The position numbers and the translations under genes were made by a program. Below are positions 1-64,000 of a stretch of DNA of 64,000 nt, piece after piece (the first letter of the stretch is position 1; each line of letters starts with the position of its first letter). Origin of the DNA: Auanema rhodensis (lineage: Eukaryota; Animalia; Nematoda); contig OZ059899.1 of the NCBI GenBank assembly GCA_964057225.1, positions 9,176,001 through 9,240,000 of the forward strand, written 5' to 3'. Under the pieces are notes generated by a model. That model was given only the letters and a program-made list of their open reading frames with translations. It had not been told where the DNA came from and did not search any database.

Positions 1-469
1 CATCACAATTGTCTTAGTTTTTTTTCTCATAAGAGTTTCTGAAATCTTAGGTGAACAAGGCCGTATATATTTTCCTGGAATTCGAAAGCATTTGGGATGG
101 AATTTAGAAAGAAAGGAACTAGTTTTTCCTACTTTAAAACAAACAATAAGAAATAAAATGAAAAAGATTGTTAGATATCCAATTTAAACTTATACATTTA
201 CTTCGATAAAGAGCCTATTAGATTGAAATTTTATGTCTTACAGTTCTCCAACAGAACAGACTGATCCTGATTTCTCTATGATTACATAAAACTCTCGTTT
301 GATATAAAAAAAGGAGAGGAATAACGTTTTCAGGTTGTCAAGGATATCGAATCTAGTGATATTGTAGAAAAATGTAATGTCAGCTCCATAGGTTTTCTCC
401 TAATTTCTCTCATCACAATTGTCTTAGTTTTTTTTTCTCATAAGAGTTTCTGAAATCTTAGTTAAACAA

Positions 470-542
470 GGCCGCGTGGCGCAATGGATAACGCGTCTGC
501 CTACGGAGCAGAAGATTGTAGGTTCGAATCCTGCCGTGGTCG
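470..542 (+). tRNA. tRNA-Arg(ACG), consensus intact copy
   Basis: GGCCGCG/CGTGGTC acceptor stem, TCTGC-CTACGGA-GCAGA anticodon arm, GTAGG-TTCGAAT-CCTGC T arm, 73 nt, no encoded CCA, followed by T7. Confidence 0.96.
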
Positions 543-546
543 TAAA

Positions 547-553
547 TTTTTTT
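547..553 (+). terminator. RNA Pol III oligo-T terminator (representative; a T5-T8 run follows every tRNA copy)
   Basis: T7 run starting 5 nt after the discriminator base. Confidence 0.85.
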
Positions 554-3128
554 CATTTAACTTGTCATTCATAAAAATCGAATTTATTTTTTTCAATGAT
601 TTTTTTTTGCAATGTGTCATAAGAATTACACAGTTGAACAAAACGTTTTTTAAGAATTTTCTTTGTTGTCAACATATATATTTTCCTGGAATTCGAAAGC
701 ATTTGGGATGGAAATTAGAAAGAAAAGAACTACTTTTTCCTACTTTAAAACAAACAATAAGAAATAAAATGAAAAAGATTGTTAGATATCCAATTTAAAC
801 TTATACATTTACTTCGATAAAGAGCCTATTAGATTGAAATTTTATGTCTTACAGTTCTCCAACAGAACAGACTGATCCTGATTTCTCTATGATTACATAA
901 AACTCCCGTTTGATATAAAAAAAGGAGAGGAATAACGTTTCCAGGATGTCAAGGATATCGAATCTAGTGATATTGTAGAAAAATGTAATGTCAGCTCCAT
1001 AGGTTTTCTCCTAATTTCTCTCATCACAATTGTCTTAGTTTTTTTTCTCATAAGAGTTTCTGAAATCTTAGGTGAACAAGGCCGTATAAAATTTCCTGGA
1101 ATTCGAAAGCATTTGGGATGGAAATTAGAAAGAAAAGAACTAGTTTTTCCTACTTTAAAACAAACAATAAGAAATAAAATGAAAAAGATTGTTAGATATC
1201 CAATTTAAACATATACATTAACTTCGATAAAGAGCGTATTAGATTGAAATTTTATGTCTTACAGTACTCCAACAGAACAGACTGATCTTGATTTCTCTAC
1301 AATTACATAAAACTCCCGTTTGATATAAAAAAAGGAGAGGAATAATGTTTTCAGGATGTCAAGGATATCGAATCTAGTGATATTGTAGAGAAATGTAATG
1401 TCAGCTCCATAGGTTTTCTCCTAATTTCTCTCATCACAATTGTCTTAGTTTTTTTCTCATAAGAGTTTCTGAAATCTTAGGTGAACAAGGCCGTATAAAA
1501 TTTCCTGGAATTCGAAAGCATTTGGGATGGAAATTAGAAAGAAAAGAACTAGTTTTTCCTACTTTAAAACAAACAATAAGAAATAAAATGAAAAAGATTG
1601 TCAGTTATCCAATTTAAACTTATACATTTACTTCGATAAAGAGCCTATTAGTTTGAAATTTCATGTCTTACAGTTCTCCAACAGAACAGACTGATCCTGA
1701 TTTTTCTACGATTACATAAAATTCTCGTTTGATATAAAAAAAGGAGAGGAATAACGTTTCCAGGATGTCAAGGATATCGAATCTAGTGATATTGTAGAGA
1801 AATGTAATGTCAGCTCTATAGGTTTTCTCCTAATTTCTCTCATCACAATTGTCTTAGTTTTTTTTCTCATAAGAGTTTCTGAAATCTTAGGTGAACAAGG
1901 CCGTATAAAATTTCCTGGAATTCGAAAGCATTTGGGATGGAATTTAGAAAGAAAAGAACTAGTTTTTCCTACTTTAAAACAAACAATAAGAAATAAAATG
2001 AAAAAGATTGTTAGATATCCAATTTAAAATTATACATTTACTTCGATAAAGAGCCTATTAGTTTGAAATTTTATGTCTTACAGTTCTCCAACAGAACAGA
2101 CTGATCCTGATTTTTCTACGATTACATAAAATTCTCGTTTGATATAAAAAAAGGAGAGGAATAACGATTCCAGGATGTCAAGAATATCGAATCTAGTGAT
2201 ATTGTAGAAAAATGTAATGTCAGCTCCATAGGTTTTCTCCTAATTTCTCTCATCACAATTGTCTTAGTTTTTTTTCTCATAAGAGTTTCTGAAATCTTAG
2301 GTGAACAAGGCCGTATAAAATTTCCTGGAATTCGAAAGCATTTGGGATGGAAATTAGAAAGAAAAGAACTAGTTTTTCCTACTTTAAAACAAACAATACG
2401 AAATAAAATGAAAAAGATTGTTAGATATCCAATTTAAACATATACATTAACTTCGATAAAGAGCCTATTAGATTGAAATTTTATGTCTTACAGTTCTCCA
2501 ACAGAACAGACTGATCCTGATTTTTCTACGATTACATAAAACTCTCGTTTGATATAAAAAAGTAGAGGAATAACGTTTCCAGGATGTCAAGGATATCGAA
2601 TCTAGTGATATTATAGAAAAATGTAATGTCAGCTTCATAGGTTTTCTCCTAATTTCTCTCATCACAATTGTCTTAGTTTTTTTTCTCATAAGAGTTTCTG
2701 AAATCTTAGGTGAACAAGGCCGTATATAATTTCCTGGAATTCGAAAGCATTTGGGATGGAATTTAGAAAGAAAGGAACTAGTTTTTCCTACTTTAAAACA
2801 AACAATAAGAAATAAAATGAAAAAGATGGTTAGATATCCAATTTAAACTTATACATTTACTTCGATAAAGAGCCTATTAGTTTGAAATTTTATGTCTTAC
2901 AGTTCTCCAACAGAACAGACTGATCCTGATTTTTCTACGATTACATAAAACTCTCGTTTGATATAAAAAAAGGAGAGGAATAACGTTTTCAGGTTGTCAA
3001 GGATATCGAATCTAGTGATATTGTAGAAAAATGTAATGTCAGCTCCATAGGTTTTCTCCTAATTTCTCTCATCACAATTGTCTTAGTTTTTTTTTCTCAT
3101 AAGAGTTTCTGAAATCTTAGTTAAACAA

Positions 3129-3201
3129 GGCCGCGTGGCGCAATGGATAACGCGTCTGCCTACGGAGCAGAAGATTGTAGGTTCGAATCCTGCCGTGGTC
3201 G
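3129..3201 (+). tRNA. tRNA-Arg(ACG), consensus
   Basis: Identical to 470-542. Confidence 0.95.
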
Positions 3202-3738
3202 TAAATTTTTTTCATTTAACTTGTCATTCATAAAAATCGAATTTATTTTTTTCAATGATTTTTTTTTGCAATGTGTCATAAGAATTACACAGTTGAACAA
3301 AACGTTTTTTAAGAATTTTCTTTGTTGTCAACATATATATTTTCCTGGAATTCGAAAGCATTTGGGATGGAAATTAGAAAGAAAAGAACTAGTTTTTCCT
3401 ACTTTAAAACAAACAATAAGAAATAAAATGAAAAAGATTGTTAGATATCCAATTTAAACTTATACATTTACTTCGATAAAGAGCCTATTAGATTGAAATT
3501 TTATGTCTTACAGTTCTCCAACAGAACAGACTGATCCTGATTTCTCTATGATTACATAAAACTCCCGTTTGATATAAAAAAAGGAGAGGAATAACGTTTC
3601 CAGGATGTCAAGGATATCGAATCTAGTGATATTGTAGAAAAATGTAATGTCAGCTCCATAGGTTTTCTCCTAATTTCTCTCATCACAATTGTCTTAGTTT
3701 TTTTTCTCATAAGAGTTTCTGAAATCTTAGGTGAACAA

Positions 3739-6700
3739 GGCCGTATAAAATTTCCTGGAATTCGAAAGCATTTGGGATGGAAATTAGAAAGAAAAGAACT
3801 AGTTTTTCCTACTTTAAAACAAACAATACGAAATAAAATGAAAAAGATTGTTAGATATCCAATTTAAACATATACATTAACTTCGATAAAGAGCCTATTA
3901 GATTGAAATTTTATGTCTTACAGTTCTCCAACAGAACAGACTGATCCTGATTTTTCTACGATTACATAAAACTCTCGTTTGATATAAAAAAGGAGAGGAA
4001 TAACGTTTCCAGGATGTCAAGGATATCGAATCTAGTGATATTATAGAAAAATGTAATGTCAGCTCCATAGGTTTTCTCCTAATTTCTCTCATCACAATTG
4101 TCTTAGTTTTTTTTCTCATAAGAGTTTCTGAAATCTTAGGTGAACAAGGCCGTATATATTTTCCTGGAATTCGAAAGCATTTGGGATGGAATTTAGAAAG
4201 AAAGGAACTAGTTTTTCCTACTTTAAAACAAACAATAAGAAATAAAATGAAAAAGATTGTTAGATATCCAATTTAAACTTATACATTTACTTCGATAAAG
4301 AGCCTATTAGATTGAAATTTTATGTCTTACAGTTCTCCAACAGAACAGACTGATCCTGATTTCTCTATGATTACATAAAACTCCCGTTTGATATAAAAAA
4401 AGGAGAGGAATAACGTTTCCAGGATGTCAAGGATATCGAATCTAGTGATATTGTAGAGAAATGTAATGTCAGCTTCATAGCTTTTCTCTTGATTTCTCTC
4501 ATCACAATTGTCTTAGTTTTTTTTCTCATAAGAGTTTCTGAAATCTTAGGTGAACAAGGCCGTATAAAATTTCCTGGAATTCGAAAGCATTTGGGATGGA
4601 ATTTAGAAAGAAAAGAACTAGTTTTTCCTACTTTAAAACAAACAATAAGAAATAAAATGAAAAAGATTGTTAGATATCCAATTTAAACTTATACATTTAC
4701 TTCGATAAAGAGCCTATTAGTTTGAAATTTTATGTCTTACAGTTCTCCAACAGAACAGACTGATCCTGATTTTTCTACGATTACATAAAATTCTCGTTTT
4801 ATATAAAAAAAGGAGAGGAATAACGATTCCAGGATGTCAAGGATATCGAATCTAGTGATATTGTAGAAAAATGTAATGTCAGCTCCATAGGTTTTCTCCT
4901 AATTTCTCTCATCACAATTGTCTTAGTTTTTTTTTCTCATAAGAGTTTCTGAAATCTTAGGTGAACAAGGCCGTATAAAATTTCCTGGAATTCGAAAGCA
5001 TTTGGGATGGAATTTAGAAAGAAAGGAACTAGTTTTTCCTACTTTAAAACAAACAATAAGAAATAAAATGAAAAAGATTGTTAGATATCCAATTTAAACT
5101 TATACATTTACTTCGATAAAGAGCCTATTAGTTTGAAATTTTATGTCTTACAGTTCTCCAACAGAACAGACTGATCCTGATTTTTCTACGATTACATAAA
5201 ATTCTCGTTTTATATAAAAAAAGGAGAGGAATAACGATTCCAGGATGTCAAGGATATCGAATCTAGTGATATTGTAGAAAAATGTAATGTCAGCTCCATA
5301 GGTTTTCTCCTAATTTCTCTCATCACAATTGTCTTAGTTTTTTTTTCTCATAAGAGTTTCTGAAATCTTAGGTGAACAAGGCCGTATAAAATTTCCTGGA
5401 ATTCGAAAGCATTTGGGATGGAAATTAGAAAGAAAAGAACTAGTTTTTCCTACTTTAAAACAAACAATACGAAATAAAATGAAAAAGATTGTTAGATATC
5501 CAATTTAAACATATACATTAACTTCGATAAAGAGCCTATTAGATTGAAATTTTATGTCTTACAGTTCTCCAACAGAACAGACTGATCCTGATTTTTCTAC
5601 GATTACATAAAACTCTCGTTTGATATAAAAAAGGAGAGGAATAACGTTTCCAGGATGTCAAGGATATCGAATCTAGTGATATTATAGAAAAATGTAATGT
5701 CAGCTCCATAGGTTTTCTCCTAATTTCTCTCATCACAATTGTCTTAGTTTTTTTTCTCATAAGAGTTTCTGAAATCTTAGGTGAACAAGGCCGTATATAA
5801 TTTCCTGGAATTCGAAAGCATTTGGGATGGAATTTAGAAAGAAAGGAACTAGTTTTTCCTACTTTAAAACAAACAATAAGAAATAAAATGAAAAAGATTG
5901 TTAGATATCCAATTTAAACATATACATTTACTTCGATAAAGAGCCTATTAGTTTGAAATTTTATGTCTTACAGTTCTCCAACAGAACAGACTGATCCTGA
6001 TTTTTCTACGATTACATAAAATTCTCGTTTTATATAAAAAAAGGAGAGGAATAACGATTCCAGGATGTCAAGGATAACGAATCTAGTGATATTATAGAAA
6101 AATGTAATGTCAGCTCCATAGGTTTTCTCCTAATTTCTCTCATCACAATTGTCTTAGTTTTTTTTCTCATAAGAGTTTCTGAAATCTTAGGTGAACAAGG
6201 CCGTATATATTTTTTTCTGGAATTCGAAAGCATTTGGGATGGAAATTAGAAAGAAAAGAACTAGTTTTTCCTACTTTAAAACAAACAATAAGAAATAAAA
6301 TAAAAAAGATTGTTAGATATCCAATTTAAACTTATACATTTACTTCGATAAAGAGCCTATTAGTTTGAAATTTTATGTCTTACAGTTCTCCAACAGAACA
6401 GACTGATCCTGAATTCTCTATGATTATATAAAACTCTCGTTTGATATAAAAAAAGAAGAGGAATAACGTTTCCAGGATGTCAATGATATCGAATCTAGTG
6501 ATATTGTGAAAAAATGTAATGTCAGCTCCATAGGTTTTCTCTTAATTTCTCTCATCACAATTGTCTTAGTTTTTTTTCTCATAAGAGTTTCTGAAATCTT
6601 AGGTGAACAAGGCCGTATATATTTTTTTCTGGAATTCGAAAGCATTTGGGATGGACATTAGAAGGAAAAGAACTAGTTTTTCCTACTTTAAAACAAACAA

Positions 6701-7020
6701 TAAGAAATAAAATAAAAAAGATTGTTAGATATCCAATTTAAACTTATACATTTACTTTGATAAAGAGCCTATTAGTTTCAAATTTTATGTCTTACAGTTC
6801 TCCAACAGAACAGACTGATCCTGATTTCTCTATGATTACATAAAACTCTCGTTTGATATACAAAAAGGAGAGGAATAACGTATCCAGGATATCAATGATA
6901 TCGAATCTAGTGATATTGTAGAAAAATGTAATGTCAGCTCCATAGTTTTTCTCTAAATTTCTCTCATCACAATTGTCTTATTTTTTTTTCATAAGAGTTT
7001 CTGAAATCTTAGTTGAACAA
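3739..7020 (+). repeat. Run of eight consecutive ~410-bp tRNA-less monomers (longest empty run)
   Basis: GGCCG-TATA junction at about 3739, 4148, 4558, 4969, 5380, 5789, 6199, 6611. Confidence 0.9.
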
Positions 7021-7093
7021 GGCCGCGTGGCGCAATGGATAACGCGTCTGCCTACGGAGCAGAAGATTGTAGGTTCGAATCCTGCCGTGGTCG
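7021..7093 (+). tRNA. tRNA-Arg(ACG), consensus
   Basis: Identical to 470-542. Confidence 0.95.
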
Positions 7094-7630
7094 TAAATTT
7101 TTTTCATTTCACTTGTCATTTACAAAAATCAAATTTATCTTCTTCAACGATTATTTTTGCAATGTGTCATAAAAATTTCACAGTTGAACAAAACGTTTTT
7201 TAAGAATTTTTTTTGTTGTCAACATATATATTTTCCTGGAATTCGAAAGCATTTGGGATGGAAATTAGAAAGAAAAGAACTAGTTTTTCCTATTTTAAAA
7301 CAAACAAAAAAAAATAAAATGAAAAAGATTGTTAGATATCCAATTTAAACTTATACATTTACTTCGATAAAGAGCCTATTAGTTTGAAATTTTATGTCTT
7401 ACAGTTCTCCAACAGAACAGACTGATCCTGATTTTTCTACGATTACATAAAACTCTCGTTTGATATAAAAAAAGAAGAGGAATAACGTTTCCAGGATGTC
7501 AAGGATATCGAATCTAGTGATATTGTAGAAAAATGTAATGTCAGCTCCATAGGTTTTCTCCTAATTTCTCTCATCACAATTGTCTTAGTTTTTTTTTCTC
7601 ATAAGAGTTTCTGAAATCTCAGTTAAACAA

Positions 7631-7703
7631 GGCCGCGTGGCGCAATGGATAACGCGTCTGCCTACGGAGCAGAAGATTGTAGGTTCGATTCCTGCCGTGG
7701 TCG
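7631..7703 (+). tRNA. tRNA-Arg(ACG), A59T, structurally intact
   Basis: T loop TTCGATT; otherwise consensus. Confidence 0.92.
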
Positions 7704-8241
7704 TAAATTTTTTTTATTTCACTTGTCATTCATAAAAATCGAATTTATTTTTTTCAATGATTTTTTTTTGCAATGTGTCATAAGAATTTCACAGTTTAAC
7801 AAAACGTTTTTTAAGAAGTTTTTTTGTTGTCAACATATATATTTTGCTGGAATTCGAAAGCATTTGGGATGGAAATTAGAAAGAAAAGAACTAGTTTTTC
7901 CTACTTTAAAACAAACAATAAGAAATAAAATGAAAAAGATTGTTAGATATCCAATTTAAACTTATACATTTACTTCGATAAAGAGCCTATTAGATTAAAA
8001 GTTTATGTCTTACAGTTCTCCAACAGAACAGACTGATCCTGATTTTTCTACGATTACATAAAATTCTCGTTTGATATAAAAAAAGGAGAGGAATAACGTT
8101 TCCTGGATGTCAAGGATATCGAATCTAGTGATATTGTAGAGAAATGTAATGTCAGCTTCATAGCTTTTCTCTTGATTTCTCTCATCACAATTGTCTTAGT
8201 TTTTTTTTCTCATAAGAGTTTCTGAAATCTTAGTTGAACAA

Positions 8242-8314
8242 GGCAGCGTGGCGCAATGGATAACGCGTCTGCCTGCGGAGCAGAAGATTGTAGGTTCGAA
8301 TCCTGCCGTGGTCG
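8242..8314 (+). tRNA. tRNA-Arg variant with anticodon GCG (A34G) and C4A; possible pseudogene
   Basis: Anticodon loop CTGCGGA; 5' end GGCAGCG gives an A4-G69 mismatch. Confidence 0.7.
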
Positions 8315-10494
8315 TAAATTTTTTTCATTTCACTTGTCATTCATAAAAATCGAATTTATCTTTTCCAACGATTATTTTTGCAATGTGTCATAAAAATTTC
8401 ACAGTTTAACAAAACGTTTTTTAAGAAGTTTTTTGTTGTCAACATATATATTTTGCTGGAATTCGAAAGCATTTGGGATAGAAATTAGAAAGAAAAGAAC
8501 AAGTTTTTCCTACTTTAAAACAAACAATACGAAATAAAATGAAAAAGATTGTTAGATATCCAATTTAAACTTATACATTTACTTCGATAAAGAGCCTGTT
8601 AGTTTGAAATTTTATGTCTTACAGTTCTCCAACAGAACAGACTGATCCTGATTTTTCTACGATTACATAAAACTCTCGTTTGATATAAAAAAAGGAGAGG
8701 AATAACGTTTCCAGGATGTCAAGGATATCGAATCTAGTGATATTGTAGAAAAATGTAATGTCAGCTCCATAGGTTTTCTCCTAATTTCTCTCATCACAAT
8801 TGTCTTAGTTTTTTTTCTCATAAGAGTTTCTGAAATCTTAGGTGAACAAGACCGTATATAATTTCCTGGAATTGGAAAGCATTTGGGATGGAATTTAGAA
8901 AGAAAAGAACTAGTTTTTCCTACTTTAAAACAAACAATAAGAAATAAAATGAAAAAGATTGTTAGATATCCAATTTAAACTTATACATTTACTTCGATAA
9001 AGAGCCTATTAGTTTGAAATTTTATGTCTTACAGTTCTCCAACAGAACAGACTGATCCTGATTTTTCTACGATTACATAAAACTCTCGTTTGATATAAAA
9101 AAAGGAGAGGAATAACGTTTCCAGGATGTCAAGGATATCGAATCTAGTGATATTGTAGAAAAATGTAATGTCAGCTCCATAGGTTTTCTCCTAATTTCTC
9201 TCATCACAATTGTCTTAGTTTTTTTTCTCATAAGAGTTTCTGAAATCTTAGGTGAACAAGGCCGTATATAATTTCCTGGAATTCGAAAGCATTTGGGATG
9301 GAATTTAGAAAGAAAGGAACTAGTTTTTCCTACTTTAAAACAAACAATAAGAAATAAAATGAAAAAGATTGTTAGATATCCAATTTAAACATATACATTT
9401 ACTTCGATAAAGAGCCTATTAGTTTGAAATTTTATGTCTTACAGTTCTCCAACAGAACAGACTGATCCTGATTTTTCTACGATTACATAAAATTCTCGTT
9501 TTATATAAAAAAAGGAGAGGAATAACGATTCCAGGATGTCAAGGATAACGAATCTAGTGATATTATAGAAAAATGTAATGTCAGCTCCATAGGTTTTCTC
9601 CTAATTTCTCTCATCACAATTGTCTTAGTTTTTTTTCTCATAAGAGTTTCTGAAATCTTAGGTGAACAAGGCCGTATATATTTTTTTCTGGAATTCGAAA
9701 GCATTTGGGATGGAAATTAGAAAGAAAAGAACTAGTTTTTCCTACTTTAAAACAAACAATAAGAAATAAAATAAAAAAGATTGTTAGATATCCAATTTAA
9801 ACTTATACATTTACTTCGATAAAGAGCCTATTAGTTTGAAATTTTATGTCTTACAGTTCTCCAACAGAACAGACTGATCCTGAATTCTCTATGATTATAT
9901 AAAACTCTCGTTTGATATAAAAAAAGAAGAGGAATAACGTTTCCAGGATGTCAATGATATCGAATCTAGTGATATTGTGAAAAAATGTAATGTCAGCTCC
10001 ATAGGTTTTCTCTTAATTTCTCTCATCACAATTGTCTTAGTTTTTTTTCTCATAAGAGTTTCTGAAATCTTAGGTGAACAAGGCCGTATATATTTTTTTC
10101 TGGAATTCGAAAGCATTTGGGATGGACATTAGAAGGAAAAGAACTAGTTTTTCCTACTTTAAAACAAACAATAAGAAATAAAATAAAAAAGATTGTTAGA
10201 TATCCAATTTAAACTTATACATTTACTTTGATAAAGAGCCTATTAGTTTCAAATTTTATGTCTTACAGTTCTCCAACAGAACAGACTGATCCTGATTTTT
10301 CTACGATTACATAAAACTCTCGTTTGATATAAAAAAAGCAGAGGAATAACGTTTCCAGGATGTCAAGGATATCGAATCTAGTGATATTGTAGAAAAATGT
10401 AATGTCAGCTCCATAGGTTTTCTCCTAATTTCTCTCATCACAATTGTCTTAGTTTTTTTTTCTCATAAGAGTTTCTGAAATCTTAGTTGAACAA

Positions 10495-10567
10495 GGCAGC
10501 GTGGCGCAATGGATAACGCGTCTGCCTACGGAGCAGAAGATTGTAGGTTCGAATCCAGCCGTGGTCG
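10495..10567 (+). tRNA. tRNA-Arg(ACG) variant C4A, T63A; probable pseudogene
   Basis: GGCAGCG…AATCCAGCC; acceptor and T-stem mismatches. Confidence 0.7.
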
Positions 10568-11514
10568 TAAATTTTTTTCATTTCACTTGTCATTTACAAA
10601 AATCGAATTTATCTTCTTCAACGATTATTTTTGCAATGTGTCATAAGAATTTCACAGTTGAACAAAACGTTTTTTAAGAAGTTTTTTTGTTGTCAACATA
10701 TATATTTTCCTGGAATTCGAAAGCATTTGGGATGGAAATTAGAAAGACAAGAACTAGTTTTTCCTACTTTAAAACAAACAATACGAAATAAAATGAAAAA
10801 GATTGTTAGATATCCAATTTAAACATATACATTAACTTCGATAAAGAGCCTATTAGATCGAAATTTTATGTCTTACAGTTCTCCAACAGAACAGACTGAT
10901 CCTGATTTTTCTACGATTACATAAAACTCTCGTTTGATATAAAAAAGGAGAGGAATAACGTTTCCAGGATGTCAAGGATATCGAATCTAGTGATATTGTA
11001 GAAAAATGTAATGTCAGCTCCATAGGTTTTCTCCTAATTTCTCTCATCACAATTGTCTTAGTTTTTTTTTCTCATAAGAGTTTCTGAAATCTTAGTTGAA
11101 CAAGGCTGTATATAATTTCCTGGAATTCGAAAGCATTTGGGATGGAATTTAGAAAGAAAGGAACTAGTTTTTCCTACTTTAAAACAAACAATAAGAAATA
11201 AAATGAAAAAGATTGTTAGATATCCAATTTAAACTTATACATTTACTTCGATAAAGAGCCTATTAGTTTGAAATTTTATGTCTTACAGTTCTCCAACAGA
11301 ACAGACTGATCCTGATTTTTCTACGATCACATAAAACTCTCGTTTGATATAAAAAAAGGAGAGGAATAACGTTTTCAGGATGTCAAGGATATCGAATCTA
11401 GTGATATTGTAAAAAAATGTAATGTCAGCTCCATAGGTTTTCTCCTAATTTCTCTCATCACAATTGTCTTAGTTTTTTTTTCTCATAAGAGTTTCTGAAA
11501 TCTTAGTTGAACAA

Positions 11515-11587
11515 GGCCGCGTGGCGCAATGGATAACGCGTCTGCCTACGGAGCAGAAGATTGTAGGTTCGAATCCTGCCGTGGTCG
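11515..11587 (+). tRNA. tRNA-Arg(ACG), consensus
   Basis: Identical to consensus. Confidence 0.95.
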
Positions 11588-12125
11588 TAAATTTTTCTCA
11601 TTTCACTTGTCATTCATAAAAATCGAATTTATTTTTTTCAATGATTTTTTTTTGCAATGTGTCATAAGAATTACACAGTTGAACAAAACGTTTTTTAAGA
11701 ATTTTCTTTGTTGTCAACATATATATTTTCCTGGAATTCGAAAGCATTTGGGATGGAAATTAGAAAGAAAAGAACTAGTTTTTCCTACTTTAAAACAAAC
11801 AATAAGAAATAAAATGAAAAAGATTGTTAGATATCCAATTTAAACTTATACATTTAGTTCGATAAAGAGCCTATTAGTTTGAAATTTTATGTCTTACAGT
11901 TCTCCAACAGAACAGACTGATCCTGATTTTTCTACGATTACATAAAATTCTCGTTTGATATAAAAAAAGGAGAGGAATAACGTTTCCAGGATGTCAAGGA
12001 TATCGAATCTAGTGATATTGTAGAAAAATGTAATGTCAGCTGCATAGGTTTTCTCCTAATTTCTCTCATCACAATAGTCTTAGTTTTTTTTTCTCATAAG
12101 AGTTTCTGAAATCTTAGTTGAACAA

Positions 12126-12198
12126 GGCAGCGTGGCGCAATGGATAACGCGTCTGCCTACGGAGCAGAAGATTGTAGGTTCGAATCCTGCCGTGGTCG
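12126..12198 (+). tRNA. tRNA-Arg(ACG) variant C4A
   Basis: GGCAGCG; one acceptor-stem mismatch. Confidence 0.8.
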
Positions 12199-12734
12199 TA
12201 ATTTTTTTTCATTTCACTTGTCATTCATAAAAATCGAATTTATCTTTTTCAACGATTATTTTTGCAATGTGTCATAAAAATTTCACAGTTTAACAAAACG
12301 TTTTTTAAGAAGTTTTTTTGTTGTCAACATATATATTTTGCTGGAATTCGAAAGCATTTGGGATAGAAATTAGAAAGAAAAGAACTAGTTTTTCCTACTT
12401 TAAAACAAACAATACGAAATAAAATGAAAAAGATTGTTAGATATCCAATTTAAACATATACATTAACTTCGATAAAGAGCCTATTAGATTGAAATTTTAT
12501 GTCTTACAGTTCTCCAACAGAACAGACTGATCCTGATTTTTCTACGATTCCATAAAACTCTCGTTTGATATAAAAAAAAGAGAGGAATAACGTTTTCAGG
12601 ATGTCAAGGATATCGAATCTAGTGATATTGTAGAAAAATGTAATGTCAGCTCCATAGGTTTTCTCCTAATTTCTCTCATCACAATTGTCTTAGTTTTTTT
12701 TCTCATAAGAGTTTCTGAAATCTTAGTTGAACAA

Positions 12735-12807
12735 GGCCGCGTGGCGCAATGGATAACGCGTCCGCCTACTTAGCAGAAGATTGTAGGTTCGAATCCTGCC
12801 GTGGTCG
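12735..12807 (+). tRNA. tRNA-Arg-derived gene with anticodon ACT (Ser); T29C, G36T, G37T; probable pseudogene
   Basis: Anticodon arm TCCGC-CTACTTA-GCAGA. Confidence 0.7.
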
Positions 12808-13345
12808 TAAATTTTTTTCATTTCACTTGTCATTCATAAAAATCGAATTTATTTTTTTCAATGGTTTTTTTTTGCAATGTGTCATAAGAATTACACAGTT
12901 GAACAAAACGTTTTTTAAGAATTTTCTTTGTTGTCAACATATATATTTTCCTGGTATTCGAAAGCATTTGGGATGGAAATTAGAAAGAAAAGAACTAGTT
13001 TTTCCTACTTTAAAACAAACAATAAGAAATAAAATGAAAAAGATTGTTAGATATCCAATTTAAACTTATACATTTACTTCGATAAAGAGCCTATTAGTTT
13101 GAAATTTTATGTCTTACAGTTCTCCAACAGAACAGACTGATCCTGATTTTTCTACGATTACATAAAATTCTCGTTTGATATAAAAAAAGGAGAGGAATAA
13201 CGTTTCCAGGATGTCAAGGATATCGAATCTAGTGATATTGTAGAAAAATGTAATGTCAGCTCCATAGGTTTTCTCCTAATTTCTCTCATCACAATTGTCT
13301 TAGTTTTTTTTTCTCATAAGAGTTTCTGAAATCTTAGTTGAACAA

Positions 13346-13418
13346 GGCCGCGTGGCGCAATGGATAACGCGTCTGCCTACGGAGCAGAAGATTGTAGGTT
13401 CGAATCCTGCCGTGGGCG
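13346..13418 (+). tRNA. tRNA-Arg(ACG) variant T71G
   Basis: 3' end CGTGGGCG; G2-G71 mismatch. Confidence 0.8.
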
Positions 13419-13955
13419 TAAATTTTTTTCATTTCACTTGTCATTCATAAAAATCGAATTTATTTTTTTCAATGATTTTTTTTTGCAATGTGTCATAAGA
13501 ATTACACAGTTGAACAAAACGTTTTTTAAGAATTTTATTTGTTGTCAACATATATATTTTCCTGGAATTCGAAAGCATTTGGGATAGAAATTAGAAAGAA
13601 AGGAACTAGTTTTTCCTACTTTAAAACAAACAATAAGAAATAAAATGAAAAAGATTGTTAGATATCCAATTTAAACATATACATTAACTTCGATAAAGAG
13701 CCTATTAGATTGAAATTTTATGTCTTACAGTTCTCCAACAGAACAGACTTTTCCTGATTTTTCTACGATTACATAAAACTCTCGTTTGATATGAAAAAAG
13801 GAGAGGAATAACGTTTCCAGGATGTCAAGGATATCGAATCTAGTGATATTATAGAAAAATGTAACGTCAGCTCCATAGGTTTTCTCCTAATTTCTCTCAT
13901 CACAATTGTCTTAGTTTTTTTTCTCATAAGAGTTTCTGAAATCTTAGGTGAACAA

Positions 13956-14028
13956 GGTCGCGTGGCGCAATGGATAACGCGTCTGCCTACGAAGCAGAAG
14001 ATTGTAGGTTCGAATCCAGCCGTGGTCG
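13956..14028 (+). tRNA. tRNA-Arg(ACG) variant C3T, G37A, T63A
   Basis: GGTCGCG…CTACGAA…CCAGC. Confidence 0.75.
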
Positions 14029-14564
14029 TAAATTTTTTTCATTTCACTTGTCATTTACAAAAATCGAATTTATCTTCTTCAACGATTATTTTTGCAATGT
14101 GTCATAAGAATTTCACAGTTGAACAAAACGTTTTTTAAGAAGTTTTTTTGTTGTCAACATATATATTTTGCTGGAATTCGAAAGCATTTGGGATGGAAAT
14201 TAGAAGAAAAAGAACTAGTTTTTCCTACTTTAAAACAAACAATACGAAATAAAATGAAAAAGATTGTTAGATATCCAATTTAAACTTATACATTTACTTC
14301 GATAAAGAGCCTATTAGATTGAAATTTTATGTCTTACAGTTCTCCAACAGAACAGACTGATCCTGATTTTTCTACGATTACATAAAACTCTCGTTTGATA
14401 TAAAAAAAGGAGAGGAATAACGTTTCCAGGATGTCAAGGATATCGAATCTAGTAATATTGTAGAAAAATGTAATGTCAGCTCCACAGGTTTTCTCCTAAT
14501 TTCTCTCATCACAATTGTCTTAGTTTTTTTTCTCATAAGAGTTTCTGAAATCTTAGGTGAACAA

Positions 14565-14637
14565 GGTCGCGTGGCGCAATGGATAACGCGTCTGCCTACG
14601 GAGCAGAAGATTGTAGGTTCGAATCCAGCCGTGGTCG
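14565..14637 (+). tRNA. tRNA-Arg(ACG) variant C3T, T63A
   Basis: GGTCGCG…CCAGC. Confidence 0.78.
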
Positions 14638-15173
14638 TAAATTTTTTTCATTTCAATTGTCATTTACAAAAATCGAATTTATCTTTTTCAACGATTATTT
14701 TTGCAATGTGTCATAAGAATTTCACAGTTGAACAAAACGTTTTTTAAGAAGTTTTTTTGTTGTTAACATATATATTTTGCTGGAATTCGAAAGCATTTGG
14801 GATGGAAATTAGAAAAAAAAGAACAAGTTTTTCCTACTTTAAAACAAACAATACGAAATAAAATGAAAAAGATTGTTAGATATCCAATTTAAACTTATAC
14901 ATTTACTTCGATAAAGAGCCTATTAGTTTGAAATTTTATGTCTTACAGTTCTCCAACAGAACAGACTGATCCTGATTTTTCTACGATTACATAAAACTCT
15001 CGTTTGATATAAAAAAAGGAGAGGAATAACGTTTCTAGGATGTCAAGGATATCGAATCTAGTGATATTGTAGAAAAATGTGATGTCAGCTCCATAGGTTT
15101 TCTCCTAATTTCTCTCATCACAATTGTCTTAGTTTTTTTTCTCATAAGAGTTTCGGATATCTTAGGTGAACAA

Positions 15174-15246
15174 GGTCGCGTGGCGCAATAGATAACGCGT
15201 CTGCCTACGGAGCAGAAGATTGTAGGTTCGAATCCAGCCGTGGTCG
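15174..15246 (+). pseudogene. tRNA-Arg(ACG) probable pseudogene C3T, G18A, T63A
   Basis: D loop AATAGATA loses invariant G18 (A box). Confidence 0.7.
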
Positions 15247-16193
15247 TAAATTTTTTTCATTTCACTTGTCATTTACAAAAATCGAATTTATCTTCTTCAA
15301 CGATTATTTTTGCAATGTGTCATAAGAATTTCACAGTTGAACAAAACGTTTTTTAAGAAGTTTTTTTGTTGTCAACATATATATTTTCCTGGAATTCGAA
15401 AGCATTTGGGATGGAAATTAGAAAGACAAGAACTAGTTTTTCCTACTTTAAAACAAACAATACGAAATAAAATGAAAAAGATTGTTAGATATCCAATTTA
15501 AACATATACATTAACTTCGATAAAGAGCCTATTAGATCGAAATTTTATGTCTTACAGTTCTCCAACAGAACAGACTGATCCTGATTTTTCTACGATTACA
15601 TAAAACTCTCGTTTGATATAAAAAAGGAGAGGAATAACGTTTCCAGGATGTCAAGGATATCGAATCTAGTGATATTGTAGAAAAATGTAATGTCAGCTCC
15701 ATAGGTTTTCTCCTAATTTCTCTCATCACAATTGTCTTAGTTTTTTTTTCTCATAAGAGTTTCTGAAATCTTAGTTGAACAAGGCTGTATATAATTTCCT
15801 GGAATTCGAAAGCATTTGGGATGGAATTTAGAAAGAAAGGAACTAGTTTTTCCTACTTTAAAACAAACAATAAGAAATAAAATGAAAAAGATTGTTAGAT
15901 ATCCAATTTAAACTTATACATTTACTTCGATAAAGAGCCTATTAGTTTGAAATTTTATGTCTTACAGTTCTCCAACAGAACAGACTGATCCTGATTTTTC
16001 TACGATCACATAAAACTCTCGTTTGATATAAAAAAAGGAGAGGAATAACGTTTTCAGGATGTCAAGGATATCGAATCTAGTGATATTGTAAAAAAATGTA
16101 ATGTCAGCTCCATAGGTTTTCTCCTAATTTCTCTCATCACAATTGTCTTAGTTTTTTTTTCTCATAAGAGTTTCTGAAATCTTAGTTGAACAA

Positions 16194-16266
16194 GGCCGCG
16201 TGGCGCAATGGATAACGCGTCTGCCTACGGAGCAGAAGATTGTAGGTTCGAATCCTGCCGTGGTCG
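16194..16266 (+). tRNA. tRNA-Arg(ACG), consensus
   Basis: Identical to consensus. Confidence 0.95.
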
Positions 16267-16804
16267 TAAATTTTTCTCATTTCACTTGTCATTCATAAAA
16301 ATCGAATTTATTTTTTTCAATGATTTTTTTTTGCAATGTGTCATAAGAATTACACAGTTGAACAAAACGTTTTTTAAGAATTTTCTTTGTTGTCAACATA
16401 TATATTTTCCTGGAATTCGAAAGCATTTGGGATGGAAATTAGAAAGAAAAGAACTAGTTTTTCCTACTTTAAAACAAACAATAAGAAATAAAATGAAAAA
16501 GATTGTTAGATATCCAATTTAAACTTATACATTTAGTTCGATAAAGAGCCTATTAGTTTGAAATTTTATGTCTTACAGTTCTCCAACAGAACAGACTGAT
16601 CCTGATTTTTCTACGATTACATAAAATTCTCGTTTGATATAAAAAAAGGAGAGGAATAACGTTTCCAGGATGTCAAGGATATCGAATCTAGTGATATTGT
16701 AGAAAAATGTAATGTCAGCTGCATAGGTTTTCTCCTAATTTCTCTCATCACAATAGTCTTAGTTTTTTTTTCTCATAAGAGTTTCTGAAATCTTAGTTGA
16801 ACAA

Positions 16805-16877
16805 GGCAGCGTGGCGCAATGGATAACGCGTCTGCCTACGGAGCAGAAGATTGTAGGTTCGAATCCTGCCGTGGTCG
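16805..16877 (+). tRNA. tRNA-Arg(ACG) variant C4A
   Basis: GGCAGCG. Confidence 0.8.
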
Positions 16878-17413
16878 TAAATTTTTTTCATTTCACTTGT
16901 CATTCATAAAAATCGAATTTATCTTTTTCAACGATTATTTTTGCAATGTGTCATAAAAATTTCACAGTTTAACAAAACGTTTTTTAAGAAGTTTTTTTGT
17001 TGTCAACATATATATTTTGCTGGAATTCGAAAGCATTTGGGATAGAAATTAGAAAGAAAAGAACTAGTTTTTCCTACTTTAAAACAAACAATACGAAATA
17101 AAATGAAAAAGATTGTTAGATATCCAATTTAAACATATACATTAACTTCGATAAAGAGCCTATTAGATTGAAATTTTATGTCTTACAGTTCTCCAACAGA
17201 ACAGACTGATCCTGATTTTTCTACGATTCCATAAAACTCTCGTTTGATATAAAAAAAAGAGAGGAATAACGTTTTCAGGATGTCAAGGATATCGAATCTA
17301 GTGATATTGTAGAAAAATGTAATGTCAGCTCCATAGGTTTTCTCCTAATTTCTCTCATCACAATTGTCTTAGTTTTTTTTCTCATAAGAGTTTCTGAAAT
17401 CTTAGTTGAACAA

Positions 17414-17486
17414 GGCCGCGTGGCGCAATGGATAACGCGTCCGCCTACTTAGCAGAAGATTGTAGGTTCGAATCCTGCCGTGGTCG
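17414..17486 (+). tRNA. tRNA-Arg-derived gene with anticodon ACT; probable pseudogene
   Basis: TCCGC-CTACTTA-GCAGA. Confidence 0.7.
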
Positions 17487-18024
17487 TAAATTTTTTTCAT
17501 TTCACTTGTCATTCATAAAAATCGAATTTATTTTTTTCAATGGTTTTTTTTTGCAATGTGTCATAAGAATTACACAGTTGAACAAAACGTTTTTTAAGAA
17601 TTTTCTTTGTTGTCAACATATATATTTTCCTGGTATTCGAAAGCATTTGGGATGGAAATTAGAAAGAAAAGAACTAGTTTTTCCTACTTTAAAACAAACA
17701 ATAAGAAATAAAATGAAAAAGATTGTTAGATATCCAATTTAAACTTATACATTTACTTCGATAAAGAGCCTATTAGTTTGAAATTTTATGTCTTACAGTT
17801 CTCCAACAGAACAGACTGATCCTGATTTTTCTACGATTACATAAAATTCTCGTTTGATATAAAAAAAGGAGAGGAATAACGTTTCCAGGATGTCAAGGAT
17901 ATCGAATCTAGTGATATTGTAGAAAAATGTAATGTCAGCTCCATAGGTTTTCTCCTAATTTCTCTCATCACAATTGTCTTAGTTTTTTTTTCTCATAAGA
18001 GTTTCTGAAATCTTAGTTGAACAA

Positions 18025-18097
18025 GGCCGCGTGGCGCAATGGATAACGCGTCTGCCTACGGAGCAGAAGATTGTAGGTTCGAATCCTGCCGTGGGCG
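18025..18097 (+). tRNA. tRNA-Arg(ACG) variant T71G
   Basis: CGTGGGCG. Confidence 0.8.
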
Positions 18098-18634
18098 TAA
18101 ATTTTTTTCATTTCACTTGTCATTCATAAAAATCGAATTTATTTTTTTCAATGATTTTTTTTTGCAATGTGTCATAAGAATTACACAGTTGAACAAAACG
18201 TTTTTTAAGAATTTTATTTGTTGTCAACATATATATTTTCCTGGAATTCGAAAGCATTTGGGATAGAAATTAGAAAGAAAGGAACTAGTTTTTCCTACTT
18301 TAAAACAAACAATAAGAAATAAAATGAAAAAGATTGTTAGATATCCAATTTAAACATATACATTAACTTCGATAAAGAGCCTATTAGATTGAAATTTTAT
18401 GTCTTACAGTTCTCCAACAGAACAGACTTTTCCTGATTTTTCTACGATTACATAAAACTCTCGTTTGATATGAAAAAAGGAGAGGAATAACGTTTCCAGG
18501 ATGTCAAGGATATCGAATCTAGTGATATTATAGAAAAATGTAACGTCAGCTCCATAGGTTTTCTCCTAATTTCTCTCATCACAATTGTCTTAGTTTTTTT
18601 TCTCATAAGAGTTTCTGAAATCTTAGGTGAACAA

Positions 18635-18707
18635 GGTCGCGTGGCGCAATGGATAACGCGTCTGCCTACGAAGCAGAAGATTGTAGGTTCGAATCCAGCC
18701 GTGGTCG
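18635..18707 (+). tRNA. tRNA-Arg(ACG) variant C3T, G37A, T63A
   Basis: As 13956. Confidence 0.75.
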
Positions 18708-19243
18708 TAAATTTTTTTCATTTCACTTGTCATTTACAAAAATCGAATTTATCTTCTTCAACGATTATTTTTGCAATGTGTCATAAGAATTTCACAGTTG
18801 AACAAAACGTTTTTTAAGAAGTTTTTTTGTTGTCAACATATATATTTTGCTGGAATTCGAAAGCATTTGGGATGGAAATTAGAAAAAAAAGAACAAGTTT
18901 TTCCTACTTTAAAACAAACAATACGAAATAAAATGAAAAAGATTGTTAGATATCCAATTTAAACTTATACATTTACTTCGATAAAGAGCCTATTAGTTTG
19001 AAATTTTATGTCTTACAGTTCTCCAACAGAACAGACTGATCCTGATTTTTCTACGATTACATAAAACTCTCGTTTGATATAAAAAAAGGAGAGGAATAAC
19101 GTTTCTAGGATGTCAAGGATATCGAATCTAGTGATATTGTAGAAAAATGTGATGTCAGCTCCATAGGTTTTCTCCTAATTTCTCTCATCACAATTGTCTT
19201 AGTTTTTTTTCTCATAAGAGTTTCGGATATCTTAGGTGAACAA

Positions 19244-19316
19244 GGTCGCGTGGCGCAATAGATAACGCGTCTGCCTACGGAGCAGAAGATTGTAGGTTCG
19301 AATCCAGCCGTGGTCG
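19244..19316 (+). pseudogene. tRNA-Arg(ACG) probable pseudogene C3T, G18A, T63A
   Basis: As 15174. Confidence 0.7.
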
Positions 19317-20263
19317 TAAATTTTTTTCATTTCACTTGTCATTTACAAAAATCGAATTTATCTTCTTCAACGATTATTTTTGCAATGTGTCATAAGAATT
19401 TCACAGTTGAACAAAACGTTTTTTAAGAAGTTTTTTTGTTGTCAACATATATATTTTCCTGGAATTCGAAAGCATTTGGGATGGAAATTAGAAAGACAAG
19501 AACTAGTTTTTCCTACTTTAAAACAAACAATACGAAATAAAATGAAAAAGATTGTTAGATATCCAATTTAAACATATACATTAACTTCGATAAAGAGCCT
19601 ATTAGATCGAAATTTTATGTCTTACAGTTCTCCAACAGAACAGACTGATCCTGATTTTTCTACGATTACATAAAACTCTCGTTTGATATAAAAAAGGAGA
19701 GGAATAACGTTTCCAGGATGTCAAGGATATCGAATCTAGTGATATTGTAGAAAAATGTAATGTCAGCTCCATAGGTTTTCTCCTAATTTCTCTCATCACA
19801 ATTGTCTTAGTTTTTTTTTCTCATAAGAGTTTCTGAAATCTTAGTTGAACAAGGCTGTATATAATTTCCTGGAATTCGAAAGCATTTGGGATGGAATTTA
19901 GAAAGAAAGGAACTAGTTTTTCCTACTTTAAAACAAACAATAAGAAATAAAATGAAAAAGATTGTTAGATATCCAATTTAAACTTATACATTTACTTCGA
20001 TAAAGAGCCTATTAGTTTGAAATTTTATGTCTTACAGTTCTCCAACAGAACAGACTGATCCTGATTTTTCTACGATCACATAAAACTCTCGTTTGATATA
20101 AAAAAAGGAGAGGAATAACGTTTTCAGGATGTCAAGGATATCGAATCTAGTGATATTGTAAAAAAATGTAATGTCAGCTCCATAGGTTTTCTCCTAATTT
20201 CTCTCATCACAATTGTCTTAGTTTTTTTTTCTCATAAGAGTTTCTGAAATCTTAGTTGAACAA

Positions 20264-20336
20264 GGCCGCGTGGCGCAATGGATAACGCGTCTGCCTACGG
20301 AGCAGAAGATTGTAGGTTCGAATCCTGCCGTGGTCG
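20264..20336 (+). tRNA. tRNA-Arg(ACG), consensus
   Basis: Identical to consensus. Confidence 0.95.
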
Positions 20337-20874
20337 TAAATTTTTCTCATTTCACTTGTCATTCATAAAAATCGAATTTATTTTTTTCAATGATTTTTTT
20401 TTGCAATGTGTCATAAGAATTACACAGTTGAACAAAACGTTTTTTAAGAATTTTCTTTGTTGTCAACATATATATTTTCCTGGAATTCGAAAGCATTTGG
20501 GATGGAAATTAGAAAGAAAAGAACTAGTTTTTCCTACTTTAAAACAAACAATAAGAAATAAAATGAAAAAGATTGTTAGATATCCAATTTAAACTTATAC
20601 ATTTAGTTCGATAAAGAGCCTATTAGTTTGAAATTTTATGTCTTACAGTTCTCCAACAGAACAGACTGATCCTGATTTTTCTACGATTACATAAAATTCT
20701 CGTTTGATATAAAAAAAGGAGAGGAATAACGTTTCCAGGATGTCAAGGATATCGAATCTAGTGATATTGTAGAAAAATGTAATGTCAGCTGCATAGGTTT
20801 TCTCCTAATTTCTCTCATCACAATAGTCTTAGTTTTTTTTTCTCATAAGAGTTTCTGAAATCTTAGTTGAACAA

Positions 20875-20947
20875 GGCAGCGTGGCGCAATGGATAACGCG
20901 TCTGCCTACGGAGCAGAAGATTGTAGGTTCGAATCCTGCCGTGGTCG
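20875..20947 (+). tRNA. tRNA-Arg(ACG) variant C4A
   Basis: GGCAGCG. Confidence 0.8.
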
Positions 20948-21483
20948 TAAATTTTTTTCATTTCACTTGTCATTCATAAAAATCGAATTTATCTTTTTCA
21001 ACGATTATTTTTGCAATGTGTCATAAAAATTTCACAGTTTAACAAAACGTTTTTTAAGAAGTTTTTTTGTTGTCAACATATATATTTTGCTGGAATTCGA
21101 AAGCATTTGGGATAGAAATTAGAAAGAAAAGAACTAGTTTTTCCTACTTTAAAACAAACAATACGAAATAAAATGAAAAAGATTGTTAGATATCCAATTT
21201 AAACATATACATTAACTTCGATAAAGAGCCTATTAGATTGAAATTTTATGTCTTACAGTTCTCCAACAGAACAGACTGATCCTGATTTTTCTACGATTCC
21301 ATAAAACTCTCGTTTGATATAAAAAAAAGAGAGGAATAACGTTTTCAGGATGTCAAGGATATCGAATCTAGTGATATTGTAGAAAAATGTAATGTCAGCT
21401 CCATAGGTTTTCTCCTAATTTCTCTCATCACAATTGTCTTAGTTTTTTTTCTCATAAGAGTTTCTGAAATCTTAGTTGAACAA

Positions 21484-21556
21484 GGCCGCGTGGCGCAATG
21501 GATAACGCGTCCGCCTACTTAGCAGAAGATTGTAGGTTCGAATCCTGCCGTGGTCG
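21484..21556 (+). tRNA. tRNA-Arg-derived gene with anticodon ACT; probable pseudogene
   Basis: TCCGC-CTACTTA-GCAGA. Confidence 0.7.
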
Positions 21557-22094
21557 TAAATTTTTTTCATTTCACTTGTCATTCATAAAAATCGAATTTA
21601 TTTTTTTCAATGGTTTTTTTTTGCAATGTGTCATAAGAATTACACAGTTGAACAAAACGTTTTTTAAGAATTTTCTTTGTTGTCAACATATATATTTTCC
21701 TGGTATTCGAAAGCATTTGGGATGGAAATTAGAAAGAAAAGAACTAGTTTTTCCTACTTTAAAACAAACAATAAGAAATAAAATGAAAAAGATTGTTAGA
21801 TATCCAATTTAAACTTATACATTTACTTCGATAAAGAGCCTATTAGTTTGAAATTTTATGTCTTACAGTTCTCCAACAGAACAGACTGATCCTGATTTTT
21901 CTACGATTACATAAAATTCTCGTTTGATATAAAAAAAGGAGAGGAATAACGTTTCCAGGATGTCAAGGATATCGAATCTAGTGATATTGTAGAAAAATGT
22001 AATGTCAGCTCCATAGGTTTTCTCCTAATTTCTCTCATCACAATTGTCTTAGTTTTTTTTTCTCATAAGAGTTTCTGAAATCTTAGTTGAACAA

Positions 22095-22167
22095 GGCCGC
22101 GTGGCGCAATGGATAACGCGTCTGCCTACGGAGCAGAAGATTGTAGGTTCGAATCCTGCCGTGGGCG
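22095..22167 (+). tRNA. tRNA-Arg(ACG) variant T71G
   Basis: CGTGGGCG. Confidence 0.8.
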
Positions 22168-22704
22168 TAAATTTTTTTCATTTCACTTGTCATTCATAAA
22201 AATCGAATTTATTTTTTTCAATGATTTTTTTTTGCAATGTGTCATAAGAATTACACAGTTGAACAAAACGTTTTTTAAGAATTTTATTTGTTGTCAACAT
22301 ATATATTTTCCTGGAATTCGAAAGCATTTGGGATAGAAATTAGAAAGAAAGGAACTAGTTTTTCCTACTTTAAAACAAACAATAAGAAATAAAATGAAAA
22401 AGATTGTTAGATATCCAATTTAAACATATACATTAACTTCGATAAAGAGCCTATTAGATTGAAATTTTATGTCTTACAGTTCTCCAACAGAACAGACTTT
22501 TCCTGATTTTTCTACGATTACATAAAACTCTCGTTTGATATGAAAAAAGGAGAGGAATAACGTTTCCAGGATGTCAAGGATATCGAATCTAGTGATATTA
22601 TAGAAAAATGTAACGTCAGCTCCATAGGTTTTCTCCTAATTTCTCTCATCACAATTGTCTTAGTTTTTTTTCTCATAAGAGTTTCTGAAATCTTAGGTGA
22701 ACAA

Positions 22705-22777
22705 GGTCGCGTGGCGCAATGGATAACGCGTCTGCCTACGAAGCAGAAGATTGTAGGTTCGAATCCAGCCGTGGTCG
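22705..22777 (+). tRNA. tRNA-Arg(ACG) variant C3T, G37A, T63A
   Basis: As 13956. Confidence 0.75.
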
Positions 22778-23313
22778 TAAATTTTTTTCATTTCACTTGT
22801 CATTTACAAAAATCGAATTTATCTTCTTCAACGATTATTTTTGCAATGTGTCATAAGAATTTCACAGTTGAACAAAACGTTTTTTAAGAAGTTTTTTTGT
22901 TGTCAACATATATATTTTGCTGGAATTCGAAAGCATTTGGGATGGAAATTAGAAAAAAAAGAACTAGTTTTTCCTACTTTAAAACAAACAATACGAAATA
23001 AAATGAAAAAGATTGTTAGATATCCAATTTAAACTTATACATTTACTTCGATAAAGAGCCTATTAGATTGAAATTTTATGTCTTACAGTTCTCCAACAGA
23101 ACAGACTGATCCTGATTTTTCTACGATTACATAAAACTCTCGTTTGATATAAAAAAAGGAGAGGAATAACGTTTCCAGGATGTCAAGGATATCGAATCTA
23201 GTGATATTGTAGAAAAATGTAATGTCAGCTCCACAGGTTTTCTCCTAATTTCTCTCATCACAATTGTCTTAGTTTTTTTTCTCATAAGAGTTTCTGAAAT
23301 CTTAGGTGAACAA

Positions 23314-23386
23314 GGTCGCGTGGCGCAATGGATAACGCGTCTGCCTACGGAGCAGAAGATTGTAGGTTCGAATCCAGCTGTGGTCG
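23314..23386 (+). tRNA. tRNA-Arg(ACG) variant C3T, T63A, C66T; probable pseudogene
   Basis: GGTCGCG…CCAGCTGTGGTCG. Confidence 0.7.
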
Positions 23387-23922
23387 TAAATTTTTTTCAT
23401 TTCAATTGTCATTTACAAAAATCGAATTTATCTTTTTCAACGATTATTTTTGCAATGTGTCATAAGAATTTCACAGTTGAACAAAACGTTTTTTAAGAAG
23501 TTTTTTTGTTGTTAACATATATATTTTGCTGGAATTCGAAAGCATTTGGGATGGAAATTAGAAAAAAAAGAACAAGTTTTTCCTACTTTAAAACAAACAA
23601 TACGAAATAAAATGAAAAAGATTGTTAGATATCCAATTTAAACTTATACATTTACTTCGATAAAGAGCCTATTAGTTTGAAATTTTATGTCTTACAGTTC
23701 TCCAACAGAAAAGACTGATCCTGATTTTTCTACGATTACATAAAACTCTCGTTTGATATAAAAAAAGGAGAGGAATAACGTTTCTAGGATGTCAAGGATA
23801 TCGAATCTAGTGATATTGTAGAAAAATGTGATGTCAGCTCCATAGGTTTTCTCCTAATTTCTCTCATCACAATTGTCTTAGTTTTTTTTCTCATAAGAGT
23901 TTCGGATATCTTAGGTGAACAA

Positions 23923-23995
23923 GGTCGCGTGGCGCAATAGATAACGCGTCTGCCTACGGAGCAGAAGATTGTAGGTTCGAATCCAGCCGTGGTCG
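23923..23995 (+). pseudogene. tRNA-Arg(ACG) probable pseudogene C3T, G18A, T63A
   Basis: As 15174. Confidence 0.7.
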
Positions 23996-24530
23996 TAAAT
24001 TTTTTCATTTCACTTGTCATTTACAAAAATCGAATTTATCTTCTTCAACGATTATTTTTGCAATGTGTCATAAGAATTTCACAGTTGAACAAAACGTTTT
24101 TTAAGAAGTTTTTTTGTTGTCAACATATATATTTTGCTGGAATTCGAAAGCATTTGGGATGGAATTTAGAAAGAAAAGAACTAGTTTTTCCTACTTTAAA
24201 ACAAACAATAAGAAATAAAATGAAAAAGATTGTTAGATATCCAATTTAAACTTATACATTTACTTCGATAAAGAGCCTATTAGATTGAAATTTTATGTCT
24301 TACAGTTCTCCAACAGAACAGACTGATCCTGATTTTTCTACGATTACATAAAACTCTCGTTTGATATAAAAAAAGGAGAGGAATAACGTTTCCAGGATGT
24401 CAAGGATATCGAATCTAGTGATATTGTAAAAAAATGTAATGTCAGCTCCACAGGTTTTCTCCTAATTTCTCTCATCACAATTGTCTTAGTTTTTTTTCTC
24501 ATAAGAGTTTCTGAAATCTTAGGTGAACAA

Positions 24531-24603
24531 GGTCGCGTGGCGCAATAGATAACGCGTCTGCCTACGGAGCAGAAGATTGTAGGTTCGAATCCAGCCGTGG
24601 TCG
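24531..24603 (+). pseudogene. tRNA-Arg(ACG) probable pseudogene C3T, G18A, T63A
   Basis: As 15174. Confidence 0.7.
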
Positions 24604-25550
24604 TAAATTTTTTCATTTCACTTGTCATTTACAAAAATCGAATTTATCTTCTTCAACGATTATTTTTGCAATGTGTCATAAGAATTTCACAGTTGAACAA
24701 AACGTTTTTTAAGAAGTTTTTTTGTTGTCAACATATATATTTTGCATGGAATTCGAAAGCATTTGGGATGGAATTTAGAAAGAAAAGAACTAGTTTTTCC
24801 TACTTTAAAACAAACAATAAGAAATAAAATGAAAAAGATTGTTAGATATCCAATTTAAACTTATACATTTACTTCGATAAAGAGCCTATTAGATTGAAAT
24901 TTTATGTCTTACAGTTCTCCAACAGAACAGACTGATCCTGATTTTTCTACGATTACATAAAACTCTCGTTTGATATAAAAAAAGTAGAGGAATAACGTTT
25001 AAAGGATGTCAAGGATATCGAATCTAGTGATATTGTAGAAAAATGTAATGTCAGCTCCATAGGTTTTCTCCTAACTTCTCTCATCACAATTGTTTTAGTT
25101 TTTTTTCTCATAAGAGTTTCTGAAATCTTAGGTGAACAAGGCCGTATATAATTTCCTGGAATTCGAAAGCATTTGGGATGGAATTTAGAAAGAAAAGAAC
25201 TAGTTTTTCCTACTTTAAAACAAACAATAAGAAATAAAATGAAAAAGATTGTTAGATATCCAATTTAAACTTATACATTCACTTCGATAAAGAGCCTATA
25301 AGATTGAAATTTTATGTCTTACAGTTCTCCAACAGAACAGACTGATCCTGATTTTTCTACGATTACATAAAACTCTCGTTTGATATAAAAAAAGGAGAGG
25401 AATAACGTTTCCAGGATGTCAAGGATATCGAATCTAGTGATATTGTAAAAAAATGTAATGTCAGCTCCATAGGTTTTCTCCTAATTTCTCTCATCACAAT
25501 TGTCTCAAATTTTTTTTCTCATAAGAGTTTCTGAAATCTTAGTTGAACAG

Positions 25551-25623
25551 GGCCGCGTGGCGCAATGGATAACGCGTCTGCCTACGGAGCAGAAGATTGT
25601 AGATTCGAATCCAGCCGTGGTCG
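25551..25623 (+). pseudogene. tRNA-Arg(ACG) probable pseudogene G53A, T63A
   Basis: T arm GTAGA-TTCGAAT-CCAGC; B box and two T-stem pairs broken. Confidence 0.72.
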
Positions 25624-26570
25624 TAAATTTTTTTCATTTCACTTGTCATTTACAAAAATCGAATTTATCTTCTTCAACGATTATTTTTGCAATGTGTCAT
25701 AAGATTTTCACAGTTGAACAAAACGTTTTTTAAGAAGTTTTTTTGTTGTCAACATATATATTTTGCTGGAATTCGAAAGCATTTGGGATGGAAATTAGAA
25801 AGAAAAGAACTAGTTTTTCCTACTTTAAAACAAACAATAAGAAATAAAATGAAAAAGATTGTTAGATATCCAATTTAAACTTATACATTTACTTCGATAA
25901 AGAGCCTATTAGATTGAATTTTTATGTCTTACAGTTCTCCAACAGAACAGACTGATCCTGATTTTTCTACGATTACATAAAACTCTCGTTTGATATAAAA
26001 AAAGGAGAGGAATAACGTTTCCAGGATGTCAAGGATATCGAATCTAGTGATATTGTAGAAAAATGTAATGTCAGCTCCATAGGTTTTCTCCTAACTTCTC
26101 TCATCACAATTGTTTTATTTTTTTTCCTCATAAGAGTTTCTGAAATCTTAGGTGAACAAGGCCGTATATAATTTCCTGGAATTCGAAAGCATTTGGGATG
26201 GAATTTAGAAAAAAAAGAACTAGTTTTTCCTACTTTAAAACAAACAATAAGAAATAAAATGAAAAAGATTGTTAGATATCCAATTTAAACTTATACATTT
26301 ACTTCGATAAAGAGCCTATAAGATTGAAATTTTATGTCTTACAGTTCTCCAACAGAACAGACTGATCCTGATTTTTCTACGATTACATAAAACTCTCGTT
26401 TGATATAAAAAAAGGAGAGGAATAACGTTTCCAGGATGTCAAGGATATCGAATCTAGTGATATTGTAAAAAAATGTAATGTCAGCTCCATAGGTTTTCTC
26501 CTAATTTCTCTCATCACAATTGTCTCAAATTTTTTTTCTCATAAGAGTTTCTGAAATCTTAGTTGAACAG

Positions 26571-26643
26571 GGCCGCGTGGCGCAATGGATAACGCGTCTG
26601 CCTACGGAGCAGAAGATTGTAGATTCGAATCCAGCCGTGGTCG
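26571..26643 (+). pseudogene. tRNA-Arg(ACG) probable pseudogene G53A, T63A
   Basis: As 25551. Confidence 0.72.
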
Positions 26644-28410
26644 TAAATTTTTTTCATTTCACTTGTCATTTACAAAAATCGAATTTATCTTCTTCAACGA
26701 TTATTTTTGCAATGTGTCATAAGATTTTCACAGTTGAACAAAACGTTTTTTAAGAAGTTTTTTTGTTGTCAACATATATATTTTGCTGGAATTCGAAAGC
26801 ATTTGGGATGGAAATTAGAAAGAAAAGAACTAGTTTTTCCTACTTTAAAACAAACAATAAGAAATAAAATGAAAAAGATTGTTAGATATCCAATTTAAAC
26901 TTATACATTTACTTCGATAAAGAGCCTATTAGATTGAATTTTTATGTCTTACAGTTCTCCAACAGAACAGACTGATCCTGATTTTTCTACGATTACATAA
27001 AACTCTCGTTTGATATAAAAAAAGGAGAGGAATAACGTTTCCAGGATGTCAAGGATATCGAATCTAGTGATATTGTAGAAAAATGTAATGTCAGCTCCAT
27101 AGGTTTTCTCCTAACTTCTCTCATCACAATTGTTTTATTTTTTTTCCTCATAAGAGTTTCTGAAATCTTAGGTGAACAAGGCCGTATATAATTTCCTGGA
27201 ATTCGAAAGCATTTGGGATGGAATTTAGAAAAAAAAGAACTAGTTTTTCCTACTTTAAAACAAACAATAAGAAATAAAATGAAAAAGATTGTTAGATATC
27301 CAATTTAAACTTATACATTTACTTCGATAAAGAGCCTATTAGTTTGAAATTTTATGTCTTACAGTTCTCCAACAGAACAGACTGATCCTGATTTTTCTAC
27401 GATTACATAAAACTCTCGTTTGATATAAAAAAAGGAGAGGAATAACGTTTCCAGGATGTCAAGGATATCGAATCTAGTGATATTGTAGAAAAATGTAATG
27501 TCAGCTCCATAGGTTTTCTCCTAATTTCTCTCATCACAATTGTCTTAGTTTTTTTTCTCATAAGAGTTTCTGAAATCTTAGGTGAACAAGGCCGTATAAA
27601 ATTTCCTGGAATTCGAAAGCATTTGGGATGGAATTTAGAAAGAAAAGAACTAGTTTTTCCTACTTTAAAACAAACAATAAGAAATAAAATGAAAAAGATT
27701 GTTAGATATCCAATTTAAACTTATACATTTACTTCGATAAAGAGCCTATTAGATCGAAATTTTATGTCTTACAGTTCTCCAACAGAACAGACTGATCCTG
27801 ATTTTTCTACGATTACATAAAACTCTCGTTTGATATAAAAAAGGAGAGGAATAACGTTTCCAGGATGTCAAGGATATCGAATCTAGTGATATTGTAGAAA
27901 AATGTAATGTCAGCTCCATAGGTTTTCTCCTAATTTCTCTCATCACAATTGTCTTAGTTTTTTTTTCTCATAAGAGTTTCTGAAATCTTAGTTGAACAAG
28001 GCTGTATATAATTTCCTGGAATTCGAAAGCATTTGGGATGGAATTTAGAAAGAAAGGAACTAGTTTTTCCTACTTTAAAACAAACAATAAGAAATAAAAT
28101 GAAAAAGATTGTTAGATATCCAATTTAAACTTATACATTTACTTCGATAAAGAGCCTATTAGTTTGAAATTTTATGTCTTACAGTTCTCCAACAGAACAG
28201 ACTGATCCTGATTTTTCTACGATCACATAAAACTCTCGTTTGATATAAAAAAAGGAGAGGAATAACGTTTTCAGGATGTCAAGGATATCGAATCTAGTGA
28301 TATTGTAAAAAAATGTAATGTCAGCTCCATAGGTTTTCTCCTAATTTCTCTCATCACAATTGTCTTAGTTTTTTTTTCTCATAAGAGTTTCTGAAATCTT
28401 AGTTGAACAA

Positions 28411-28483
28411 GGCCGCGTGGCGCAATGGATAACGCGTCTGCCTACGGAGCAGAAGATTGTAGGTTCGAATCCTGCCGTGGTCG
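28411..28483 (+). tRNA. tRNA-Arg(ACG), consensus
   Basis: Identical to consensus. Confidence 0.95.
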
Positions 28484-29021
28484 TAAATTTTTCTCATTTC
28501 ACTTGTCATTCATAAAAATCGAATTTATTTTTTTCAATGATTTTTTTTTGCAATGTGTCATAAGAATTACACAGTTGAACAAAACGTTTTTTAAGAATTT
28601 TCTTTGTTGTCAACATATATATTTTCCTGGAATTCGAAAGCATTTGGGATGGAAATTAGAAAGAAAAGAACTAGTTTTTCCTACTTTAAAACAAACAATA
28701 AGAAATAAAATGAAAAAGATTGTTAGATATCCAATTTAAACTTATACATTTAGTTCGATAAAGAGCCTATTAGTTTGAAATTTTATGTCTTACAGTTCTC
28801 CAACAGAACAGACTGATCCTGATTTTTCTACGATTACATAAAATTCTCGTTTGATATAAAAAAAGGAGAGGAATAACGTTTCCAGGATGTCAAGGATATC
28901 GAATCTAGTGATATTGTAGAAAAATGTAATGTCAGCTGCATAGGTTTTCTCCTAATTTCTCTCATCACAATAGTCTTAGTTTTTTTTTCTCATAAGAGTT
29001 TCTGAAATCTTAGTTGAACAA

Positions 29022-29094
29022 GGCAGCGTGGCGCAATGGATAACGCGTCTGCCTACGGAGCAGAAGATTGTAGGTTCGAATCCTGCCGTGGTCG
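29022..29094 (+). tRNA. tRNA-Arg(ACG) variant C4A
   Basis: GGCAGCG. Confidence 0.8.
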
Positions 29095-29630
29095 TAATTT
29101 TTTTTCATTTCACTTGTCATTCATAAAAATCGAATTTATCTTTTTCAACGATTATTTTTGCAATGTGTCATAAAAATTTCACAGTTTAACAAAACGTTTT
29201 TTAAGAAGTTTTTTTGTTGTCAACATATATATTTTGCTGGAATTCGAAAGCATTTGGGATAGAAATTAGAAAGAAAAGAACTAGTTTTTCCTACTTTAAA
29301 ACAAACAATACGAAATAAAATGAAAAAGATTGTTAGATATCCAATTTAAACATATACATTAACTTCGATAAAGAGCCTATTAGATTGAAATTTTATGTCT
29401 TACAGTTCTCCAACAGAACAGACTGATCCTGATTTTTCTACGATTCCATAAAACTCTCGTTTGATATAAAAAAAAGAGAGGAATAACGTTTTCAGGATGT
29501 CAAGGATATCGAATCTAGTGATATTGTAGAAAAATGTAATGTCAGCTCCATAGGTTTTCTCCTAATTTCTCTCATCACAATTGTCTTAGTTTTTTTTCTC
29601 ATAAGAGTTTCTGAAATCTTAGTTGAACAA

Positions 29631-29703
29631 GGCCGCGTGGCGCAATGGATAACGCGTCCGCCTACTTAGCAGAAGATTGTAGGTTCGAATCCTGCCGTGG
29701 TCG
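29631..29703 (+). tRNA. tRNA-Arg-derived gene with anticodon ACT; probable pseudogene
   Basis: TCCGC-CTACTTA-GCAGA. Confidence 0.7.
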
Positions 29704-30241
29704 TAAATTTTTTTCATTTCACTTGTCATTCATAAAAATCGAATTTATTTTTTTCAATGGTTTTTTTTTGCAATGTGTCATAAGAATTACACAGTTGAAC
29801 AAAACGTTTTTTAAGAATTTTCTTTGTTGTCAACATATATATTTTCCTGGTATTCGAAAGCATTTGGGATGGAAATTAGAAAGAAAAGAACTAGTTTTTC
29901 CTACTTTAAAACAAACAATAAGAAATAAAATGAAAAAGATTGTTAGATATCCAATTTAAACTTATACATTTACTTCGATAAAGAGCCTATTAGTTTGAAA
30001 TTTTATGTCTTACAGTTCTCCAACAGAACAGACTGATCCTGATTTTTCTACGATTACATAAAATTCTCGTTTGATATAAAAAAAGGAGAGGAATAACGTT
30101 TCCAGGATGTCAAGGATATCGAATCTAGTGATATTGTAGAAAAATGTAATGTCAGCTCCATAGGTTTTCTCCTAATTTCTCTCATCACAATTGTCTTAGT
30201 TTTTTTTTCTCATAAGAGTTTCTGAAATCTTAGTTGAACAA

Positions 30242-30314
30242 GGCCGCGTGGCGCAATGGATAACGCGTCTGCCTACGGAGCAGAAGATTGTAGGTTCGAA
30301 TCCTGCCGTGGGCG
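30242..30314 (+). tRNA. tRNA-Arg(ACG) variant T71G
   Basis: CGTGGGCG. Confidence 0.8.
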
Positions 30315-30851
30315 TAAATTTTTTTCATTTCACTTGTCATTCATAAAAATCGAATTTATTTTTTTCAATGATTTTTTTTTGCAATGTGTCATAAGAATTA
30401 CACAGTTGAACAAAACGTTTTTTAAGAATTTTATTTGTTGTCAACATATATATTTTCCTGGAATTCGAAAGCATTTGGGATAGAAATTAGAAAGAAAGGA
30501 ACTAGTTTTTCCTACTTTAAAACAAACAATAAGAAATAAAATGAAAAAGATTGTTAGATATCCAATTTAAACATATACATTAACTTCGATAAAGAGCCTA
30601 TTAGATTGAAATTTTATGTCTTACAGTTCTCCAACAGAACAGACTTTTCCTGATTTTTCTACGATTACATAAAACTCTCGTTTGATATGAAAAAAGGAGA
30701 GGAATAACGTTTCCAGGATGTCAAGGATATCGAATCTAGTGATATTATAGAAAAATGTAACGTCAGCTCCATAGGTTTTCTCCTAATTTCTCTCATCACA
30801 ATTGTCTTAGTTTTTTTTCTCATAAGAGTTTCTGAAATCTTAGGTGAACAA

Positions 30852-30924
30852 GGTCGCGTGGCGCAATGGATAACGCGTCTGCCTACGAAGCAGAAGATTG
30901 TAGGTTCGAATCCAGCCGTGGTCG
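30852..30924 (+). tRNA. tRNA-Arg(ACG) variant C3T, G37A, T63A
   Basis: As 13956. Confidence 0.75.
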
Positions 30925-31460
30925 TAAATTTTTTTCATTTCACTTGTCATTTACAAAAATCGAATTTATCTTCTTCAACGATTATTTTTGCAATGTGTCA
31001 TAAGAATTTCACAGTTGAACAAAACGTTTTTTAAGAAGTTTTTTTGTTGTCAACATATATATTTTGCTGGAATTCGAAAGCATTTGGGATGGAAATTAGA
31101 AGAAAAAGAACTAGTTTTTCCTACTTTAAAACAAACAATACGAAATAAAATGAAAAAGATTGTTAGATATCCAATTTAAACTTATACATTTACTTCGATA
31201 AAGAGCCTATTAGATTGAAATTTTATGTCTTACAGTTCTCCAACAGAACAGACTGATCCTGATTTTTCTACGATTACATAAAACTCTCGTTTGATATAAA
31301 AAAAGGAGAGGAATAACGTTTCCAGGATGTCAAGGATATCGAATCTAGTGATATTGTAGAAAAATGTAATGTCAGCTCCACAGGTTTTCTCCTAATTTCT
31401 CTCATCACAATTGTCTTAGTTTTTTTTCTCATAAGAGTTTCTGAAATCTTAGGTGAACAA

Positions 31461-31533
31461 GGTCGCGTGGCGCAATGGATAACGCGTCTGCCTACGGAGC
31501 AGAAGATTGTAGGTTCGAATCCAGCCGTGGTCG
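31461..31533 (+). tRNA. tRNA-Arg(ACG) variant C3T, T63A
   Basis: As 14565. Confidence 0.78.
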
Positions 31534-32069
31534 TAAATTTTTTTCATTTCAATTGTCATTTACAAAAATCGAATTTATCTTTTTCAACGATTATTTTTGC
31601 AATGTGTCATAAGAATTTCACAGTTGAACAAAACGTTTTTTAAGAAGTTTTTTTGTTGTTAACATATATATTTTGCTGGAATTCGAAAGCATTTGGGATG
31701 GAAATTAGAAAAAAAAGAACAAGTTTTTCCTACTTTAAAACAAACAATACGAAATAAAATGAAAAAGATTGTTAGATATCCAATTTAAACTTATACATTT
31801 ACTTCGATAAAGAGCCTATTAGTTTGAAATTTTATGTCTTACAGTTCTCCAACAGAACAGACTGATCCTGATTTTTCTACGATTACATAAAACTCTCGTT
31901 TGATATAAAAAAAGGAGAGGAATAACGTTTCTAGGATGTCAAGGATATCGAATCTAGTGATATTGTAGAAAAATGTGATGTCAGCTCCATAGGTTTTCTC
32001 CTAATTTCTCTCATCACAATTGTCTTAGTTTTTTTTCTCATAAGAGTTTCGGATATCTTAGGTGAACAA

Positions 32070-32142
32070 GGTCGCGTGGCGCAATAGATAACGCGTCTGC
32101 CTACGGAGCAGAAGATTGTAGGTTCGAATCCAGCCGTGGTCG
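32070..32142 (+). pseudogene. tRNA-Arg(ACG) probable pseudogene C3T, G18A, T63A
   Basis: As 15174. Confidence 0.7.
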
Positions 32143-33089
32143 TAAATTTTTTTCATTTCACTTGTCATTTACAAAAATCGAATTTATCTTCTTCAACGAT
32201 TATTTTTGCAATGTGTCATAAGAATTTCACAGTTGAACAAAACGTTTTTTAAGAAGTTTTTTTGTTGTCAACATATATATTTTCCTGGAATTCGAAAGCA
32301 TTTGGGATGGAAATTAGAAAGACAAGAACTAGTTTTTCCTACTTTAAAACAAACAATACGAAATAAAATGAAAAAGATTGTTAGATATCCAATTTAAACA
32401 TATACATTAACTTCGATAAAGAGCCTATTAGATCGAAATTTTATGTCTTACAGTTCTCCAACAGAACAGACTGATCCTGATTTTTCTACGATTACATAAA
32501 ACTCTCGTTTGATATAAAAAAGGAGAGGAATAACGTTTCCAGGATGTCAAGGATATCGAATCTAGTGATATTGTAGAAAAATGTAATGTCAGCTCCATAG
32601 GTTTTCTCCTAATTTCTCTCATCACAATTGTCTTAGTTTTTTTTTCTCATAAGAGTTTCTGAAATCTTAGTTGAACAAGGCTGTATATAATTTCCTGGAA
32701 TTCGAAAGCATTTGGGATGGAATTTAGAAAGAAAGGAACTAGTTTTTCCTACTTTAAAACAAACAATAAGAAATAAAATGAAAAAGATTGTTAGATATCC
32801 AATTTAAACTTATACATTTACTTCGATAAAGAGCCTATTAGTTTGAAATTTTATGTCTTACAGTTCTCCAACAGAACAGACTGATCCTGATTTTTCTACG
32901 ATCACATAAAACTCTCGTTTGATATAAAAAAAGGAGAGGAATAACGTTTTCAGGATGTCAAGGATATCGAATCTAGTGATATTGTAAAAAAATGTAATGT
33001 CAGCTCCATAGGTTTTCTCCTAATTTCTCTCATCACAATTGTCTTAGTTTTTTTTTCTCATAAGAGTTTCTGAAATCTTAGTTGAACAA

Positions 33090-33162
33090 GGCCGCGTGGC
33101 GCAATGGATAACGCGTCTGCCTACGGAGCAGAAGATTGTAGGTTCGAATCCTGCCGTGGTCG
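33090..33162 (+). tRNA. tRNA-Arg(ACG), consensus
   Basis: Identical to consensus. Confidence 0.95.
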
Positions 33163-33700
33163 TAAATTTTTCTCATTTCACTTGTCATTCATAAAAATCG
33201 AATTTATTTTTTTCAATGATTTTTTTTTGCAATGTGTCATAAGAATTACACAGTTGAACAAAACGTTTTTTAAGAATTTTCTTTGTTGTCAACATATATA
33301 TTTTCCTGGAATTCGAAAGCATTTGGGATGGAAATTAGAAAGAAAAGAACTAGTTTTTCCTACTTTAAAACAAACAATAAGAAATAAAATGAAAAAGATT
33401 GTTAGATATCCAATTTAAACTTATACATTTAGTTCGATAAAGAGCCTATTAGTTTGAAATTTTATGTCTTACAGTTCTCCAACAGAACAGACTGATCCTG
33501 ATTTTTCTACGATTACATAAAATTCTCGTTTGATATAAAAAAAGGAGAGGAATAACGTTTCCAGGATGTCAAGGATATCGAATCTAGTGATATTGTAGAA
33601 AAATGTAATGTCAGCTGCATAGGTTTTCTCCTAATTTCTCTCATCACAATAGTCTTAGTTTTTTTTTCTCATAAGAGTTTCTGAAATCTTAGTTGAACAA

Positions 33701-33773
33701 GGCAGCGTGGCGCAATGGATAACGCGTCTGCCTACGGAGCAGAAGATTGTAGGTTCGAATCCTGCCGTGGTCG
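33701..33773 (+). tRNA. tRNA-Arg(ACG) variant C4A
   Basis: GGCAGCG. Confidence 0.8.
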
Positions 33774-34309
33774 TAAATTTTTTTCATTTCACTTGTCATT
33801 CATAAAAATCGAATTTATCTTTTTCAACGATTATTTTTGCAATGTGTCATAAAAATTTCACAGTTTAACAAAACGTTTTTTAAGAAGTTTTTTTGTTGTC
33901 AACATATATATTTTGCTGGAATTCGAAAGCATTTGGGATAGAAATTAGAAAGAAAAGAACTAGTTTTTCCTACTTTAAAACAAACAATACGAAATAAAAT
34001 GAAAAAGATTGTTAGATATCCAATTTAAACATATACATTAACTTCGATAAAGAGCCTATTAGATTGAAATTTTATGTCTTACAGTTCTCCAACAGAACAG
34101 ACTGATCCTGATTTTTCTACGATTCCATAAAACTCTCGTTTGATATAAAAAAAAGAGAGGAATAACGTTTTCAGGATGTCAAGGATATCGAATCTAGTGA
34201 TATTGTAGAAAAATGTAATGTCAGCTCCATAGGTTTTCTCCTAATTTCTCTCATCACAATTGTCTTAGTTTTTTTTCTCATAAGAGTTTCTGAAATCTTA
34301 GTTGAACAA

Positions 34310-34382
34310 GGCCGCGTGGCGCAATGGATAACGCGTCCGCCTACTTAGCAGAAGATTGTAGGTTCGAATCCTGCCGTGGTCG
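34310..34382 (+). tRNA. tRNA-Arg-derived gene with anticodon ACT; probable pseudogene
   Basis: TCCGC-CTACTTA-GCAGA. Confidence 0.7.
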
Positions 34383-34920
34383 TAAATTTTTTTCATTTCA
34401 CTTGTCATTCATAAAAATCGAATTTATTTTTTTCAATGGTTTTTTTTTGCAATGTGTCATAAGAATTACACAGTTGAACAAAACGTTTTTTAAGAATTTT
34501 CTTTGTTGTCAACATATATATTTTCCTGGTATTCGAAAGCATTTGGGATGGAAATTAGAAAGAAAAGAACTAGTTTTTCCTACTTTAAAACAAACAATAA
34601 GAAATAAAATGAAAAAGATTGTTAGATATCCAATTTAAACTTATACATTTACTTCGATAAAGAGCCTATTAGTTTGAAATTTTATGTCTTACAGTTCTCC
34701 AACAGAACAGACTGATCCTGATTTTTCTACGATTACATAAAATTCTCGTTTGATATAAAAAAAGGAGAGGAATAACGTTTCCAGGATGTCAAGGATATCG
34801 AATCTAGTGATATTGTAGAAAAATGTAATGTCAGCTCCATAGGTTTTCTCCTAATTTCTCTCATCACAATTGTCTTAGTTTTTTTTTCTCATAAGAGTTT
34901 CTGAAATCTTAGTTGAACAA

Positions 34921-34993
34921 GGCCGCGTGGCGCAAAGGATAACGCGTCTGCCTACGGAGCAGAAGATTGTAGGTTCGAATCCTGCCGTGGGCG
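34921..34993 (+). tRNA. tRNA-Arg(ACG) variant T16A, T71G
   Basis: GCGCAAAGGATA…CGTGGGCG. Confidence 0.78.
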
Positions 34994-35530
34994 TAAATTT
35001 TTTTCATTTCACTTGTCATTCATAAAAATCGAATTTATTTTTTTCAATGATTTTTTTTTGCAATGTGTCATAAGAATTACACAGTTGAACAAAACGTTTT
35101 TTAAGAATTTTATTTGTTGTCAACATATATATTTTCCTGGAATTCGAAAGCATTTGGGATAGAAATTAGAAAGAAAGGAACTAGTTTTTCCTACTTTAAA
35201 ACAAACAATAAGAAATAAAATGAAAAAGATTGTTAGATATCCAATTTAAACATATACATTAACTTCGATAAAGAGCCTATTAGATTGAAATTTTATGTCT
35301 TACAGTTCTCCAACAGAACAGACTTTTCCTGATTTTTCTACGATTACATAAAACTCTCGTTTGATATGAAAAAAGGAGAGGAATAACGTTTCCAGGATGT
35401 CAAGGATATCGAATCTAGTGATATTATAGAAAAATGTAACGTCAGCTCCATAGGTTTTCTCCTAATTTCTCTCATCACAATTGTCTTAGTTTTTTTTCTC
35501 ATAAGAGTTTCTGAAATCTTAGGTGAACAA

Positions 35531-35603
35531 GGTCGCGTGGCGCAATGGATAACGCGTCTGCCTACGAAGCAGAAGATTGTAGGTTCGAATCCAGCCGTGG
35601 TCG
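35531..35603 (+). tRNA. tRNA-Arg(ACG) variant C3T, G37A, T63A
   Basis: As 13956. Confidence 0.75.
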
Positions 35604-36139
35604 TAAATTTTTTTCATTTCACTTGTCATTTACAAAAATCGAATTTATCTTCTTCAACGATTATTTTTGCAATGTGTCATAAGAATTTCACAGTTGAACA
35701 AAACGTTTTTTAAGAAGTTTTTTTGTTGTCAACATATATATTTTGCTGGAATTCGAAAGCATTTGGGATGGAAATTAGAAAAAAAAGAACTAGTTTTTCC
35801 TACTTTAAAACAAACAATACGAAATAAAATGAAAAAGATTGTTAGATATCCAATTTAAACTTATACATTTACTTCGATAAAGAGCCTATTAGATTGAAAT
35901 TTTATGTCTTACAGTTCTCCAACAGAACAGACTGATCCTGATTTTTCTACGATTACATAAAACTCTCGTTTGATATAAAAAAAGGAGAGGAATAACGTTT
36001 CCAGGATGTCAAGGATATCGAATCTAGTGATATTGTAGAAAAATGTAATGTCAGCTCCACAGGTTTTCTCCTAATTTCTCTCATCACAATTGTCTTAGTT
36101 TTTTTTCTCATAAGAGTTTCTGAAATCTTAGGTGAACAA

Positions 36140-36212
36140 GGTCGCGTGGCGCAATGGATAACGCGTCTGCCTACGGAGCAGAAGATTGTAGGTTCGAATC
36201 CAGCTGTGGTCG
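36140..36212 (+). tRNA. tRNA-Arg(ACG) variant C3T, T63A, C66T; probable pseudogene
   Basis: As 23314. Confidence 0.7.
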
Positions 36213-36748
36213 TAAATTTTTTTCATTTCAATTGTCATTTACAAAAATCGAATTTATCTTTTTCAACGATTATTTTTGCAATGTGTCATAAGAATTTCAC
36301 AGTTGAACAAAACGTTTTTTAAGAAGTTTTTTTGTTGTTAACATATATATTTTGCTGGAATTCGAAAGCATTTGGGATGGAAATTAGAAAAAAAAGAACA
36401 AGTTTTTCCTACTTTAAAACAAACAATACGAAATAAAATGAAAAAGATTGTTAGATATCCAATTTAAACTTATACATTTACTTCGATAAAGAGCCTATTA
36501 GTTTGAAATTTTATGTCTTACAGTTCTCCAACAGAAAAGACTGATCCTGATTTTTCTACGATTACATAAAACTCTCGTTTGATATAAAAAAAGGAGAGGA
36601 ATAACGTTTCTAGGATGTCAAGGATATCGAATCTAGTGATATTGTAGAAAAATGTGATGTCAGCTCCATAGGTTTTCTCCTAATTTCTCTCATCACAATT
36701 GTCTTAGTTTTTTTTCTCATAAGAGTTTCGGATATCTTAGGTGAACAA

Positions 36749-36821
36749 GGTCGCGTGGCGCAATAGATAACGCGTCTGCCTACGGAGCAGAAGATTGTAG
36801 GTTCGAATCCAGCCGTGGTCG
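36749..36821 (+). pseudogene. tRNA-Arg(ACG) probable pseudogene C3T, G18A, T63A
   Basis: As 15174. Confidence 0.7.
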
Positions 36822-37356
36822 TAAATTTTTTCATTTCACTTGTCATTTACAAAAATCGAATTTATCTTCTTCAACGATTATTTTTGCAATGTGTCATAAG
36901 AATTTCACAGTTGAACAAAACGTTTTTTAAGAAGTTTTTTTGTTGTCAACATATATATTTTGCTGGAATTCGAAAGCATTTGGGATGGAATTTAGAAAGA
37001 AAAGAACTAGTTTTTCCTACTTTAAAACAAACAATAAGAAATAAAATGAAAAAGATTGTTAGATATCCAATTTAAACTTATACATTTACTTCGATAAAGA
37101 GCCTATTAGATTGAAATTTTATGTCTTACAGTTCTCCAACAGAACAGACTGATCCTGATTTTTCTACGATTACATAAAACTCTCGTTTGATATAAAAAAA
37201 GGAGAGGAATAACGTTTCCAGGATGTCAAGGATATCGAATCTAGTGATATTGTAAAAAAATGTAATGTCAGCTCCACAGGTTTTCTCCTAATTTCTCTCA
37301 TCACAATTGTCTTAGTTTTTTTTCTCATAAGAGTTTCTGAAATCTTAGGTGAACAA

Positions 37357-37429
37357 GGTCGCGTGGCGCAATGGATAACGCGTCTGCCTACGGAGCAGAA
37401 GATTGTAGGTTCGAATCCAGCCGTGGTCG
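37357..37429 (+). tRNA. tRNA-Arg(ACG) variant C3T, T63A
   Basis: As 14565. Confidence 0.78.
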
Positions 37430-37965
37430 TAAATTTTTTTCATTTCAATTGTCATTTACAAAAATCGAATTTATCTTTTTCAACGATTATTTTTGCAATG
37501 TGTCATAAGAATTTCACAGTTGAACAAAACGTTTTTTAAGAAGTTTTTTTGTTGTTAACATATATATTTTGCTGGAATTCGAAAGCATTTGGGATGGAAA
37601 TTAGAAAAAAAAGAACAAGTTTTTCCTACTTTAAAACAAACAATACGAAATAAAATGAAAAAGATTGTTAGATATCCAATTTAAACTTATACATTTACTT
37701 CGATAAAGAGCCTATTAAATTGAAATTTTATGTCTTACAGTTCTCCAACAGAACAGACTGATCCTGATTTTTCTACGATTACATAAAACTCTCGTTTGAT
37801 ATAAAAAAAGGAGAGGAATAACGTTTCCAGGATGTCAAGGATATCGAATCTAGTGATATTGTAGAAAAATGTGATGTCAGCTCCATAGGTTTTCTCCTAA
37901 TTTCTCTCATCACAATTGTCTTAGTTTTTTTTCTCATAAGAGTTTCGGATATCTTAGGTGAACAA

Positions 37966-38038
37966 GGTCGCGTGGCGCAATAGATAACGCGTCTGCCTAC
38001 GGAGCAGAAGATTGTAGGTTCGAATCCAGCCGTGGTCG
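37966..38038 (+). pseudogene. tRNA-Arg(ACG) probable pseudogene C3T, G18A, T63A
   Basis: As 15174. Confidence 0.7.
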
Positions 38039-38574
38039 TAAATTTTTTCATTTCACTTGTCATTTACAAAAATCGAATTTATCTTCTTCAACGATTATTT
38101 TTGCAATGTGTCATAAGAATTTCACAGTTGAACAAAACGTTTTTTAAGAAGTTTTTTTGTTGTCAACATATATATTTTGCATGGAATTCGAAAGCATTTG
38201 GGATGGAATTTAGAAAGAAAAGAACTAGTTTTTCCTACTTTAAAACAAACAATAAGAAATAAAATGAAAAAGATTGTTAGATATCCAATTTAAACTTATA
38301 CATTTACTTCGATAAAGAGCCTATTAGATTGAAATTTTATGTCTTACAGTTCTCCAACAGAACAGACTGATCCTGATTTTTCTACGATTACATAAAACTC
38401 TCGTTTGATATAAAAAAAGTAGAGGAATAACGTTTAAAGGATGTCAAGGATATCGAATCTAGTGATATTGTAGAAAAATGTAATGTCAGCTCCATAGGTT
38501 TTCTCCTAATTTCTCTCATCACAATTGTCTTAGTTTTTTTTCTCATAAGAGTTTCTGAAATCTTAGGTGAACAA

Positions 38575-38647
38575 GGTCGCGTGGCGCAATGGATAACGCG
38601 TCTGCCTACGGAGCAGAAGATTGTAGATTCGAATCCAGCCGTGGTCG
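38575..38647 (+). pseudogene. tRNA-Arg(ACG) probable pseudogene C3T, G53A, T63A
   Basis: GGTCGCG…GTAGATTCGAATCCAGC. Confidence 0.72.
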
Positions 38648-39593
38648 TAAATTTTTTTTATTTCACTTGTCATTTACAAAAATCGAATTTATCTTCTTCA
38701 ACGATTATTTTTGCAATGTGTCATAAGATTTTCACAGTTGAACAAAACGTTTTTTAAGAAGTTTTTTTGTTGTCAACATATATATTTTGCTGGAATTCGA
38801 AAGCATTTGGGATGGAAATTAGAAAAAAAAAACAAGTTTTTCCTACTTTAAAACAAACAATACGAAATAAAATGAAAAAGATTGTTAGATATCCAATTTA
38901 AACTTATACATTTACTTCGATAAAGAGCCTATTAGATTGAAATTTTATGTCTTACAGTTCTCCAACAGAACAGACTGATCCTGATTTTTCTACGATTACA
39001 TAAAACTCTCGTTTAATATAAAAAAAGGAGAGGAATAACGTTTCCAGGATGTCAAGGATATCGAATCTAGTGATATTGTAGAAAAATGTAATGTCAGCTC
39101 CATAGGTTTTCTCCTAACTTCTCTCATCACAATTGTTTTAGTTTTTTTTCTCATAAGAGTTTCTGAAATCTTAGGTGAACAAGGCCGTATATAATTTCCT
39201 GGAATTCGAAAGCATTTGGGATGGAATTTAGAAAGAAAAGAACTAGTTTTTCCTACTTTAAAACAAACAATAAGAAATAAAATGAAAAAGATTGTTAGAT
39301 ATCCAATTTAAACTTATACATTCACTTCGATAAAGAGCCTATAAGATTGAAATTTTATGTCTTACAGTTCTCCAACAGAACAGACTGATCCTGATTTTTC
39401 TACGATTACATAAAACTCTCGTTTGATATAAAAAAAGGAGAGGAATAACGTTTCCAGGATGTCAAGGATATCGAATCTAGTGATATTGTAAAAAAATGTA
39501 ATGTCAGCTCCATAGGTTTTCTCCTAATTTCTCTCATCACAATTGTCTCAAATTTTTTTTCTCATAAGAGTTTCTGAAATCTTAGTTGAACAG

Positions 39594-39666
39594 GGCCGCG
39601 TGGCGCAATGGATAACGCGTCTGCCTACGGAGCAGAAGATTGTAGATTCGAATCCAGCCGTGGTCG
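39594..39666 (+). pseudogene. tRNA-Arg(ACG) probable pseudogene G53A, T63A
   Basis: As 25551. Confidence 0.72.
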
Positions 39667-40613
39667 TAAATTTTTTTCATTTCACTTGTCATTTACAAAA
39701 ATCGAATTTATCTTCTTCAACGATTATTTTTGCAATGTGTCATAAGATTTTCACAGTTGAACAAAACGTTTTTTAAGAAGTTTTTTTGTTGTCAACATAT
39801 ATATTTTGCTGGAATTCGAAAGCATTTGGGATGGAAATTAGAAAGAAAAGAACTAGTTTTTCCTACTTTAAAACAAACAATAAGAAATAAAATGAAAAAG
39901 ATTGTTAGATATCCAATTTAAACTTATACATTTACTTCGATAAAGAGCCTATTAGATTGAATTTTTATGTCTTACAGTTCTCCAACAGAACAGACTGATC
40001 CTGATTTTTCTACGATTACATAAAACTCTCGTTTGATATAAAAAAAGGAGAGGAATAACGTTTCCAGGATGTCAAGGATATCGAATCTAGTGATATTGTA
40101 GAAAAATGTAATGTCAGCTCCATAGGTTTTCTCCTAACTTCTCTCATCACAATTGTTTTATTTTTTTTCCTCATAAGAGTTTCTGAAATCTTAGGTGAAC
40201 AAGGCCGTATATAATTTCCTGGAATTCGAAAGCATTTGGGATGGAATTTAGAAAAAAAAGAACTAGTTTTTCCTACTTTAAAACAAACAATAAGAAATAA
40301 AATGAAAAAGATTGTTAGATATCCAATTTAAACTTATACATTTACTTCGATAAAGAGCCTATAAGATTGAAATTTTATGTCTTACAGTTCTCCAACAGAA
40401 CAGACTGATCCTGATTTTTCTACGATTACATAAAACTCTCGTTTGATATAAAAAAAGGAGAGGAATAACGTTTCCAGGATGTCAAGGATATCGAATCTAG
40501 TGATATTGTAAAAAAATGTAATGTCAGCTCCATAGGTTTTCTCCTAATTTCTCTCATCACAATTGTCTCAAATTTTTTTTCTCATAAGAGTTTCTGAAAT
40601 CTTAGTTGAACAG

Positions 40614-40686
40614 GGCCGCGTGGCGCAATGGATAACGCGTCTGCCTACGGAGCAGAAGATTGTAGATTCGAATCCAGCCGTGGTCG
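40614..40686 (+). pseudogene. tRNA-Arg(ACG) probable pseudogene G53A, T63A
   Basis: As 25551. Confidence 0.72.
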
Positions 40687-41223
40687 TAAATTTTTTTCAT
40701 TTCACTTGTCATTTACAAAAATCGAATTTATCTTCTTCAACGATTATTTTTGCAATGTGTCATAAGATTTTCACAGTTGAACAAAACGTTTTTTAAGAAG
40801 TTTTTTTGTTGTCAACATATATATTTTGCTGGAATTCGAAAGCATTTGGGATGGAAATTAGAAAGAAAAGAACTAGTTTTTCCTACTTTAAAACAAACAA
40901 TAAGAAATAAAATGAAAAAGATTGTTAGATATCCAATTTAAACTTATACATTTACTTCGATAAAGAGCCTATTAGATTGAATTTTTATGTCTTACAGTTC
41001 TCCAACAGAACAGACTGATCCTGATTTTTCTACGATTACATAAAACTCTCGTTTGATATAAAAAAAGGAGAGGAATAACGTTTCCAGGATGTCAAGGATA
41101 TCGAATCTAGTGATATTGTAGAAAAATGTAATGTCAGCTCCATAGGTTTTCTCCTAATTTCTCTCATCACAATTGTCTCAAATTTTTTTTCTCATAAGAG
41201 TTTCTGAAATCTTAGTTGAACAG

Positions 41224-41296
41224 GGCCGCGTGGCGCAATGGATAACGCGTCTGCCTACGGAGCAGAAGATTGTAGATTCGAATCCAGCCGTGGTCG
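41224..41296 (+). pseudogene. tRNA-Arg(ACG) probable pseudogene G53A, T63A
   Basis: As 25551. Confidence 0.72.
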
Positions 41297-42652
41297 TAAA
41301 TTTTTTTCATTTCACTTGTCATTTACAAAAATCGAATTTATCTTCTTCAACGATTATTTTTGCAATGTGTCATAAGATTTTCACAGTTGAACAAAACGTT
41401 TTTTAAGAAGTTTTTTTGTTGTCAACATATATATTTTGCTGGAATTCGAAAGCATTTGGGATGGAAATTAGAAAGAAAAGAACTAGTTTTTCCTACTTTA
41501 AAACAAACAATAAGAAATAAAATGAAAAAGATTGTTAGATATCCAATTTAAACTTATACATTTACTTCGATAAAGAGCCTATTAGATTGAATTTTTATGT
41601 CTTACAGTTCTCCAACAGAACAGACTGATCCTGATTTTTCTACGATTACATAAAACTCTCGTTTGATATAAAAAAAGGAGAGGAATAACGTTTCCAGGAT
41701 GTCAAGGATATCGAATCTAGTGATATTGTAGAAAAATGTAATGTCAGCTCCATAGGTTTTCTCCTAACTTCTCTCATCACAATTGTTTTATTTTTTTTCC
41801 TCATAAGAGTTTCTGAAATCTTAGGTGAACAAGGCCGTATATAATTTCCTGGAATTCGAAAGCATTTGGGATGGAATTTAGAAAAAAAAGAACTAGTTTT
41901 TCCTACTTTAAAACAAACAATAAGAAATAAAATGAAAAAGATTGTTAGATATCCAATTTAAACTTATACATTTACTTCGATAAAGAGCCTATTAGTTTGA
42001 AATTTTATGTCTTACAGTTCTCCAACAGAACAGACTGATCCTGATTTTTCTACGATTACATAAAACTCTCGTTTGATATAAAAAAAGGAGAGGAATAACG
42101 TTTCCAGGATGTCAAGGATATCGAATCTAGTGATATTGTAGAAAAATGTAATGTCAGCTCCATAGGTTTTCTCCTAATTTCTCTCATCACAATTGTCTTA
42201 GTTTTTTTTCTCATAAGAGTTTCTGAAATCTTAGGTGAACAAGGCCGTATAAAATTTCCTGGAATTCGAAAGCATTTGGGATGGAATTTAGAAAGAAAAG
42301 AACTAGTTTTTCCTACTTTAAAACAAACAATAAGAAATAAAATGAAAAAGATTGTTAGATATCCAATTTAAACTTATACATTTACTTCGATAAAGAGCCT
42401 ATTAGTTTGAAATTTTATGTCTTACAGTTCTCCAACAGAACAGACTGATCCTGATTTTTCTACGATTACATAAAACTCTCGTTTGATATAAAATAAGGAG
42501 AGGAATAACGTTCCCAGGATGTCAAGGATATCGAATCTAGTGATATTGTAGAAAAATGTAATGTCAGCTCCATAGGTTTTCTCCTAATTTCTCTCATCAC
42601 AATTGTCTTAGTTTTTTTTCTCATAAGAGTTTCTGAAATCTTAGTTGAACAG

Positions 42653-42725
42653 GGCCGCGTGGCGCAATGGATAACGCGTCTGCCTACGGAGCAGAAGATT
42701 GTAGATTCGAATCCAGCCGTGGTCG
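42653..42725 (+). pseudogene. tRNA-Arg(ACG) probable pseudogene G53A, T63A
   Basis: As 25551. Confidence 0.72.
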
Positions 42726-43262
42726 TAAATTTTTTTCATTTCACTTGTCATTTACAAAAATCGAATTTATCTTCTTCAACGATTATTTTTGCAATGTGTC
42801 ATAAGATTTTCACAGTTGAACAAAACGTTTTTTAAGAAGTTTTTTTGTTGTCAACATATATATTTTGCTGGAATTCGAAAGCATTTGGGATGGAAATTAG
42901 AAAGAAAAGAACTAGTTTTTCCTACTTTAAAACAAACAATAAGAAATAAAATGAAAAAGATTGTTAGATATCCAATTTAAACTTATACATTTACTTCGAT
43001 AAAGAGCCTATTAGATTGAATTTTTATGTCTTACAGTTCTCCAACAGAACAGACTGATCCTGATTTTTCTACGATTACATAAAACTCTCGTTTGATATAA
43101 AAAAAGGAGAGGAATAACGTTTCCAGGATGTCAAGGATATCGAATCTAGTGATATTGTAGAAAAATGTAATGTCAGCTCCATAGGTTTTCTCCTAATTTC
43201 TCTCATCACAATTGTCTCAAATTTTTTTTCTCATAAGAGTTTCTGAAATCTTAGTTGAACAG

Positions 43263-43335
43263 GGCCGCGTGGCGCAATGGATAACGCGTCTGCCTACGGA
43301 GCAGAAGATTGTAGATTCGAATCCAGCCGTGGTCG
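43263..43335 (+). pseudogene. tRNA-Arg(ACG) probable pseudogene G53A, T63A
   Basis: As 25551. Confidence 0.72.
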
Positions 43336-44691
43336 TAAATTTTTTTCATTTCACTTGTCATTTACAAAAATCGAATTTATCTTCTTCAACGATTATTTTT
43401 GCAATGTGTCATAAGATTTTCACAGTTGAACAAAACGTTTTTTAAGAAGTTTTTTTGTTGTCAACATATATATTTTGCTGGAATTCGAAAGCATTTGGGA
43501 TGGAAATTAGAAAGAAAAGAACTAGTTTTTCCTACTTTAAAACAAACAATAAGAAATAAAATGAAAAAGATTGTTAGATATCCAATTTAAACTTATACAT
43601 TTACTTCGATAAAGAGCCTATTAGATTGAATTTTTATGTCTTACAGTTCTCCAACAGAACAGACTGATCCTGATTTTTCTACGATTACATAAAACTCTCG
43701 TTTGATATAAAAAAAGGAGAGGAATAACGTTTCCAGGATGTCAAGGATATCGAATCTAGTGATATTGTAGAAAAATGTAATGTCAGCTCCATAGGTTTTC
43801 TCCTAACTTCTCTCATCACAATTGTTTTATTTTTTTTCCTCATAAGAGTTTCTGAAATCTTAGGTGAACAAGGCCGTATATAATTTCCTGGAATTCGAAA
43901 GCATTTGGGATGGAATTTAGAAAAAAAAGAACTAGTTTTTCCTACTTTAAAACAAACAATAAGAAATAAAATGAAAAAGATTGTTAGATATCCAATTTAA
44001 ACTTATACATTTACTTCGATAAAGAGCCTATTAGTTTGAAATTTTATGTCTTACAGTTCTCCAACAGAACAGACTGATCCTGATTTTTCTACGATTACAT
44101 AAAACTCTCGTTTGATATAAAAAAAGGAGAGGAATAACGTTTCCAGGATGTCAAGGATATCGAATCTAGTGATATTGTAGAAAAATGTAATGTCAGCTCC
44201 ATAGGTTTTCTCCTAATTTCTCTCATCACAATTGTCTTAGTTTTTTTTCTCATAAGAGTTTCTGAAATCTTAGGTGAACAAGGCCGTATAAAATTTCCTG
44301 GAATTCGAAAGCATTTGGGATGGAATTTAGAAAGAAAAGAACTAGTTTTTCCTACTTTAAAACAAACAATAAGAAATAAAATGAAAAAGATTGTTAGATA
44401 TCCAATTTAAACTTATACATTTACTTCGATAAAGAGCCTATTAGTTTGAAATTTTATGTCTTACAGTTCTCCAACAGAACAGACTGATCCTGATTTTTCT
44501 ACGATTACATAAAACTCTCGTTTGATATAAAATAAGGAGAGGAATAACGTTCCCAGGATGTCAAGGATATCGAATCTAGTGATATTGTAGAAAAATGTAA
44601 TGTCAGCTCCATAGGTTTTCTCCTAATTTCTCTCATCACAATTGTCTTAGTTTTTTTTCTCATAAGAGTTTCTGAAATCTTAGTTGAACAA

Positions 44692-44764
44692 GGCCGCGTG
44701 GCGCAATGGATAACGCGTCTGCCTACGGAGCAGAAGATTATAGGTTCGAATCCAGCCGTGGTCG
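44692..44764 (+). tRNA. tRNA-Arg(ACG) variant G49A, T63A; probable pseudogene
   Basis: T arm ATAGG-TTCGAAT-CCAGC; two mismatches. Confidence 0.7.
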
Positions 44765-46121
44765 TAAATTTTTTTCATTTCACTTGTGATTTACAAAAAT
44801 CGAATTTATCTTCTTCAACGATTATTTTTGCAATGTGTCATAAGAATTTCACAGTTGAACAAAACGTTTTTTAAGAAGTTTTTTTGTTGTCAACATATAT
44901 ATTTTGCTGGAATTCGAAAGCATTTGGGATGGAAATTAGAAAAAAAAGAACAAGTTTTTCCTACTTTAAAACAAACAATACGAAATAAAATGAAAAAGAT
45001 TGTTAGATATCCAATTTAAACTTATACATTTACTTCGATAAAGAGCCTATTAGTTTGAAATTTTATGTCTTACAGTTCTCCAACAGAACAGACTGATCCT
45101 GATTTTTCTACGATTACATAAAACTCTCGTTTGATATAAAAAAAGGAGAGGAATAACGTTTCCAGGATGTCAAGGATATCGAATCTAGTGATATTGTAGA
45201 AAAATGTAATGTCAGCTCCATAGGTTTTCTCCTAATTTCTCTCATCACAATTGTCTTAGTTTTTTTTCTCATAAGAGTTTCTGAAATCTTAGGTGAACAA
45301 GGCCGTATATAATTTCCTGGAATTCGAAAGCATTTGGGATGGAATTTAGAAAAAAAAAAACTAGTTTTTCCTACTTTAAAACAAACAATAAGAAATAAAA
45401 TGAAAAAGATTGTTAGATATCCAATTTAAACTTATACATTTACTTCGATAAAGAGCCTATTAGTTTGAAATTTTATGTCTTACAGTTCTCCAACAGAACA
45501 GACTGATCCTGATTTTTCTACGATTACATAAAACTCTCGTTTAATATAAAAAAAGGAGAGGAATAACGTTTCCAGGATGTCAAGGATATCGAATCTAGTG
45601 ATATTGTAGAAAAATGTAATGTCAGCTCCATAGGTTTTCTCCTAATTTCTCTCATCACAATTGTCTTAGTTTTTTTTCTCATAAGAGTTTCTGAAATCTT
45701 AGGTGAACAAGGCCGTATATAATTTCCTGGAATTCGAAAGCATTTGGGATGGAATTTAGAAAAAAAAAAACTAGTTTTTCCTACTTTAAAACAAACAATA
45801 AGAAATAAAATGAAAAAGATTGTTAGATATCCAATTTAAACTTATACATTTACTTCGATAAAGAGCCTATTAGTTTGAAATTTTATGTCTTACAGTTCTC
45901 CAACAGAACAGACTGATCCTGATTTTTCTACGATTACATAAAACTCTCGTTTGATATAAAAAAAGGAGAGGAATAACGTTCCCAGGATGTCAAGGATATC
46001 GAATCTAGTGATATTGTAGAAAAATGTAATGTCAGCTCCATAGGTTTTCTCCTAATTTCTCTCATCACAATTGTCTCAAATTTTTTTTCTCATAAGAGTT
46101 TCTGAAATCTTAGTTGAACAG

Positions 46122-46194
46122 GGCCGCGTGGCGCAATGGATAACGCGTCTGCCTACGGAGCAGAAGATTGTAGGTTCGAATCCTGCCGTGGTCG
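46122..46194 (+). tRNA. tRNA-Arg(ACG), consensus
   Basis: Identical to consensus. Confidence 0.95.
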
Positions 46195-47551
46195 TAAATT
46201 TTTTTTATTTCACTTGTCATTCATAAAAATCGAATTTATTTTTTTCAATGATTTTTTTTTGCAATGTGTCATAAGAATTACACAGTTGAACAAAACGTTT
46301 TTTAAGAATTTTCTTTGTTGTCAACATATATATTTTCCTGGAATTCGAAAGCATTTGGGATGGAAATTAGAAAGAAAAGAACTAGTTTTTCCTACTTTAA
46401 AACAAACAATAAGAAATAAAATGAAAAAGATTGTTAGATATCCAATTTAAACTTATACATTTACTTCGATAAAGAGCCTATTAGATTGAATTTTTATGTC
46501 TTACAGTTCTCCAACAGAACAGACTGATCCTGATTTTTCTACGATTACATAAAACTCTCGTTTGATATAAAAAAAGGAGAGGAATAACGTTTCCAGGATG
46601 TCAAGGATATCGAATCTAGTGATATTGTAGAAAAATGTAATGTCAGCTCCATAGGTTTTCTCCTAACTTCTCTCATCACAATTGTTTTAGTTTTTTTTCT
46701 CATAAGAGTTTCTGAAATCTTAGGTGAACAAGGCCGTATATAATTTCCTGGAATTCGAAAGCATTTGGGATGGAATTTAGAAAAAAAAGAACTAGTTTTT
46801 CCTACTTTAAAACAAACAATAAGAAATAAAATGAAAAAGATTGTTAGATATCCAATTTAAACTTATACATTTACTTCGATAAAGAGCCTATTACTTTGAA
46901 ATTTTATGTCTTACAGTTCTCCAACAGAACAGACTGATCCTGATTTTTCTACGATTACATAAAACTCTCGTTTGATATAAAAAAAGGAGAGGAATAACGT
47001 TTCCAGGATGTCAAGGATATCGAATCTAGTGATATTGTAGAAAAATGTAATGTCAGCTCCATAGGTTTTCTCCTAATTTCTCTCATCACAATTGTCTTAG
47101 TTTTTTTTCTCATAAGAGTTTCTGAAATCTTAGGTGAACAAGGCCGTATAAAATTTCCTGGAATTCGAAAGCATTTGGGATGGAATTTAGAAAGAAAAGA
47201 ACTAGTTTTTCCTACTTTAAAACAAACAATAAGAAATAAAATGAAAAAGATTGTTAGATATCCAATTTAAACTTATACATTTACTTCGATAAAGAGCCTA
47301 TTAGTTTGAAATTTTATGTCTTACAGTTCTCCAACAGAACAGACTGATCCTGATTTTTCTACGATTACATAAAACTCTCGTTTGATATAAAATAAGGAGA
47401 GGAATAACGTTCCCAGGATGTCAAGGATATCGAATCTAGTGATATTGTAGAAAAATGTAATGTCAGCTCCATAGGTTTTCTCCTAATTTCTCTCATCACA
47501 ATTGTCTTAGTTTTTTTTCTCATAAGAGTTTCTGAAATCTTAGTTGAACAA

Positions 47552-47624
47552 GGCCGCGTGGCGCAATGGATAACGCGTCTGCCTACGGAGCAGAAGATTG
47601 TAGGTTCGAATCCAGCCGTGGTCG
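47552..47624 (+). tRNA. tRNA-Arg(ACG) variant T63A
   Basis: CCAGC; A51-A63 mismatch. Confidence 0.8.
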
Positions 47625-48160
47625 TAAATTTTTTTCATTTCACTTGTGATTTACAAAAATCGAATTTATCTTCTTCAACGATTATTTTTGCAATGTGTCA
47701 TAAGAATTTCACAGTTGAACAAAACGTTTTTTAAGAAGTTTTTTTGTTGTCAACATATATATTTTGCTGGAATTCGAAAGCATTTGGGATGGAAATTAGA
47801 AAAAAAAGAACAAGTTTTTCCTACTTTAAAACAAACAATACGAAATAAAATGAAAAAGATTGTTAGATATCCAATTTAAACTTATACATTTACTTCGATA
47901 AAGAGCCTATTAGTTTGAAATTTTATGTCTTACAGTTCTCCAACAGAACAGACTGATCCTGATTTTTCTACGATTACATAAAACTCTCGTTTGATATAAA
48001 AAAAGGAGAGGAATAACGTTTCCAGGATGTCAAGGATATCGAATCTAGTGATATTGTAGAAAAATGTAATGTCAGCTCCATAGGTTTTCTCCTAATTTCT
48101 CTCATCACAATTGTCTTAGTTTTTTTCCTCATAAGAGTTTCTGAAATCTTAGTTGAACAA

Positions 48161-48233
48161 GGCCGCGTGGCGCAATGGATAACGCGTCTGCCTACGGAGC
48201 AGAAGATTGTAGTTTCGAATCCTGCCGTGGTCG
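48161..48233 (+). pseudogene. tRNA-Arg(ACG) probable pseudogene G53T
   Basis: GTAGTTTCGAAT; invariant G53-C61 pair and B box lost. Confidence 0.68.
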
Positions 48234-48768
48234 TAAATTTTTTTTATTTCACTTGTCATTCATAAAAATCGAATTTATTTTTTTCAATGATTTTTTTTGC
48301 AATGTGTCATAAGAATTACACAGTTGAACAAAACGTTTTTTAAGAATTTTCTTTGTTGTCAACATATATATTTTCCTGGAATTCGAAAGCATTTGGGATG
48401 GAAATTAGAAAGAAAAGAACTAGTTTTTCCTACTTTAAAAGAAACAATAAGAAATAAAATGAAAAAGATTGTTAGATATCCAATTTAAACTTATACATTT
48501 ACTTCGATAAAGAGCCTATTAGATTGAAATTTTATGTCTTACAGTTCTCCAACAGAACAGACTGATCCTGATTTCTCTATGATTACATAAAACTCCCGTT
48601 TGATATAAAAAAAGGAGAGGAATAACGTTTCCAGGATGTCAAGGATATCGAATCTAGTGATATTATAGAGAAATGTAATGTCAGCTTCATAGCTTTTCTC
48701 TTGATTTCTCTCATCACAATTGTCTTAGTTTTTTTCTCATAAGAGTTTCTGAAATCTCAGTTAAACAA

Positions 48769-48841
48769 GGCCGCGTGGCGCAATGGATAACGCGTCTGCC
48801 TACGGAGCAGAAGATTGTAGGTTCGAATCCTGCCGTGGTAG
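48769..48841 (+). tRNA. tRNA-Arg(ACG) variant C72A
   Basis: CGTGGTAG; G1-A72 mismatch. Confidence 0.78.
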
Positions 48842-49787
48842 TAAATTTTTTTTATTTCACTTGTCATTCATAAAAATCGAATTTATTTTTTTCAACGACT
48901 ATTTTGCAATGTGTCATAAGAATTTCACAGTTTAACAAAACGTTTTTTAAGAAGTTTTTTTGTTGTCAACATATAGATTTTGCTGGAATTCGAAAGCACT
49001 TGGGATGGAAATTAGAAAGAAAAGAACTAGTTTTTCCTACTTTAAAACAAACAATAAGAAATAAAATGAAAAAGATTGTTAGATATCCAATTTAAACTTA
49101 TACGTTTACTTCGATAAAGAGCCTATTAGATTGAAATTTTATGTCTTACAGTTCTCCAACAGAACAGACTGATCCTGATTTTTCTACGATTACATAAAAC
49201 TCTCGTTTGATATAAAAAAAGGAGAGGAATAACGTTTCCAGGATGTCAAGGATATCGAATCTAGTGATATTGTAGAAAAATGTAATGTCAGCTCCATAGG
49301 TTTTCTCCTAACTTCTGTCATCACAATTGTTTTAGTTTTTTTTCTCATAAGAGTTTCTGAAATCTTAGGTGAACAAGGCCGTATATAATTTCCTGGAATT
49401 CGAAAGCATTTGGGATGGAATTTAAAAAAAAAAGAACTAGTTTTTCCTACTTTAAAACAAACAATAAGAAATAAAATGAAAAAGATTGTTAGATATCCAA
49501 TTTAAACTTACACATTTACTTCGATAAAGAGCCTATTAGTTTGAAATTTTATGTCTTACAGTTCTCCAACAGAACAGACTGATCCTGATTTTTCTACGAT
49601 TACATAAAACTCTCGTTTGATATAAAAAAAGGAGAGGAATAACGTTTCCAGGATGTCAAGGATATCGAATCTAGTGATATTGTAGAAAAATGTAATGTCA
49701 GCTCCATAGGTTTTCTCCTAATTTCTCTCATCACAATTGTCTTAGTTTTTTTTTCTCATAAGAGTTTCTGAAATCTTAGTTGAACAA

Positions 49788-49860
49788 GGCCGCGTGGCGC
49801 AATGGATAACGCGTCGGCCTACGGAGCAGAAGATTGTAGGTTCGAATCCTGCCGTGGTCG
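49788..49860 (+). tRNA. tRNA-Arg(ACG) variant T29G
   Basis: TCGGC/GCAGA; G29-A41 mismatch. Confidence 0.8.
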
Positions 49861-52447
49861 TAAATTTTTTTTATTTCACTTGTCATTCATAAAAATCGAA
49901 TTTATTTTTTTCAATGATTTTTTTTTGCAATGTGTCATAAGAATTACACAGTTGAACAAAACGTTTTTTAAGAATTTTCTTTGTTGTCAACATATATATT
50001 TTCCTGGAATTCGAAAGCATTTGGGATGGAAATTAGAAAGAAAAGAACTAGTTTTTCCTACTTTAAAACAAACAATAAGAAATAAAATGAAAAAGATTGT
50101 TAGATATCCAATTTAAACTTATACATTTACTTCGATAAAGAGCCTATTAGTTTGAAATTTTATGTCTTACAGTTCTCCAACAGAACAGACTGATCCTGAT
50201 TTTTCTACGATTACATAAAACTCTCGTTTGATATAAAAAAAGGAGAGGAATAACGTTTCCAGGATGTCAAGGATATCGAATCTAGTGATATTGTAGAAAA
50301 ATGTAATGTCAGCTCCATAGGTTTTCTCCTAATTTCTCTCATCACAATTGTCTTAGTTTTTTTTCTCATAAGAGTTTCTGAAATCTTAGGTGAACAAGGC
50401 CGTATAAAATTTCCTGGAATTCGAAAGCATTTGGGATGGAATTTAGAAAGAAAAGAACTAGTTTTTCCTACTTTAAAACAAACAATAAGAAATAAAATGA
50501 AAAAGATTGTTAGATATCCAATTTAAACTTATACATTTACTTCGATAAAGAGCCTATTAGTTTGAAATTTTATGTCTTACAGTTCTCCAACAGAACAGAC
50601 TGATCCTGATTTTTCTACGATTACATAAAACTCTCGTTTGATATAAAAAAAGGAGAGGAATAACGTTTCCAGGATGTCAAGGATATCGAATCTAGTGATA
50701 TTGTAGAGAAATGTAATGTCAGCTTCATAGTTTTTCCCTTGATTTCTCTCATCAGAATTGTCTTAGTTTTTTCCTCATAAGAGTTTCTGAAATCTCAGTT
50801 AAACAAGGCCGTATATAATTTCCTGGAATTCGAAAGCATTTGGGATGGAATTTAGAAAAAAAAGAACTAGTTTTTCCTACTTTAAAACAAACAATAAGAA
50901 ATAAAATGAAAAAGATTGTTAGATATCCAATTTAAACTTATACATTTACTTCGATAAAGAGCCTATTAGTTTGAAATTTTATGTCTTACAGTTCTCCAAC
51001 AGAACAGACTGATCCTGATTTTTCTACGATTACATAAAACTCTCGTTTGATATAAAAAAAGGAGAGGAATAACGTTTCCAGGATGTCAAGGATATCGAAT
51101 CTAGTGATATTGTAGAAAAATGTAATGTCAGCTCCATAGGTTTTCTCCTAATTTCTCTCATCACAATTGTCTTAGTTTTTTTTCTCATAAGAGTTTCTGA
51201 AATCTTAGGTGAACAAGGCCGTATAAAATTTCCTGGAATTCGAAAGCATTTGGGATGGAATTTAGAAAGAAAAGAACTAGTTTTTCCTACTTTAAAACAA
51301 ACAATAAGAAATAAAATGAAAAAGATTGTTAGATATCCAATTTAAACTTATACATTTACTTCGATAAAGAGCCTATTAGTTTGAAATTTTATGTCTTACA
51401 GTTCTCCAACAGAACAGACTGATCCTGATTTTTCTACGATTACATAAAACTCTCGTTTGATATAAAAAAAGGAGAGGAATAACGTTCCCAGGATGTCAAG
51501 GATATCGAATCTAGTGATATTGTAGAAAAATGTAATGTCAGCTCCATAGGTTTTCTCCTAATTTCTCTCATCACAATTGTCTTAGTTTTTTTTCTCATAA
51601 GAGTTTCTGAAATCTCAGTTAAACAAGGCCGTATATAATTTCCTGGAATTCGAAAGCATTTGGGATGGAATTTAGAAAAAAAAGAACTAGTTTTTCCTAC
51701 TTTAAAACAAACAATAAGAAATAAAATGAAAAAGATTGTTAGATATCCAATTTAAACTTATACATTTACTTCGATAAAGAGCCTATTAGATTGAAATTTT
51801 ATGTCTTACAGTTCTCCAACAGAACAGACTGATCTTGATTTTTCTACGATTACATAAAACTCTCGTTTGATATGAAAAAAGGAGAGGAATAACGTTTCCA
51901 GGATGTCAAGGATATCGAATCTAGTGATATTGTAGAAAAATGTAATGTCAGCTCCATAGGTTTTCTCCTAACTTCTCTCATCACAATTGTTTTAGTTTTT
52001 TTTCTCATAAGAGTTTCTGAAATCTTAGGTGAACAAGGCCGTATATAATTTCCTGGAATTCGAAAGCATTTGGGATGGAATTTAGAAAAAAAAGAACTAG
52101 TTTTTCCTACTTTAAAACAAACAATAAGAAATAAAATGAAAAAGATTGTTAGATATCCAATTTAAACTTACACATTTACTTCGATAAAGAGCCTATTAGT
52201 TTGAAATTTTATGTCTTACAGTTCTCCAACAGAACAGACTGATCCTGATTTTTCTACGATTACATAAAACTCTCGTTTGATATAAAAAAAGGAGAGGAAT
52301 AACGTTTCCAGGATGTCAAGGATATCGAATCTAGTGATATTGTAGAAAAATGTAATGTCAGCTCCATAGGTTTTCTCCTAATTTCTCTCATCACAATTGT
52401 CTTAGTTTTTTTTTCTCATAAGAGTTTCTGAAATCTTAGTTGAACAA

Positions 52448-52520
52448 GGCCGCGTGGCGCAATGGATAACGCGTCGGCCTACGGAGCAGAAGATTGTAGG
52501 TTCGAATCCTGCCGTGGTCG
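52448..52520 (+). tRNA. tRNA-Arg(ACG) variant T29G
   Basis: As 49788. Confidence 0.8.
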
Positions 52521-54696
52521 TAAATTTTTTTTATTTCACTTGTCATTCATAAAAATCGAATTTATTTTTTTCAATGATTTTTTTTTGCAATGTGTCATAA
52601 GAATTACACAGTTGAACAAAACGTTTTTTAAGAATTTTCTTTGTTGTCAACATATATATTTTCCTGGAATTCGAAAGCATTTGGGATGGAAATTAGAAAG
52701 AAAAGAACTAGTTTTTCCTACTTTAAAACAAACAATAAGAAATAAAATGAAAAAGATTGTTAGATATCCAATTTAAACTTATACATTTACTTCGATAAAG
52801 AGCCTATTAGTTTGAAATTTTATGTCTTACAGTTCTCCAACAGAACAGACTGATCCTGATTTTTCTACGATTACATAAAACTCTCGTTTGATATAAAAAA
52901 AGGAGAGGAATAACGTTTCCAGGATGTCAAGGATATCGAATCTAGTGATATTGTAGAAAAATGTAATGTCAGCTCCATAGGTTTTCTCCTAATTTCTCTC
53001 ATCACAATTGTCTTAGTTTTTTTTCTCATAAGAGTTTCTGAAATCTTAGGTGAACAAGGCCGTATAAAATTTCCTGGAATTCGAAAGCATTTGGGATGGA
53101 ATTTAGAAAGAAAAGAACTAGTTTTTCCTACTTTAAAACAAACAATAAGAAATAAAATGAAAAAGATTGTTAGATATCCAATTTAAACTTATACATTTAC
53201 TTCGATAAAGAGCCTATTAGTTTGAAATTTTATGTCTTACAGTTCTCCAACAGAACAGACTGATCCTGATTTTTCTACGATTACATAAAACTCTCGTTTG
53301 ATATAAAAAAAGGAGAGGAATAACGTTTCCAGGATGTCAAGGATATCGAATCTAGTGATATTGTAGAGAAATGTAATGTCAGCTTCATAGTTTTTCCCTT
53401 GATTTCTCTCATCAGAATTGTCTTAGTTTTTTCCTCATAAGAGTTTCTGAAATCTCAGTTAAACAAGGCCGTATATAATTTCCTGGAATTCGAAAGCATT
53501 TGGGATGGAATTTAGAAAAAAAAGAACTAGTTTTTCCTACTTTAAAACAAACAATAAGAAATAAAATGAAAAAGATTGTTAGATATCCAATTTAAACTTA
53601 TACATTTACTTCGATAAAGAGCCTATTAGTTTGAAATTTTATGTCTTACAGTTCTCCAACAGAACAGACTGATCCTGATTTTTCTACGATTACATAAAAC
53701 TCTCGTTTGATATAAAAAAAGGAGAGGAATAACGTTTCCAGGATGTCAAGGATATCGAATCTAGTGATATTGTAGAAAAATGTAATGTCAGCTCCATAGG
53801 TTTTCTCCTAATTTCTCTCATCACAATTGTCTTAGTTTTTTTTCTCATAAGAGTTTCTGAAATCTTAGGTGAACAAGGCCGTATAAAATTTCCTGGAATT
53901 CGAAAGCATTTGGGATGGAATTTAGAAAAAAAAGAACTAGTTTTTCCTACTTTAAAACAAACAATAAGAAATAAAATGAAAAAGATTGTTAGATATCCAA
54001 TTTAAACTTATACATTTACTTCGATAAAGAGCCTATTAGTTTGAAATTTTATGTCTTACAGTTCTCCAACAGAACAGACTGATCCTGATTTTTCTACGAT
54101 TACATAAAACTCTCGTTTGATATAAAAAAAGGAGAGGAATAACGTTTCCAGGATGTCAAGGATATCGAATCTAGTGATATTGTAGAAAAATGTAATGTCA
54201 GCTCCATAGGTTTTCTCCTAATTTCTCTCATCACAATTGTCTTAGTTTTTTTTCTCATAAGAGTTTCTGAAATCTTAGGTGAACAAGGCCGTATAAAATT
54301 TCCTGGAATTCGAAAGCATTTGGGATGGAATTTAGAAAGAAAAGAACTAGTTTTTCCTACTTTAAAACAAACAATAAGAAATAAAATGAAAAAGATTGTT
54401 AGATATCCAATTTAAACTTATACATTTACTTCGATAAAGAGCCTATTAGTTTGAAATTTTATGTCTTACAGTTCTCCAACAGAACAGACTGATCCTGATT
54501 TTTCTACGATTACATAAAACTCTCGTTTGATATAAAAAAAGGAGAGGAATAACGTTTCCAGGATGTCAAGGATATCGAATCTAGTGATATTGTAGAAAAA
54601 TGTAAAGTCAGCTCCATAGGTTTTCTCCTAATTTCTCTCATCACAATTGTCTTAGTTTTTTTCCTCATAAGAGTTTCTGAAATCTTAGTTGAACAA

Positions 54697-54769
54697 GGCC
54701 GCGTGGCGCAATGGATAACGCGTCTGCCTACGGAGCAGAAGATTGTAGTTTCGAATCCTGCCGTGGTTG
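54697..54769 (+). pseudogene. tRNA-Arg(ACG) probable pseudogene G53T, C72T
   Basis: GTAGTTTCGAAT…CGTGGTTG. Confidence 0.68.
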
Positions 54770-55304
54770 TAAATTTTTTTTATTTCACTTGTCATTCATA
54801 AAAATCGAATTTATTTTTTTCAATGATTTTTTTTGCAATGTGTCATAAGAATTACACAGTTGAACAAAACGTTTTTTAAGAATTTTCTTTGTTGTCAACA
54901 TATATATTTTCCTGGAATTCGAAAGCATTTGGGATGGAAATTAGAAAGAAAAGAACTAGTTTTTCCTACTTTAAAAGAAACAATAAGAAATAAAATGAAA
55001 AAGATTGTTAGATATCCAATTTAAACTTATACATTTACTTCGATAAACAGCCTATTAGATTGAAATTTTATGTCTTACAGTTCTCCAACAGAACAGACTG
55101 ATCCTGATTTCTCTATGATTACATAAAACTCCCGTTTGATATAAAAAAAGGAGAGGAATAACGTTTCCAGGATGTCAAGGATATCGAATCTAGTGATATT
55201 ATAGAGAAATGTAATGTCAGCTTCATAGCTTTTCTCTTGATTTCTCTCATCACAATTGTCTTAGTTTTTTTCTCATAAGAGTTTCTGAAATCTCAGTTAA
55301 ACAA

Positions 55305-55377
55305 GGCCGCGTGGCGCAATGGATAACGCGTCTGCCTACGGAGCAGAAGATTGTAGGTTCGAATCCTGCCGTGGTCG
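55305..55377 (+). tRNA. tRNA-Arg(ACG), consensus
   Basis: Identical to consensus. Confidence 0.95.
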
Positions 55378-57094
55378 TAAATTTTTTTTATTTCACTTGT
55401 CATTCATAAAAATCGAATTTATTTTTTTCAACGACTATTTTTGCAATGTGTCATAAGAATTTCACAGTTTAACAAAATGTTTTTTAAGAAGTTTTTTTGT
55501 TGTCAACATATATATTTTGCTGGAATTCGAAAGCACTTGGGATGGAAATTAGAAAGAAAAGAACTAGTTTTTCCTACTTTAAAACAAACAATAAGAAATA
55601 AAATGAAAAAGATTGTTAGATATCCAATTTAAACTTATACATTTACTTCGATAAAGAGCCTATTAGATTGAAATTTTATGTCTTACAGTTCTCCAACAGA
55701 ACAGACTGATCCTGATTTCTCTATGATTACATAAAACGATATCGAATCTAGTGATATTGTAGAGAAATGTAATGTCAGCTTCATAGCTTTTCTCTTGATT
55801 TCTCTAATCACAATTGTCTTAGTTTTTTTCTCATAAGAGTTTCTGAAATCTCAGTTAAACAAGGCCGTATATAATTTCCTGGAATTCGAAAGCACTTGGG
55901 ATGGAAATTAGAAAGAAAAGAACTAGTTTTTCCTACTTTAAAACAAACAATAAGAAATAAAATGAAAAAGATTGTTAGATATCCAATTTAAACTTATACA
56001 TTTTCTTCGATAAAGAGCCTATTAGATTGAAATTTTATGTCTTACAGTTCTCCAACAGAACAGACTGATCCTGATTTTTCTACGATTACATAAAACTCTC
56101 GTTTGATATAAAAAAAGGAGAGGAATAACGTTTCCAGGATGTCAAGGATATCGAATCTAGTGATATTGTAGAAAAATGTAATGTCAGCTCCATAGGTTTT
56201 CTCCTAACTTCTCTCATCACAATTGTTTTAGTTTTTTTTCTCATAAGAGTTTCTGAAATCTTAGGTGAACAAGGCCGTATATAATTTCCTGGAATTCGAA
56301 AGCATTTGGGATGGAATTTAGAAAAAAAAGAACTAGTTTTTCCTACTTTAAAACAAACAATAAGAAATAAAATGAAAAAGATTGTTAGATATCCAATTTA
56401 AACTTACACATTTACTTCGATAAAGAGCCTATTAGTTTGAAATTTTATGTCTTACAGTTCTCCAACAGAACAGACTGATCCTGATTTTTCTACGATTACA
56501 TAAAACTCTCGTTTGATATAAAAAAAGGAGAGGAATAACGTTTCCAGGATGTCAAGGATATCGAATCTAGTGATATTGTAGAAAAATGTAATGTCAGCTC
56601 CATAGGTTTTCTCCTAATTTCTCTCATCACAATTGTCTTAGTTTTTTTTTCTCATAAGAGTTTCTGAAATCTTAGGTGAACAAGGCCGTATATAATTTCC
56701 TGGAATTCGAAAGCATTTGGGATGGAATTTAGAAAAAAAAGAACTAGTTTTTCCTACTTTAAAACAAACAATAAGAAATAAAATGAAAAAGATTGTTAGA
56801 TATCCAATTTAAACTTACACATTTACTTCGATAAAGAGCCTATTAGTTTGAAATTTTATGTCTTACAGTTCTCCAACAGAACAGACTGATCCTGATTTTT
56901 CTACGATTACATAAAACTCTCGTTTGATATAAAAAAAGGAGAGGAATAACGTTTCCAGGATGTCAAGGATATCGAATCTAGTGATATTGTAGAAAAATGT
57001 AATGTCAGCTCCATAGGTTTTCTCCTAATTTCTCTCATCACAATTGTCTTAGTTTTTTTTTCTCATAAGAGTTTCTGAAATCTTAGTTGAACAA

Positions 57095-57167
57095 GGCCGC
57101 GTGGCGCAATGGATAACGCGTCGGCCTACGGAGCAGAAGATTGTAGGTTCGAATCCTGCCGTGGTCG
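57095..57167 (+). tRNA. tRNA-Arg(ACG) variant T29G
   Basis: As 49788. Confidence 0.8.
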
Positions 57168-58474
57168 TAAATTTTTTTTATTTCACTTGTCATTCATAAA
57201 AATCGAATTTATTTTTTTCAATGATTTTTTTTTGCAATGTGTCATAAGAATTACACAGTTGAACAAAACGTTTTTTAAGAATTTTCTTTGTTGTCAACAT
57301 ATATATTTTCCTGGAATTCGAAAGCATTTGGGATGGAAATTAGAAAGAAAAGAACTAGTTTTTCCTACTTTAAAACAAACAATAAGAAATAAAATGAAAA
57401 AGATTGTTAGATATCCAATTTAAACTTATACATTTACTTCGATAAAGAGCCTATTAGATTGAAATTTTATGTCTTACAGTTCTCCAACAGAACAGACTGA
57501 TCCTGATTTCTCTATGATTACATAAAACGATATCGAATCTAGTGATATTGTAGAGAAATGTAATGTCAGCTTCATAGTTTTTCCCTTGATTTCTCTCATC
57601 AGAATTGTCTTAGTTTTTTTCTCATAAGAGTTTCTGAAATCTCAGTTAAACAAGGCCGTATATAATTTCCTGGAATTCGAAAGCATTTGGGATGGAATTT
57701 AGAAAAAAAAGAACTAGTTTTTCCTACTTTAAAACAAACAATAAGAAATAAAATGAAAAAGATTGTTAGATATCCAATCTAAACTTATACATTTACTTCG
57801 ATAAAGAGCCTATTAGATTGAAATTTTATGTCTTACAGTTCTCCAACAGAACAGACTGATCCTGATTTTTCTACGATTACATAAAACTCTCGTTTGATAT
57901 AAAAAAAGGAGAGGAATAACGTTTCCAGGATGTCAAGGATATCGAATCTAGTGATATTGTAGAAAAATGTAATGTCAGCTCCATAGGTTTTCTCCTAACT
58001 TCTCTCATCACAATTGTTTTAGTTTTTTTTCTCATAAGAGTTTCTGAAATCTTAGGTGAACAAGGCCGTATATAATTTCCTGGAATTCGAAAGCATTTGG
58101 GATGGAATTTAGAAAAAAAAGAACTAGTTTTTCCTACTTTAAAACAAACAATAAGAAATAAAATGAAAAAGATTGTTAGATATCCAATTTAAACTTATAC
58201 ATTTACTTCGATAAAGAGCCTATTAGTTTGAAATTTTATGTCTTACAGTTCTCCAACAGAACAGACTGATCCTGATTTTTCTACGATTACATAAAACTCT
58301 CGTTTGATATAAAAAAAGGAGAGGAATAACGTTTCCAGGATGTCAAGGATATCGAATCTAGTGATATTGTAGAAAAATGTAATGTCAGCTCCATAGGTTT
58401 TCTCCTAATTTCTCTCATCACAATTGTCTTAGTTTTTTTTTCTCATAAGAGTTTCTGAAATCTTAGTTGAACAA

Positions 58475-58547
58475 GGCCGCGTGGCGCAATGGATAACGCG
58501 TCGGCCTACGGAGCAGAAGATTGTAGGTTCGAATCCTGCCGTGGTCG
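58475..58547 (+). tRNA. tRNA-Arg(ACG) variant T29G
   Basis: As 49788. Confidence 0.8.
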
Positions 58548-59495
58548 TAAATTTTTTTTATTTCACTTGTCATTCATAAAAATCGAATTTATTTTTTTCA
58601 ATGATTTTTTTTTGCAATGTGTCATAAGAATTACACAGTTGAACAAAACGTTTTTTAAGATTTTTCTTTGTTGTCAACATATATATTTTCCTGGAATTCG
58701 AAAGCATTTGGGATGGAATTTAGAAAAAAAAGAACTAGTTTTTCCTACTTTAAAACAAACAATAAGAAATAAAATGAAAAAGATTGTTAGATATCCAATT
58801 TAAACTTATACATTTACTTCGATAAAGAGCCTATTAGATTGAAATTTTATGTCTTACAGTTCTCCAACAGAACAGACTGATCCTGATTTTTCTACGATTA
58901 CATAAAACTCTCGTTTGATATAAAAAAAGGAGAGGAATAAAGTTTCCAGGATGTCAAGGATATCGAATCTAGTGATATTGTAGAAAAATGTAATGTCAGC
59001 TCCATAGGTTTTCTCCTAACTTCTCTCATCACAATTGTTTTAGTTTTTTTTCTCATAAGAGTTTCTGAAATTTTAGGCGAACAAGGCCGTATATAATTTC
59101 CTGGAATTCGAAAGCATTTGGGATGGAATTTAGAAAAAAAAGAACTAGTTTTTCCTACTTTAAAACAAACAATAAGAAATAAAATGAAAAAGATTGTTAG
59201 ATATCCAATTTAAACTTATACATTTACTTCGATAAAGAGCCTATTAGTTTGAAATTTTATGTCTTACAGTTCTCCAACAGAACAGACTGATCCTGATTTT
59301 TCTACGATTACATAAAACTCTCGTTTGATATAAAAAAAGGAGAGGAATAACGTTTCCAGGATGTCAAGGATATCGAATCTAGTGATATTGTAGAAAAATG
59401 TAATGTCAGCTCCATAGGTTTTCTCCTAATTTCTCTCATCACAATTGTCTTAGTTTTTTTTTCTCATAAGAGTTTCTGAAATCTTAGTTGAACAA

Positions 59496-59568
59496 GGCCG
59501 CGTGGCGCAATGGATAACGCGTCTGCCTACGGAGCAGAAGATTGTAGGTTCGAATCCTGCCGTGGTCG
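59496..59568 (+). tRNA. tRNA-Arg(ACG), consensus
   Basis: Identical to consensus. Confidence 0.95.
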
Positions 59569-60875
59569 TAAATTTTTTTTATTTCACTTGTCATTCATAA
59601 AAATCGAATTTATTTTTTTCAATGATTTTTTTTTGCAATGTTTCATAAGAATTACACAGTTGAACAAAACGTTTTTTAAGAATTTTCTTTGTTGTCAACA
59701 TATATATTTTCCTGGAATTCGAAAGCATTTGGGATGGAAATTAGAAAGAAAAGAACTAGTTTTTCCTACTTTAAAACAAACAATAAGAAATAAAATGAAA
59801 AAGATTGTTAGATATCCAATTTAAACTTATACATTTACTTCGATAAAGAGCCTATTAGATTGAAATTTTATGTCTTACAGTTCTCCAACAGAACAGACTG
59901 ATCCTGATTTCTCTATGATTACATAAAACGATATCGAATCTAGTGATATTGTAAAGAAATGTAATGTCAGCTTCATAGTTTTTCTCTTGATTTCTCTCAT
60001 CAGAATTGTCTTAGTTTTTTTCTCATAAGAGTTTCTGAAATCTCAGTTAAACAAGGCCGTATATAATTTCCTGGAATTCGAAAGCATTTGGGATGGAATT
60101 TAGAAAAAAAAGAACTAGTTTTTCCTACTTTAAAACAAACAATAAGAAATAAAATGAAAAAGATTGTTAGATATCCAATTTAAACTTATACATTTACTTC
60201 GATAAAGAGCCTATTAGATTGAAATTTTATGTCTTACAGTTCTCCAACAGAACAGACTGATCCTGATTTTTCTACGATTACATAAAACTCTCGTTTGATA
60301 TAAAAAAAGGAGAGGAATAACGTTTCCAGGATGTCAAGGATATCGAATCTAGTGATATTGTAGAAAAATGTAATGTCAGCTCCATAGGTTTTCTCCTAAC
60401 TTCTCTCATCACAATTGTTTTAGTTTTTTTTCTCATAAGAGTTTCTGAAATCTGAGGCGAACAAGGCCGTATATAATTTCCTGGAATTCGAAAGCATTTG
60501 GGATGGAATTTAGAAAAAAAAGAACTAGTTTTTCCTACTTTAAAACAAACAATAAGAAATAAAATGAAAAAGATTGTTAGATATCCAATTTAAACTTATA
60601 CATTTACTTCGATAAAGAGCCTATTAGTTTGAAATTTTATGTCTTACAGTTCTCCAACAGAACAGACTGATCCTGATTTTTCTACGATTACATAAAACTC
60701 TCGTTTGATATAAAAAAAGGAGAGGAATAACGTTTCCAGGATGTCAAGGATATCGAATCTAGTGATATTGTAGAAAAATGTAATGTCAGCTCCATAGGTT
60801 TTCTCCTAATTTCTCTCATCACAATTGTCTTAGTTTTTTTTTCTCATAAGAGTTTCTGAAATCTTAGTTGAACAA

Positions 60876-60948
60876 GGCCGCGTGGCGCAATGGATAACGC
60901 GTCTGCCTACGGAGCAGAAGATTGTAGGTTCGAATCCTGCCGTGGTCG
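60876..60948 (+). tRNA. tRNA-Arg(ACG), consensus
   Basis: Identical to consensus. Confidence 0.95.
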
Positions 60949-62254
60949 TAAATTTTTTTTATTTCACTTGTCATTCATAAAAATCGAATTTATTTTTTTC
61001 AATGATTTTTTTTTGCAATGTTTCATAAGAATTACACAGTTGAACAAAACGTTTTTTAAGAATTTTCTTTGTTGTCAACATATATATTTTCCTGGAATTC
61101 GAAAGCATTTGGGATGAAAATTAGAAAGAAAAGAACTAGTTTTTCCTACTTTAAAACAAACAATAAGAAATAAAATGAAAAAGATTGTTAGATATCCAAT
61201 TTAAACTTATACATTTACTTCGATAAAGAGCCTATTAGATTGAAATATTATGTCTTACAGTTCTCCAACAGAACAGACTGATCCTGATTTCTCTATGATT
61301 ACATAAAACAATATCGAATCTAGTGATATTGTAGAGAAATGTAATGTCAGCTTCATAGCTTTTCTCTTGATTTCTCTCATCACAATTGTCTTAGTTTTTT
61401 TCTCATAAGAGTTTCTGAAATCTCAGTTAAACAAGGCCGTATATAATTTCCTGGAATTCGAAAGCATTTGGGATGGAATTTAGAAAAAAAAGAACTAGTT
61501 TTTCCTACTTTAAAACAAACAATAAGAAATAAAATGAAAAAGATTGTTAGATATCCAATTTAAACTTATACATTTACTTCGATAAAGAGCCTATTAGATT
61601 GAAATTTTATGTCTTACAGTTCTCCAACAGAACAGACTGATCCTGATTTTTCTACGATTACATAAAACTCTCGTTTGATATAAAAAAAGGAGAGGAATAA
61701 CGTTTCCAGGATGTCAAGGATATCGAATCTAGTGATATTGTAGAAAAATGTAATGTCAGCTCCATAGGTTTTCTCCTAACTTCTCTCATCACAATTGTTT
61801 TAGTTTTTTTTCTCATAAGAGTTTCTGAAATCTTAGGCGAACAAGGCCGTATATAATTTCCTGGAATTCGAAAGCATTTGGGATGGAATTTAGAAAAAAA
61901 AGAACTAGTTTTTCCTACTTTAAAACAAACAATAAGAAATAAAATGAAAAAGATTGTTAGATATCCAATTTAAACTTATACATTTACTTCGATAAAGAGC
62001 CTATTAGTTTGAAATTTTATGTCTTACAGTTCTCCAACAGAACAGACTGATCCTGATTTTTCTACGATTACATAAAACTCTCGTTTGATATAAAAAAAGG
62101 AGAGGAATAACGTTTCCAGGATGTCAAGGATATCGAATCTAGTGATATTGTAGAAAAATGTAATGTCAGCTCCATAGGTTTTCTCCTAATTTCTCTCATC
62201 ACAATTGTCTTAGTTTTTTTCCTCATAAGAGTTTCTGAAATCTTAGTTGAACAA

Positions 62255-62327
62255 GGCCGCGTGGCGCAATGGATAACGCGTCTGCCTACGGAGCAGAAGA
62301 TTGTAGGTTCGAATCCTGCCGTGGTCG
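62255..62327 (+). tRNA. tRNA-Arg(ACG), consensus
   Basis: Identical to consensus. Confidence 0.95.
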
Positions 62328-63633
62328 TAAATTTTTTTTATTTCACTTGTCATTCATAAAAATCGAATTTATTTTTTTCAATGATTTTTTTTGCAATGTT
62401 TCATAAGAATTACACAGTTGAACAAAACGTTTTTTAAGAATTTTCTTTGTTGTCAACATATATATTTTCCTGGAATTCGAAAGCATTTGGGATGGAAATT
62501 AGAAAGAAAAGAACTAGTTTTTCCTACTTTAAAACAAACAATAAGAAATAAAATGAAAAAGATTGTTAGATATCCAATTTAAACTTATACATTTACTTCG
62601 ATAAAGAGCCTATTAGATTGAAATTTTATGTCTTACAGTTCTCCAACAGAACAGACTGATCCTGATTTCTCTATGATTACATAAAACAATATCGAATCTA
62701 GTGATATTGTAGAGAAATGTAATGTCAGCTTCATAGCTTTTCTCTTGATTTCTCTCATCACAATTGTCTTAGTTTTTTTCTCATAAGAGTTTCTGAAATC
62801 TCAGTTAAACAAGGCCGTATATAATTTCCTGGAATTCGAAAGCATTTGGGATGGAATTTAGAAAAAAAAGAACTAGTTTTTCCTACTTTAAAACAAACAA
62901 TAAGAAATAAAATGAAAAAGATTGTTAGATATCCAATTTAAACTTATACATTTACTTCGATAAAGAGCCTATTAGATTGAAATTTTATGTCTTACAGTTC
63001 TCCAACAGAACAGACTGATCTTGATTTTTGTACGATTACATAAAACTCTCGTTTGATATAAAAAAAGGAGAGGAATAACGTTTCCAGGATGTCAAGGATA
63101 TCGAATCTAGTGATATTGTAGAAAAATGTAATGTCAGCTCCATAGGTTTTCTCCTAACTTCTCTCATCACAATTGTTTTAGTTTTTTTTCTCATAAGAGT
63201 TTCTGAAATCTTAGGCGAACAAGGCCGTATATAATTTCCTGGAATTCGAAAGCATTTGGGATGGAATTTAGAAAAAAAAGAACTAGTTTTTCCTACTTTA
63301 AAACAAACAATAAGAAATAAAATGAAAAAGATTGTTAGATATCCAATTTAAACTTATACATTTACTTCGATAAAGAGCCTATTAGTTTGAAATTTTATGT
63401 CTTACAGTTCTCCAACAGAACAGACTGATCCTGATTTTTCTACGATTACATAAAACTCTCGTTTGATATAAAAAAAGGAGAGGAATAACGTTTCCAGGAT
63501 GTCAAGGATATCGAATCTAGTGATATTGTAGAAAAATGTAATGTCAGCTCCATAGGTTTTCTCCTAATTTCTCTCATCACAATTGTCTTAGTTTTTTTTT
63601 CTCATAAGAGTTTCTGAAATCTTAGTTGAACAA

Positions 63634-63706
63634 GGCCGCGTGGCGCAATGGATAACGCGTCTGCCTACGGAGCAGAAGATTGTAGGTTCGAATCCTGCCG
63701 TGGTCG
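63634..63706 (+). tRNA. tRNA-Arg(ACG), consensus
   Basis: Identical to consensus. Confidence 0.95.
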
Positions 63707-64000
63707 TAAATTTTTTTTATTTCACTTGTCATTCATAAAAATCGAATTTATTTTTTTCAATGATTTTTTTTTGCAATGTTTCATAAGAATTACACAGTTG
63801 AACAAAACGTTTTTTAAGAATTTTCTTTGTTGTCAACATATATATTTTCCTGGAATTCGAAAGCATTTGGGATGGAATTTAGAAAAAAAAGAACTAGTTT
63901 TTCCTACTTTAAAACAAACAATAAGAAATAAAATGAAAAAGATTGTTAGATATCCAATTTAAACTTATACATTTACTTCGATAAAGAGCCTATTAGTTTG

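Follow-up and report, generated by a model that had tools for sequence, protein, structure and literature searches.

Satellites derived from 5S rDNA are known. Satellites have also been described in reptiles that derive from SINEs, where a unit transcribed by Pol III gives rise to a tandem repeat whose gene function is then lost (PMC10702118). Long tandem arrays of tRNA genes occur in Entamoeba, in which nearly all tRNA genes are contained in 25 array types with up to five genes per unit and microsatellite spacers; these arrays account for a sizeable share of the genome and have been proposed to have a structural role (PMC2652664). A tandem tRNA-containing unit is also found at human 1q23.3, where copy number is unstable (9 to 43 copies) and a boundary function has been proposed; this unit is 7.3 kb long and GC-rich, contains several tRNAs as well as CTCF sites, and is retained in somatic cells (PMC4041453).

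Further tandem repeats of interest are found within the genome of the nematode Auanema rhodense itself. According to a preprint (bioRxiv 10.64898/2026.08.27.747507), each autosome carries a unique central repeat block that is eliminated, and these central tandem-repeat blocks are restricted to the germline, being discarded from the soma at about the 12-cell stage. The eliminated DNA is described there as transposon-rich, as bearing H3K9me3 in embryos, and as holding arrays of "several tRNA loci" along with 5S and U2 arrays, while the break sites are characterized by a 29-bp palindromic motif with a central GGC-N3-GCC and by telomere addition. The same preprint reports 19,554 annotated tRNAs for the species and long reads that map mostly uniquely within the repeat blocks, at about 29x; gene-rich regions reach about 236x.

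The locus considered here is a tandem array of a tRNA-Arg(ACG) gene and its flanks on C7. It differs from the Entamoeba arrays, and was not assigned to that type, in having a single isotype and a single gene per unit, with canonical copies dispersed elsewhere; in addition, most of its units are gene-less and it is probably germline-only. It is likewise not a SINE-derived satellite, as the tRNA part is identical to the real gene and the 410-bp spacer is absent outside C7 among the matches listed. Compared with other Pol III-derived satellites, the founding gene is preserved letter-for-letter in many units, and gene-bearing and gene-less forms coexist, joined by a single identifiable deletion. 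Its unit is AT-rich and 0.4 to 0.6 kb in length, in contrast to the human 1q23.3 repeat, and is present in about 3,000 copies. The closest likeness is to the A. rhodense central blocks, with which it shares the genome, chromosome specificity and a central position, and whose range of unit lengths (167 to 504 nt) includes its 410-bp unit (bioRxiv 10.64898/2026.08.27.747507). The available part of the preprint text contains no isotype, 199-bp deletion, higher-order repeats or contrast between tRNA and spacer. The array is already public in outline, and what is new is limited to the anatomy of the window and the conservation contrast between tRNA and spacer.

Units of the array and their tRNA genes

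The window, that is the whole stretch of DNA that was analysed (64,000 nucleotides), is occupied from position 1 to 64000 by 125 units arranged head-to-tail on the plus strand, with a G+C content of 30%. The units were delimited by a 19-nt anchor allowing up to three mismatches, which has 125 matches in the window; the anchor spacings are 607-611 bp for 66 units, 409-412 bp for 53 and 359 bp for the remaining five. ARAGORN detected 66 tRNAs, all on the plus strand. A 59th gene-less junction is located at the window start and represents the tail of a gene-less unit, so that the 66 tRNA-bearing and 59 tRNA-less monomers counted in the preliminary description are exact; the monomer decomposition and tRNA scan that it had proposed, run here as anchor spacing and ARAGORN, gave the same unit counts. 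Tandem Repeats Finder (TRF) recovered a 410-bp period with 96-98% matches.

The three unit types can be illustrated by single examples. A gene-bearing (T) unit of 611 bp at 72..682 (+) is composed of a spacer of about 397 bp, the 73-bp tRNA and a trailer of about 131 bp, and it is followed at 683..1092 (+) by a gene-less (s) unit of 410 bp that corresponds to a T unit minus 199 bp, with the junction GGCCG|TATA at 1084/1085. The 359-bp (d) unit at 55517..55875 (+) is an s unit with an extra 50-bp deletion at unit positions 222-271, and the same 50-bp deletion is present in the other four d units (57308, 59709, 61089 and 62467, all +). No RNA family besides tRNA reached the Rfam gathering score in the window. 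The only open reading frames of at least 90 amino acids are short (94-104 aa) and recur with the unit, those of 104 aa beginning within the tRNA; with respect to coding potential they were taken as by-products of the repeat.

The master tRNA sequence, represented at 470..542 (+), scores 58.3 bits against Rfam RF00005 and recurs unchanged in dispersed copies: exact contiguous halves of the master (26 nt at the 5' side and 47 nt at the 3' side) were matched on C1, at four single loci on C3, at two on C6, and at C7:12.74 Mb. Its cloverleaf is formed by standard pairs save for a 13-22 C.A, and the conserved bases of the D- and T-loops as well as the anticodon ACG are present. A T run resembling a Pol III terminator extends over 547..553 (+), beginning 4 nt past the tRNA 3' end, and a run of at least five T starting at this distance lies behind all 66 tRNAs of the window. 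Judged from its sequence, the master tRNA is a genuine gene of the functional type.

Every tRNA in the window passes the Rfam tRNA gathering score (41-58 bits), and by anticodon they comprise 60 ACG, one GCG and five called as "Ser ACT". The master sequence is exact in 14 of the 66, and 51 show a broken cloverleaf pair, an altered invariant base or an altered anticodon. Stem changes break the pair in 20 of 28 instances, and compensatory changes number zero. Variants specific to the array include C4>A, U71>G, U63>A, G53>A and the anticodon ACT. The five "Ser" calls are Arg tRNA bodies with G36>T; the copy at 12735..12807 (+), which in addition has U29>C and G37>T, is a member of a higher-order repeat that has copied it to four further positions (17414, 21484, 29631 and 34310, all +). 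Within the window the tRNA is as variable as its surroundings, with a diversity of 0.0356 versus 0.0333 in the flanks and 15 variable sites of 73 versus 108 of 536.

Gene-less units and higher-order repeats

The consensus alignment shows the s unit to be a T unit that lacks 199 bp, namely tRNA nucleotides 6-73 and the 131-bp trailer. One identical breakpoint is found in all 53 gene-less junctions of the window that were matched by the search pattern, and a single junction is common to the five d units as well. The gene-less units trace to one old deletion of single origin. No microhomology is seen at the GGCCG|TATA junction in the consensus alignment. Short direct repeats are located on both sides of the tRNA module, and a deletion mediated by them, as well as a construction of the unit from sub-repeats of about 200 bp, were rejected as the alignments were no better than those of shuffled sequence (z = 1.3 for the trailer against the 410-bp part, and z = -0.2 for the halves of the 410-bp part). 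Spacer polymorphisms are mostly common to T and s units, and their linkage to the presence or absence of the 199-bp module, with an r2 of 0.25-0.57 at distances of up to about 40 bp, has fallen to about 0 past 100-200 bp.

Units are further organized into local higher-order repeats. A domain of duplicated blocks of 4.1-9.4 kb extends over 10088..37967 (+), and these multi-unit blocks are 98.6-99.6% identical, compared with a diversity of about 3.3% (about 96.7% identity) between neighbouring units. Here a 4,679-bp repeat of seven T units and one s unit is found at 11117..15795 (+), with more full or partial copies starting at 15796, 19866, 28013 and 32692 (all +). Each position within this repeat has its own tRNA variant, the master occurring only at the first, so that six of the seven tRNAs are damaged in a fixed series. 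A second arrangement, a T-d-s repeat with a 1,380-bp period, occupies 54909..64000 (+), runs past the window end and gradually gives way to a T-d dimer of about 970 bp. As higher-order repeats copy damaged tRNAs along with intact ones, copy number in the window does not track the demand for tRNA, in agreement with what the preliminary description had proposed.

Extent of the family and conservation of its tRNA

The array continues past both window ends, as had been recognized from the window alone: sampling of 10 kb every 20 kb encountered the same units from about C7:9.111 Mb onwards, as far as at least 9.666 Mb. The left boundary falls within C7:9.1108-9.1153 Mb, and an outlier of five units is located at 8.997 Mb, which places the family between 8.997 Mb and at least 9.67 Mb of the 21.47-Mb C7, internal to the chromosome and near its centre. 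Flanks and interruptions of the array are transposon-rich. Genome-wide there are 2,957 anchors (about 2,960 units), all on C7, as are the spacers, among the matches listed, and 895 matches to the tRNA D-arm, of which about 36 are off-array; this corresponds to about 860 array tRNAs and about 1,970 gene-less junctions. From these motif counts, with sampling that reaches 9.67 Mb, the array measures some 1.4 Mb or more. In the assembly, the published AT-1 FISH probe has 115,040 exact matches at a spacing of 176 bp.

Two statements drawn from the window change in scope when the whole family is considered. The single orientation is correct within the window, but across the genome about 11% of anchors have the opposite orientation, including units in two of the sampled loci. 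That most tRNA-bearing units are damaged also applies to the window, but outside it 110 of 183 sampled tRNAs (60%) are exact master copies. The observation that nearly half of the units lack the gene is borne out and extended, as gene-less units outnumber gene units about 2.3:1 genome-wide and about 70% of all units have neither gene nor B box.

Outside the window the tRNA is the best conserved part of the unit. After masking of gaps and homopolymers, its divergence is 0.0076, compared with 0.016-0.025 in all the remaining parts of the unit, the trailer of the same module among them, and among 394 other 73-bp stretches of the unit in the outside samples none is as conserved. The tRNA is two to three times less diverged than the spacers in 24 of 25 sampled outside loci (sign test, p = 1.5e-6), and in these samples a variant in the tRNA is seen fewer times than one in the flanks (median count 1 versus 3, p = 0.006). 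The variants are random with respect to tRNA structure, with 43% "benign" versus 43% expected, and mutational events in the tRNA are only 20% below expectation. A low tRNA diversity that results from the lower copy number of the module (about 30% of units) was rejected because the trailer, which belongs to that module too, has diverged as much as the spacer, and GC-biased conversion was rejected because GC and AT sites of the tRNA are both less diverged. The clearly better conservation of the tRNA outside the window is not predicted by purely neutral satellite dynamics.

Explanations of the array and its germline context

Taken together, the window very probably represents the interior of a satellite derived from a tRNA-Arg gene, specific to the centre of C7 and probably of the eliminated type. 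At the start there would have been a genuine tRNA-Arg(ACG) gene, preceded by about 400 bp and followed by about 130 bp of flanking sequence; from this founding unit the 199-bp deletion (tRNA nucleotides 6-73 and the trailer) would have generated the 410-bp gene-less unit and a later 50-bp deletion the 359-bp unit. Unequal exchange and gene conversion, the exchange mechanism being our inference, may then have mixed the three unit types and amplified them as local higher-order repeats; since such processes amplify all unit types, copy number would be set by satellite dynamics and not by the need for tRNA. A satellite derived from a tRNA gene plus flanks was already suggested in the preliminary description, and the single deletion, the gene-less majority and the higher-order repeats support it. 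On account of its position, chromosome specificity and transposon-rich flanks, the block may be counted among the "autosomal central" repeat blocks of the preprint and would then be germline-restricted; we infer in the same way that the C7 tRNA-Arg block is itself eliminated. With somatic discard at about the 12-cell stage, any function would have to be exerted in the germline or the very early embryo.

Arrays that supply the germline are known from Xenopus, where oocyte-type 5S and tRNA repeats serve the oocyte. A working array that provides the germline, the oocyte and the earliest embryo with tRNA-Arg(ACG), with gene-less units as tolerated spacer, competes only partly with the satellite reading, and is unlikely. 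It accords with the many exact master copies outside the window and the lack of any other stretch equally conserved, with the reduced divergence of the tRNA in nearly all sampled loci and the rarity of its variants, and with the T-run terminator kept in every window copy; moreover, of nine retrotransposon junctions, five are located 6-72 bp upstream of a tRNA, which could reflect occupancy by germline Pol III factors. The preprint can be read both ways, as 5S and U2 arrays are also present in the eliminated DNA, but this DNA carries H3K9me3 in embryos (bioRxiv 10.64898/2026.08.27.747507). Against a working array are also the roughly 70% of units without the gene, the 51 damaged genes of 66 in the window with an anticodon mutant copied five times, and variants that are random to tRNA structure with events barely depleted. 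A role as a chromosome-identity element, in which the block would aid homologue recognition in meiosis as the sole large repeat peculiar to the centre of its chromosome, is quite improbable: the confinement of the family to C7 among the matches listed would suit it, yet junk DNA would be expected to turn over its unit types just as rapidly, and we know of no binding motif or binding protein for the C7 tRNA-Arg repeat. It is the preprint's own speculation for central blocks, its discussion proposing roles like those of pairing centres for chromosome-specific central repeats (bioRxiv 10.64898/2026.08.27.747507).

The array could also act structurally in all cells, as centromeric, chromosome-end or TFIIIC-boundary DNA, possibilities that the preliminary description had entertained. 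Rhabditid nematodes are holocentric, and Auanema would be too. Its size, AT-richness and higher-order repeats, and the B boxes of the T units, would be in keeping with such a role, but the array is internal on a 21.5-Mb contig, which speaks against the chromosome-end option, and the B box is missing from most units; a centromeric role is unlikely a priori if Auanema is holocentric and the block is discarded from the soma. As blocks of this kind are removed from somatic cells according to the preprint (bioRxiv 10.64898/2026.08.27.747507), a structural satellite of all cells is very improbable. Little probability also attaches to an assembly artefact, that is, a much smaller repeat that was for the most part inflated by the assembler. 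At the left array edge (9.111-9.152 Mb) there is a perfect 8,499-bp duplicate at an offset of 20,443 bp, and given this 100%-identical 8.5-kb copy some inflation there is possible; but the longest self-matches of the window differ by 0.4-1.4%, equivalent to a difference every 70-260 bp or so that HiFi reads can resolve, the unit types and variants follow ordered, non-identical patterns, and most long reads are reported in the preprint as unique within repeat blocks at about 29x (bioRxiv 10.64898/2026.08.27.747507).

Within the preferred reading of a tRNA gene-derived satellite, the conservation contrast, with new tRNA variants that appear at a nearly normal rate yet stay uncommon, leaves a modest chance that the array is not inert: either its germline genes are used, or intact, factor-bound Pol III genes amplify themselves, and the window would then be a local escape, a domain freed from the constraint on the tRNA. 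In the former version, which fits, the genes would, for example, provision oocytes and embryos ahead of the loss of the block at about the 12-cell stage; the latter fits as well and could operate, for example, through stalling of replication forks and unequal exchange. If true, self-amplification would also account for the seeding of arrays in eliminated DNA by tRNA, 5S and U2 genes. The damaged tRNA variants constitute built-in sequence tags, by which tRNA sequencing could reveal expression of the array. The locus makes readable the steps that lead from a gene array to a satellite, namely a founding gene, a single deletion and the renewed local amplification of copies already decayed. Being probably confined to the germline, the block also offers a natural test of whether DNA discarded from the soma is nothing but junk or has functions in the germline.

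Anatomy and extent of the array

The window carries 66 tRNA genes predicted by ARAGORN, all on the plus strand (anticodon ACG in 60 and GCG in one; the other five are called 'Ser ACT'). Their Rfam tRNA scores of 41-58 bits are above the gathering score in every case. A 19-nt unit anchor occurs 125 times on the plus strand and never on the minus strand of the window, and its spacing divides the units, all in plus orientation, into three classes: tRNA-bearing T units of 607-611 bp (n = 66), gene-less s units of 409-412 bp (n = 53) and gene-less d units of 359 bp (n = 5). The start of the window is the tail end of one more gene-less unit, so that the 66 tRNA-bearing and 59 tRNA-less monomers counted in the preliminary description are exact, and its observation of a tandem tRNA-Arg array is confirmed. 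Tandem Repeats Finder (TRF) recognizes a 410-bp period over the whole window with 96-98% matches, G+C content is flat at 30-32%, and no significant internal sub-repeat was found in the unit.

Alignment of the consensus sequences indicates that the s unit is a T unit lacking one 199-bp block, which consists of tRNA nucleotides 6-73 and the 131-bp trailer 3′ of the tRNA; the resulting junction joins GGCCG to TATA. The same breakpoint is found in all 53 junctions matched by the search pattern, both flanking junctions of the block are present in every one of the 66 T units, and no microhomology was found at the deletion junction. A second deletion of 50 bp (unit positions 222-271) is common to the five d units. 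In all 66 window copies a run of at least five T residues is located 4 nt beyond the 3′ end of the tRNA.

The array runs off the window, which occupies C7:9,176,001-9,240,000, on both sides. In 10-kb samples taken every 20 kb along contig C7 (21.47 Mb), units first appear at 9.116 Mb and continue, with interruptions in places, to 9.666 Mb or beyond, and a few of those at 9.587 and 9.666 Mb are inverted; pattern matches place the left edge at C7:9.1108-9.1153 Mb. Genome-wide there are 2,957 unit anchors (11% on the other strand), 895 matches to the tRNA D-arm, about 36 of them outside the array, and about 1,970 gene-less junctions, and among the matches listed those to anchor and spacer are all on C7. 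These counts therefore correspond to approximately 860 gene units versus 2,000-2,100 gene-less units, which together amount to about 1.4 Mb when transposon insertions are left aside. The window, at 53% T units, sits in the gene-rich left part of the array.

Two further features were noted at or near the left edge. The segments C7:9,116,001-9,124,499 and C7:9,136,444-9,144,942 (sampled loci L010:1-8499 and L011:444-8942) are 100.000% identical over 8,499 bp; they are offset by 20,443 bp, and pattern matches agree across the full 20.4 kb. The pair is the product either of very recent segmental duplication or of false duplication in the assembly, and no comparable duplicate was found inside the window. 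About 110 kb to the left of the array, five more 608-bp gene units of this family form an outlying cluster (C7:8,997,105-8,999,758), which is marked by a diagnostic A>G change in the anchor and could be a relic or a progenitor.

Origin and amplification of the units

The master tRNA, the commonest sequence, folds into a clean cloverleaf with a single C.A pair at 13-22. Exact, contiguous matches to its 26-nt 5′ and 47-nt 3′ parts occur at single loci on C1, C3, C6 and C7 (12.74 Mb), as well as in two small arrays of the same tRNA-Arg(ACG): one on the minus strand at C3:17,684,701-17,720,625 (about 26 copies, spaced roughly 0.9-2.1 kb) and one on the plus strand at C6:15,373,638-15,376,057 (five copies, spaced 0.45-0.8 kb). 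Because these exact halves lie at ordinary loci elsewhere, the sequence comparison identifies the species' ordinary tRNA-Arg(ACG) gene as the founder that seeded the C7 array, and a SINE or pseudogene founder is ruled out. The flanks of the C3 and C6 arrays differ from those of the C7 array, with T rather than A at position -1.

Self-comparison revealed 4.1-9.4-kb blocks with 98.6-99.6% identity to one another, whereas neighbouring units differ by about 3.3%. The region from about 10 to 38 kb of the window is made of a 4,679-bp repeat that combines seven T units with a single s unit, and in this repeat each of the seven T positions bears a distinct tRNA variant and only the first bears the master. 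From about 55 kb a different repeat is found, T-d-s (1,380 bp), and just outside the window end it passes into a T-d dimer with a length of about 970 bp. Damaged and intact genes are thus amplified alike.

The majority of spacer polymorphisms are common to T and s units. Linkage between spacer variants and presence of the 199-bp module decays quickly: on the upstream side r2 is 0.25 at a distance of 13 bp and about 0 past roughly 100 bp, and on the downstream side it is 0.57 at 40 bp and about 0 past roughly 200 bp; no p-value is attached to these figures, since units block-copied by higher-order repeats are not independent samples. This pattern of decay would result from a single old deletion and much subsequent exchange or conversion within the array.

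Damage to the tRNA genes and restraint on its spread

The preliminary claim that most of the genes are damaged is right for the window: 51 of the 66 tRNAs have at least one broken stem pair, an altered invariant base (G18, G19 or G53) or an altered anticodon, 14 are master copies and one has a harmless change alone. Here diversity is equal in tRNA and flanks (π 0.0356 versus 0.0333; 15/73 versus 108/536 variable sites). When the T units of the window are pooled with those from 25 other sampled places (249 units in all), a pair is broken by 20 of the 28 distinct stem changes, and no compensatory double changes were found in the stems.

The window is atypical of the array, however. In the samples from outside it, 110 of 183 tRNAs (60%) match the master exactly; for the 394 other 73-bp stretches examined in the unit, the share of exact consensus copies is at most 50%, with a median of 31%. 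With gap and homopolymer columns removed, divergence from the consensus is 0.0076 for the tRNA, compared with 0.018-0.022 for the upstream spacer and 0.016-0.025 for the trailer of the same module. At 24 of the 25 loci the tRNA is the less diverged of the two (sign test, p = 1.5e-6), although two of these loci overlap the perfect duplicate and 23/24 is the safer count. The deficit is present at GC and AT sites alike.

The distinct tRNA changes number 42 versus the 52.8 predicted from the flank mutation spectrum, only about 20% fewer, and they are random as to structure (43% 'benign' versus 43% expected), yet tRNA variants are rarer than flank variants (median count 1 versus 3, p = 0.006). Changes thus arise in nearly the expected number, and over most of the array something holds back their spread; this restraint is missing at about 8-48 kb of the window. 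It could arise because damaged copies are weakly selected against, because the canonical genes convert array copies, or because intact genes are preferentially amplified.

One window variant has an ACT anticodon on an Arg-tRNA body (12735-12807, with copies at 17414, 21484, 29631 and 34310) and occupies the third position of the 4,679-bp repeat. A tRNA of this kind, if it were expressed and carried arginine, would misread AGU codons for serine. That the variant has been amplified five-fold suggests a silent or non-functional gene.

Retrotransposon insertions and the probable germline-restricted context

LTR retrotransposons of two kinds, Pao/BEL-type and Ty3-type, interrupt the array outside the window. 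The Pao/BEL-type element (about 9.4 kb; about a dozen LTR ends genome-wide) encodes at L014:17-5962 (plus strand) a 1,981-aa ORF with Pao peptidase, integrase zinc, and phlebovirus G2-like fusion and C-terminal domains. Two Ty3-type copies, L022:1062-6139 and L018:2692-8825, are separated by 80 kb within the array and share 99.5% identity; their upstream ORF weakly matches viral fusion glycoproteins (Monjiviricetes fusion, herpes gB ectodomain). Nematode LTR elements with envelope genes of these kinds are known.

In unit coordinates, where the tRNA starts at 398, one Pao-like family is inserted twice at position 326, 72 bp upstream of the tRNA (L014:1-7160 and L019:1-4136); these are independent events, as the orientations are opposite and the LTRs 96% identical. 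Position 341, 57 bp upstream, was also hit twice, by a full element (L028:5338-10000) and a 1,275-bp solo LTR (L029:739-2013) with the target duplication CTCA, and position 392, 6 bp before the tRNA, once (L017:1-3385); the other insertion points are 267, 178, 66 and 61. In this small sample, five of nine junctions lie within 72 bp upstream of the tRNA in T units, a clustering that may reflect Pol III-directed integration and hence factor occupancy of the array genes in the germline.

The DNA bordering the array on its left (L009:2463-4224 and 6703-8464; C7:~9.098-9.104 Mb) holds a tandem duplicate, repeated with a period of 4,240 bp, that carries an integrase and chromodomain fragment. Two adjoining ORFs at L035:719-3228 (C7:~9.077-9.079 Mb) match protein-primed family-B DNA polymerase (PF03175) and probably represent a broken Polinton/Maverick-type element.

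According to a preprint on DNA eliminated from somatic cells of Auanema rhodense (bioRxiv 10.64898/2026.08.27.747507), every autosome has an eliminated central block of chromosome-unique repeats with units of 167-504 nt; the eliminated DNA holds 5S rRNA, 'several tRNA loci' and U2 arrays, and 19,554 tRNAs are annotated. Its 28-nt AT-1 FISH probe has exactly 115,040 occurrences in the assembly, at 176-bp spacing from the start of C1, which supports Auanema rhodense as the species. In outline the system has therefore already been made public; the window anatomy and the tRNA-versus-spacer contrast are the details added here. The C7 array resembles the central blocks described there in being confined to C7, mid-contig, built of a 410-bp unit and flanked by transposon-rich DNA. 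The earlier proposals of a centromere, chromosome end or boundary are unsupported, and the reading of a tRNA gene array behaving as a satellite holds, although it lacked the key context: the tRNA-Arg array is probably a block confined to the germline and removed by the programmed DNA elimination of this nematode.
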